Positions 1 through 64,000 are shown, counted from the stretch's first letter. The stretch: DNA of 64,000 nt from Bugula neritina (GCA_964035545.1 OZ037772.1:4344233-4408232); one strand, 5' to 3'. The notes: generated by a model from the letters alone, not told the origin. Translations and numbers: made by a program.

Positions 1-220
1 CTTAGTGAATTATTCAATACTGATTGGTAGAACTTTATTACTTTCAACATAATCTGCTTAGTTTCATTTTAAAAGGAAGTCTTTCTGAGTTAAAAATATA
101 TTAGAATTTTTTTGTATTATTATTGCATTGTTATTGAATTATTGAATATATTTCAGTTATTGTATTATACTAGAAAGTAAAAATTTGCATGTAGTTGTGT
201 CAGCTGTATTCTTTTTGAAG

Positions 221-354
221 GTGAACTGATGGTAACAATTCCCAGAGAAAGTTTCGGTGTGAATGACCAGGTGTATGCTATTGCTGTGTATAACAGAGAC
301 ACAGTGTTTCTAGCATGTCAAGATGGACTGAAGAGATACACAATAAAATGCTAA
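221..354 (+). CDS. Terminal coding exon of TRIM-NHL-like paralog A (rest of gene upstream of window)
   Basis: Acceptor ttttgaag|GT; translates (G)ELMVTIPRESFGVNDQVYAIAVYNRDTVFLACQDGLKRYTIKC*, clearly homologous to the last exons at 15238-15374 and 56472-56608. The 3'UTR start (acttatcagttacagtttactaat) is also shared. AATAAA at 607-612. Confidence 0.85.
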
Positions 355-2010
355 ACTTATCAGTTACAGTTTACTAATGATCATGCAGCTCAGTGAGGTC
401 AATACAGTTCATCAATACACACCCATAGTACATATCAAATATAATGTATAGTATTCCACTCACAATGTAATAATACTTCAATATAAGACTACATAATCTA
501 CAGGACTTGCACTGCTTATATGCAGTATTTGATGTTGATTAGTAATTATTATGTAACATATTTACTCTGCTATGTTGTCAATACTCTGTTATAGTCACAT
601 TTACTCAATAAAGTTTGTTTGTAGAAATTGTTTTGTGACTGGTTTATGACTCATCTAATTACTTAGTCATCATAATTTAAATATTATTTGCTTTTTCACG
701 GAATAACCCTTCATCATAAGGTAGTTGCTGTATATAACTTGCTAGTTCAAATGACCTGTACAGAATAGATCAAATATTCCTGCAGATGTGCAATTCATAA
801 GTCATGTGTATAAAAAGATTCACTGCAGTAACTTCTCAGCAAGGTTCTCCTGTAATAGCTTAATAAAAGTCTCAAAAACTACAAGTATAAAAAAAGTTTG
901 TGTGGAAAAATGTCCCAGTATGAGAGAATTGTGAATTGCTGGTAAAAGACAACTCCAACCCCACCATGCATAAAGTTAAGGGCATCTAATTTTCATACTA
1001 AACTCAGTACCAGCTGCAAGACAATTCCAATAATTCAATTTAAGTTCATCTTGTTTCCGAGCTTGATACAATTGCATCTTGCAGCGCCTGCTCCACAATG
1101 CCTAGCAATATGTCAACAAATATAATCCAACTTGTCACGTGACTAACATTACGGATGTAATACAGCATTGCATTGCTAAACTTGGCACACAAGTTACTCC
1201 ACTGTAAGTTTCCTCTACCTTGCATCTAATTCACTAGCATCTATATTTGTTTATAAAATAATATCTCTAGTCTCAGCCAGCAATTAGCTTGCTTTATTGT
1301 TTTCCATTCAAGATGCATAAAGAACATTGTATTAAATTACAAAACTGTGAATCACTAAGTGATTCAGTCTTCAACAAAAGTAATAATATCAATATAAATA
1401 ATCAACTGCAGCCTATTATATTCTATGGGAATATGATATACCAGAATTGTGTAAAATAATTTACATATAAAGGCCTGGAATATTGTTCATAGTGTGAAGT
1501 GAAACACAAATATAAAAATACATATGCTATGGCCAATACAAAGTCTACCAAATATGCTAGTAACTTAGTAACTAGTAACTAGTAACTAAATATGTACTAT
1601 TAACTATATACAAAGAATACAATACATTAACCTGCAATACGTTGCACTAATGTCAGTGACTTGTTTTGTGAAAATACAATACACATAAGTTACCTTTGGG
1701 CTTAGATTCAATACATTTTTGGGAATATTGATATCAGCGAGCTGTGCATATAAAAAAATCTAGTCGCAAGAATTTTCTACATTCCAACTAAAATTCTTGC
1801 ATTATCTTTATAATGATCATTAGCTAGCAGGGTTACGTCACCCTGAAACTACTGTGCTATCTCACACATGTCCTTGTGTAATTTAAATAGGAGTTATGCT
1901 TCACCTAAACAAGTGCATCACATGACATAGCACTATCTGTGCCCTTTAAAACACTAGCCGAGTTACAATTAGTAGTAACAGAGACTGGATATCAGCTACC
2001 AACTCTTTAG

Positions 2011-2973
2011 TCAAGCTCTCTGTCCACCATTAATTGGGGAGACTTTGTTGAATCTTTTCAGTTTCAAATGACTTCGAACTACACTAAGATATTTAGGGTG
2101 AAAGCAAGCAAACAGAGGGATATTGACAATACTATAAAGTGAGGTTAGCACAGCACCAACAGCTTCTACTGTGTCTGTTATTAAAGGAGAGACCTTCAGT
2201 ATTGTACAGATTACAAACATGACTGTAGAGATGAGCGAGGACTGATAGATGATGTATATCAAAATGATGTATTTGCTTGCTGCCATAAGGACCCTGTTAT
2301 TGGCAGCATTACTGCTTACCATTTCTCTCAGCTTCCTCCACACCTTCACCAACAACACTGTGATTAGTATGGAGAGAGTGAGGACTGTCACTACATACAG
2401 ACTACCTACTAAGGAGCCAGTTAGAGTCTTCTCAGCTATCTGAACCTTTAGTGACGCCTGACACAGTGGATGTGCTATAACTAAGCTGCCAACTGCTTTC
2501 AACAAGAAAGCTAGAACATATAGAAATACAGTGAAACTCTTCAGGTTGACTATGAGGACATGTGTACTGTAGCTGTATGGTCTACATACACCTACGTACT
2601 TCTCAACACTGGCAACCAGAAATACCATAAATCTCAACAAAGAAGCATAACCGGTCAAATTTCCTATTGCTTTAAATGTCCAGTAAGCAGCGGCGACAGG
2701 AAGTTGAAGAATTAAATGTCTAATGTTACAATTTAAGTATACTACGAGGATAATGTTGGTGGTAATGTCACTAACACTGATGTTTATCAGAACCCAGAAG
2801 TATTTGGTAGTCTTCAGCTCTTTCATATCATTCAGTATGAGCAGATGGAGAATGTTCAGAAGTATGGAGAGGCAGTTGATTCCAACGTAGATCTCATTGA
2901 ATGGCTGATAGCAGAGAAGTGTCCCGTTATCACATGGCAGGATCTCCTCGTATGCTGAACTATAGTTTCCCAT
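2011..2973 (-). CDS. Intronless divergent class A (rhodopsin-like) 7TM GPCR, 320 aa, orphan
   Basis: Seven hydrophobic segments; N-terminal N-glycosylation sequons (NYS, NGT); TM1 Asn (LLNIL); TM2 ISVSD (LAxxD-like); TM3 end SVEKYVGVCRP (E/DRY-like); TM7 VNIPLF plus helix-8-like FHPKY. Confidence 0.85.
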   Translation of the reverse strand: MGNYSSAYEEILPCDNGTLLCYQPFNEIYVGINCLSILLNILHLLILNDMKELKTTKYFWVLINISVSDITTNIILVVYLNCNIRHLILQLPVAAAYWTFKAIGNLTGYASLLRFMVFLVASVEKYVGVCRPYSYSTHVLIVNLKSFTVFLYVLAFLLKAVGSLVIAHPLCQASLKVQIAEKTLTGSLVGSLYVVTVLTLSILITVLLVKVWRKLREMVSSNAANNRVLMAASKYIILIYIIYQSSLISTVMFVICTILKVSPLITDTVEAVGAVLTSLYSIVNIPLFACFHPKYLSVVRSHLKLKRFNKVSPINGGQRA

Positions 2974-3213
2974 TCTCTGCTGGATACCAACTGGGAGTCT
3001 CCTGTGTCACTAGTTGTCTATATAAGAGAATACAGTTGATAGTAACAATGGTACTGAACAGGTTTTTCAAGTTAAGACGTGAAATATGTATGAGTAATGT
3101 GTAAGTATGTCTCAAATACTGTAAACTGGATTTAGGATTTATACAGTTTTAACTAGTCAGTATACTGTACGCCATCTTAAGGTGTATAATGACTCATGTC
3201 TGTATGATTTATA

Positions 3214-3400
3214 ATAATATGTTCTGTATACTGTATAATATGTACTGTATACTGTATAATATGTACTGTATACTGTATAATATGTACTGTATACTGTATA
3301 ATATGTACTGTATACTGTATAATATGTACTGTATACTGTATAATATGTACTGTATACTGTATAATATGTACTGTATACTGTATAATATGTACTGTATACT
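3214..3400. repeat. 21-bp minisatellite (ATAATATGTACTGTATACTGT) x ~9
   Basis: Near-perfect tandem units; explains the 7-aa periodic spurious ORFs. Confidence 0.95.
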
Positions 3401-4219
3401 CTGTACCACGACATTTGCTATATAATACTGTGTTACATGTATACGGTGTTATACTACACAAAATAAACCGCTTATTATATTGTAGCATACACTGTATACT
3501 ATACTTTGTATACCATATCATACTACATATTATAATATACTATAATATATACTACATACTATACAGTAAACAATATATAATATATACTGTATACTGCATG
3601 TGTACTATAGCCTACGTTATATGCTGTACACTGTATTCTATGCACTATACACTATATACAATGTATATGATAATATATACTATACACTGTATACTGTATA
3701 GAGTGTATAGTATACATGCACACAAGTATACTGATATTTATATTCTTACCGTTTCCCCAGACTTTCCACTTTACTCTAGCTAATAGAATATCTGTAACAT
3801 TGAGAGAGACAAGCAAGGCCACTCTACTGTGTCTATTTAATGCCTTTGCTTTCCTGAATACAAGCTACTTGTAGCATTTAATATTCATTCTTTTTTTGCA
3901 AATATACTTAAATAGATTATTATTACCAACACATGGGTTGGCTGTAATGCTGTTAGCATAGTGTATAGTCATGTTGGAGGTTAAATGAGACACCAGGAAC
4001 AGGATGTGATAATCCATTGTGTAGTCTGTGTTACATGATTTATTTGATTTTAATATAGAGTAAAGAGTATGGATTGTAGCACTGACTTATTATATATACT
4101 ATATTATATGTAACAGTAACTTAGTATATATAGTAGTACTATATACTATATATATACTATATTATTATATGTAACACTGCCTTAGTATAATATATAATAT
4201 ATTATATGTAACACTGCCC

Positions 4220-4221
<2 letters not shown>

Positions 4222-4282
<61 letters not shown>
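4222..4282. repeat. (TA)n microsatellite, left flank of TIR element
   Basis: Pure TA run. Confidence 0.95.
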
Positions 4283-5724
<1,442 letters not shown>

Positions 5725-8700
5725 CACAGCTGCTTCATCCCTGTTATATATACTAATAATATATATTATAATGAATGTAACAGTGACTTGGTACATATAC
5801 TAATACTATATATTATATTATATGTAACAGGAATTTAGTACATATACTAATTATATATTATATTATATGTAACAAGAATCTAGTATGTATGTATTATATA
5901 TAATATGGTTTATATGGCACCTTATATCATCATATATTATATTGTTTTATTATATTGCACAATAATCTGACAATAAATGTTGTTATAATATTGTATGTCA
6001 TTTTGTTTGTTTATTTTGATTTTATATTTTATCAGAATAAGCTTTTATAGTAGTTTAATACAGTAGTTTATACTCCATTTGCATTATACTATGTTAATGC
6101 AATCTAACACTAATGCATGAACAATTCGAATAGAATTTCTAGCTCACTAAAATATATTTGGAGTTGTTTCTCTTGGTGAATTTTTTTATCTGTTAACTAA
6201 CATCTATGTTCATGTAACCAGTTATTAATGCAGAAAATTCTTTAAAATAATTTAGAATTATATTTTCCATTATGTAAAATGTTTACTTTAAACAAAAAAG
6301 TAACAATTTGTACTAAATGTAATTAAACACTTTTATATTTGAAAATTGTTTAGTATATATCCAAAGACTGGTCAACCTAGCAGCAGTGGTAAAAATAGTA
6401 CAAATGTCCCAAACTTACATCGTCTATTAGGTTTTTGGATGCGGCTTCAACTGTAATGACAGCCGTAATAACGTCTTCGAGAATTCACATGGTATCAAAC
6501 TAGTATCATGTCATTACTGTTTCTAAATGCTCCAACTTGCAGGTATAGTTTTCAATCTACCCTGTAATCAGTCAGTGTATCAATGTTCATTAGCAGCTAC
6601 TACATAAATAATTTGAGCCTTTAGCGCAACATTTAGCAAACACCTCAGTTACAGCTGATGAGTTTCTTATTGTTAACTCAGCTTCAGGATAATAAATAAT
6701 TAAAACTGTAAAAGTTTCCATGAAGCAGATTTTAAATTCACTATTAAAGCATCTAAAAAGACTCTTCGCAAACAATTATGTTATTAAATCTATCAATCAG
6801 TATATAACTTTCATCTAAGGATAATAACTCAACATTTGTGTTAACGTTCAATGCAAAATATAATTATATAGTACTATGACTAATATTTTGTTATATTGTT
6901 TTATTATATAATTGTACAACAATGTGATTACAAAAATTGTCATAATTACATTATGGTGAGTGATATGTAACTGCTAGCATGGCCCTCTGGCAGCACATCA
7001 TGTTAGTGCAAATACAAATTGTAACCCGAGTACTGAAAATGTATTCATAAACTACTTTTACCTATTGGTTAAAGTTTCTATTTTTGTCACCATGAAATGT
7101 TCATTTTAAAGTCTAAATTTATGTCTACTATATTTCAACACATCTATGTATAAAACTGTGTGGCATATACATTAGGATTTGGATCATGCCATACAAAATG
7201 GTTTCACTCATACTGAAATTGTCTGAGGCTTTACCTGGTAACTTGAGTTTTTGAACATGGCTACTTCAATGAAACCCGTAATAAAGTAATAATATAATCT
7301 GCTATGTATTATTTAATTTATATTATGTACACTGCACTGTTCACAAATTAAAATTTATTATAATAGAGTAATTTGTCACCAAACATCGTATATAACTGTA
7401 TTAATCAGGTCTGCATATATAACAGTTTTCGGATGTCATATGCAGTAGAAAAGGCCACTGAAACATGGGCAAATAGCCGCAGGTGGCCCTGGGGTGCCTA
7501 GTTACCAACTCCTGTAGTAGGGTATGTAGAATTAGGTTATTTATATTCAACTGAAATTTATGTTGTGGTATTCATGAATGCTTTCATAGAAAGTAATTGT
7601 ATATTAAACTATATTACTTATAAATTGCCAACTTATGTATATTATATATAAGACGAGTGTACAGCTACCTGAGATATTAAAATATTGCTATAATATTATA
7701 TTATATTTTGTACAGTATGTTGTGTATATTTCAACATAGTTATCCAACTTAATGTTTATTGGGAGTTGCCTGTCCTGTTAAAATCTTTAGGAAAGTTACC
7801 TGCATTTTTGTTTATGTAAATTATTGGTTACAAATTAACAATTATACAATATTTTTAAAATTTATTTTTAAGCATTTGGGAAATTTATTTTGAGCAAAAA
7901 AAAAAAAGGTTTTAAAAAACTATTTGACACCTTTTTAGAAAACTATTTGCATTGTATATAATGAGTAACTCTCCTCTGGCTGTCATATTCCTATAGAGAT
8001 GTCTGAAAACCTCTATTTTGTAATCTTTGAATATGGCTACTTCACTGCTAGCTGTTGATATATTAAGATATTGTTTAAATAGCTCAATTAGCAACCACAG
8101 TGTGTAACATAATTGAAATTTTAGTTGTAACAGAAGTACATTATCTGATTATACTGCTACTAATAATTACTTACTGCTGTGGTGTATTGTGTGAACCTCA
8201 GGCTAAAATTTTTAATTAAAATGCTAGTTTTGGTGAATTTATGTTAATTAAGAGTTACTTCCCCTGCTAACTTCCCTTATGCGTGATTTTTTAGTATTTA
8301 TTTCAAGGTCTTCGGATATATGTTACAATAAAGCTTTAATTATAATAAAATGATGTTTTAACACTGAGTCATATTTTCAATTGCAATTCAAACACTTTTT
8401 TACACAAAATATGTGTTGTATGTAAATTCACTTTTGTAAACCTGATGAATAAAATTGTATAGCAATATTTGTGAGTGACTACGTAATTGTTAGTTACTGA
8501 ATAGCTTAATAAATATTATATACTTATATAAACAGCAACCACCTCATGGTAATTGACTGACCAATTTATACTGCATTACCATCATTTCTATTTCTATCAT
8601 ACAAATATTGTGACCAAACTAAATGTTCATGTTTAGAAGTCTTCTGTTAGATACTTCCTAACACAGATGAGTTCTCTGAGTACAACCAGACTATTATATG

Positions 8701-10440
8701 ATAATATATATTATATATAGTTGTCACAAATTCTACTCTATAAACCATATATTGTACTCTCTTCTGTTATTAGCCTGCACTTTATCATCCTTATTAGTAC
8801 GACATGTTAATTTTAAATATTAAAAATAATCTAAATGCACTAATTCATATTTTGAATAATGCCAGTTACACTCAATTCATGTACATTGCAGAGTAAATTA
8901 GAATTGTCTAATTTATTGCATTAGGAGTATAAAAGCAGATGTAATAAAATTCCTATATATTAACAATAAAAAAGTTTTATCTATGGAATATCTCATATTT
9001 ATTTTTGTTTAGAATATTTGTCTGCAGTCAGTGGAAACCTCATATAACTGTATGCTAATTCTACCTTAACCAGGGTTGTGCTGAAAGCTTCACACTTCGG
9101 CATCTATTTTGGCAAAGAGGAATTTGTTTGAAATAAATTATTTAAATAAATTTTTAGTCATAATTACAAGACAGTTAAGCCCTGTATAATATATAGACAA
9201 AGGTGCGCTATTTATTACTTGGTATACAAACTATCAAAGTTTATACGTACAATAAATTTTATTATAGCAGACCACACTACCTAAGTGTAGCAAATGATGC
9301 AAATCATGGTACAGCACATAGCCTAAAATCAAAAGGTCATGATACTCAGGAGTTGTTTCCCCTGCTAAATTGTTGTAGTACACAAAGGTCTTTTGTAGTT
9401 ATCAACTGGCAATAATCATAATAAGAATTTATGTTCACTCAAGTAATATATTTTTCTAAATTTGAATATGCATCATGTTTTCTTATTATTTTCAAATATG
9501 AAATAGGTTTCGCAAACAGAAAAGAAACCTTTTTAATATTCATAAGTTGTATAATGGTTGGCTCTTTGATTGCCTCTTGTTATGCAGATTAGCTAGAAGC
9601 TTACTGTTTAGCTCAATGGCTTGAATTTTGTATATTCAATAAAGCTTTATAAATTACATAACATGCACCGTACAGTAAGATTGTTCCAGTGTGTATATAA
9701 CGTCATCAGTAATCTTGTAAGTGGAATAAGCTTCTATCCCAGATATGTGCTGCCTTTATCTTAAAGGAGATAGGATGATAATGATGAACTCTTTATCTGA
9801 TAAAATAATACAAGAAAAAAAGAAAATACCTCTATTTGCAGGCAAAGATGAAAGGTTAATATTTCCGCATGTATAAAAATACAATCTACAGTATAGTTGC
9901 TTTCTGTACAACAGTTTTCACAAATACTATAAGATACATATAATATTAGCAATACAGTATGATACTTGAAAATAAAGATTGTATTGAGCATTAGAATAAC
10001 ATTTATTTGATATTTCTTTCAAAAGAGTTATGTCAGTGATTGTGCTGCGTATTATCTGAGGCTGATGTCTGCTGAGCTGGTCTCCATCATAAACAACAGA
10101 CGACCCTAGTCAGCTATTCTAACTAGAGTTGTCTTCTCTATCACTCCAGTTGTTCAGTTGAATTCAATAAGTAAATATATTAATATTTAGAATCATTTTG
10201 ATGTAATAGCAATTGACTATTGAATAACAACCATCTACTGTGCCATACACAGAGCATTTGAAAAGTTCTTTATTTATGTTTATTAGCTGCAATACCATTA
10301 GTTGTATATTTAGGGTAGAGTTTGCTGTAATGAAAGTACATGTATTCACATTGTTTGTATGCCAACTTATATTATATTATGTAGTGAATTGTTTTTGTTT
10401 TGTATAGCTACATAAATTGCAACATTTTTGTAATATTATT

Positions 10441-10880
10441 ATATAATAGAGCATGTAAATTTGGTACATTTACTACCTTGTACCAACTTTAAAATACTCA
10501 CCACTATAACTTATATAAACTTCTGCAATCTCAAATGCAAAATGCATTCTTCTAGAAAACAGCTGTGCAACTTTTATTACATGGACTCTTTTATTTCATA
10601 TCTTAAATTTATGAGTTTGAGTTCCCTTTTTAGATTATTTAAATTAAGTGCTCAAAAGAGGCAATTAAAAGTTGAGTATTTGCAAAATTAGCCTGGTAAA
10701 CTATTACCACACTTGCATACTTGATGGTTTGTTTATTGACATAGTGGTGAGTGAGCTGGTTGTTTTTGGCAGTTTTGCATTTGAACTTGCAGAAGTTTAT
10801 GTAAGTCATAGCGGTGAGCACTTTAGAGTTGGTACAAGATAGCAAATGTACCAATTTTACACAGTCTACTATATTACGGT
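10441..10880. mobile_element. Degenerate palindromic MITE with ~100-bp inverted arms
   Basis: 10441-10542 is an imperfect reverse complement of ~10773-10875; the right end reads TA|CCGTAATATAG on the minus strand (Tc1/pogo-like end); left tip eroded. Confidence 0.65.
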
Positions 10881-13800
10881 AGGTTATATATGCTTAATTG
10901 GTCACCTTTGGTCACCTTTCACCGCTGTGGTCCTGCACGGGTGGCGGGAGGTTATATGCTTAATCAGTATCATTAAACTCAATTGCAGTATTTCCTACTT
11001 TTGACATTGTGTTGTAAAATAGTTTGTTTTCTATTTACAACATAATATATCACAATATATACATAATATTTATAGTATTTTGTATTAAATTTTATACGTT
11101 ATATATTGAGTAATACTATACTATATTATTTATTACAAGCTGACAGTGATGTATGATCTTTAGCTTATGGTCCTTATTAGTCAATATTATTCTTTCTGAA
11201 CTCAACGTTGATTAGGAGTTGCTTCCCCCGCTTCTTTTATAAATGTCAACAGCAATCCTGTTATTTAGTTTTCTAACATAAATGAAAACTAATGCAAAAA
11301 TTTTTAAATTTTATCTTTAAGTATATTATACAGCATTTATCTTGAAGAAAAGTTTTAGTAATTGCTTCAACAAAAATTGGACACTTTTCTATAAGAAATT
11401 TGCATTGTATATAGAAAATAACTTGCCATTGCATGGTAAAGTGTACCAAGTCATTTTTGTAGACTGAGATTTTTGGATTTGGCTACTTTACGAGTGGCCA
11501 TATTATATGAAAACCTAAGATAACTCCATCAATGAAATCTATTTGCCAACAAGCTAATATTAAATGCCTGGTGAAAAGACCTAATTGTTCTGCGATATCA
11601 ATACCAACTCTATAGAATACTTATTGCATCACAATTGTGTAGAAACTTTAATCTTTCAGGAATATTATTGTGACTGTTTAATCATGTTAATCAGGAGCTA
11701 CATCTCTTGCGAACTTATTCTACAAGTCCACATTAGTTCTTCAGCATATTTTACTATTAATTGTTGAAAAACTTTTTTGATTTGTATTTTAAATCAACGT
11801 TGGAAACAGAAAAACAAGTTTCGAACACCGAAAGTTCAACTGTATTAAAACACAAAATATGTTGTGTATGTAAAGGCACATTTTACTTCATCATCGTAGA
11901 TGTCATAATAGTCATAATAAATAGTAGAATTATTTATACATGGCTATACCTGACTGTTATCCATTGCATAGCATATTAGCAGTGACTATAACTCATGATA
12001 ATAAGCTGACTAATTTATACTGTATTACCATCACCTCTATTAATAGCTCTTCAGCTTACAAATATTGTAACCCAACAGTCTTGTAACTAGTGATGCATGC
12101 AGTTGGTAATATTCATGTTTACATGCCTTCTTTTAGCTCAGTGGTTCCCAACCTGGAGGAAATTCTTCTTAGAGGAAAATGTGGACAAGGTAATAATGAC
12201 ACAAATAGAAAAGTGAGTAAGAATGACACATGGCACTACATGTCACATTATACTACATTATTACATAATTCAAACACTGCAGTTTTATAAACTTATGTTT
12301 CAGCAATATTATTCCAGTTTTCTTCTTGTGTATTAGCAGTTGCCTCTCTTGCAATTTTTTGTAGAGGTTAACAGCATTTCTGTTCATGTTATTAATAATT
12401 AATAATCTAAACTTTATAAAACTATTTCCGAAATTATTTATCGCAAATTAAATCATGTTTATTAAACAGAAGCTTGAGCAAATTTTCTCAAAGATATTTT
12501 AACACTTTTATATATACAATTATATTGTTATTGTCAATCTGTAATTTTGTATAGATACCCTGGTTTTGTAGTGGTAGGTCACATATATATAATTATTTGT
12601 AGGTGGCTGCTTGACTGTCAGCCCGTCTATAGCAATAAAACTTTGATATAACACCTTTACATCAACAAACTCTGTGTACTGACTGCATCTTTACACTCTG
12701 TGTTTCAAGGTGCTGCAGGGTTGTTGAACTTATAATACTATTCTGTTCTATAAATTATATTCAATGAATTGAAGTCTTTTCAAGTTACTTAAGTAAGATC
12801 TATATTATACTGTCTGAGTAATACACATTATAGTCATAGATCAGTAGTAACTTATAATTATCTGACAACACTTCTAGAATCACTCAGTAAAACTTTCACC
12901 TGCCACATTAATTGGAGGATTTTAAATATAATAATTCATCAAATTTATAATTTGTCTAACAATCGACAATTATACGCATAGTGTTTATTTCAGTATAGTT
13001 TTTTATTGCAATTAATTAATTAGTTATTTAAAGCAATTGCTGTCGCCTAGTCTAACCTGATCATTCAGCTACTTAAGCAGCTGCACATTGTAGGCTGTAA
13101 TAAATGAGCGCAGGTTATGACAACAACTGAATTATCTTCTCTTGTTTTCTCCATTCGATGCTGTAGTTGACAAATCATCCTTGTTTAGACAGTATTTATA
13201 TACACTTGTCTCAAGAATACCTACATGTATAGTGTAGTGGAGGATGTTTCACCCCTCACAAGTCATAAAAATCCTCTACAACACATGTACATTGAAGAGG
13301 AGAATATAAGTTTCCATATATAACTGTATCATGCAGTTATGTATAAAAAGCAGAGGCTATAGGCCACAATAGAAGAGTCTTGTCTACTGAACATCCCATT
13401 TCTAATAACTCCATCTGCTGGAAATATTTTTCAGACAACGAAACCTAACTTTGAGATTCCCTCTAAAGGTATAAATTGTAGGGAATACCAATTGTGGAAT
13501 ACCCTCTATAAGAGGTAGTTGTAGGGCCTACTCTCTAACCACTTCTATAGCAGGCAAGTATCTGAGCAATTACAGTATTTTTATTCTGAGATTGATGTTA
13601 ATAAAAAGAGTGGAAGTGATTGAATATATAGCTAGTAACCCCTACATTTAGTACAACTTCTTGCTTATATACGACACATTTTTTGATCATTTGTTTATAT
13701 GACGAGAGTTTGTCAAATGCTACATAAACAGTATTTAAAATGATGCCATAGACATTAGTGCAGCCTCATGATATTTGAATTGTTAGATAACTATGTTCTC

Positions 13801-14491
13801 TGCTCAAGATTAATATCAATTGGCCACAGTATTGGCTACTCATTTACTTTTAGAGTTACTTCCCCTGTTAATTTTTTAAAGAGTTCATTCATTAGCTCTC
13901 TGTAGTTATATATGCTAGCTAAATTTTTACTTACCAATTGAGCCTGATTAGAAAACAACTCAAAGTCAAATATTTTTTTCAATAAAGATGACTTAAGTTT
14001 CTTAAATTAAAAAAAAACAGATTTAAATTTAACATTTGAATTTGTTTTAGAATATGGTTGTCCATTCAATAGCTTATGTAATTGTAAATTTTGTAGCACA
14101 CTTGATATACTATTTGGCGATGGCTTGCAATTTGCGTAGCAAAACAAGCTCCCATCAAAATACATAGCATGCGTCATAAAATAAAAAAATTCAATTGGAG
14201 AATATACATAGGACCACCTTCTAAAACTCTATAAAATATAATGTAAAATATTGCAGTATGATATCTTTACAAACTATAACCACTCTCTGATAGTCCATCT
14301 CAACTGCTATTATTTGTATTAAAATAGGATAGTTAAATGTTGAGGTTTAGTTACAGGGGTATTAGCTAATGGGTTCCTTTAATATGTGTACTAGGTATAT
14401 CTTAGCAACAGTTTGATATTGTATCCTAGCAACACTGCTATATTGTATCCTAGTGAAATTGTTGCCTTGGATCGTAGTGACATTGTTATAT

Positions 14492-14911
14492 GGGTCATTT
14501 TACTTAATTTAGTACACACTGGAAATCTCCAGTTTTTAGCTGTTTTTTACAATATAGCTGCTAACGAACATGGGTTTTTGCCCAAAACGGTTAAATGTCA
14601 ATCAACACACATAAATAATCAAGGTTCTTTTTAAATTTGATTGATTTTCTATGTTTTCTCCTAATTATTCAGCTACTTTTGATTGCAGACCGTTATGGTT
14701 TTTTCGTAACGGTCTGCAATCAAAAGTAGCTGAATAATTAGGAGAAAACATGGAAAATCAATCAAAATTAGGAAGAACCTTGATTATTTAGTTGTATTTA
14801 TTGAAATTTTACTAGTTTTGAGCAAAAACCCTTGTTCGTTAGCAGCTGAATTGTGAAAAATAGCTAAAAACTGGAAATTTCCAGTGTGTACTAAATTAAG
14901 TAAAATGACCC
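14492..14911. mobile_element. Foldback (fully palindromic) MITE, GGGTC...GACCC, 4-bp ATAT TSD, Sola2-like
   Basis: ~205-bp inverted arms meeting at TTGCAGACCGTTA...TAACGGTCTGCAA; ATAT at 14488-14491 and 14912-14915; interrupts a degenerate ~24-bp atattgtatcctagcaac repeat. Superfamily inferred only from GGG ends and the 4-bp TSD. Confidence 0.8.
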
Positions 14912-14988
14912 ATATTGTATCATAGCAACATTGCCGTCTTTTATCCTATAAGTGACTTATTACATTGTCAACTAGTAATAGGGTATAC

Positions 14989-15084
14989 AGCAGCGTATAC
15001 AGGAGTACGATTCAGTGTGGATGTTACCAAAGATGGCGAAAATTTGCAGTTACGGCTTACGGTCGGCAATGTGTGAACAGGGGG
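14989..15084 (-). mobile_element. Terminal fragment of the CCCCCTGTTCACACATTGCCG MITE family
   Basis: Ends GGCAATGTGTGAACAGGGGG|TA and matches the terminus at 36398/44238. Homology of paralog B to paralog C stops here. Confidence 0.8.
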
Positions 15085-15237
15085 TAAATTAAACACCAAA
15101 TATAATATACCTGACACTAGCATAAGTGTGTGTATTAATGAATTGTAATGAATATAAATATGTTGATGACAAATATTATCCAATTCATCTCTCAGCACCT
15201 CACTGAGCTAATTATTAGTAAACTGTAGCTGATAAGT

Positions 15238-18200
15238 TTAGTATTTTATTGTGTATCTTCTCAGACCGCCATAACCGCATGCTAGAAATACTGTGTCTCT
15301 GTTATACACAGCAATGTCATACACCAGGCCACTCACACCAAGACTTTCTCTGGAAATTGTAAGCACCAGTTGACCTGTAAATAATAGCGACATATTGTAG
15401 CAGTTCTTTGGTGTTTATCGAGAGAAACAGACAGACTGCGTTTAAAGATGGAACTAAGCAGGTTACATGCATGAAGTAAATATTCTAACAGAAAATAGTC
15501 TCCATATACAACTGTATTGACCTTGACCCACAAACTTAGCCTGTGGCTCTTAGCAAGAATGCACCTACATGTCTACTTTTAATACTACTATACTACTGCA
15601 GCTACTCCAACATTATCACACATTAAATACTTGACAAGAACCAACCACAGCCACCTGAGTTCCACCAGCAAACACTGCTCTACCAGCCATCATCAAATTA
15701 CAATAATGGCAGTCGAAAAGTATCAAATTATTTATATTTAAGTTATCTGATGACCAAAACAATATAGCAGCACTAGACTGAAGTCAAACTACAACTCATA
15801 ACTCATGTGTAGCTGGCAGTCTGTACAGTTGTTAGACTGAGCACCTCTAAAATTACTGTAAAACACTTGCATAGTATACTAACTAGACATGCTGATAGGT
15901 GGGTTTGAACCCCTTGCAGCACCAACTCACTCAGCAGTGTGGAGTCCCTATCCTCTTCACTACCAGCTGAACCCTTGGAAAGGAAGACTGAATAGAGAGT
16001 TTACTAAGAGCTCACTGCACACTACACAGAGTACACCTTAAACCTATACAATATAATATACACTTTTACCTGTGCTTACATCCTGCATGTTACTGCAGCT
16101 GGAAATAAACTTATTGTAGGGAGGCAGTATTATTCACTGATATTATTATTAGCCACAAGTCATGTGATGAAGAATATAACATCTAGCCTACTATCAGCAT
16201 GTTACAGTCTTTATTACATAACATTTAGCTAAAAATAACATCACTGACTTGATAAATACTAACAATATCATAATATATCTTAATTTATGAGTGGAAATTG
16301 TTTACAGTTAATTATTATAATATATTATTTACCTTAACATAATTATATATAAAATAACTAAAGTTACTATGTAATAAACACAGTATATACCCTCAAGTGA
16401 GAGGATCAGGAGAGGTCCTTTCCATGTACAGATGTGAATCAGTTCAGATGTTGGATCAAAAGAAATGCCAGTTGGTCGTGAGATGTGAGGAAACTCCCAC
16501 ATTAGAGAGAGAGTTGTGTTCTTCACTTTATATCTTTTCACTGCACCATCTACAGCGTGGTCTCCTATGAGGAGAGTTGAGTCTGGGAGGATGCATACAG
16601 GACGAGGGAACTTCATCTCAGGAAGTGGGAACTTCTGTATTTTATTGTCAACTAGATTACAGACTACCAGCTGTTTCTCACTCCTGTCTACAATATAGAG
16701 TAGTGAGTCGTGCTGAGCTAGTCCATAGTAAGTGAGTCTACTTACTGACTGCTTGTAGAGGGAGCAGTACTGTTCAAAGGAGTTCGGATCAAGAAGTGAG
16801 ACTTCAGCTGTTTTCTCCTCTCTGTTATACCAACTGCCAACCATCACCCCTTCAGGTTAGATTATCTCCCCCCAGCCTATAGTGTTGGTGTTCTTCACTG
16901 AGCTGATAGTATCCAGAGTGTCTTTATTTATTACTTCTACACTTCCTCCTGGTGTCACACACATCAGATGTCCATCAGCTGAGATGTTTACTGTCGAATA
17001 CCAGTCACATACAGGAAGTCCATCAGACTGTAAAGAAGATGGCGGCTGCAGCAGCTTCAGTCCCAGACTGTCTTCACTGTCTGCAACAACAAAATAACAA
17101 TTCTATAACTTGAGAATCTCATCACCTGAGGAGGTGGGAACAGCTTTTCAAACCTAAAAATAAAAGATGTTTTAAATACAAGCAGTCTGTAGTTACTACA
17201 AGTTGCTATGTGATGCACAGGTCTAAGTGAGAATATTGTGTTAATACTGACAGGAGGTAGTCAGCATAACACAGTTTAGCAGCTCACTTATACATCATAA
17301 ACTCTGAAACACTGCAGAAATGTCTCATTATGTTATGAGAGTAGAACAAAACTCAATTCTCTAATAAATACACTCTATCAACTTTTCTAATTATCGGAGG
17401 CTTCTCTTTATTCTCCTATTAAAATATTCAATGAAAACAAATCAAGTGATTACAAGCAGAAAATTATTTATAGTTAGTGTTACTATTTATAGTTAGTGTT
17501 ACTATTTATAGTTAGTGTTACTATTTATAGACTCCACCTACATGTGGGTACCAAGATGGTGTCTGGAAGTACACACTTCTCTATTACACCAATATCTGTA
17601 GCCTTTTCCATCTCCTCACTCATCTCTTTGTAGTCTCTCACAATCCCTGCATCATTGAACTTATCAACTGCATGTTGTACTGTGTCCAGCAGAGACTGTC
17701 TGCCCATTGTCTTACTCAAGGCCAGCTCAATTCTATAATTATCCACTATCTGTGTGCAGCTCTTCAAATATCCATATATTTCTAGCCTCAGGTTTGTAGC
17801 TCTTTTTCTAATCTTTTCTATCTAATAAATAGTAACACAGTGTAACCACATCTGCACCTCACAACCACTACACTTGAAATAAAAGTGACAGATCACCCAC
17901 TAAGAGGACAATGACTGACTCTGGCCACTCTATTCACAGCAGAGAGCTAGTACATCAGGTCACTAGTCTTCGCCTCCTGACACCTGTCAATCACTCACCC
18001 AGCCAACCGCTCTGTGTGAGTGATTGACAGTTGCAGAAGGATGAGTGAGTCATCTGTATTGACAGGTTCTTCTGCACTGAGTAACATGTGATGAATGACT
18101 ACTGCTACATGTACACAGAATAGCAATGCTTTAATGGCCAGTTAATTCTAGTGACAAATGAAATTAATTTCTGATTACAACTGAAAGACCACATGCAAAA

Positions 18201-18459
18201 TTCAATTTCAGACAAACAGAAATACATTAGATGACACCATCATGTCAGCATACCTGAGCATCAGCTACAGCGTTTACTCTGGCAACCATCTTTTTCACTT
18301 CATCTTCTATTTTACTCAGTTCTTTCCAGGCATCCTTTGAGATGTCATTCAACCCTGCAACTTTCTCAGACAGAGTATCTATTCCACCAGTCAGACTTTC
18401 TCGTAACTCACAAGACAAATCACTCAAAGATGCCAAGTCATGGAATGTTACTGTCTCCT
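15238..18459 (-). pseudogene. TRIM-NHL-like paralog B, pseudogene (exons 18459-18254, 17821-17542, 17080-16391, 15374-15238)
   Basis: Exons match exons 4-7 of paralog C in size (206, 280, 690 vs 687, 137) and splice sites. In-frame TAA at 16857-16859 where C has CAA (EII*PEG vs EIIQPEG). RING/B-box exons are absent and a BEL element sits in the upstream intron. Confidence 0.88.
17466..17530. repeat. 19-bp tandem repeat (TATTTATAGTTAGTGTTAC) x ~3.4 in paralog B intron
   Basis: Only a single related unit at ~58914-58940 in paralog C. Confidence 0.85.
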
Positions 18460-18740
18460 CTGTATACATAAAATCACACTATTTATAAAAACATTATTAT
18501 AGATATGACATTGTACTTATTCTACACCTACTACCTGTAACTACAAGTTGATGATGTATCACTATACACATACTGTGTAATTACTAAACAGTTAGACTCT
18601 GTCTTAAGTATTGCTATCTGAGTTGATCATAGCTCAACCTTCCCTAGCAGTGATTCACTCAAAGAAACATTCTAGAAAGATGTCACATGGTTAGCTCATT
18701 ATTCACTGCACTTGGAATAATATAATTGAAAAATTTGAAG

Positions 18741-19075
18741 CAGTGGTTCAAACTTTGGGGAAGGTCCCCTTCGCAGGGAATTTGGGCTTTTTAGGGGTTT
18801 TTACTTCTAAAAATTTCACACAGTTTGTTTACCAGTTTTTTGAGCTCTTGCTTTGTTTTCCAGGTTACATGTATATATGGTATGTATAACTTTAACTCCT
18901 TCATTTTATGTAGTTCATTTATTTATCCACACTACGCTCTACAATCTACGCTTACTCCCACATCAATGTGTCTAATAATCACTCTACCCTAGCCGCTACC
19001 ATGCTACTACGAATGGAGGTTAAAATGTTTGTTGAAAGGTAAAAACCAACCGGAAGTTTTTGCTGTCAGACAAAC
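18741..19075 (+). mobile_element. Old hAT(Charlie)-like fragment; related copies at ~60132-60460 (+) and ~55600-55870 (-), and a terminus at 12139
   Basis: CAGTGGTT(C/T)C-AAC(C/T)T-GGGG type terminus; mutual similarity of the following ~250 bp; no matched TSD found. Confidence 0.45.
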
Positions 19076-19102
19076 TAATCTCCATAAACAATTTACTGCA
19101 TA

Positions 19103-19616
19103 TGTAGTCTTTTGATCATTTTTTGATTATAGTACTCACTACTGCATACCATTCACCCTTATATTCACTTAGCTACTCACATAGCCACAGCTTTTTCTTA
19201 AACCACAAAGAGCTTTGTTTTCATTATTTCAATGCAATGATTTTGCTAACAGAATAGCTGTCAGCTTTTTATAGCTTTTAGCAAAGTTATAGTAGCTAAG
19301 GTGTTTTATGCCTTCATTTCTCTACTGACTGTTGCAGTTCTAACTAGTCATTCTTTATTTGATTAACCTTTCACCATCACAATTTTATATACTTCATTCT
19401 AACTCTCCCCAGGAAGGGTAATAGAGGTGTGTTAAACATTGCTTTGCAACAATTTTGTATTTTTTGTATGTTTCATTTTTCTTTCAATAATGTCTTTATT
19501 GTTAAATCGTATTATTGTATTATTGCAGTTTCACGTTGGTTACTAGTTTGTTAAATAAATATCAACAAAACTCCAGCAGTGCAACCTGTTATCAATAAAC
19601 TGGGGTAGACGTTACA
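19103..19616 (+). repeat. 5' LTR of BEL/Pao element
   Basis: TGTAGT...GTTACA, AATAAA near the 3' end, near-identical to 23488-24001. Confidence 0.95.
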
Positions 19617-19937
19617 GTGAAACTCTACCTACTATCGAAAAGACCAGTTCTGTGCAGTTGCTGCCAGAACCAAGAAGACACAAACCCTGCTGCAACTCAT
19701 TGCCTTGAAGTGGATTACTCAAAGAATCAACCCAGAAAGCCAGTAAAGTTCAAGATTCAGTTCCTGTCTGCACTCAGTTTCAACTATCATTACCAGTACG
19801 TCATTTCGGCAGCTAGCACAACATCAGGCATTAGAACTACACAGACGGAGCCAGCCGTCAACAGACAACTAACCCAAACCTACTCAGTTTCAACTATCAT
19901 CACCATTACACCATTTTGACAGCTAGCACAACATCAC

Positions 19938-20013
19938 GCATCAGAACTACACAGACGCATCAGAACTACACAGACGCATCAGAACTACACAGACGCATCA
20001 GAACTACACAGAC
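19938..20013 (+). repeat. 19-bp tandem repeat (GCATCAGAACTACACAGAC) x4 within a ~110-bp duplication in the BEL 5'UTR
   Basis: Direct reading; ~19772-19880 is repeated at ~19882-20045. Confidence 0.85.
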
Positions 20014-20452
20014 GGAGCCAGAGGTCAACAGACAACTAACTCAAACGATAAGTTGTTCAATGTATCATTGTGGTTTAAATTTACAACACTTGAGTTTCTT
20101 ACCTACTATAATCACTTAAATTAAGTAATAGCACATCAACACTTCTTTTTATAATCTTGATTATGTTAAGCTTAATATAACTAGGCTGAATTAGTGTTCA
20201 TCTTTTGAAATACTGTAACATTAGTACTTGTAATAGTGAAATCACAAAGCTAGTGGATTAATTTGGAACATTATCAAATATTTTGATATTGGCTGACATT
20301 ATTCATCATAATCTGCTCATCAAATAATAGGTTTCTTCAATCATCCCTCATCACCTGTCACTTTTGTCCTGTCCCTGTAGCAAATTAGTGAGCAAATATT
20401 TCACAAAATTTCTTTGTAAATAATAACTAACACTCTCATACCTAAATAAGTG

Positions 20453-21949
20453 ATGTCTAAATCAAACACCTCAAAACCCCATATATTTTCAAGAACAAAA
20501 CTTAATCAGAAAGCTGCACAACTAGACAATGAAATCAAAAACTGTGCCGAGTTACACAAATCTATATTTGCACACTTTGCATCAAAACAGGATATTTCGT
20601 ACGACTCATTGAAAAGTTATAAAAACCAACTATCTCAAGTTAAACACAATTTAGAGGGAACCTATGATGAGTGGCGCCAGATGCTAGGATACCATGAGCC
20701 AGACCTTCGGGTCCGAATTCAAATGGATAGATTGCATTCCGATTGTGAAACATTGATTGGTGATGCCATAGATCGAATGAGTAAACTTTCAGCTAGAACA
20801 AAAGCTGCTGGCTTCGAGCCAGCACAAGAAAATCAGCGCTTCGAGATCTTAGGATCGGCTAGTCACCTTATTAGTTCAAAATCAGCTTCATCCTGTCACT
20901 CATCTTGTGCCAGCTCACAGTCACAGCTCAGATTAATGCAGGTAAAATCTAAAGCTAAAGCAGCCGCACTAAGAAAGAAATTAGAATCTGCACAATTAAT
21001 TTATGAGTTACAACAGCAAGCAAGTCAACTTGCAAACGCTATCAAACAGCAACAGCTGCAGGCTGAAATAGACGCAGCGCAGGCTGAAGAGCAAGTCATA
21101 GCCCAAGCCATTGAAGAAGAGGAAGAAAAAGATAGCTCCTGTCCTCTTCTAAACCAATCACCGTCTATTATACCAGCTGCTCCACCTCAACCAATAATTT
21201 ACAAACCCCAGCCTCCAGAACAAAACATAATACAACCTCACATTATTCCATTGACACCTGTAACATCTACAAACCCTTTCTTACAGTTCATGACGCCTCC
21301 ACCATCCACAAATCCTTTTGTACAGTCTACCAAAATTTCAAGGAATGTTCTCCAGCCTGCTTATCAAAGCCCCATCACTACCTCCAGTCACCAACGGCAA
21401 CCTGCCTTCACACCTGATGATTACGCTGAAAGTATCAACCTAGTTAGGCAACGTCCATTAGAACCGCCCATTTTTTTGAGCAATACACAGAAATACCAAA
21501 AGTTGAAGATGGCTTTCAATGAGGCTTTCAACATGTCAAAAGTTCTCCATGAGTCAAACACGCAAGCAAAGACAAAAACCCAAGACATCATTAAAAAACC
21601 TGTGATACCAAAGAGAACATTTGCTACAAAGAAAACTGAAGTCACTCCACAGCAATCCAAAACACACATTTATGCATGTATATTTTGCAAAATGGACAAT
21701 CACAAAACTGCTGTTTGTGGCAAGCTAAACCTCCTGCCATTTTCAGAAGTTCATGAGTTCATAAGAGACAAACGCCTTTGCTATGCCTGTTTAGATGGTA
21801 ACCACATTGCCAAGGAATGTGGATCTCCTGCTGTTTGCAATATCTGCAAAGAAAGGCACCCAACTTCTCTTCACAAAATGCGTAAATATCCCAGAAACCT
21901 AACGAAATCTAATGATTCAAACAAGCAACCCACCATAAAACCAGATTAA
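20453..21949 (+). CDS. gag: BEL/Pao Gag-like protein (~498 aa)
   Basis: Open ORF with Ser-rich plus coiled-coil N-half and the BEL-type triple zinc knuckle CIFCKMDNHKTAVC / CYACLDGNHIAKEC / CNICKERHPTSLH. Confidence 0.85.
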   Translation: MSKSNTSKPHIFSRTKLNQKAAQLDNEIKNCAELHKSIFAHFASKQDISYDSLKSYKNQLSQVKHNLEGTYDEWRQMLGYHEPDLRVRIQMDRLHSDCETLIGDAIDRMSKLSARTKAAGFEPAQENQRFEILGSASHLISSKSASSCHSSCASSQSQLRLMQVKSKAKAAALRKKLESAQLIYELQQQASQLANAIKQQQLQAEIDAAQAEEQVIAQAIEEEEEKDSSCPLLNQSPSIIPAAPPQPIIYKPQPPEQNIIQPHIIPLTPVTSTNPFLQFMTPPPSTNPFVQSTKISRNVLQPAYQSPITTSSHQRQPAFTPDDYAESINLVRQRPLEPPIFLSNTQKYQKLKMAFNEAFNMSKVLHESNTQAKTKTQDIIKKPVIPKRTFATKKTEVTPQQSKTHIYACIFCKMDNHKTAVCGKLNLLPFSEVHEFIRDKRLCYACLDGNHIAKECGSPAVCNICKERHPTSLHKMRKYPRNLTKSNDSNKQPTIKPD

Positions 21950-22050
21950 CGATAAAACCCAGAAAGACAAAGCTCTCAACAAAAGGCATCAGATAAACAA
22001 CACAAATCACCCTCACCAAACAAACTTAGTCCATTTGTCAAACCGGTCAA

Positions 22051-23460
22051 TTGTGGCTACACAAAATAGCCTCTAACAGTAAGTCTGTCATATCACAGTT
22101 ACCTAGGAGTGAGTGTGCAAACACACTTGACACCCTAGATCTCACCTTTGATTCATTACTTCAAGAACTATCACTATGGGATACTGCGCAAGATCAATTC
22201 ACATTCCAGCATCGCCCATTATCAAACCGGACACTAGAAAAGGTGTCCTATCCACAGTAGCCTTAGTTTTTGAACCCCGATGTCTGATAGCTCCCTTTGT
22301 TCCCCAGGGCAAAACTATTTTACAAGAGACGTGTTCTAATAACCTTGATTAGAATGCATCACTCACAGACTCAGATGGTCTGCATGGAAATCAGACTTGA
22401 CGCCTGTCAATCATATCACCATACCTCGATGTCTCACTCCTCATGACTTTGATTCATAGGAAACTGCTTAACCACACTTTTGCTGACGCCAGTACAGTAG
22501 GCTATAATCACTGCACATACCTTCGACTTGTTAACTCGGCGAGTGCATGTTGCACTGCTTTCAGGTAAAGCCCAAGTCGCATCAATGAGACAAGTTTCAT
22601 GACTCAAACTTCAGGCAGCAGCAAGTGCTGTCAGATTGGTCACAAAATATATCAAAGAACTTGACATTTCAAACATCAGCACACACTTCTATTCTGACTC
22701 CACTGTTGTTCTTGACCATATAAGTAATACTGCTGATCATTTTCACACATGTGTTGCAAAGAGAGTAGAAACAATTTCCCAGGACCGAACCTAATATCTT
22801 ACCCACACAGCCATTGGTGTACGTAAACCCTAAACACGTGGAGGTAAAACAGTCATCAATGTCATTCATTTCACAAACAGTTCACTTTTCACTCGATGGA
22901 TGCTTGGAAAAGTTCTCTGACTAAAACAGAGCAGTCAGAGCAACTGCCACAATTCAAAAGCAATTAAGCAAATATGCCCCGTTCAATTTTCAAAATGCCA
23001 AACAAACTATCCTTCAACTCATTCATGCAGCGTATTTTTTAAATGAGATCGCCGTGCTCAAGGCATCTCAGACTCCGAAAAAAAATCTAGTTGTCTGACA
23101 ATGCTATATCCATTATTAGACTCAAAAGCTCTACTTCCTATTGGTGGGAGACTTCAAGAATGTATCACCCTGTCACATAATAAGAAGCACCCTATCATCT
23201 TACCCTAATCTGCACATGTATATGACCGCTCTACTAATTAGCCATCATCACTCACTTCCTGCTCACCAAGGTCTAAAGCCTACACCAAATCACAATTGAT
23301 CTCATGGTTTTTGACTAGTTAATGCCAAGTCTAACGTCTTGAAATGAGTAGTGAAATCCGTGACACTGCTACTAGGTGTACGTGGGTACCCTAAAGTGAA
23401 GGCCCGTCAGCTCGTCAGGCCATTGAGTAAATTAGTAGTTTTAGTAAAAGCACCAAGTAA
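22051..23460 (+). pseudogene. pol: BEL/Pao pol remnants (RT C-terminus, RNase H, integrase N-terminus and extreme C-terminus)
   Basis: Fragmentary motifs LHKIASNS, LWDTAQDQFTF, LIAPFV..GKTILQ, HTFADASTVGY, IGGRLQ, KHPIILP, HHH...AHQG, RPLSKLVVL, with many stops and frameshifts. No protease, RT core or integrase DDE core seen. Confidence 0.8.
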
Positions 23461-23487
23461 AATTTCATCCTAAATTTTAGGTGGGAG

Positions 23488-24001
23488 TGTAGTGTTTTGA
23501 TCATTTTTTTATTATAGTACTCACTACTGCATACCATTCACCCTTATATTCACTTAGCTACTCACATAGCCACAGCTTTTTCTTAAACCACAAAGAGCTT
23601 TGTTTTCATTATTTCAATGCAATGATTTTGCTAACAGAATAGCTGTCAGCTTTTTATAGCTTTTAGCAAAGTTATAGTAGCTAAGGTGTTTTATGCCTTC
23701 ATTTCTCTACTGACTGTTGCAGTTCTAACTAGTCATTCTTTATTTGATTAACCTTTCACCATCACAATTTTATATACTTCATTCTAACTCTCCCCAGGAA
23801 GGGTAATAGAGGTATGTTAAACATTGCTTTGCAACAATTTTGTATTTTTTGTATGTTTCATTTTTCTTTCAATAATGTCTTTATTGTTAAATCGTATTAT
23901 TGTATTATTGCAGTTTCACGTTGGTTACCAGTTTGTTAAATAAATATCAACAAAACTCCAGCAGTGCAACCTGTTATCAATAAACTGGGGTAGACGTTAC
24001 A
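23488..24001 (+). repeat. 3' LTR of BEL/Pao element
   Basis: Follows the PPT; TG...CA; followed by TSD GCATA. Confidence 0.95.
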
Positions 24002-24494
24002 GCATACCTAGTAGATATATTTGCTGTACTAAAAAATCTGAGCTTAAAATGAATGAGTATAATCATCCGCTCACTGCTTTTAATAGCAGCATCAATACTT
24101 TCAAACTAAACCGAAGTTGTGGGAGACACTGGTTCTTGTCAAACACAAAGTACTTTTTTCTACACTCAATGAATTATTAGGAAAACATCCTGTCCCAGAT
24201 TTTCTTCATAAATATAAATAAAACTTACAATTTTTATTTGAAAGGGGGAGAAAATTAAAAAAAAACAGGGGAATGGTATGAAGAAGGTGGGACACCACTG
24301 AGTTATAGCTATATGCCTATACTATGTTTTCAAGGAAACAGACACTTGAAGGGTGAAATATACTAAATATTCAACATAACAGTGAGAATATAAACTCCTG
24401 CACTATCCACTTCTGTCCCACACAAACCTTAATGCTGACAAACTGACTTCCTCTTTTACTGTTACATAACTCACTTTATTAATAAAATAATAAA

Positions 24495-25146
24495 TAACAG
24501 CAAAAATAAAATGGTGACGCTGTTGCATTTTGTTAACGGGTGTTCACACATTGCCGTAAAAGTACAATGCGTGACGTTGAGCTTTGACCAATCATAATAA
24601 AGCCAACTCTTGTCTGCGGTGATTTGAACGCATTTGGATATTATTTACAAATTATTCGCAACATTCTTTTCAAAAGATGTTATATAAATGCTATTTACTA
24701 AATAAAAGCAATTACATGAAAAGAATCTTTCTTTAAATATATTTTTTTTTAAAATAATTGTGCAAACTAATTTAAATAATGAATATTTAAGCCGTCCAAA
24801 TCATTTTTAAGTTTTTGGTTTGCTTGATTTTGTGATTAGGGAAAGCTAGATTTTTAAGCTGAGTTTAATTCAAACAAGCCGCATAAAGATTTTTTTAATC
24901 TTTTAAAACTTTTGAATTGGTTAAATTAAATCAAAAATAAGCGATTAAAATAAACTAGCGAAATTGTTCTTTAAATTTTAGTACCAGATCAACTCTACCC
25001 AATAGGAGCCCGCCGTTATTTTTTGAATCAAGCACTGCTTGATCAACTCCGCAACGTATACCGGAGTACGATTTAGCCCGGATGTTAACAAAAATTGCTA
25101 AAATTTGCTGTTCTGGCGTACGGTACGGTAAGTGTGAATGAGGGGA
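24495..25146 (-). mobile_element. End-truncated copy of the CCCCCTGTTCACAC MITE family
   Basis: Reverse-complement match to 36398-37040 along its length; lacks the outer ~33 bp of one end and starts at TAACAG. Confidence 0.85.
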
Positions 25147-25540
25147 TAGTCAGCTACAACAAGCCGAGCTCACAGCTTTAACTGTCTAACAAAGGCTGTA
25201 TTGTTTCGATTGTAATCACTGAATAGGTTTTTGCTGGTGACTCAAACTCCTTATACAATAAATGTGAAGCAATGTTGTGTGCTTCAGTGAACACTTTTAT
25301 TCTATATACTTCTATTGAACACCACTAATTAGTGTTTCCAATATGTAGAGGAGAAGTGAAACATGAATACCAGTGAGTTATGTAATACTTCTATGAACAA
25401 ACAGCAGAATTGGATTCAGCTGCTTATCCCCCCATTTAGAGTTAGGTATTAGGCTGTATAATATAGTAAAATGACTTTCATAAACAAACAGCACTCACTT
25501 TCAGCGGCTTAATACTGTATTTAGGCTGGAAGTGTTTTAA

Positions 25541-26309
25541 AGGATTGCTCAATCTTAGTTTATTACAATCACATTATAATTATGAACTATAATTTAATGT
25601 GTATGCAAACAATTGTGACTTTGCAAAGGGATATGTGCCTAGAAAACAGCTTTTCAAAATTCCAATTTTGAGGGCGGTAAAATTTTCAGCCATGAAAAAG
25701 AATAGCCTAATACGTGACGTGTGAACGCCAGTAACTATGCTGCACGTGCTAACTATAACGCTAGTATTCAAGGTTGCTGAGCACAATATCAACCAATAAC
25801 GCTCAAGCAGTTACAGTGCGCTATATAGGTCAACTTTGGTGCGCCCGTAATATTGCACAATCTGACCTAGTTTAGATCGATCGCAGGCATTCATCCTAAA
25901 GAATGCATGCTTTTGCAATGCTTTTTTCTAATGGTTACAAGCAAAATATAGCCTAATGTTATTACATACATGTTATTTAAAATGTCAAAAAACTATAAAT
26001 TAAGAGAATTCACATTTGCACTTCTATAAATATACAAATTACGAGCTGAAAGATCACATCTCACAGTCATATTTCTATAGTTATTCATTTGTATAGTCAC
26101 GTGACCAGCAGGAATGCTGGCGCTGTTACGTCACAGTTCCCAGCTCATTTCAAAATCGGCGTTTTGGCTGTTACCAATCTACACCCTCAACTTCAACTAA
26201 CTTTTTCTACCTTTGGTCAAATGCTTTTTGTCAATGCATGCTTAGAAAAACACAATATTATGTGTGTTTGACCTAAATGGCCATTTATTAGACAAGATAG
26301 AGCAATCCT
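25541..26309. mobile_element. Non-autonomous Kolobok-like DNA transposon
   Basis: TTAA|AGGATTGCTCAATCTT ... AAGATAGAGCAATCCT|TTAA. TTAA TSD plus AGG termini is the Kolobok signature; no coding capacity. Confidence 0.8.
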
Positions 26310-26827
26310 TTAAACTCATAATATACACTCGAATTTTTAGTAAAACTAGATTCACTTTATAATTATTAGCATCCTGTAATCAGCCTATTATACTGCATGT
26401 GCTTATTTTTGAATATATTTATATACTGCAAATATGTTGGTATTCAAGTTATACTCCACCTAACAGCATTACAGTTAAATATTCAGTTTGTAGAAAAAAC
26501 CAATGCTAATTAAATTTTTGGCTGCATTAAGAATGAAAATATTATTATATATTTAGGTTCAGCTTTCCTTCAACAGGAATTATAAAGCAGAAACTGTTAA
26601 GAAATCTTGTTTATAAAAGCAAAAGAAAGTTAGCATAAGAGCTATAATAGTGCATTAACGTAGCTCTTTTTGAGTCAGAAAAATATTTACAAATAATACA
26701 ATATTGTCAAGCTTCTATTTGGAATTTTAGTTTTTTCATGAATATCAGACTGTCCTCATATACAAACCATATAATTAAATTTATTTATTTTAACTAGACT
26801 GTGTGATGTAATAAGAGTGTTCTGCCC

Positions 26828-27003
26828 TGTATACTCAACATACTATGACAACTCTGTATACTCAGCATACTATGATAACTCTGTATACTCAATGTACTAT
26901 GACAACTCTGTATACTCAATATACTATGACAACTCTGTATACTCAACATACTGTGACAACTCTGTATACTCAACATACTATATGACAACTTTGTATACTC
27001 AAC
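26828..27003. repeat. 27-bp minisatellite (CTGTATACTCAACATACTATGACAACT) x ~6.5
   Basis: Tandem units; 9-aa periodic spurious ORFs. Confidence 0.9.
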
Positions 27004-28199
27004 GTGTAATGACAAGGTAGACAGGGTTCTAATTTGTCATACTATTGCACAAGACTAATAAATGTAATGTTTGTGTAACTCATCTATAGCCAATGAAGAC
27101 TCAACCAATAGCAGTACAGGTGCTGATAACTACCAAGATATGTGTGTAATGCTCAAAAATCTTCTGCATTAAAGAAATAATATATTTGAAGAATAATCTG
27201 TTTGATCAACAAGCATAAGATTTTCCAATAAAGACTCAAGTGATCCTAGAGATGAGTACCTTGGGAAAATCAACTAAATAAGATGATTAAACTGAATATT
27301 TATGCAATTATCATTATAATGTTAGAAAAAATTTGACAAATGGTGGCTCACTTCAGAGTATACATAATAGATGCAGTCTTTATGCCCCAGAATATGTATA
27401 GGAGATATACAATAACTTGTGTTATATATCTTTAGCATACATTCACAAAATGCCTCTAGTAAAAGCTCTTATGTTTGATTAATAAACATAAGATTTTCCC
27501 TTGAAGACACAAATGATGTATAGAGATGAGTACCTTGAGAAAATCAACTAAATTTAAGATGATGTACAGATTAGTTATATATATATATTACCAGACGATC
27601 AGCCATTACATCAATATAAACACTGATAATGTGGTTATATTACTCACCTCAGATGCTGAACTGATATTTCTTACTTTATGTTGTCAAGAGCTGCTAGGAG
27701 AACTTGTACACAGTAAGCTGGATGACTGTCAAATGATGACTATGCAGTCACATGATGACCTGCATGTGATTATAGGTATATAAATTGATAGAATCAGACT
27801 ACTGTGCTTTACACTCTATGTGTTTGCAACTGAAATGGTTTTGAAAAATCAATTTAACTAGCATTCACAGCAATTATTTGCAATAATCATTATACTGCTA
27901 TTCAATGCAGAATAAACAAAAGAAACCTATATCCATGTGAATAACATCTTGTTAGTAACACAATATTTCTATAGAGTCTATATAATGATGTATATGAGTA
28001 TAATGAGTATGATTTTTTACATTCCACTTATTCATCAGATGAAAGAGTTTAAACAATCAATTAGAATAGCATTCACAGCAAAGACTTGAAATACTGATAT
28101 TCAATATGCAGAATAAACAAAAGAAATTACTTCAAGTGAATAGCATTAACTTAAAGTAACAAAATATGAGTTGGTATTCTATAGAATCTGTATAACAAT

Positions 28200-28880
28200 G
28201 TATGAGTATATGAGTATATGAGTATATGAGTATATGAGTATATGAGTATATGAGTATATATGAGTATATGAGTATATGAGTATATGAGTATATATTAGTA
28301 TATGAGTATATATGAGTATATGAGTATTTGAGTGTATGAGTATTTGAGTGTATATATGAGTATTTGAGTGTATATATGAGTATATATAAGTATATATGAG
28401 TATATATGAGTATATGAGTATATGATTATATGAGTATATGTGTATATATGAGTATATGAGTATATATGAGTATATATGAGTATATGAGTATATGAGTATA
28501 TGAGTATATATGAGTATATATGAGTATATGAGTATATATGAGTATATGAGTATATGAGTATATGAGTATAAGTGTATATGAGTATATATGAGTATATGAG
28601 TATATGAGTATATTAGTATATTAATATATGTGTATATGAGTATTATATGAGTATATATGAGTATATATGAGTATATGATTATATGAGTAAATGTGTATAT
28701 ATGAGTATATGAGTATATGATTATATGAGTAAATGTGTATATATGAGTAGGTATATGAGTATATGAGTATATGATTATATGAGTATATGTGTATATGAGT
28801 ATATATGAGTATATGAGTATATATGAGTATATGAGTATATGAGTATATTAGTATATTAGTATATGATTATATGGGTATAT
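28200..28880. repeat. (TATGAGTA)n 8/10-bp simple repeat
   Basis: ~680-bp array of GAGTATAT with variable TA number. Confidence 0.95.
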
Positions 28881-29803
28881 GCTATAGGATGTTACAAAGA
28901 CTAGGCTCGCTTTACATGTATATAAACATAATATAACTTGTGTTATTTCTTTAGATTACAATCACAAAATGCTCCTATATATTAAGACGGCATGCTAAAT
29001 TCAGTAGGAGGATTCTGGGATATTTAAAGAAGAAATAATAAGTAAAAAAAAAATGACAAAAACATTACAATAGCATGGCAACCACATATATGGCTTTTTC
29101 TTATTCAATATAGTTTTGAAATGTTTTATCTAACCTATATTTTCATCACATACTTCACAGCAATTGTCAATTAACAATCTTTGATGAAAAAATTAATTAT
29201 GATGCCATTAAACTTGATGACAACATATTATGCATTTACATCCTTTGAGAACTTTTGCACTGGTTATGTGTTAACATGAACTATATTTCAGTCTAAAAAT
29301 ATACAGCTGCTATTAGGCTTGATTATCATAAGTGAGAAAGTTATTTTGCATTTAGCATGCTCTATAAGTAGAACTGTAGCTGTATATATAAGAAGGAAAA
29401 TCGACACCAGACATTGACTTTTCTCAATGCTATTCTATGAAGAAAGTGCTAGATAATTATTATATATTATATGTTCATTTATTACAGCTATACCCATACT
29501 ACCCTTGTTAATGTGATCAGCTTAGCTTTTTACCTGTTAATGAGCAGTATATATTCCTAAGTTTCCACTCATCATCTAGGTTATCTGGGGTTATGAGTCT
29601 ACTGCATCTACAATATTATCAATGAATACCATGAATGTAAGACAAAGGACCAGTGCTATAACAGCTGGGAATAAATAGAAAAGTTGTCTGGATTTTTAAT
29701 TAAATTATCTATAGATCTAGATGTGTTTATTTGAGCACAATTAATACAATTGCAATAAATATATATTATAGCTCCTGCTTGATGTCTGCAAATTAATAAC
29801 TAT

Positions 29804-32800
29804 TAGTCTGGCAGAAAAACACCAATTTTTGACTTAGGTTCGCAACCCCGGATAAAGTTTTTTTCTCTTCTGATTATTCAAATATAGGGTCTAGGTAAGT
29901 GTTTCCAGGTGGGTGTGGACTTCTTACCCTTGAGCATTTCGAGAAATTCAAGATGGCCGCCAGGCACCAGATGATTCTTTATAATTCAAATGTATCTACC
30001 CACTACGGCTAAATTTGAGGCTTCAATGCTTTGAAATCTTTAGAAATTGATATAATAAAGATGCATGTACCTTTATCATGTGTTTTATTGAGTAATAGGC
30101 AAATGATACCCAAGGGTAACTAAGCTAAGCCTTAATCATTCACTTTTTTTAAGTTTAACTTAGCCTTGCTGTGTTTATAATTTCCTTGCATCTCTGCATA
30201 TCAGTTTGTTCTGAATTCATGAAAATTTACTATATGGGCCCGGTGATACTATATGCTGATTACAAATATGTCCAACAAATAAAGCTGAAAGGGGTTCTGC
30301 AAAATTGAAATGCGACGTCATTGCCAAATGCGCTAAATAGCAATTTATTTCAAACTAGCATGCCTATCAAAAAAGTTTGTTGAGCTGCCAATTTAATAGT
30401 TATTTTCTGTTTTGAAGTTTTAGCTATGTTTTTTAAAGTTAGAAAAAAAGGTGAACAACTTTGATAACACAACACCATGGCTTCTTAAAATAGTTTAATT
30501 GCTTTATTATGGACACATTGTTTATCTAAATATTGACTTTTTGCTTTCGAAAACTACTTTTACAATCAGCACATTTGACTTTTTTTTAAAAACATTTGTA
30601 AACATTTTTTTATGAATGAGAATCTATTTAATGCTGGGGGAAGTAATACATTCATTGGAACAGTGTTCCCTACCTTTTTCATACTAATCCCCTTTCATAA
30701 ACGTTTACTATTAATTTCTCCCTTTTAATGACCTATGTTGGGTGCACTGGAACATTAATGATTGAAACTTATTTCGCAAAAGTAGTTAATTCTACTTTTA
30801 GTGGTTTCTTCAAAATGCTAAATGAAAAAAGTTTCCCCAGAATGTACGGGGCATGAGAATATTGGTGGGAGAGCTGTTGAAGTCAGTCTTTGATAAAAGT
30901 GTAATCACTAGCATGGAGGACCTTGACAAGATGTTGACTAAGATTTCAGAGAGCTGAAGAACAGAAAAAACCGTGGGTCATGTGCTTTATTAGAGCAATT
31001 TTTTCCATCAACACCCACATCATGGCTGATAAAGAAGGAGACTGGGCCTTACAGCTAGCAATGGAAAAGGAAATGTACTTATATGTGTGTAGCATGAAGG
31101 TCATGCTGCAAGATGTAAGGATTGAATTCGTGGCTGGTAACCACACAATGCATCATAAACGCAGCCAGCTCGACGGCATCTGGTCAGACATTACCATTGA
31201 GGTGATTTTCGTGAGATTTGGTCACACCAAGGGGGAATCATTGGCATCACCAATAAAACTGAAATTGTCAAGGTGTGGGTGTACAGCAATTCTGCATGCA
31301 ACAAAATACAGTAAGGCTTCAGTGACATCAGAGATGAGTCTGAAATAAATGCTTTCACTACTCATAAGGATGAGATGCAATCAAGAGTCCAATCTGATTC
31401 AAAGGACAGGGAGTCTGTTAAAAGGAAGATTGAACTCTGCAATGACCCACTCAAAAAAGGGTGCACAAGAAGGTAAAAAAATGTCCACCAAGCTAGAGGT
31501 TCTGTTATACAAGATGGCAATAAAAACTACACTGATGTATAGATATCAGACATGGCCACTGACTCAAAGACAAGAGAACAAGATAAGTGCAACTAAGATG
31601 AGGATGCTTTGTCACATTTACAATATAGAGTAGGAAGAGTATATAACAAATGATAATCTAAGGAGGAGGCCAAAATAAAAGCCATCGCAATAGGCATGAG
31701 GAGAAGACCTCTTCAATGGTATGGACATGTGCGCCGAAGAGATAGGGATGAAGATATTATAATGGTGGCTGAGATGAAAATACAGAGAAAGAGAGGGAGG
31801 CCAAAGAAAAGGTTAGTGAATACAGTGAAGGATGTCATACTGAAATGTGGCCTCTCAGATGAAGATGTTGACGACAGAATCAGATGACACTCTCTGATAG
31901 CACTTGGTGCCCTGCAAAACCGCCACTCATCTTAGACCACAGCGTACTAGGTGAGAAAGTCCAAGACAAATTCCTATAATGAAAAATTTGCTGCCGTCCC
32001 ATGGCCTCTCAGGGTGTGATGTAGTGGCAACAATGTAAAATATTGGAAAGGGAGTCATACTAAATGTCTTGGTAGAAAGAAAGTGTGATTTGGTGACACT
32101 AGGGCTTTTTTCAAGATGACTATTCATACAAGCTACCAGGTTTATGCTATGTTGCTACGCTTATGCAAAGTGTTCCTCCATGACATCTACAAGACAAAAA
32201 GCTTAGAAAACCAAGGTCAGCAACGCTATTTGCGATGAGCCTTTAGCTTATGTACTTTGCCTGCTACAGATGAAGCTATTGGACAATGTCACCAGAGCAC
32301 ACCTCCAGGTAGCCATATGAAACTGCGGCATTAAACCCACTAGAACATTGGCGATTTTTTACAATTTAGCTACTCTTGTATATAGATTTTAGCCTCAAAC
32401 TATTGAAATTTTAGCAAATAAAACTGAATATTTAAGGCTTTTTCAATTATGCATGATTTTCTATGCTTTTTTTAAATTTATTAGTACATTGAGATATATT
32501 ATATGAACTATGATGGTTCACAAATATATATTTAGCTCCTATGACATGTCGCTGCGCTTAAATGTTGCAGGACCTCTTCCCAGTGTTTTTGCTATGCATA
32601 GTTAGAATCAGCAAATTCTATTACTCTATAATAGTAAGTTTTCATGAATTTTGAGCAAACTTTAAAATGTTTGATCATAATCTGCTGATGTCTACTAAAT
32701 AAAGTAAAATGGTCCAAATTCATTAAATGCTCCTGTGGAAGCCAACAATCATGCAAAACAACACGATATGGCTATTCTAGTACATTTATCCCATGCACAG

Positions 32801-33420
32801 AGTTCTGTCTTTGTGAAGCAGTAACAGGAGTGTGCTGCAATGAACTAACATGTCTAACAAATGCTAATGATAGAAAACAATGAGAAAGGTGTTTAATATG
32901 AACATGAGCGAAAGTTTGTCACATCTATTTGATTATATATATGTTCCATTTTAATTTTAGCTGAGCAATATGCCTCTATCTTTTTCACTTTTTCTTCACT
33001 GGCAATAAGCAATGTTTTTCTTTATATATCTGTCCAAACAATTATTCAAAAACCTTGTATCATTTCTCTGCACCATATGTGATAATTTATTGAAGCAATT
33101 TCAATTTTTGAACTGAGCAACATGTCTCTTGGCTCTTTACTTTGGTTTTATTTGCACTGGCATGGCAAATAATCATTCCAAAACTGCACATCTATTTGAA
33201 TCATCAAAAAAACTTTGTTTTTGCAACATAATATAGACTTTATGCCTACTAGATTACGATTTTTTCATAACTGGCGGCCATCTTGGATTTCTCGAAATGC
33301 TCAAGGGTGGCAGGTCCACACCCACCTGGAAACAGTTACCTGAACCCTCAAGATAAATAATCAAAAGAGAAAAAAACTTTATCCGAGATTGTGAACCTAA
33401 CCCCCAGTTCTGCCAGACTA
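29804..33420 (+). mobile_element. Long-TIR DNA transposon with decayed large ORF (superfamily uncertain)
   Basis: ~150-bp imperfect TIRs TAGTCTGGCAGAA...CAAGATGGCCGCCA (29804-29961) vs 33272-33420; flanks compatible with a TA or TAT duplication. Coding relics: ADKEGDWALQL, GIWSDITIE..FVRFGH, HGLSGCDVVA..NIGKG, LPATDEA..RAHLQVAI. Confidence 0.8.
31455..31960 (+). mobile_element. 5'-truncated RTE-clade LINE fragment nested in the long-TIR element
   Basis: RTE C-terminal motifs LYK.AIK..LMY..QTW.LT, MRML, ITNDNLR, LQWYGHVRRR, RKRGRPKKR; stops and frameshifts; host-element motifs resume after ~31960. Confidence 0.85.
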
Positions 33421-34303
33421 TATATTTTGAAGTTTATATGCTTTCTTTTACTACGTTCTCTAAATAATTTCATTTACTCGCAGGCATGCCATTTAAACAA
33501 ATATTTTAAAACCATAAACCTACTGTGTTTGACATTTTTGTATTGGATATTGTTTGATGTTACAAATTTAATCTGCCTATTCTAATGCATATATATAATA
33601 TATTTACATTCAGAAAAATACTGTTGTTAAAAATACTTATAGTGAAATGAGCTAGTTGTTCTTATAGTATAAATTTGTAAGTATGATTACTGAAACATGT
33701 GTTAATACAGATAAGCAAGTTTGTTCATAAAATACAGGCATGCGTTTTATTCAGTTTTAGGTGAAAATGGCACTCATGGTATATATAAAATTGTCACGCA
33801 GTAAAAACTGCACATGCGGGTAATAATGGCACAAATGGTAGAGTAGGTAGAAATGGCACACTGATGTTAAATTTTGCAAACCTCAGACCCCAATCCTATC
33901 AGTGTGTCAGCACAGCAACTCTTGGATTATGTTTATTATAGATGGACTGTACCTTCTGAGAAATAGTATGTTGGAGTTGTCATCAATTGCTAAAGTAACA
34001 AATATTTCTATATTTAACTAGATTATAAACAATATATAGTAATAAGAATATACTAATTGGAGGTCAATAGTCATATAATGTTAGTGGATACTTGCCAAAT
34101 AATGGTCTGATACCTGTATATTGTTATTAACAGTACAATAGTCCAAGTGGAGATAACCACTAAGAGGTTATATTACTGTACCTGCCAGACCAGATGACAT
34201 GTGTCATTCAGTTGACATGTATACAGCAGGTGACTCCCATGACTTGATAGTGACAGACATTGTATAATATCTAACATTTGTTCTGCTAAATATTACCAAC
34301 TAT

Positions 34304-34969
34304 ACCCTCATTCACGCATTGCCGTACAATACGCTGTATAACAGCAAACATTAGCCATCTTTAGTAACATCCGAGCTGATTTATACCCCGGAATACATTG
34401 CGGCGTTGATCGAGCACTGCTTGATTCAAAACATCACATTGGGCAGAGTTGATATGTACTAAAAGTTAAATAATATTTTCTGCTGGTTTGTTTTAATTGC
34501 TTGATCTAAATTATAACTCAATCTCATAACTTTAAAAGATTAAAAATTTTCATCCTACTTGTTTGAATTAAACCTAGCCTGAATAACTAGTTCAATTTCC
34601 ACTTATTGCAAAACAACGCAAGCTAAAAATCTAAAAATTAATCAGACGGCTTGAATATTTTTTATTCATCAAGTTTGCACAAATATTTCATGGGCACATA
34701 TACCTAAAAAGGTTTTCTTCTTTCAGAATTGCTTTTATCTAGTAAATAACATTTATATCACAGTTTTTGAGAAGAATGTTGCAACAAATGTGTGAACAAT
34801 ATTCAAAAGTATACAAGTCACCGAAGACAAGAGTTAGCCTAATTATGATTGGCCATAGCTCAACAAATTATATGTTGTAATTTTTTTCAGTGTATGAACG
34901 CATATGCTGACGAAACGTAACCGCAACGCCATTTTGTTTTGCTGTTAGGGCAAAATGTGAATGATGGGA
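34304..34969 (+). mobile_element. Diverged full-length copy of the CCC..TTCACAC MITE family
   Basis: CCCTCATTCACGCATTGCC ... GGCAAAATGTGAATGATGGG; collinear with 36398-37071. Confidence 0.75.
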
Positions 34970-36397
34970 TAGTGTGAGACCTTAAACGGCTTCAAAAATT
35001 TTCTAATGTACAATAAAAGTTAGGAGTTGTCTTTTATATTCACTATGTCTAAAGCGAGTGTAAGATGCTGTTTAACTCTGAACAATAGTCATGTGACCAC
35101 CTAATAAGTAAGTTTTTCTACAACCCAGACTCCAAGCCAACTAATAACAGAGACAGGAAATAATTAAACTTCACTCTGACAAACACAGTGGTATAACTGA
35201 TTGTCAATCGCACAATCGCAATATTTTTTGTTCACAATTAATATACTTGAATGAGACATAAATTGAGTGTTTCTGTTTACTGAATGAAAGTTATTACTTT
35301 GGAAAAATTCAAGCATTTATTACATCAAGATGATGTATATAATTATTTCTCTGCTTAATTTTAGCATAAAGTAACTATCGGCCTGCTGCAATTACAATAA
35401 TTTTTCTTTACAAGTAATTTCCGTAAGTAATACATAAATCCAGTAATTCTCTTTACCGTATGAGAGTTATGGTCCCTTGCTATCTATAAATAAGAATGCG
35501 ATCTTCAAAAGAATATTAAACCTTAGAGTTATCTTCTATTACAGTTAGACATTGTCATTCTCTGCAGTAATCTCAAAAGCTCAACCATTCATTGGTTGAT
35601 CTACGGTATATTAATAAAGGTATCATCATCACCTGGTTTGTGTAATATTAAGGAGTTAATACACCCTCCATTGAACTCATATATATTAGGTTAGAATAAT
35701 ACTGCTTCTGTATACACCACTGCAATGTATCTAAAGTGGCACATCACTTGATATTAATATCTATAACTTATTATAGTTATTACATAATTAGACTTGGACT
35801 GCAAAATTTAATAAATTACTCAATTGGGTAATTATCCCCAATAATTATGTATGCATGGTTCAGTTATAGATTGATGATATAAACTATAATCAGTTTAACT
35901 ATTATAAATGTATTTGAAGGTCTAGAATTATTAATTAAATCATAAAAAATATTATCTATAGCGCTAAGTTTATTCTTATTTGGTACTACAAACAATCATT
36001 AAATAATTTTCTGAATGCTTCAAATAAGGTTTTATCTGTGTGAATGTTTTTTATGTTTTTAAAAATGTTAATAAAATTAAAACGTATAAAACACTTTCAA
36101 ATTGGCTAATAAATTCCAACCTTGTTGAGTGCTAAAAAATGTGCAGAATAAAAATATGCACAATTTAAACAACAATTGTTATATTGAGATTTATAAGTAT
36201 GTGTAGTTGTCTTCTCTTGTTGTTGCATGTGTGTGGGGTGCACAACTCTAAGTTTGACATTAACATTGCGTATAGTGTGGGTGTGGCTTGTGTGAGTGTT
36301 GTAGCTATATAAACTAGTGTAAATGGGAGAATTGAGGGACTTGAGACTGATTAAGGATAATTGTATAGAATGTATGCGGCCCAATTAAAATGTATTA

Positions 36398-37071
36398 CCC
36401 CCTGTTCACACATTGCCGCACCGTACGCCGCAACAGCAAATATCCGCCATCTTTGATAACATCCGGGCTGAATCGTACCTTGGTATATGCTGCGGCGTTG
36501 ATCAAGCAGTGCTTGATTCAAAAAATCACGGCGGGCTCCCATTGGGTAGAGTTGATCTGGTGCTAAAATTTAAAGAACATGTTCGCTAGTTTATTTTAAT
36601 CGCTTATTTCTGATTTAATTTAGCTAATTCAAAAGTTTTAAAAGATTAAAAAATCTTTATCTGGCTTGTTTGAATTAAACTCGGGTTAAAAATCTAGCTT
36701 TCCCTAATTACAAAAACACGCAAACCAAAAACTTAAAAATTATTTTGACTGCTTAAATATTCATTATTTAAATTGGTTTGCACAATTTTTTTAAAAACAA
36801 ATATATTTAAAAGAGAGATTCGTTTCATGTAATTGCTTTTATTTAGTAAATAGCATTTATATGACATCTTTTGAAAAGAATGTTGCGAATAATTTGTAAA
36901 TAATATCCAAGTCACCACAGACAAAAATTAACCTCATTATGATTGGTCACAACTCAACGGCGTGCGGTGTACTTTGCGTCAATGTGTGAACCCCTGTTGA
37001 TAAAATGTAACGGGTTCGCCATTTTGTTTGTGCTGTTACGGTTTATGATGCGGCAATGTGTGAACAGGGGG
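36398..37071 (+). mobile_element. MITE, 674 bp, TIR CCCCCTGTTCACACATTGCCGCA, TA TSD
   Basis: Perfect 23-bp TIRs flanked by TA on both sides; family has five copies or fragments in the window. Confidence 0.9.
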
Positions 37072-37814
37072 TACGAGTACGTCAGTGAGTGCTGACCCAG
37101 GATTATAGACTGAAGAGCACCACCAGCCAACTAATCTAACTCGGAGTCTCAACTTCACCCCTATCGGACAGACGGGAGCTGGAGTTACCTCGCAGCCAAG
37201 CCAATAACCCGTAACTACATACCGACCCCAAGCTCACCCTAAGGCTACCATATATATATTACTGGGTGAGTTTACGATACTCAAAACCATTAAAACCCCA
37301 CCATAACACAATTAAAACAAGGTTCTGTTGAGAATTATATATAATTTGTTTAATTAAATAATTTACTTGTAATTCTCATTGTAAATATTTTGTAAGAGAG
37401 GTGCAAAAACTGTTAAAACTGGATGAATTTGTCACGTAATTATACGCACTGTAAACATAATATTGTAGTGGGTCACGCAACGTAGTAATATAAGAATCGT
37501 CCTCTCTCCGTTCTGGGAATATTAAGGCCCCAATGTAGTAACCAATCAGAAGAACCGGAAGATATGCTTCCGACTCATGTGACAGTTCCCGGGCAGTTAG
37601 CAATCATCACGTTGATGTAAGCGAGGGCTTGAAGTGTAAACATGTGTTAGTAGTGACTGATGTTATAGCGTAATTTGATGTAATGTTTGTTTTGTATTGT
37701 ATTGTAAATAATAAAAGTAATTACTCGACAGGTACCCTAGTAATTGCTAGTAGAGTAGCCAACTAAATACGCAAGTAGAAAACTCACGCACAGTAATTGC
37801 ACGAATTACTACAG

Positions 37815-37832
37815 TGGTGGCAGCAGTGAGAT
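37815..37832 (+). promoter_or_regulatory. Primer-binding site complementary to the tRNA-Leu 3' end
   Basis: TGGTGGCAGCAGTGAGAT, 1 nt after the LTR; 2 mismatches to the PBS of element 2. Confidence 0.8.
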
Positions 37833-37848
37833 CTTGCGTATAACAGTC

Positions 37849-38796
37849 ATGGCAGAAGACGGTACGGAGCTACCCATTCCACTGAATGAAGGTGAGGAAG
37901 ATAATGTTGATAGACCTGTGGAACCAGTGGTGTTAGAAGAAGTGAGAGTTCCTAGAGAGCCCGGTGAGGACAGATACCGGCTGAAGGCGCCCACCTTCAC
38001 AGGCGAGGAAGCCGTAGAGCAATTTATCCAGGAATTCCAAGATGTGATGGAAGTTGCACGAAAGCCACCAAGGGTGGCGTTGCTCAAACTCAGGATGGCG
38101 CTGACGGACAAGGCTAAGCCATATGGAGCGAGACCTGACATAGAAGGGATCTTTGCTTCTCTGCGGGCCCGTTTTGGTATCTCCGCCATAGATGCGCGGG
38201 CCCGCCTACAAAGGCTGCGGCATGATCTTCACACGCCGCTGCAGGAGCACGCTACCACGGTGATGACGCTGGCGCAGATCGCGTTCTGCGATCTGCCTCA
38301 AGCGAACCGTGAGAAGTATACTTACAATGCCTTCGTGCAGTCCATCAACGACCTGAGACTCCACCATCAGTTCCAAGAGAGGGGAGTCGCCACGGTCAAG
38401 GATGCACTAGCGGTAGGAGAAGCCTACCTCTTGGCGACTCACATGCACCGCAACCGCATTGCCTCCCACCAGGTGGCCACGGAGCACACTACTGCTCATA
38501 ATGAACCAAATGCGGAACCCTCTGCGGTGGCTAATGTGACCCAGATGACGGTAGCATCGAAAGTCGCTCAGATGACTGACATGCTAGCCAAACTGGTTGC
38601 CACGTTAGCTTTCCCAAGCCAGGTAGATACTGCCCATGAGCCTTGCGGGCCGCAGGCACAATCACCAGGCACGGGGCATAAATTCTGCTGGGGATGCGGA
38701 AGGCCTGGACATTTCCAGAAGAACTGCCCTCAACTCCAACAAGGGTTAAACTACCATGGCCTGCAGATGTTCCCATCTCCTGCGGGCCGCCGGTAA
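37849..38796 (+). CDS. gag: Gypsy Gag (~315 aa, intact)
   Basis: ATG at 37849; capsid-like PTFTGEEAVEQFI...LRARFG; CCHC knuckle CWGCGRPGHFQKNC; ends just after GLN slippery site. Confidence 0.9.
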   Translation: MAEDGTELPIPLNEGEEDNVDRPVEPVVLEEVRVPREPGEDRYRLKAPTFTGEEAVEQFIQEFQDVMEVARKPPRVALLKLRMALTDKAKPYGARPDIEGIFASLRARFGISAIDARARLQRLRHDLHTPLQEHATTVMTLAQIAFCDLPQANREKYTYNAFVQSINDLRLHHQFQERGVATVKDALAVGEAYLLATHMHRNRIASHQVATEHTTAHNEPNAEPSAVANVTQMTVASKVAQMTDMLAKLVATLAFPSQVDTAHEPCGPQAQSPGTGHKFCWGCGRPGHFQKNCPQLQQGLNYHGLQMFPSPAGRR

Positions 38797-41154
38797 ATCA
38801 CCCAGGAGAGGCAAGGTGTCTGCTGCTCCGCTGAGCGCCACGGGAGGACACTGTGGAGTGGCGACCCCTACGGCAAGTAGGCTGTTCAAGCCACTCGCCA
38901 CTTGGGCCCTCTATGCCACTCCGACACAGATCCGACAGACGGTTGACCTCAGAGCCTGCGAGGGAAACGGTACAGGCGCCGCAAGACGTACCACCTCAAC
39001 CTCGGCAGTTGGTCAATAGTCGTCGCCAACCGTGGACCCCTCGACCCACAGCAAGGGGGGTGCAACCACGACACACACAAATGCAGTCACACGGGAGTAG
39101 CTACTTCCTGCCGGGAAAACTAGCTGGCAAGCCTGCCAACTTTCTTCTGGACTCGGGCTGCACCACCAACCTCCTTAGCCGTCAGTTCTCTGACACCCTC
39201 AGCGCTAAGGTCAGGGACGGGCTGGCATTGTATCAGGGGGATCATGGCACCCTGGCAGATGGATCATGCATTCCCTTCTGCGGCGTTATTGAGCTGACTG
39301 GTTACGTCCGTAACCAGACCATCCAGGAGACGTTTATTGTCGGACAGCTCAACGAGGATGCTATCCTTGGGATGCCATTCTTGCACTGACACGGATGTCG
39401 TATCGATTTCAGTAAATCTCCGATGATCATGGGTGACAGGGGGCTCGCTTGTGTCAATAAGTTTGGTCGTCCTTTAGCGGGAAGAGTGCAGGTAGTACGG
39501 AGCTGTACGATACCAGGCCACTCCTGGGCTACCGTCCGCTGCAAAGTAGACGGTGGCCAGACCTCTAGGTTAGGAGTTGTGGAAAGTACGCACTCAAGAA
39601 TCCAACTTGCCCACAGCTTTAGCCGGCTTATGGGACAAGGAGAGATCTCGGTGCAGTGCGTCAACCCCTCCTCAGAGACAATAAACCTACCATCCAGGTC
39701 CATGCTTGGCCGCTTTCATACTGTCCAGGAGGAAGCCACTGGGCTGTCGTTGGGAGCTACGACGAAAAGTCCTCAACAGAGCCCGTCTCAAGGGCGGAGG
39801 ACCGTCCCAATCCATCATCCAGGGACGTGTGGTGGTGCGGCAACGGAAAGCGCCATGCCATGGCCAGGTTGCCTCACTGTACCGGTGCGGCGCCTCGCCA
39901 CAAAACCATGACACTCGCCTAAATAGATGAGCCTGTCATGAGGTACCACGGGCGGCAGAGACCGTCCCTACTCGGCAGCCCACGAGGAGGTTGGGCCCGA
40001 AGAAGAAGAGCAGAGTTCCCCCGCGGTCCCAAGTGCCAACACAGAACCCGGGCCGACTCCGCCAGAAGGCTGACATGCCCCCGGAGGCCGTCCAGAGCCT
40101 CCGCGCCAAACCTGTATGGGCTGGTAACGTTAGAGAGCTACCGGAACTCCAGAAAAGCCTTTCTGGGGTGGTAACCAACGTGTACCAAGCGAAACAGGAA
40201 GGGCGACGATTCAGTGGTAGACAACGGAGACAGGGATGCGCCGAGTTATGGCTGTACTGTCAACATTGGAACTCCCTGCAGATCGGGCCAGATGTTCTGC
40301 TGACCATGACTGTGGCCGCCAACAGCAGAGAACCAGCAAAAGAAAGGATCGTCTGCCCAGCTGTCGTCCACCGGGAGTTGATACGGGACACCCACCAGCG
40401 GACTCATGCAGGAGTCTAGGGGGTGGTCACCAAACTACAACTCCGGTGGTACTTGCCCAACATAGAGCGGGACATCCGGCGCAGAGTGAGACAGTACAAA
40501 GTCTGCCAGACCAACAAGCATAGCCGTCTCCCTGGTGAAGCGGGACGGCAGACGCGTTGTGTTAGAAGGTCTTGGCAAGCGGAGACTGTCGTCCTGGCCG
40601 GAAACACGCCCATGACCACTCAGGAAGACCTGGCGAGGCGAGAAAGGCCACTTCCGTCCTTGGAAGTGCGCCCACCGCCCCCAACGTCAGGCCTGCCACC
40701 ACCACCACTTCCAGAACCAGAAACAGGTCTGGAAGTGCAAAAACCCGCCGTGGGAGGGGCTCTGTACGGAGATACCAACGTAGGAACAACCATCACAAAC
40801 AGGCTGGAAAAACCACCCGCGAGACATAACAATCCACGGGTGAGCACACCACCTCACACAGTGACGACACCTCTAGGACCACACACTAGGCAACCCCCAG
40901 CGTGCCTTGGAGACTTCGTACATGACCGCGCTTCAAGCGGCAGTTATGAAGGTCTAGCGAGGTCTGGTATGGGAAAACAGACAAAGAAACGTGGGAGTTG
41001 TGAACACCACAAAAATATCAACTTTTGCCTCGGCGGAATCACGAACGAGATTGATCCGCTGGAAGTAAAAAACCCTAGTCACGCTTCACAACCACGCTGC
41101 CCGGTCTTTTCCTACGTTGATGCAGTCAAGAGTAGACGTGCCACTAAACACTAA
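38745..41154 (+). pseudogene. pol: Gypsy pol remnant in -1 frame: protease, PR-RT linker, RT start, then integrase zinc region and C-tail
   Basis: FLLDSGCT protease motif; HEVP...VPTRQPTRRLGP (RT N-terminus) runs directly into the integrase N-region (THQRTHAG...WY.P...VCQ); no YxDD, RNase H or DDE; in-frame stops at 38832, 39387 and 40417. Confidence 0.85.
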
Positions 41155-41519
41155 TCAATTACTGCTCTCAATCTAAAATGTCTCACTATTCTGGATCGAA
41201 GGGTGAGTTAGTTATGTTTTTGATACGGGAACTAGACTACATCAGTCAGCTCTAGCTACGCCAGTTAGCGAACTGGAGATTCGATAATGAAACACTGTGG
41301 TGGGAAAACACGTCGACTTAGGTTTTAAATAATCTGCCATAGCGAGTGGGTTCTTATCCAACTATTCATTAGCCTGAATCTCACGAGTGTAACTGAACAG
41401 AGTACCTGTCAGGCTGTACACGCCGGCGGTTCCTCAGTGTATAATCTTTAACACTGCTACTCTTTCAGATAACACTCGAGTGACCACCTCCCGGTCCTGG
41501 ACCAGCCAACCCTCTACCC

Positions 41520-42231
41520 ATGGAGGAAGAACCTGTGATGAAGAATGGCCTACCCGTGGTGCTTCGTCGACGACACAGATGGGTGTCACCAGCGACGGAA
41601 AGCAGGATTGAGGAAGCCTGGGGACCAAGCGGACCCCGCCGGACCTGTCAAGTCTGCTTCGAGGAATGCCCGTCACACCGCTCCTTGCGCCTGCATGTAG
41701 ACGCACACTTTCTACTACACTTTTGTCCATGCGGGTTTCATGATGTATACCCGTACCTCGTGATAGTCCATAAAATGAGCTGCTTCGCCAGAGAGGGCCA
41801 TATCGTAGATGAGGACAGTTTCCCCCAGTACCTATACATCATCGAGCCGATCATCAAGAAGGCTATAACCCTGGCTGCGTTAGCGTCAGGGTTCTTAGTA
41901 TTACCTCTATCTGCCCGCCATATATCTCCTATGGTTAAGGCCCGTCCACTACCCCCGTCAACCCTAGTAACACCCTGATTCAGAAGAAACGACAATACCT
42001 CCCACCCCAGAGACTGCTACAACCCCACCAGGATTAAGCCTATTGGCTACTGTAGAAGAGCGGCTTTTAAAACTACAAGCCGAGTTTACACAACTTGCTC
42101 TCAACCTGCTGGATACAACAACAGGTCTATACCAGCTGAAGGACTCAGTGGGGCGACTAAAGCGGAGGCTACGTGCCCGACAGGCTCGACAAAGATCGCG
42201 CTCGCTACAAGAGTCAGAGCTCACCCAATGA
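41520..42231 (+). CDS. Accessory ORF3 of Gypsy element 1: C2H2 + C2HC zinc fingers, Pro-rich linker, coiled coil/basic tail (frameshifted near 41970)
   Basis: CQVC-x12-HVDAH and CPC-x12-HKMSC in 41520-41978; heptad-like EERLLKLQAEFTQLALNLL...LYQLKDSVGRLKRRLRARQARQR in 42043-42231; lies between pol and the 3' LTR on the same strand. Confidence 0.65.
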
Positions 42232-42689
42232 GCATGCCTGGGAAAGGCACCTTTTCGGTGGAATGTATTATCGCCGCGAGGTGACAAGCTCCCCGACCAT
42301 TGGCTCGCGTGCTGTATAGCACCCTCTCTCTTTATAGCTGACAGGCTGTGTGTACTCGACCACTCCGTCTACTTCTTCTATATATATATATATGCTTGTG
42401 TATACATTAATATTTCTCTTCTTTTTTTTGTGGGTTTAATTATGTATTTTTTTGGATTATTTTATTGTTTTTTTTTTTGTATGTGTTTTTTGTGTTATCA
42501 GAAAGTAGGGCTTTCTGCTGGGGGCGGTGTAGTGGGTCACGCAACGTAGTAATATAAAAATCGTCCTCTCTCCGTTCTGGGAATACTAATGCCCCAATGT
42601 AGTAACCAATCAGAAGAACCAGAAGATATGCTTGCGACTCATGTGACAGTTTCCGGGCAATTAGCAATCATCACGTTGTTGTAAGCGAG

Positions 42690-43445
42690 CACAGGATAGT
42701 TAAGGGCAACCTTTTAGCTGCAACTGCCTTGCTGAGGTTTGCATTGTAATCATATAAGAATTCAGTACCAGTAAAATAAAATCTCACCTAATTGTGCTAG
42801 AGTCAAAATTTAAAAACTATGTTGTAGATCTTCTTTTTCTCCAGTGTAAGTTTTTTGAAAATTTCAATTTTCATTTTTTTTGCGAAGTTATAGACAAAAA
42901 ACTGCCGAAATTTGGCCAATTTTGCCTGAAAAGCTGACTTTTCAGTACCAGTAAAATATCTCAGCAGCAAAGCATGATATCTGAATAAAAATTGCACTGC
43001 TGGAATCCTGAGATATTTCTCCAGTGTAAGTTTTTTTCTTTTTTCAATAACTCTGCTAGATTGCTCATAAATTGGTGATTTATACACTGAAAATGCCATA
43101 TTTTCTCATAAGAAACTAGCAGCGCGCAGCACTTCACGCTTCACTGAGCACGTAGGGATGAGAAGATATTGGCGCCTACATAATAATTACAGGCTAGCTA
43201 GCTGGCAGGCTATAATGAATAGCTTGCTTTGTACTTTGTTTATGTAGCACCAATAATGGAATGTTGATAGATAACGCAGCCCTAACGAAGGTTGCTGCTT
43301 ATTGGTTGTAGTTTAATCTTAGGCTAAACAATTACAAGTAGGCAACACGCATGCCACCCGCAGAGCAATATTATTCAAGAAACCGAACTACATTTTGTGA
43401 GAAATTTATGATATTCTTAGTGAGGATGCCCTTAACTATCCTGTG
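42690..43445. mobile_element. Non-autonomous CACTA/EnSpm-like DNA transposon inserted in the 3' LTR of Gypsy 1
   Basis: 19-bp perfect TIR CACAGGATAGTTAAGGGCA; 2-bp TSD AG (the 5' LTR gives the empty site GCGAGGGC); internal direct repeats TTCAGTACCAGTAAAATA and TTCTCCAGTGTAAGTTTTTT. Confidence 0.9.
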
Positions 43446-43690
43446 AGGGCTTGAAGTGTAAACATGTGTTAGTAGTGACTGATGTTATAGCGTAATTTGA
43501 TGTAATGTTTGTTTTGTATTGTATTGTGAATAATAAAAGTAATTACTCGACAGCTACCCTAGTAATTGCTAGAAGAATAGCCAACTAAATACGCAAGTAG
43601 AAAACTTAAGCATAGTAATTGCACGAATTACTACAATATAGCAATGTGAGCCAAGCCTTCTACGGTGAGTATCAGCAGCAAGATGGCTAA

Positions 43691-44238
43691 CCCCCTTTTC
43701 ACACATTGCAGCACCGTACGCCGCAACAGCAAATATCCGCCATCTGTTTTCATATCCGGGCTGAATCGTACAATAGAAATGTTATTTACTGAATAAAAGC
43801 AATTACATAAAAAGAATCTCTCTTTTAAATTTATTCGTTTTTAAAATATTTGTGCAAACTAATTTAAATAATGAATAGTCAAGCCGTCCAAATCAATTTT
43901 AATTTTTTTGTTAGCGTGCTTTTGTGATTAGAAAAGGCTATATTTTGAGCTGAGTTTAATTCAAACAAGCCATATAAAAGTGTTTTAATTCTTTAAAACT
44001 TTTGAATTTATTTAAATTAAATAAAAAAAAAAGGAATTAAAATAAACTAACGGAAATGTTCTTTAAATTTTAGTACCAGATCAACTCTAGCCAATTGGAG
44101 CCCGCCGGGAGTTTTTTAATCAAGCACTGCTTGATCAACGCCGCAGCGTATACCGGGGTACAATTCAGCTCGGATGTTACCAAAGATGGCGGAAATTTGG
44201 AGTTGCGGCGTACGGTGCGGCAATGTGTGAACAGGGGG
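43691..44238 (-). mobile_element. MITE derivative with the long 'left' terminus at both ends
   Basis: 43691-43770 matches 36398-36478 directly, and 43775-44238 matches 36398-36860 in reverse complement. Confidence 0.85.
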
Positions 44239-44276
44239 TTACGCTGACTGTCAAATAAGTCGAACGTTATATTCCA

Positions 44277-47200
44277 TGGTGCAGTGGGCAGGATACTGAC
44301 AGTCGAGAGCAGCAGGGAGATTGTCAGTAGTAGAGGAGAGTTTGTTCAGAGAGTTTACAATAATAATTATTCGTGGAGTAACGAGTGAGAGTATAAATAC
44401 GAGTTAAGGCTATTTCGAGATATCGAGAGAGAGAGTGATTTTCATTTTGATTTTGATTTAGAGTTTGATGTGCTGGTGAGAGTTGAGGTGTATAGATCAT
44501 ATTAAGAGTACAATTTAGAGAAGTGGTTAGTGAAATATTGATAGCATTATATGTAATTCGGTTAAAATATTAAATTTAATATCAAGTTTAAGGTCAACTA
44601 AGGATATCGAGCTTACTGATAATTAAAATTTTTAATTTGATCATCACTCAGTGTCATCAGCTTACAATCATAATGGCAACTAACACCAGGTTCACCGATC
44701 TCAATCGGTTTCCTATGTTGGTTTTGAGCTCGGAGAATCAGAGTGATAGTTTTGAGAAATGGCTAAACCCATTTCAAGGGTTTAGCAACCCTTGAAATGG
44801 GTACTGAAACAGTGTCAGGAGACACTGTCAACAGGTTTAGAGGCGAAACCAAGTTTCTTGCTCTGCTCAATGCTATTGGCAATCACTGGGTTTCGATTTT
44901 GAGAGAAACGATAATGGTGCTCATGATGAAGCGTTGAAACGGTTAAAAGGCCACTATGAAACAACTGAAAACATCTATGTGGCTTGGGTCAAGGCAGCCA
45001 CCCTATCTCAAACTTGTGGTAAAGGCGAACTAGAATACTTACTATGTGTTGACAAACACAGCAGGAAGTTGGGCTTTGTGGAAGGAGCAAATGTCGAGAA
45101 CCTCAAGGAAAGATTTGCCATTAGCATGGCTGTAGTAAGGTTAAGAGATGAGTCAGTCAGATGTCAATTCATAGTGGATATAAACATCACCTGGAATCAC
45201 TGTGTGACACTTTGAAGATTAAAAGCAATGATAAAGAGTTCAACATAGTGGTCTCAGAGACTAGATCATGTGGTTCTAGTAATTTAGATAGTTCAGCAAA
45301 AATAGCCGAAGTCAGAACTAAACCAATGAAGAGAGTGGGTGGAGGATCACCTAATAGGTGCTAACAGGTGCTGACAACTCGCAGCTCTCTGTCAAACAGA
45401 AAGCTGAGGTTCTTTTAGAGAGTACGTTCAAGAAAACTAGTGCTTGCTTACATGTTCTCAAAGGGTCTAAGTCAAACCTTTTGGGCTTGAGGAAACTGAA
45501 AAAATTTAAGTTTGTTAGCAGTTGTTAACACAGTAAGTAAGGCAAAGTTTGACCCTTTCCAGAGGAACAACACCTGGTATATTAAAGATTAATCTCTACA
45601 AAGATGTGCAACCTAAGCGTCTATTCTCTCCCCGACCCATACATGTGGGTCCGAGAGATTGAGCTAAGGCTGAGATAGACAACATGATTAAATTAGGTGT
45701 CATAGAACCAGTAGAACAACCAACAGATTGGTGCTCGGGCCTGCCTATAGCACCTAAGCTGGGTGGTAATATAAGAATGTGTATTGACCTAACAATGCTT
45801 AGCAAATGTGTTAGACGGGAAGTATACCCCTTACCTAGGATCTCTGACATGCTTACACTCCTAGCAGAAGACATTATTTTTTCTAAGTAAAATGCAAATT
45901 CAGAATTTTGGCAGATAAGGATTCACGAGGCCAGTAAGCTGTACACTACTTTTGTAATTCCTTGAGGTGGGTTTTGTTTTAATAGGATGCCATTTGGCAT
46001 TTCCTCGGCCTCGGAGTTTTTTCAACAGAAGATGGAAAAAACACTGCTTGGCTTAGAAGGAGGGAGTGATATGTATGATGGATGATGTGCTAGTGTTTGG
46101 CGCCACCACATTGGGCTAGATTGGGTAAAGTTTTAAATAGGATAGCAGCTTCAGGAATGACCCTGAAGAAGGAGAAATGTGAGTTTGGCTGCTCAGAAGT
46201 CAAGTTCATGGGCCATGTAGTTAGTACAGCTGGCATCAAACCTGATCCAGAGAAGGTTAGAGCCATTCTAGAGTTGAACCTTCCTTGTAACAAGAAAGAA
46301 GGTAGAAGGTTCACAGGCATGGTTAACTACCTAAGCAAGTTTAGCTCTAGGCTTGGGGGGTTATGTCTGCTGATCCATGCTGTAACAGCTAACAAAAGCG
46401 ACTGGTACTGGAGTCCAGACCAAGCCAAGGCTTTTGAAGATATAAAAAAAGAACTTTTCAAAGCTTCTATACTATGCAACTTCAACGGGAAAAACAAACA
46501 AAGAGTCTCTGCCGACTTTAGCAGTTACGCTATAGGCGCAGTGGTTTTTACAGTTGATTGGAAAACACTGGCAACCTGTAGTATATGCCTCTAGGAAGTT
46601 ATTCGATGCAGAGACTAGGTATGCCATGATAGAAAAAGAAGCCTTGGCAACCACATGGGCTTGTGAGAAGTTCGATTACTATTTAGTAGGTAAAAATTTG
46701 AAGTGGAAACCGACCACAAGCCATTAGTCCCTATATATTACGCAAAAAGCATTTAACTAGTCTACAATATAGGTTGCAGAGGCTTAAGCTACAGCTTATG
46801 AGGTATGATTTTGAAATATTTCACACACAGTAAAATGTATTTTGCAGATGCCTTGAGTAGCTCTGGGTTTGACAGTTCCACGGATTCCGATAAAGCAGAA
46901 ACCTTAGAAGTAGAAGAGTATGTTAGAGCTATCGTAGATAGCTCTCTGTACTCCGATTGCCGACTTGAGGAAATTCAAAATGTGGTTGCAGATGATGAGT
47001 TCTATCATCTATTTACAGGGTATTTAGTTAATGGGTGACTTCCCCAACTACCCAGAAGAAGCACCCCAGTCAAGGTGACTATATGGGTGTCGGCATCGAC
47101 TGATCATCATAGACGGCCTGCTTTACTGTGATGCCAGGGTTTACATTCCTCAAATGCTCAGAATCAACTATTTATAGTTGTGTCTTAAGGTCATCAAGGT

Positions 47201-48325
47201 ATCACTAAGTGTTGTAGGCGAGCCCAACGGCAATTTTAGTGGCCAGGGCTGAGTTTTGATATTCAACACTATGTAAAAAAGTGTAGCACTTGCATCATCT
47301 ATGGGCAGGTCAAACACTAACCCCAAAATGAAATGGAGCTACCTAGTGGCCCCTGGGAGGTAGTAGGCTCGGATATCTTCACTCTGAATAGTGAGCTATA
47401 CCTGGTTGTGATAGATCATTACACTAAATGGATAGAGACGGTACACATACATAGGCAGACCGCCCAAGCGGTCATATAGGCTATGAAGTACATTTACTCA
47501 AGGTTAGGTATTCTAAAGGTAGTTAGGTCAGACAATGGCCCCTGCTATAATTGCGATGAGTTCCTAAAGTTTGCTAGGAACTTTGGATTCAGGTTAGTAA
47601 CAAGCAGCCCTCAATACCCAGAATCCAATGGTATGGCTGAAGGGGCTTTCAAAACTCTCAAAAGACTTTGGAGAAAGTCTGCGGATAAAGACTCGGCCTT
47701 TATGGCTTACCAAACAACCCACCTAGCTACGGGGTATTTTCCTAGTGAGCTTATGTTTGATCGTTCGGTGAGAACACCACTGGGCACCCCTAGGAATTGC
47801 AGATACTTTGAACATTGGGACCTTGAACTCAAAAAAACAGCCAAAGCCTAGCATGACAGGAAACATAGAACAAAACAACTCCAAGAGCTAGAGCCAGGAG
47901 ACACGGTCTGGGTTAAAGCACCTACTGATGGCGGTGCTGAGGAAATTTTTCTTGGGAAGCACAATACCCCGGATAGCTACTGGGTAAAAGTAGGCATTGG
48001 TGAGACCAAGAGAAACAGGAAGCATCTCAGGTTGTTACCAACTGACCTTCCTGAGGCCAGGGAGCATAATACTCCTGCAACATCCAGAGAGTTAGAATAC
48101 GACGAGTCAGATTCCAAACTGGGTAGCCCAGTCAACCCATTTGAAACCTCCCTAGAAGAAGTGTTACACACGCTCGACGATGACACCTCTTTTTCTGAGA
48201 AGGTCCGAGCTAAAGCTGCCGATTCTGAGGAAGTGGTACAAGCTGACAGGGAGCAAGCTGCTGTTGTCACCAGGAGTGGAAGGCAAATTAGGAATAAAAA
48301 GTTTGATGATTATGTGTATTATTGA
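44277..48325 (+). mobile_element. Decayed Gypsy element with RT, RNase H and integrase (no 3' LTR found)
   Basis: PBS-like TGGTGCAGTGGGCAGGA at 44277; gag relic from ATG 44672; RT GVIEPV..PTDWCS..RMCIDL and MMDDVLV; RNase H ADFSSYAIGAV, YASR..IEKEALA, TDHKPL; IN GHQG, SDNGP, SPQYPESNGMAE, TRSGR; many stops and frameshifts. Confidence 0.9.
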
Positions 48326-48613
48326 TTGTTTTTCACTAGGTTTTAGAAACATGAGCGAAGAACGAGTTAACGGTGACCAGGAGTGGACGGTGAAAAAATA
48401 GAAAGAGAAGAAGGAAAACACAGCCTAGTTAAGGTCATCCCCAGAGAAATATCATCTCATAATCTAGTCTCAGTTCCTAGCTGCTGCTATTGCTCTGTCG
48501 GCGGCATGTGTATTGCATACTTGTCATACTTTAGCATTAGTCTGAACAATTGCCAACAGACCATCACATTAGCTAGGGCTGCACCTGTTTGCATTACAAC
48601 CATCACAGCAATC

Positions 48614-48768
<155 letters not shown>

Positions 48769-51105
48769 ATAAGTTGTAGTATTCGGGTTAGCTAGGATTA
48801 GTGTATTGGCATGGGTTGCTTGGTGGTGAGGATAACTCCAGCTTCTGTCTTACTCTGTGAGGAGTTAAAACTATGATCCAGAACACATCTGCCTTGGATG
48901 GTGTTCAGGGTGCCTAGGTGGGTAGAGTCCCTTAACCTGGGTGGTGCTAAAGAGTCCTTGTCGTCTGGCTGGCCGTATTCAGGAGTGTTGCTGTATAGGA
49001 GAGGTCAGCTATATTTATATTATACTGAGCACTCTCTTTGACCAATAGTATACTACCACTGCACACTGGATACTCCGCAGGTTATCAAACTCTGGCAAAG
49101 GTTTGTACGAGTTTATCAAATTCCAATTTGTAATTGCATTCAATTCAGAATTAAGGAATTATATTTACTCATTCAAAAACGAATGTGATTAATTTAGCCA
49201 TAATTTTATGTTCATTCTGTTTGATTGTCAGAATACTGATTTTATAATATTGTAGTGAATTTTGCCAGTTCACTATTATTATGTGTGGGTTGACTTAGAC
49301 AAAGCCACTGCACCAGGTTGTTTACAATAAGATACACTTCATTATTTACACAAATATAAGAAGGTTATTTACTGCTAGCATGAATAGAAAACTGTTACAT
49401 AATTAGTGAGCTTTAATACACAACTACTCTAAATGAAGTCCCAAGCTGCTCTGCCGGCTAGCTACTCAGCGCACTGCAACTACGAGTAGCTAGCTCCACC
49501 TGCTATTAATTAGTGTGACTGTCCTGATTGGTGGTTACTAGTGGTGCCACTGCTGTCCATAGTTACACTCCGACAGTGTCGAACTCACAAGATAATAAAC
49601 AATATAGAGTAAACCTTTTCGATTAATATAATAAGAATTGCACTACTAAAATCTATCACACTCGCCACACCTATCGAAAAGTACACTCTACGATTGATGC
49701 ACATAATCTTAAAAAAAATAATAAAAGGAAATAAAAGTAAAATAAAACAAAAGATCAAAACAACCAGGAATGAGAGAACACAAAATATGTATTCAAAATG
49801 ATGTCCATGTTGTAACACGATCGATCCGGGTCAGTCACAGGGTAGGGGGGGGGGGGGGAGTCTCTCACCAAATGATGTAGGGTAGCATGAACTTAGTGAG
49901 AAGGAGATGTACTGCTTCACACTCGTCTAGTCGAAGCCAAGCGATGGGGGTCGAGGAGTCCCCAGAAGAATCAAGCGTGGCAAAGGAGTCTCTCCCAAAG
50001 GGGGGAGAGAAGGAAAAGGGGGTTGGAGAGTACGAAGGAATCTCCCCAAAGGGGGAAGATGGAGGGGGGTTGACTGGTCTCTTCACTACCAACGTCTACC
50101 TCGTCACCGTCAAATTCCCAAAAGGAGGAAAGGAAAGACTTCTTCTTCTTAACTTCTACTTTTACTTTTTAACTTCATGCAGGAACCTTTAATATTACTT
50201 CTTCTTCTTCTTATTTTATACTGTTTCATTATTAGGATGTAGCCACAGGAGAGAAAGGGAAGGAGCTACTCTGCCTATACCGGAACGTGATCACCAGGGG
50301 AAGAGAGGGAAGAACTACTGTGTCAGTTGTCTCTGGCACTTCTGTTATGACGACCATCAGCACCGCTGTCATGTCGCTACAGGAATCGAGTCAAGCAGCC
50401 AGCATCTAGTCGAAAGTTGAGATGAATGATGTGACTGCGCTATGCCAGGAGAAGGAATTGGCCCCGCCATTCCAGTCTCACCTGCAACAGAATGCCAGCA
50501 ACTGTTGAAGGGGTTTGCACCTGTCAGTACGACACCTCGACTGAGTCTCGCAATCACTAACCACTGATTAATAATTAAATCATGTGATCGACCGCCCCAC
50601 TCAAGTCGTCAGTGAATCACCTGACTTGGGAAACCAACTTTATCGTTATGATAAAGCGAGACTGATTTAGGCTACTAGCTTGAATTCTATTTAGTTAATA
50701 GAATTATACTAGTAGACTTACCATAAGACAGCCCTGACTTTTAATCTGCTGCCCACTTAGGCTACGTAGTAGGCCAGCCTGCCAAGTACATGCGTGCACG
50801 TTGGCAGTTGAATCAGAAAAGAACGCTTTTCGCAGTGAAAGTGATTGTATAATACCCCTTTCACTAGCGAGCTGACTTCGCTCTTTTCTTACCCCCGGTG
50901 GTGTTTTGTATCACACCACTGGGGTAGGCAACTCACAATTGCGTCTCCTTATACCTTGGAAATGCAACTCTCAATTGCTCGTCCCCCCAGATTTCTTTTA
51001 TGATAGCTGATGGATGTTTTTCCACTGCATCACACAAGAAATCTTTTAAATAAGATGGAGGCGCCCTAGTGCGTTGCCTACGCTCCAACTGCACTGGGGA
51101 ATTTG

Positions 51106-52734
51106 CTACGACTGGTGACTCTTCCACCACGGGTGGTGTCGCCAGTACGGGGGGTCCACCAGTACGGGTGGTCCCCCCCCAGCTGCCTCTTCCTCATGAT
51201 TTTGAGGAATTTCCATCTCATCCGGGACGATGGACCTGTCGACCGGCTCCACAGGTGGTGGGGCCGGCTCTGACAGGTCTTCAGGTGTGTCGACCTCCTC
51301 TTCCTTGGGTGGAGGAGGCTGGGGCTGGTCGGCCGACGCATCAGCCGCCCCGTCCTGGTCTGGCAGTATCTCCTCAATCTCTCGATACGCCATGGGTCGC
51401 CCCCTCATAGGAGGGCGCTTAGCTGGCTCTAAGAGAGGAGGTGCTTGACCTGCCGCATCAGGACTTGCCCAGTGAGGTTTTAGCCGTGCCTCGTTCTGGA
51501 TCGACACTTGTCCAGACCGTTCCACTTTGTATGTATAGTTTGGCATTACCTCAATTACGCAGTAGGGACCTACGAACTTTGGCTGCAACTTGGCTGCCTG
51601 TCCGCGCCTGCGGCGATGACTGGTCATCCAGACCCAGTCCCCAACCTTGTATAAAGGTGGGTCGTCAGAGTCACCACTCCTGACCTGCCACTGCTGCTCA
51701 CGTAGCACCTCGTGAGCCGTCCCCATGCGTTTTACGAGCTTGTCCACGTAGTCGTGGACATTGCTCTCGGGAGTCGGAACATGATAGGTTACGTGCTCAG
51801 GAACCCTTGTTTCTCTCCCCAGCATGAGAAAATTAGGGGTCTCCAGTGTACTGGAGTGAGGGGTACTGCGGTACGCTCGCATGATCTGCGGCAACACCAA
51901 GTCCCACTCTTCCTGGCTCCTACCGATAAGCAGGCTTCTCAGAGAGTCCCCTAGCATTCGGTTGTTCCGCTCCACAACCCCGTTCCCTTGTGGGTGATAC
52001 GGGGTCGTCCGACTCTGGTTTACCCCCCACACTTTACAGAGATCGCTCATAAGTTGCGACTGAAACTGGGCGCCTTGGTCAGAGTGTATCTGCTCCGGTA
52101 AGCCGAAATAGCAGAACACCTGCTGATCCAAGGCTCTGGCCACCGAGGGGGCCGACGCATCTGGAATAGCCAGTGCATCAGCCCACCGCGTGAAATGGTC
52201 AGTTAATACCAGTATCCAGTTATTACCTCTCGCTGATGTGGGCATGGGGCTTACCAGATCGACAGCAACCACCTGCCACGGACGACCGGCATGGAGGCGA
52301 CGCCTCCCTGCGGTCTCAGTGGGGCGGCCATGCTTGCTAGCTTGGCACACCTCGCACTTCCGCACCCGGAGTCGGACATCCCGGGTCATACCGGGCCAAA
52401 ACCACTGGAGTTGAAGACACCTGATCACCCGGCTAGCTCCTGCGTGAGCTTGCTTATGGGTGTCCCAGATCAACTCCCGCCTCAGAGCTGACGGGCAAAC
52501 TACCCTCTCTCGTTCACTGCGATTGGTGCCGGCTGCCAACGTGATCGTTAGCAGCCCATCGCTGTTGAACTTGAGGGAGTCCCAGCGGTCGCAGAAGTAC
52601 TTAAACTCAGTACTCCTCACTCGCTGTTCAGCCTCACTCGGCCGCCGTCTCTCCTTCTTGGCCCGGACTAGGTCAGCTACCACTCCTGATAGCGTAGACT
52701 GGAGCCGACATAGCTCCCTGACGTTCCGAAGCAA
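51106..52734 (-). CDS. Gypsy integrase (HHCC, DDE, GPY/F); true C-terminus continues in frame 50933-51130
   Basis: THKQAH...CEVC; VAVDLV, HSDQGAQF, GNGVVERNN; KFVGPY; homologous to 39991-40600 of element 1. Confidence 0.9.
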   Translation of the reverse strand: MLRNVRELCRLQSTLSGVVADLVRAKKERRRPSEAEQRVRSTEFKYFCDRWDSLKFNSDGLLTITLAAGTNRSERERVVCPSALRRELIWDTHKQAHAGASRVIRCLQLQWFWPGMTRDVRLRVRKCEVCQASKHGRPTETAGRRRLHAGRPWQVVAVDLVSPMPTSARGNNWILVLTDHFTRWADALAIPDASAPSVARALDQQVFCYFGLPEQIHSDQGAQFQSQLMSDLCKVWGVNQSRTTPYHPQGNGVVERNNRMLGDSLRSLLIGRSQEEWDLVLPQIMRAYRSTPHSSTLETPNFLMLGRETRVPEHVTYHVPTPESNVHDYVDKLVKRMGTAHEVLREQQWQVRSGDSDDPPLYKVGDWVWMTSHRRRRGQAAKLQPKFVGPYCVIEVMPNYTYKVERSGQVSIQNEARLKPHWASPDAAGQAPPLLEPAKRPPMRGRPMAYREIEEILPDQDGAADASADQPQPPPPKEEEVDTPEDLSEPAPPPVEPVDRSIVPDEMEIPQNHEEEAAGGGPPVLVDPPYWRHHPWWKSHQS

Positions 52735-52797
52735 CGTGGGGTTTGCGTGAAGGTTGTTAACAGCTTTGTTGGGTGATTCGGACAGGAGTTGCCCTTA

Positions 52798-53411
52798 CAC
52801 GACCCGTCCGCCAACGTGCCGTGCTCCCCGTCATATGGTTCTAGGCTAGCCCTGTCCCTGGCACTGAGAGTGTCGAAGAGACGTCGACTCAGTAGATTTG
52901 TGGTGCACCCAGTATCCAACAGGAATGTGGCAGCTTTATCAGCAATTTTGCCGGGGAGGAAATAGCTGCTTCCATATGGCTGAGCGCTCACTGAGCGGTT
53001 TGTCTCTTGAGGCGACACCTCATGTGCATGGAGTTGGGGATGCACCTGTGCTTTTCGGTTGCGAGGGGGTCGTCGACGTTGCATGGGCGGGCAGGGTACG
53101 TCTCGGTCTCGCTCACACACGGGCGGCCGAGTGAATTCTCGGACTGATGCTCGTGTGGGCAATCGAGGAAAATCCCTGTTGTGCTCCCATTCGTCGTTCA
53201 CTCCCTCATCAAACAAACCTTCAAAGCGGTTTTTGAGTGCCCAAGCCGGAGGTATTGGTGGGCCTTGCGGCCGACTCACTCTCCTTGGAGCTTGCCACTC
53301 TGGCGAAGGCAGCCTCCTCACTCGGTGGGGTGGGGGCCGTAGCCTCTGCCTTGGAGGGTTAAACTGGGGCCCACGGTAGGCGGAAGTTACCGTGGGCCGC
53401 CGCTGTTTAAC
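52798..53411 (-). pseudogene. pol N-terminus / truncated aspartic protease in -1 frame to gag
   Basis: GSSYFLPGKIA...FLLDTGCTTNLL...GTLADGSC; homology to the element 1 protease stops abruptly at ~52798 (deletion junction to the integrase region). Confidence 0.85.
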
Positions 53412-54258
53412 CGCCTCCCACTGCCGCGGGGGCAACTTCGTAGGAAGTGCCCACCACTACCACAGCCCCAGCATACGGGGCCGCGCCTGTCGTCGACAGC
53501 TACCGACGACCTCTTGGGTCTCTCGGCTGTCGCCTGCTGGCGCAGTTGCCTGATCTCGGCTAGCAGTTCTCGAATCAAGCTCGTGGTTAAGCTAGATTCG
53601 TCTGCTGCTGCCGCTGCGACCTGTACAGCTGTCTTCGCTGGCGACGTCGACACGTCGTCTGCCCCGACCTGCTGTACTGTCGCACCAGGTCGACTTGCAC
53701 TGTCGGCTTGAAAATAGGCATTCCCAAGCTTTAGAGCTCTCGCCATAGTCTCAACTTCGGCCACCAGCAGATGCTGTTTCAGACCGAGGTTGTTAATAGA
53801 CTGGAGGAATGCATCCAGTGCTAGGCTCTGTCGACTGTCGGCAGGCAAGTCGCTGTAGGCAACTTGTGCCAGTCGTTCGACTACGGTAGCGTGCTCTCGC
53901 AGATTGGTCTTAGGATTTCTTTTAAGACTCTGCAGTTGCACGCGAGCATCTCGAGCGGTTAATCCAAACCTAGCTCGTAGTGCTTCAAATATGTCACCGA
54001 CATTCTGGCTTATAATCCCATAGGGTTTAGCCGGCCCTGTCAGACACAACCGCAGCTGGATCAGAGTAACCCTGTTCGGCCATCCGCAGATGTCCGCCAC
54101 ATCACTAAACTCAGTGATGAATTGCTCCACATCTTCTTCCCCTGAGAAGATGGGAGCCGCAAGTGGTACCTGTCCATAGGCAGCGCTGGGCCGCCTATGT
54201 GATCCTCCTTTATTGCTGCTGGCTCCTGTCGGGGCGCGTCGACGACTTCGTCGGCCAT
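53387..54258 (-). pseudogene. gag: Gypsy Gag with a 1-bp deletion near 54158
   Basis: MADEVV...DRYHL/APIFSGEEDVEQFI aligns to element 1 DRYRLKAPTFTGEEAVEQFI only with a frameshift; CCHC knuckle CWGCGSGGHFLRSC. Confidence 0.85.
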
Positions 54259-54294
54259 TTTACTCCCTGGCTAGGGGCATTTGTACTAAGTGGA

Positions 54295-54312
54295 ATCCCA
54301 CCGCTGCCACCA
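54295..54312 (-). promoter_or_regulatory. Primer-binding site, tRNA-Leu
   Basis: The plus strand reads ATCCCACCGCTGCCACCA, as I recall the 3' end of eukaryotic tRNA-Leu including CCA; 1 nt from the LTR. Confidence 0.85.
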
Positions 54313-56471
54313 GTGTAGTGAATTTTGCCAGTTCACTATCATTATGTGTGGGTTAACTTAGACAAAGCCACTGCACCAGGTTGTTTACGATAAGATACAC
54401 TTTAATATTTACACAAATATAAGAAGGTTATTTACAGCTAGCATGAATAGAAAACTGTTACATAATTAGTGAGCTTTAATACACAACTACTCTAAATGAA
54501 GTCCCAAGCTGCTCTGCCGGCTAGCTACTCAGCGCACTGCAACTACGAGTAGCTAGCTCCACCTGCTATTAATTAGTGTGACTGTCCTGATTGGTGGTCA
54601 CTAATGGTACCACTGCTGTCCATAGTTACACTCCGACAGTGTCGAACTCACAAGATAATAAACAATATAGAGTAAACCTTTTCGATTATTATAATAAGAA
54701 TTGCACTACTAAAATCTATCACAATATGTAGTATATAATTTGTAGAGGAAGTTACTTGTTAAATTTTTTCGAACTCAAACCCCAAAACTCTTCACCCTAA
54801 GCCCCCAGCCCTTGAACACCCACCCCAAACTCCAGAACCCCAAGTACAAACCCAAAATCCTCACCTCAAAACCTTTTTTCAAACTCTAAACCCCCCCAAA
54901 TTGAAAACACATGCCAATTTTTTTCTACTTTTCCATTTGTGCCATTATTACCTGTACCATTTCTACTGTACACTAACCCACAATACATCAACTGGAGAAA
55001 ACTTCCTATCACCCTCCATGGCTGAATTGTGAACCAACTCAATAAAATCCTCCTGCAATTCCTCTGAAAACTTGTTAACAAACTGTTGCAATGGGTCACA
55101 TGTCAAGTTGAGAATCTAGCTCTTTCTTTGTCGGAGGTAGCGCAGAGAAATGCTGTTAAAAGTCGGTTTAATGTTCAGTGAAATGCCTAGAAATTTTTTT
55201 TAAAAACGATATGGAACAGTTGGTGTTCGGAAAAATGGCAGATAATAATGACGCAAATGAAAAATTAAGTAAAATTGGCACATTTTCAATATTAACATTG
55301 TAGATTTGAATTGACGGTTAAGCATTCAGGATGAGGAATTCGGGGGTTTAAGTTTGGGAAAATTTAATACCAGTGTGCATTTTTACCTGTGCCATTTTTA
55401 CCTAAAATTGGAACAGGTTCTTCTCCTGTAAAAGTTCATTTAGTGAGGGGAAAAACACCATGTTTTTAATAGACTTTTAAAACATGGCTGCTGCTATGAA
55501 AAGCAATAATATGATGATTGCACTCTTGAATTTTAAGGTTCAGATTATTTAGTGTACCAAATATATTCATTAGGTATGTAGTATACAGTTCATAGAGATT
55601 GATTTGCATGGCTGCTAAAAGTTGGCCTGTTGTTTTTTGCATCTTTTAGACCTCCATTCGAAGTAGCCAAGAGTACAGTCAGGGTATAAGTAAACTGAGA
55701 GTGCAGAATATGGTTGGGTTAAATAAATGAACTAAAATGAAGGTTTATAGATATGCATATATACATGCAACTTGCAAGAGTTCAAAAACCGTCAACAAAG
55801 TGCGTAAGTTTTTCAAAATCCAAATTCCCCCCCCTAAAATGTCCAAATTCCCCCAGGTTGGGAACTACTGATTTATCAGATTCCTGATTGCATGACAAGA
55901 AACAATTTGATTAGCTACTCATTGCTGTTGTACACAGCAATGAAATGTATATTAGTTTGAATGGTTGAAATGAATTTGCTTAGCCATGTTGGAAATATTA
56001 CTGGCACCTGCATGTCAATTCAGTAAATAAATTCTCCCACAGACAAGTCAATTACGCAGTTATACTGCTCCAGTAAAGATTATTTTTAGTAACCAAACTC
56101 AACTTGAACTAAAGCTAATGAGGCATGAAAACAGACTATATTTTCACTAACAAATAAACATTATCATATAGTAAAAAGGCAATGCATGTTTGATACAGTA
56201 AAATACCTCATATATAACTATAATTACTGATAATTAACATAATATAATAATGCATATAATAAGCAGTGCAAGTTCTGTTGAATATATAATAATATACAGA
56301 AGCATAATTACAGTGTAAATGAAAAACACAATATAATATACCTGACACTACCATAAGTGGGTGTATTGATGAATTGTATTGAATATAATTATGTTGATGA
56401 CAAATATTATCCATTTTATCTCTCAGTACCTCACTGGGCTGATTATTGGTAAACTGTAGCTGCAGGTAAGT

Positions 56472-56608
56472 TTAGTATTTTATTGTGTATCTCCTCAGTC
56501 CACCATATCCACATGCTAGAAACACTGTGTCTCTGTTATACACAGCAATGTCATACACCCAACCACTCACACCAAGACTTTCTCCAGGAACTGTAAGCAC
56601 AAGTTGAC
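56472..56608 (-). CDS. Paralog C exon 7 (last propeller blade, stop)
   Basis: ttacag|GT CAA...; GQLVLTVPGESLGVSGWVYDIAVYNRDTVFLACGYGGLRRYTIKY*. Confidence 0.88.
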
Positions 56609-59600
56609 CTGTAAATAATAGCATCATATTGTATCAGTTGGTGTGCACTGAGAGGAACAAAACGACTAATGTTGAAGATGGAACTATAAGTTGGTGTGTA
56701 TTGAGAGGTTCCTTTACAAAACGAAATAGGCAGAATTATAGAAAGTTCTACCAGTGAGTATTGAATAATTCACTGAGCTGCTCTACTGTTTACTTCATAC
56801 TAAATGACAACATGGAGAAACTCAGCATGGAGACTTAGTGCTCAGCTAATATAATTATAAATATTCACAGGAGAGAAGATATATAATGTAAGTATTAAAT
56901 GCATGGAGTAAATATTCAAACAGAGCAGAAAATAGTGTCTCATTATACAACTGTATTGACCTTGAACCACAAACTTAGCTTGTGGCTCTTAGCAAGAACA
57001 CGCCCACACGTCTGCTCCTAATACTACTACTACTTCAGCTACTCCAACATTATCACATATTAAATACTTGACAAGAACCAACCACAGCCACCTGAGTCCC
57101 ACCAGCAAACACTGCTCTACCAGCCATCATCAAATTACAATAGTCTCAGTAATGGCAGTCAAAAAGTATCAAATTATTTATATTTAAATTATCTGATGAC
57201 TAAAACAACAGCAGCACTAGACTGAAGTCAAACTACAACTCATAACTCATGTGTAGCTGGCAGTCTGTACAGTTGTTAGACTGAGCATCTCTAAAATTAC
57301 TGTAAAACACTTGCATAGTATATACTAACTAGACATGCTGATAGGTGGGTTTGAACCCCTTGTGCAGCACCAACTTACTTAGCAGTATGGAGTCCCTATC
57401 CTCTACTCTACCAGGTGAAACCTTGGAAAGGAAGACTGAATAGAGAGTTTACTAAGAGCTCACTGCACACTATAACACAGCGTACACCTTAAACCTATAC
57501 AGTATAATACACAGTTTTACCTGTGCTTACATCCTGCATGTTACTGCAGCTGGAAATAAAGTTATTGTAGGGAGGCAGTATTATTCACTAATATCATTAT
57601 TAGCTACAAGTCATGTGATGAAGCATATAACATCTACTATCAGCATGTTACAGTCTTTATTACATAACTTTTAGCTAAAAATAACATCAGTGACTTGATA
57701 AATACTAACAATATCATCATAATATTATATCTTATGAGTGGAAGTTGTTTACTGTTGGTTATTAAAATATATTATTTACTGCAACATAATTATATATATA
57801 AAATAACTATAAACTTACTATAATTAACACAGTATTTACCTTCAAGTGAGAGGATGAAGAGAGGTCCTCTCCATGTACAGATGTGAATCAGTTCAGATGT
57901 TGGATCAAAGGAAATACCAGTTGGATATGAGATGTGAGAAAACTCCCACATTAGAGTGAGAGTTGTGTTCTCCACTTTATATCTTCTCACTGCACCATCT
58001 ACAGTGAAGTCTCCTATAAGGAGAGTTGAGTCTGGGAGGATGCATACAGAGTGAGGGTACTTCATCTCAGGAAGTGGGAACTTCTGTATTTTATTGTCAA
58101 CTAGGTTACATACTACCAGCTGTTTCTGTTCACTGTCTACAATATAGAGCAGTGAGTCGTGCTGAGCTATTCTATAGTAAGTGGGTACATCTACTAACTG
58201 CTTGTAGAGAGTACGAGACTTCTCAAAGGAGTTCGGATCAAGAAGTGAGACTTCAGCTGTTTTCTCTTCTCCATTACACCAACTGCCAACCATCACCCCT
58301 TCAGGTTGGATTATCTCCCACCACCATGTAGTGTTGGTGTCCTTCATTGAGCTGATAGTATCCAGAGTGTCTCTATTTATTACTTCTACACCTTCCCGTG
58401 TCCAACACATAAGATGTCCATCAGCTGAGATGTTTACTGTCCCACATCCCCCACGTACAGGAAGTCCATCAGACTGGAGAGAAGATGGTGGCTGCAGCAG
58501 CTTCAGTCCCAGACTGTCTTTACTGTCTGCAACAACAAAATAACAATTCTATAACTTAAGAATCTCATCACCTGAGGAGGTGGGGAACAGCTTTTCAAAC
58601 TTAAAATAAAAATATATTTTAAATACAAGCAGTCTGTAGTTACTACAAGTTGCTACAGGATGCACAGGTCTAAGTGAGAATATTTTGTTAATACTAACAG
58701 CAGGTAGTCAGCATAACACAGTTTATAGCAGCTCAGTTATACATCATAAACTCTGAAACACTGCAGAAATGTCTCATAATGTGAGAGTAGAACAAAACTC
58801 AATTCTCTAATAAATAAACTCTATCAACTTTTCTAAAATTTCATCAGAGGCTTCTTTTCGTTCTCCTATTAAAATATTCAGTGAAAAAAATTCAACTAAT
58901 TACAAGCAGAAAGTTATTTGTAGTTAGGGAACTACTATTTAATATACACTCCACCTACATGTTGGTACCAAGATGCTGTCTGGAAGTACACACTTCTCTA
59001 TTACACCAATATCTGTAGCCTTCTCCATCTTCTCACTCATCTCTTTGTAGTCTCTCACAATGCCTGCATCATTGAACTTATCAACTACATGTTGTACTGT
59101 GTCCAGCAGAGACTGTCTGCCCATTGTCTTACTCAAGGCTAGCTCTATTCTATAATTATCCACTATCTGTGTGCAGCTCTTCAAATATCCATATATTTCT
59201 AGCCTCAGGTTTGTAGCTCTCTTTCTAATATTTTCTATCTAATAAATAATAACACAGTGTAACCACATCTGAACCTCACAACCTCTGCACTTGAAATGAA
59301 AGTGACAGATCACCCACTGAGTGGACAATGACTCAGTCACGTGACACTCTATACACAGCAGAGAGCTAGTACATCACGTGACTAGTCTCCTCCTCCTGAC
59401 ACCTGCCAATCACTCACCTAGTTAACCTCTCTGTATGAGTGATTGACAGTAGCAGAAGGATGAGTGAGTCATCTGTATTGACAGGTTCCTCTGCACTGAG
59501 TCACATGTGATAAATGGCTACTGCTACTTGTACACAGAATGATAATGCTTTAATGGCCAGTTAATTCTAGTGGCAAATGAAATTCATTTCTATTTACAAC

Positions 59601-62600
59601 TCAAAGACCAGATGCAAAACCAATTTTTAGACAAACAGAAATACAATAGATGACTTCACCAGGTCAGCATATACCTGAACATCAGCTACAGCGTTTACTC
59701 TGGCAACCATCTTTTTCACTTCATCTTCTATTTTACTCAGTTCTTTCCAGGCATCCTTCGAGATGTCATTCAACTCCGCAACTTTCTCAGACAGAATCTC
59801 TATTCCACCAGTCAGACTTTCTCGTAACTCGCAAGACAAATCACTCAAAGATGCCAAGTCATGGAATGCTACTGTCTCATCTGCGTATGTAAAATCACAC
59901 TATTTATAAAAGCATATTTAGATATAATATTGTACTTATTCTACACCTACTACCTCTAACTATACAGGTTGATGATGTATCACTATACACATACTATGTA
60001 ATTACTAAACTGAGTTGATTATAGCTCAACCTGCTTTATCAGTAATTCACACAAAGGAACATTCTAGAAAGATGTCACAGGGTATCTCATTAATCACTGC
60101 ACTTGGAATGAAATAATTGGAAATTTTAGAGCAGTGGCTCCAACCTTGGGGAATTTTCCCTTCCCAGGAAATTTGGGTTTATTAGAACTTTTTATTTCTA
60201 AAAATTTCACACAGTTTACCAGCTCTTTGAGCTCTTGCTTTGTTTTCCAGGTTACATGTATATGTATAGCTATATATAATGTGTTCATTTTATGTATTTC
60301 ATTTATTTATCCACACTACACTCTATAATCTAAGTTTACTTCTACATCCATGTATCTAATATTCACTCCACTCTAGTTGCTACCCTCCTACTATGAATGG
60401 CGGTTAAAAAGTTTCTTTAAAGTAAAAACTAACGCAGCAAGTTTTTTGCAGCCAGTCTAACTAACCTCCATAAATTTTTTACTGCATACCTAGTAGTTAT
60501 ATTTGCTGTGCTAAAAAAATCTGAACCTAAAATGAATGAGTATAATCATCAGCTCACTGCTTTTAATAGCAGCATCAATGCTTTCAAAGCTAAACTAAAG
60601 TTGTGGCAGACACTCGTCCATGTCAAACACACTGGCCTTTTCCTACACTCAATAAAATATTAGAAAAAAAATCTGTCCTATATTTTCTTTATAAATACAA
60701 AATACAGTGTTTCTCAAAAGGGGGTAACGTAACTTAAAAGAAAACATTTATAAAAAGCGTGAATGGTATAAAAAAGGTGGGACACCACTGAGTTAAAGCT
60801 ATGCCATTATATACCATCTCATCAAGGAAACAGACACTTGAAGGATGAAATATACTAAATATTCAACATAACAGTGAGATTATAAACTCCTGCACTATCC
60901 ACTTCTGTCTCACACAAACTTTGATACTGACAAATACCTCCTGATGTTAGCATGTTAACTTTAATTTTATTCACAAAATTCGGTTTCAATATTCACATCA
61001 ACTCAGTCTGACAAACTTGATTCCTCTTTTACTGTTACATAACTCACTTTAATAATACGATAATAAATAACAGGTTCTTGTAATATTTCTCAGTTGCTTT
61101 CTACAGAAATAGAACAGCAAGTAAATACCTGTCTTATCCTTACAGCCAGTCCTCATATCACATCTCATACAGAATATCTGGTGACACTTGGAACACACTT
61201 CTGTCAGCTGTTCCTGTTTATGATGTTCACATTCAGTTATAGTATATCTTTGGGGAGAAGCTCTGTAGACCTCAATGTCAATAAACTGATGTCTATCTCC
61301 CATCAGCTCTCTGTGATTCTGTGTAATGAAGATCAACAGTTTAGTTGGTTGTATTTTCACCAACAAGTCTGTCATAGTTGACTCACTGCACTGTGAAACT
61401 GTGTGTTTAGTATAAAAAGTCACAGAGACTCAAAATTTCTTTTCAATAGTTTCCCACACACAAATCAGAACTGGTCTAGTAGCTAATCTTAATAAATTAT
61501 ATAAGAAAGACTCACTTCTTGATGCTGCTGACACAATTTCTTTTGAATCTCTACACAGAACACAGCAGCTTCTGTTCCACCTCTACACACATCGCAAGGA
61601 ATGGGTGCAGGTTTGGGTGGAGACTTGTATTCTAGCGGGTCTCCATGCTGAGCTACTGGTAGTGTTGTGGGATCTGTGATGTCATAGTGATTGTTTCTAC
61701 AACATATAGCAATCAGTATGCTACCTGTGTTAGCTGTGTTTAGTATATCTCAAGTAATGAAATACTCCATCCACACACACAGCTATATCCTTCACAAATA
61801 CTCAAATAAATGCTCATCACTCATCAACACACATTCATTATATAGACCACAGGCTATCACAAAAACATACTTGACTATAGTATGTACTTAATATGCTAGA
61901 AAATAGTCATTCATGACAAAGAACACCTACTCACCAAATGGACTCAATTGTAACTTGTATTGTAAAATGACAAGACAAATAACTAGTCAACTACTGAGTG
62001 GAGGTCATATTGTCAATAATTATTCACTACTGTTGCAAGTTTGTGCAATGCAACTAATTACTGAGGTGTGAATTCTGAGGAGTCAATACTACAACATAAC
62101 CTCCTTTTTATTGTGAGAGAGAGAGAGAGGTGGGAGAGTGTTCAGTCAGTCAACATGTATTAGTGGTTTGCCAATCATGGAGCTCAAACCTAGCTCTTTA
62201 CTATTATGTTGAAAAGTATGAAGAACAGTAGTATAATATGAGAACCATACATTGGTAGGCAGTAATCAAAGAGAGAGTCACTGCAAGGCTGTTTCCATAT
62301 TTATAGTGAGATACTAGCTTCTTATCAATCAGTTCCTTCGAGTCACATGCCTAACGCTATTCAGTGTATTCCCCTGCACCTCTCACTGCTAAGGGTGACA
62401 CGAAACTGTCACTTCATCACCCTTGGCAATGTGTCAAGAGCTAGCGCACTGTGAGTGTGTGTCACGTGTGTGTTGCCTATCTCGTGCAGCTAGCATAAGA
62501 AGAGTGAGTCGATAGGCTAAGTTGTAGTTAGTAATCTATTACTAGTAGGATGACACATGCGCATGTTAACTATCTTCAGTGTAGTACTACTATGTATGTG

Positions 62601-63092
62601 CAGCAGGTTGGGTCACAGTCTAAGTCAGAGGGTGGGTTGGCATAATATAGGCCCAAATCCTCAGCACTATTCATGACTCATCATTCCAGACAAATAACAC
62701 TCAATACAACTGACTGATGGTAGAAGAAGTAACCAGCTAAAGGAGACACTCAATTCACAGAGTATATTACACACTAATTGACAGAGTTCACATAGAATAC
62801 ACAGTGTTGTTTGCTTTTCATAGACACAGATCAGATAACTCCTAGATAATAGTGAGGAAATCATATGCAAGCCTTTGACATGGTATATTGTGTTATGTAC
62901 TGTAACTCACCTACAATAAGCACATCTGATATGATCCTTCCTACCGCCAATGTCAATCTTCAAACATCTCATGCAGTACACATGCAGACAGGGCAGAGTT
63001 CTGGGGTCTTCAAGTTTGTTGAAGTACTGCAAGCAGTACCCACAGCGATACGAATTGTTTAGTCTCTTTTTCACAACTCTGGATTCTGCCAT
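56472..63092 (-). CDS. TRIM-like E3 ligase: RING (C3HC4), two B-box-like modules, coiled coil, NHL-like beta-propeller; paralog C, 7 exons, ~620 aa
   Basis: Exons 63092-62911, 61696-61516, 61318-61129, 59880-59675, 59238-58959, 58526-57840, 56608-56472; all GT-AG with matching phases (2,0,1,0,1,1), total 1863 nt, no internal stop seen. RING CGYC..CLHVYCMRC..CAYC; CDVC..FC..LCQQH; CEHH..CSKC..CMRC; propeller PHSVCI..LLIGD and PTGISFD..IHIC. Confidence 0.88.
57840..58526 (-). CDS. Paralog C exon 6 (NHL-like beta-propeller)
   Basis: ttgcag|AC AGT...; GAA G|gtaaat; repeated blade pattern P-x-x-hydrophobic...hhhhD. Confidence 0.88.
58959..59238 (-). CDS. Paralog C exon 5 (coiled coil/linker)
   Basis: tattag|IENIRKR...VPT T|gtaggt; same 280-nt exon in paralog B. 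Confidence 0.85.
59675..59880 (-). CDS. Paralog C exon 4 (coiled coil)
   Basis: acgcag|AT GAG...; CAG|gtatat; same 206-nt exon in paralog B. Confidence 0.85.
61129..61318 (-). CDS. Paralog C exon 3 (B-box2-like)
   Basis: acacag|NHRELMG...CEHHKQEQLTEVCSKCHQIFCMRC...G|gtattt. Confidence 0.85.
61516..61696 (-). CDS. Paralog C exon 2 (linker + B-box1-like)
   Basis: ttgtag|A AAC AAT...; PCDVCRGGTEAAVFCVEIQKKLCQQHQE|gtgagt; not in the supplied ORF track. Confidence 0.8.
62911..63092 (-). CDS. Paralog C exon 1 (RING)
   Basis: AAGATGG start; MAESRVVKK...CAYC; donor AG|gtgagt. Confidence 0.85.
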
Positions 63093-64000
63093 CTTGGTTA
63101 TATGATAAGGAAATCCTGTAAAAGATACACATACTCCTAGCATGATATACTACACTACATCTGTAAAGATTTGTCCTTTACTATCCTGACCAAAGACTGG
63201 CCTATCAGGTTTTATATAAGTCATAACCAGATCATCAATATGTAGAGGAGAAGTGAAACATAATTACCATTGAGTTGAGTAATAATTTTATGAACAAACA
63301 GCACATTTGGGCTCAGCTGCTTATACATAAGCTGAATATTTCATGAGCTCCCAATAATAATGTGTTTCTAACTGAGTATTTTGACACATTACTGGGACAG
63401 AGTCTACACTTGAGCATACAATAGACTTTGTTCCTTCCCAAGGTATACTTTGAACTATTCCATAGCAAGGAGTATTTAGCATGCGTAAGACACTAAATAG
63501 GGGGAACATAGCAGGGTGAGAAAACATAAGTGACTCACTGATTATAATAAACCTACTATAAGTATAACTTGTTAAGATTATCACCATAAATAAACCTAAT
63601 GAGGATGGTAGCGGAGGTGGTATTAAAACTATTTGCCACACTAAATCTAATACTAATTCTAATAGTTATAGCAATGTATAGTAAATGTAATACTTTTATA
63701 CTAATTGCCGACTATCGATAAACTAAGTCTATAAATGTTATACTAACCTGCCAGTTATCAGTGTGTAGCCCTCTTCCGTCAACGCGTGAATGGCTGTGTA
63801 CAATGACGTTATAATGTTACAGCAGAAGGGGCGTGTATTTGTTGAGTCACGTGACATTCAATTACCCGTTATGTTTGGCTTAGAGAACTACAATGACAGT
63901 TGTTATATGAATATAATAATATCATGATCATTGTTTACATCATGATATTATATATTCATAGTTATAACAACTGTCATTGCTTTTACTACAACAAGAGTTA

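Follow-up and report, generated by a model that had tools for sequence, protein, structure and literature searches.

Overall, our analysis reveals in Bugula neritina a family of about 100 genes. Its main array spans 4.4 Mb of a single contig, and two other contigs carry satellite clusters. The RING/B-box/coiled-coil part is under purifying selection, the scaffold of the propeller hardly varies, and about two dozen propeller residues evolve about ten times faster than neutral DNA. By the predicted structure of blades 1-5 and the alignment of blade 6, 2-4 residues of each D-A and B-C loop are hypervariable in all six blades, on one face, and the sequence comparison indicates that variants are shuffled among paralogs and that the propeller exon is swapped as a cassette between subfamilies. 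We consider it probable that these roughly 100 members are cytosolic TRIM-type E3 ligases whose diversified one-face propeller senses non-self intracellular molecules. The window, that is, the whole stretch of 64,000 nucleotides analysed here, includes two of them (Table 1): paralog C is the intact RING/B-box member and paralog B a broken one. On the whole, the propeller exon has at least 124 matches in the genome, and full-length copies are found on contig C8 at 0-4.4 Mb (58 copies, 55 with open frames), on C3 (10) and on C2 (8). The family comparison covers 51 copies, and the dN/dS values of the domains come from 45 intact ones.

Table 1. Features of paralogs B and C, in coordinates of the window
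Feature	Position	Strand	Evidence
C exon 1: start codon and C3HC4 RING finger	62911..63092	-	GT donor at 62910; zf-RING_UBOX match; family dN/dS 0.06
C exon 2: linker and Cys-rich, B-box1-like segment	61516..61696	-	RNA joint 61516|61318 in 4/4 runs; family dN/dS 0.09
C exon 3: B-box2-like zinc finger	61129..61318	-	RNA joints 61516|61318 and 61129|59880, both ends; zf-B_box match below cut-off
C exon 4: first coiled-coil exon	59675..59880	-	RNA joints 61129|59880 and 59675|59238, both ends; dN/dS 0.44
C exon 5: second coiled-coil exon	58959..59238	-	RNA joints 59675|59238 and 58959|58526, both ends; dN/dS 0.53
C exon 6: linker and propeller blades 1-5 (up to strand 5C)	57840..58526	-	RNA joints 58959|58526 and 57840|56608, both ends; dN/dS 1.26
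20 significantly fast codons in C exon 6 (top coordinates)	58449, 58443, 58404, 58398, 58395, 58326, 58320, 58281, 58272, 58269, 58200, 58134, 58131, 58059, 58053, 58008, 58002, 57927, 57873, 57870	-	site test
C exon 7: strand 5D, blade 6, TAA stop	56472..56608	-	RNA joint skipping 1231 bases, GT..AG ends
3 further fast codons in C exon 7 (codon starts)	56564, 56561, 56555	-	site test
B last propeller exon (blade 6) and stop	15238..15374	-	tblastn, 91% identity to C exon 7
B propeller exon	16391..17080	-	in-frame TAA at 16859-16857, Gln in other copies; AG/GT splice dinucleotides kept
B second coiled-coil exon	17542..17821	-	aligned to C, 4 amino-acid differences in 93
B first coiled-coil exon	18254..18459	-	aligned to C, 6 amino-acid differences in 69
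LTR retrotransposon (4.9 kb) in B intron upstream of first coiled-coil exon	19103..24007	.	LTRs 515 bp, 99.2% identical, TG..CA ends
Last C-homologous stretch of B	24008..24442	-	self-BLAST; corresponds to C 60479-60934, within the B-box2 to coiled-coil intron

The assembled coding sequence of paralog C has 620 codons without internal stops, and its introns are all GT-AG. Exon 2 to exon 7 are joined in RNA contigs, and exon 1 is linked to exon 2 by loose ends, with contigs ending at 61702 running on into the exon 1 end. The RNA joints and the 620-codon frame together place the RING, the B-box-like segments, the predicted coiled coil and the C-terminal domain in this order in one transcript. 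Four runs from four studies back the splicing and the expression of the family, with contig depth 100-1000 times higher over exons than over introns; since the contigs were placed at 90% identity or more, expression is established for the family and not for C itself. In 50 copies, a conserved counterpart of exon 7 follows the propeller exon at a distance of about 1 kb.

Among the domains, the RING finger is the one that passes its Pfam cut-off (PF13445 zf-RING_UBOX, 31.3 bits against 25.2) and has the full C3HC4 spacing. The B-box2-like finger in exon 3 matches PF00643 zf-B_box with E = 3.6e-4 and 21.1 bits, under the cut-off of 24.1, while exon 2 is Cys-rich yet has no Pfam match, and exons 4 and 5 have weak matches only to coiled-coil families (SlyX and DASH_Dad2, E about 0.02-0.06). 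NHL repeats are matched below threshold (PF01436, E = 0.057, 13.9 bits against 20), so that the curated profile is not reached; in the same Pfam search of the exons, SPRY or PRY (B30.2) is found in none of them at E up to 1, and NACHT has no match. The closest solved sequence is the designed NHL-type Pizza6, with E = 0.01 only. The AlphaFold2 model of exon 6 (pLDDT 86, pTM 0.82) has 19 strands making up blades 1-5, and exon 7 provides strand 5D and blade 6 as assigned by motif. In Foldseek many propellers match this model, WD40 and NHL domains ranking alike, and the matches include the NHL domains of Mei-P26 (7nyq) and Thin (6xg7) with a query-normalised TM-score of 0.61. The atlas structures that look alike are NHL/SGL/Vgb-type propellers, and a word search returns only metagenomic exon-sized ORFs. 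By eye, the blades within one protein have only a loose motif in common.

Paralog B is a pseudogene: its propeller exon is interrupted by an in-frame TAA, one of its introns by an LTR element, and it is truncated on the 5' side, where the RING/B-box exons are absent; tblastn with the RING, B-box1 and B-box2 peptides of C matches only C in the window. The LTR element is flanked by the target-site duplication GCATA, and C has the matching empty site at about 60490. Past 24442, the B side carries a dispersed repeat. Because of the truncation, only C of the two couples the effector part to the propeller. The preliminary description had proposed a conserved effector coupled to a positively selected binding surface, and the family rates given below support this reading, the binding surface being a predicted one.

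A protein-guided codon alignment of the two propeller exons (B, 17080-16391; C, 58526-57840; both on the minus strand) reproduces the contrast described earlier by eye. Differences occur at 44 of the 233 aligned columns, four of these being gap columns, against 6/69 and 4/93 (10/162 together) in the coiled-coil exons, and all the patches previously listed are in the alignment (CDWYS/RGGCG, VTPGGS/WTREG-, IGWG/TWWW, YNR/CNG, QYCS/KSRT, SVSRL/LVDVP, GL/RI, RSE/SEQ, FPRP/YPHS, HA/FT and SRP/SYP). The outer bounds of the region are true exon ends as well, 16391 being the 3' end of the B propeller exon and 58526 the 5' end of that of C, in agreement with the RNA splice joints. The clustering of the differences is non-random: 21 of the 44 occupy columns from the set of 29 found hypervariable in 45 other intact paralogs, and the mean family entropy is 1.13 bit at columns differing between B and C and 0.22 bit elsewhere. 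At the nucleotide level, B and C differ most in the propeller exon (11-13%); the figures are about 5% for the adjacent upstream intron, 3-8% for the downstream sequence and 2-5% for the coiled-coil exons. The two are not mutual closest relatives in the propeller exon, where the identity of C is 86% with many copies and 82% with B. Their propeller dN/dS is 0.66, so that the evidence of selection comes from the family and not from this pair alone; at the framework codons pN is 0.049 against a pS of 0.13, which shows that B still bears the imprint of purifying selection.

Across the family, dN/dS is neither uniform nor confined to values of 1 or less, rising from 0.06 in the RING exon through 0.09 (B-box1 exon), 0.28 (B-box2 exon), 0.44 and 0.53 (first and second coiled-coil exons) to 1.26 in the propeller exon, where 105 of 233 columns are invariant. 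At the 29 hypervariable codons dN is 0.53, against a framework dS of 0.05 and an intron divergence of 0.042-0.050, a ratio inflated by the choice of these codons by amino-acid entropy; the exon-wide, sister-pair and intron-referenced tests are free of this bias. Among 18 independent sister pairs, drawn from one concatenated tree in a family where recombination makes tree-based inference unreliable, propeller pN is 0.055 against an intron p of 0.028 and is the higher in 17 of the 18, with the hypervariable codons at 9.8 times the intron rate and the coiled-coil exons at 0.33 times. In the youngest pairs (intron p 0.0006-0.005), differences are almost exclusively at hypervariable codons, at about 25-70 times the intron rate. 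This excess is greater than point mutation and selection easily give, so that some of the signal is due to paralog exchange. [quoted passage not shown] The residues enriched at hypervariable sites are Trp (14-fold), Arg (5-fold) and Glu (about 2-fold). The changes there comprise 192 transversions and 109 transitions, mostly at codon positions 1 and 2, with CpG transitions making up only 4%, and the transition/transversion ratio is 0.57 against 1.38 in the framework.

Instead of being scattered over the predicted structure, the hypervariable residues make up 20 of the 47 D-A/B-C loop residues and none of the 42 A-B/C-D loop residues (Fisher p = 2.6e-7), which puts them on one face of the propeller as modelled from exon 6, without the last exon, the face being assigned from DSSP strand order and not from coordinates. 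In the last exon (blade 6), the alignment has the same loop-restricted variability. Of the two outcomes that the preliminary description had named as refuting its reading, neither is observed.

Exchange among paralogs is visible at two scales. Among the 71 exon differences that separate members of young pairs, 62 have their two states present also in unrelated paralogs, and 13 of 15 intron differences are likewise shared polymorphisms; the PHI test gives p = 0.024, and the four-gamete minimum (Rm) is at least 31. At the larger scale, the C2 copies have a propeller cassette in common with the C8 type, at 96% identity in the flanking intron and 91% in the exon, while their RING-to-coiled-coil part is only 73-84% identical to it, with a sharp boundary in the intron.

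As to function, we propose that C is an intact member and B a dead one of a ligase family that combines, in this order, a RING finger, two B-box-like fingers, a coiled coil and a six-bladed NHL-like beta-propeller. The variable face would be the ligand-binding surface, each paralog having its own specificity, and binding would carry the RING/coiled-coil module to the target, as for TRIM5alpha and the fish finTRIMs; the target might then be ubiquitinated, or a signal sent. Diversity would arise by point substitutions and short-tract exchange of propeller segments and be maintained by diversifying selection, and the likeliest ligands would be non-self molecules inside the cell, for example viruses, proteins of microbes or products of transposons. 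The family may resemble a germline-encoded intracellular recognition repertoire, with possible roles as immune, anti-transposon or allorecognition sensors. The immune reading goes by analogy.

The RNA binding of canonical TRIM-NHL proteins serves the regulation of development and not defence, which counts against an immune role. The unlikely but most serious alternative is a set of RNA-binding regulators, in which paralogs silence different endogenous or transposon-derived RNA motifs post-transcriptionally through the top face, as Brat, LIN-41/TRIM71 and Mei-P26 do, with no sensing of pathogen proteins. The TRIM-NHL-like architecture, the Foldseek matches to Mei-P26 and Thin, the enrichment of Arg and the abundance of young LTR elements in the window and the array are consistent with it, as is the direct binding of RNA by the Brat NHL domain, reported in PMC4015489. 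However, the enrichment of Glu and Trp is more like protein-binding hot spots than a uniformly basic RNA surface, and the NHL profile match stays under threshold.

We hold it improbable that the propellers tell self from non-self among individuals or partners, in allorecognition, gamete compatibility or symbiont sorting, with diversity kept up by balancing or negative frequency-dependent selection rather than by pathogen pressure. Extreme diversity at a few surface sites, a conserved scaffold and repeat exchange do recall the WD40 propellers of the fungal het-d/het-e NLRs controlling incompatibility, as PMC12222747 and PMC4986451 describe them, and related sequences appear in symbiont, marine and biofilm metagenome runs. 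But no signal peptide or membrane segment is visible in the 620-residue product of C, which makes an extracellular recognition role unlikely, and an intracellular incompatibility role would require cell fusion.

A non-adaptive origin, in which unconstrained loops together with ectopic gene conversion, spreading loop variants and homogenising scaffold and introns, mimic dN > dS, is in our view very improbable. Paralog exchange is indeed pervasive, introns included, PHI and Rm concurring, and homogenisation would cut intron and synonymous divergence and inflate the ratios. Unconstrained sites, however, can match but not surpass the neutral rate, which hypervariable pN exceeds 9.8-fold in the same sister pairs; exon-wide conversion tracts would homogenise the hypervariable codons too; the bottom-face loops, equally exposed, have no hypervariable sites; the transition/transversion ratio shifts; and open frames are kept in nearly all C8 copies. 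Mere decay of B as the whole explanation of its contrast with C, though B has its premature stop, LTR insertion, missing 5' exons and a propeller dN/dS below 1, deserves almost no credence, being contradicted by the family comparison: as the preliminary description had argued, decay cannot explain the patches, since intact and expressed paralogs vary at these positions too, and moreover the B framework remains constrained and its coiled-coil exons are 94% identical to those of C.

Returning to the sensor reading, the family shares with fish finTRIM (ftr) genes and primate TRIM5alpha/TRIM22 a predicted RING/B-box/coiled-coil ligase scaffold under purifying selection and a diversified C-terminal putative recognition domain. 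In those families, according to PMC2657112 and PMC3845644, the domain is subject to tandem duplication and positive selection in surface loops, and the family is large and lineage-specific; here too there is a large lineage-specific family, and positive selection falls on predicted surface loops of the C-terminal domain, with the RBCC part conserved. Unlike these class IV proteins with B30.2/SPRY, the present ones have a predicted six-bladed NHL-like propeller and no SPRY match. Their variable surface, unlike that of finTRIMs, is made up of 12 loops, all on the same face of the propeller, whose exon is exchanged as a unit between subfamilies. An antiviral role, documented for TRIM5 and some of the finTRIMs, would be a candidate function here. 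Our search of the available literature found no account of a TRIM array of the propeller type in which a hypervariable face had been mapped. [quoted passage not shown] Those, however, are single-copy, slowly evolving developmental regulators, whereas the present family numbers about 100 copies, its propeller dN/dS exceeds 1, its NHL match stays below the Pfam threshold and a filamin domain is absent. The Podospora NLRs het-d, het-e and nwd (WD40/ANK/TPR repeats) are described in PMC12222747 and PMC4986451 as having propeller scaffolds that are near-identical at nucleotide level, few hypervariable binding-face positions, diversifying selection, and recombination or conversion. The conserved scaffold, the few one-face positions and the reshuffling are alike in our family, but exchange there is between repeats within one gene and here between paralogous genes, the six blades of a protein here look dissimilar by eye, and the effector there is NACHT/HET, here a putative RING ligase. 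Finally, as in the oyster, where innate-immune gene families have undergone large lineage-specific expansion (PMC4346834), we see in a marine invertebrate a large lineage-specific tandem expansion of candidate recognition and signalling genes.

The two TRIM-NHL-like paralogs of the window, B and C, belong to a family of RING/B-box/coiled-coil/propeller genes with about 100 copies. The window (G000:C8:4344233-4408232) is part of an AT-rich animal genome of 216 Mb in 321 contigs, and at least 124 matches to the propeller exon of C are found in this genome. On contig C8 (OZ037772.1) there are 58 full-length copies of the exon between 4 kb and 4.40 Mb, with 74-86% identity, of which 55 have open frames; ten matches are located on C3 and eight on C2, and more distant copies occur elsewhere. 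Our family analyses cover 51 copies out of about 100, and 50 further loci were collected for them. The exon structure is common to all copies compared; this includes a last exon that is conserved some 1 kb 3' of the propeller exon and that the preliminary description had overlooked. B and C take a basal position in the star-like C8 radiation when a tree is built from the gene's 3' half; C shares 86% identity with many copies and 82% with B. In addition, two twin gene pairs on G000:C8, 642918/2026804 and 687303/2071458, are both offset by 1.384 Mb. They are neighbouring genes, each with a near-identical partner, with 15 exon changes in one pair and one in the other, and with three or fewer intron differences in both. 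The shared offset of the two sister pairs shows that the array also grew by recent multi-gene block duplication.

For B and C, the contrast counted earlier by eye proves exact: the propeller exon has 44 differing columns out of 233, the two coiled-coil exons together have 10 out of 162, and all patches listed then are found in the alignment. At the nucleotide level they diverge by 11-13% in the propeller exon, by about 5% in the intron directly before it, by 3-8% on its downstream side and by 2-5% over the coiled-coil exons. This pair is by itself not decisive, because its propeller dN/dS is 0.66 (dN 0.106, dS 0.16; intron divergence 0.08-0.12). Across 45 intact C8 copies, pairwise Nei-Gojobori estimates of dN/dS are 0.06 for the RING exon, 0.09 and 0.28 for the B-box1 and B-box2 exons, 0.44 and 0.53 for the first and second coiled-coil exons, 1.26 for the propeller exon and 0.73 for the last exon. 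The ratio is thus far from uniform across domains and exceeds one in the propeller, in line with the positively selected binding surface proposed before.

In the propeller alignment 105 of 233 columns are invariant, and 29 have an entropy of at least 1 bit. These 29 hypervariable codons have a dN of 0.53, against a dS of 0.05 in the remaining framework columns and an intron divergence of 0.042-0.050, a ratio that is biased upward by choosing codons on entropy, and tests without site choice were therefore used. With rates taken from 18 phylogenetically independent sister pairs and referenced to introns, the pN over the whole propeller exon is 0.055 compared with an intron p of 0.028, and pN is the higher of the two in 17 of the 18 pairs; the pN of the coiled-coil exons is 0.33 times the intron rate. 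[quoted passage not shown] In the youngest pairs, whose introns differ by 0.06-0.5%, the differences are nearly all at hypervariable codons, and two of these pairs have a single propeller-exon difference, also at such a codon. CpG hypermutability as the source of the toggling among W, R, G and Q was rejected, with CpG transitions making up only 13 of 301 (4%) hypervariable-site differences. A mutational hot spot in general is a weak explanation, because, besides this low share, the changes at fast sites fall mostly on codon positions 1 and 2 and are more often transversions (192) than transitions (109); in the framework, transitions (193) outnumber transversions (140). The hypervariable sites show a 14-fold enrichment of Trp and a 5-fold one of Arg.

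The positions of these sites were mapped on an AlphaFold2 model of the C propeller exon (exon 6 alone, 31 aligned homologues), which has a mean pLDDT of 86, a pTM of 0.82 and 19 strands that can be read as blades 1-5; strand 5D and blade 6 come from the last exon. Hypervariable residues make up 20 of the 47 residues in the D-A and B-C loops, which connect the strands A-D of the blades, and 0 of the 42 in the A-B and C-D loops (Fisher p = 2.6e-7). Eight more lie in strands, six of them at strand ends adjoining D-A or B-C loops, and one column is a gap in C, without a residue to map. The same loop pattern of variability is seen in blade 6. Because the four-stranded blade topology puts the D-A and B-C loops together, the variable sites are predicted, by strand order, to lie on one face instead of being scattered, as had been suggested from the sequence. 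Foldseek, run against the PDB, does not single out NHL among the many propellers that it matches, which include Pizza6 and the NHL domains of Mei-P26 and Thin, and the sequence search of solved structures returns Pizza6 only (E = 0.01); for these two reasons we call the domain NHL-like rather than NHL. The Atlas feature search gives generic bacterial six-bladed propellers only. Among metagenome homologues (P0030, P0009, P0032), the 2D-3A loop, at about residues 112-118 of C, varies in length, with an Asp-rich insertion of about 40 residues in one homologue and 20-30 extra residues in others.

Our analysis also finds much exchange among the paralogs. For the five youngest pairs, both states are known from unrelated paralogs for 62 of 71 exon and 13 of 15 intron differences, and multi-nucleotide patches recur in unrelated copies. 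The four-gamete test is failed by 34% of informative site pairs, with a minimum of 31 events; p is 0.024 in the PHI test. Two copies on C2, L048 (G000:C2:322806-332016) and L049 (G000:C2:276118-285328), are chimeras. From the RING to the coiled coil they share 73-84% identity with the C8 type. Past a sharp boundary, located towards the 3' end of the intron that precedes the propeller exon, the identity is 96% for intron sequence beside the exon and 91% for the exon itself, showing that the propeller exon moves as a cassette. The synonymous divergence is also unequal between exons, with a dS of 0.10-0.14 for RING and B-box1 (12-17 copies, L031-L050) versus 0.03-0.04 for the B-box2 and coiled-coil exons, and thus the gene parts differ in exchange history. 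Exchange alone, however, cannot explain the rates, because the exon differs 1.6 times more per base than the introns in a random pair and about 10 times more in young pairs; new loop-site combinations are therefore preferentially retained. That one whole-exon conversion lies behind the young-pair differences is unlikely from the pair L050/L040, with 6 framework differences versus about 21 in a random pair, and 21 hypervariable differences versus about 25.

Paralog C is a complete seven-exon gene with GT-AG at all introns and a product of 620 residues. Pfam places its RING finger above the curated cut-off, the B-box just below and the NHL repeat well below. For expression, contigs of four runs from four studies, labelled RNA by guess, were placed on 56400-62390 and accepted at 90% identity or more, so that the signal is of the family and not specific to C. 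Contig depth is 100-1000 times higher in exon bins than in intron bins, and the contigs contain GT-AG joints at 61516|61318, 61129|59880, 59675|59238, 58959|58526 and 57840|56608, with loose contig ends at 61702 running on into the RING-exon end. The depth and the joints together demonstrate transcription of the family and splicing in agreement with the gene model.

Exons of paralogs C and B and other features of the window
Feature	Position	Strand
C exon 1	63092-62911	-
C exon 2	61696-61516	-
C exon 3	61318-61129	-
C exon 4	59880-59675	-
C exon 5	59238-58959	-
C exon 6 (propeller)	58526-57840	-
C exon 7 (last)	56608-56472	-
B exon 4 equivalent (first coiled-coil exon)	18459-18254	-
B exon 5 equivalent (second coiled-coil exon)	17821-17542	-
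B propeller exon	17080-16391	-
B in-frame TAA	16859-16857	
B last exon	15238-15374	-
LTR retrotransposon in B intron	19103-24007	
gag-like ORF of this element	20450-21949	+
Gypsy-like element	37464-43635	+
Gypsy-like element	49251-54723	-
RT/integrase ORF fragments	46097-47851	
Dispersed repeat, beside B	24495-25148	
Dispersed repeat	34299-34947	
Dispersed repeat	36396-37038	
Dispersed repeat	43773-44231	
Orphan last-exon fragment	208-348	+
Intronless ORF	2011-2973	-

In paralog B, on the minus strand, only the last four exons are present, and an in-frame TAA stands where other copies have Gln. In the self-comparison, 56315-60934 is matched with 82-88% identity by a diverged copy at 15084-19108 plus 23997-24442. 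The B-to-C homology ends at 24442, within the intron 5' of the coiled-coil exons and beside a dispersed repeat, and the RING and B-box peptides of C, searched against the window, match C alone; these findings mark B as a pseudogene truncated at its 5' end. Other pseudogenised copies are those at C8:3797593 and C8:2339741. The copy of the repeat where the B homology ends may mark the truncating event. This repeat, of about 650 bp, has four copies with 72-87% identity between them. The copy at 15084-19108 plus 23997-24442 is split by a 4.9-kb LTR retrotransposon, whose empty site is seen in the copy at 56315-60934. The element is young, with LTRs of 515 bp that are 99.2% identical, TG..CA ends and the target-site duplication GCATA. 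Its longest ORF is gag-like (499 residues, with zinc knuckles), with no other long ORF, and since a pol ORF of at least 100 residues is absent, it may be non-autonomous. Between B and C there are two Gypsy-like LTR elements, GC-rich (51-58%), with gag, protease and integrase ORFs and terminal repeats 95-97.6% identical, as well as fragments of RT/integrase ORFs. Near the window start, an orphan fragment on the strand opposite to B and C has 67% protein identity to the last exon (blade 6), with no propeller exon near it within the window; about 9.7 kb before the start lies a more distant paralog with 69% identity. An intronless ORF of 320 residues resembles, by eye, a seven-helix membrane receptor.

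The best reading of these results is that the family is probably a repertoire of cytosolic RING E3 ligases encoded in the germline, with a propeller face distinct for each paralog. Variants would arise through substitution and short-tract exchange among paralogs, and diversifying selection would keep the new ones. Candidate ligands may be viral, transposon-derived, microbial or allogeneic. An RNA-binding role, as described for Brat (PMC4015489), is a serious alternative. Beyond the germline repertoire as such, a bolder proposal, which we put forward tentatively and think rather unlikely to hold, is a combinatorial germline-encoded specificity repertoire for intracellular, E3-ligase-coupled recognition in an invertebrate, in which short-tract gene conversion would constantly reshuffle twelve hypervariable loop cassettes of one propeller face among about 100 paralogs and across subfamilies on different chromosomes. 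If true, this would be a route, not described before, by which a receptor family diversifies; bolder still would be somatic exchange or choice of copies in addition. If the loops set ligand specificity, the family would offer a tractable model for how recognition repertoires are built and renewed without adaptive immunity, for the interplay of gene conversion and selection, and for ligands of NHL-type propellers beyond RNA. On one and the same scaffold, the array supplies a ready-made collection of natural loop variants with which specificity could be mapped, and the putative binding face is open to direct test.

Our paper searches, with incomplete coverage of the literature, found no description of a propeller-type TRIM array. 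The diversified TRIM ligases of vertebrates are antiviral restriction factors, and their variable module is the SPRY domain. For finTRIM and TRIM5 (PMC2657112, PMC3845644), the logic is the same as in the reading given here but the recognition domain is different. The fungal incompatibility NLRs (PMC12222747, PMC4986451) have hypervariable propellers resembling those of the present family. The array unites both ideas, a RING ligase and a propeller that is hypervariable over its entire top face, in about 100 genes of a small animal genome (216 Mb).
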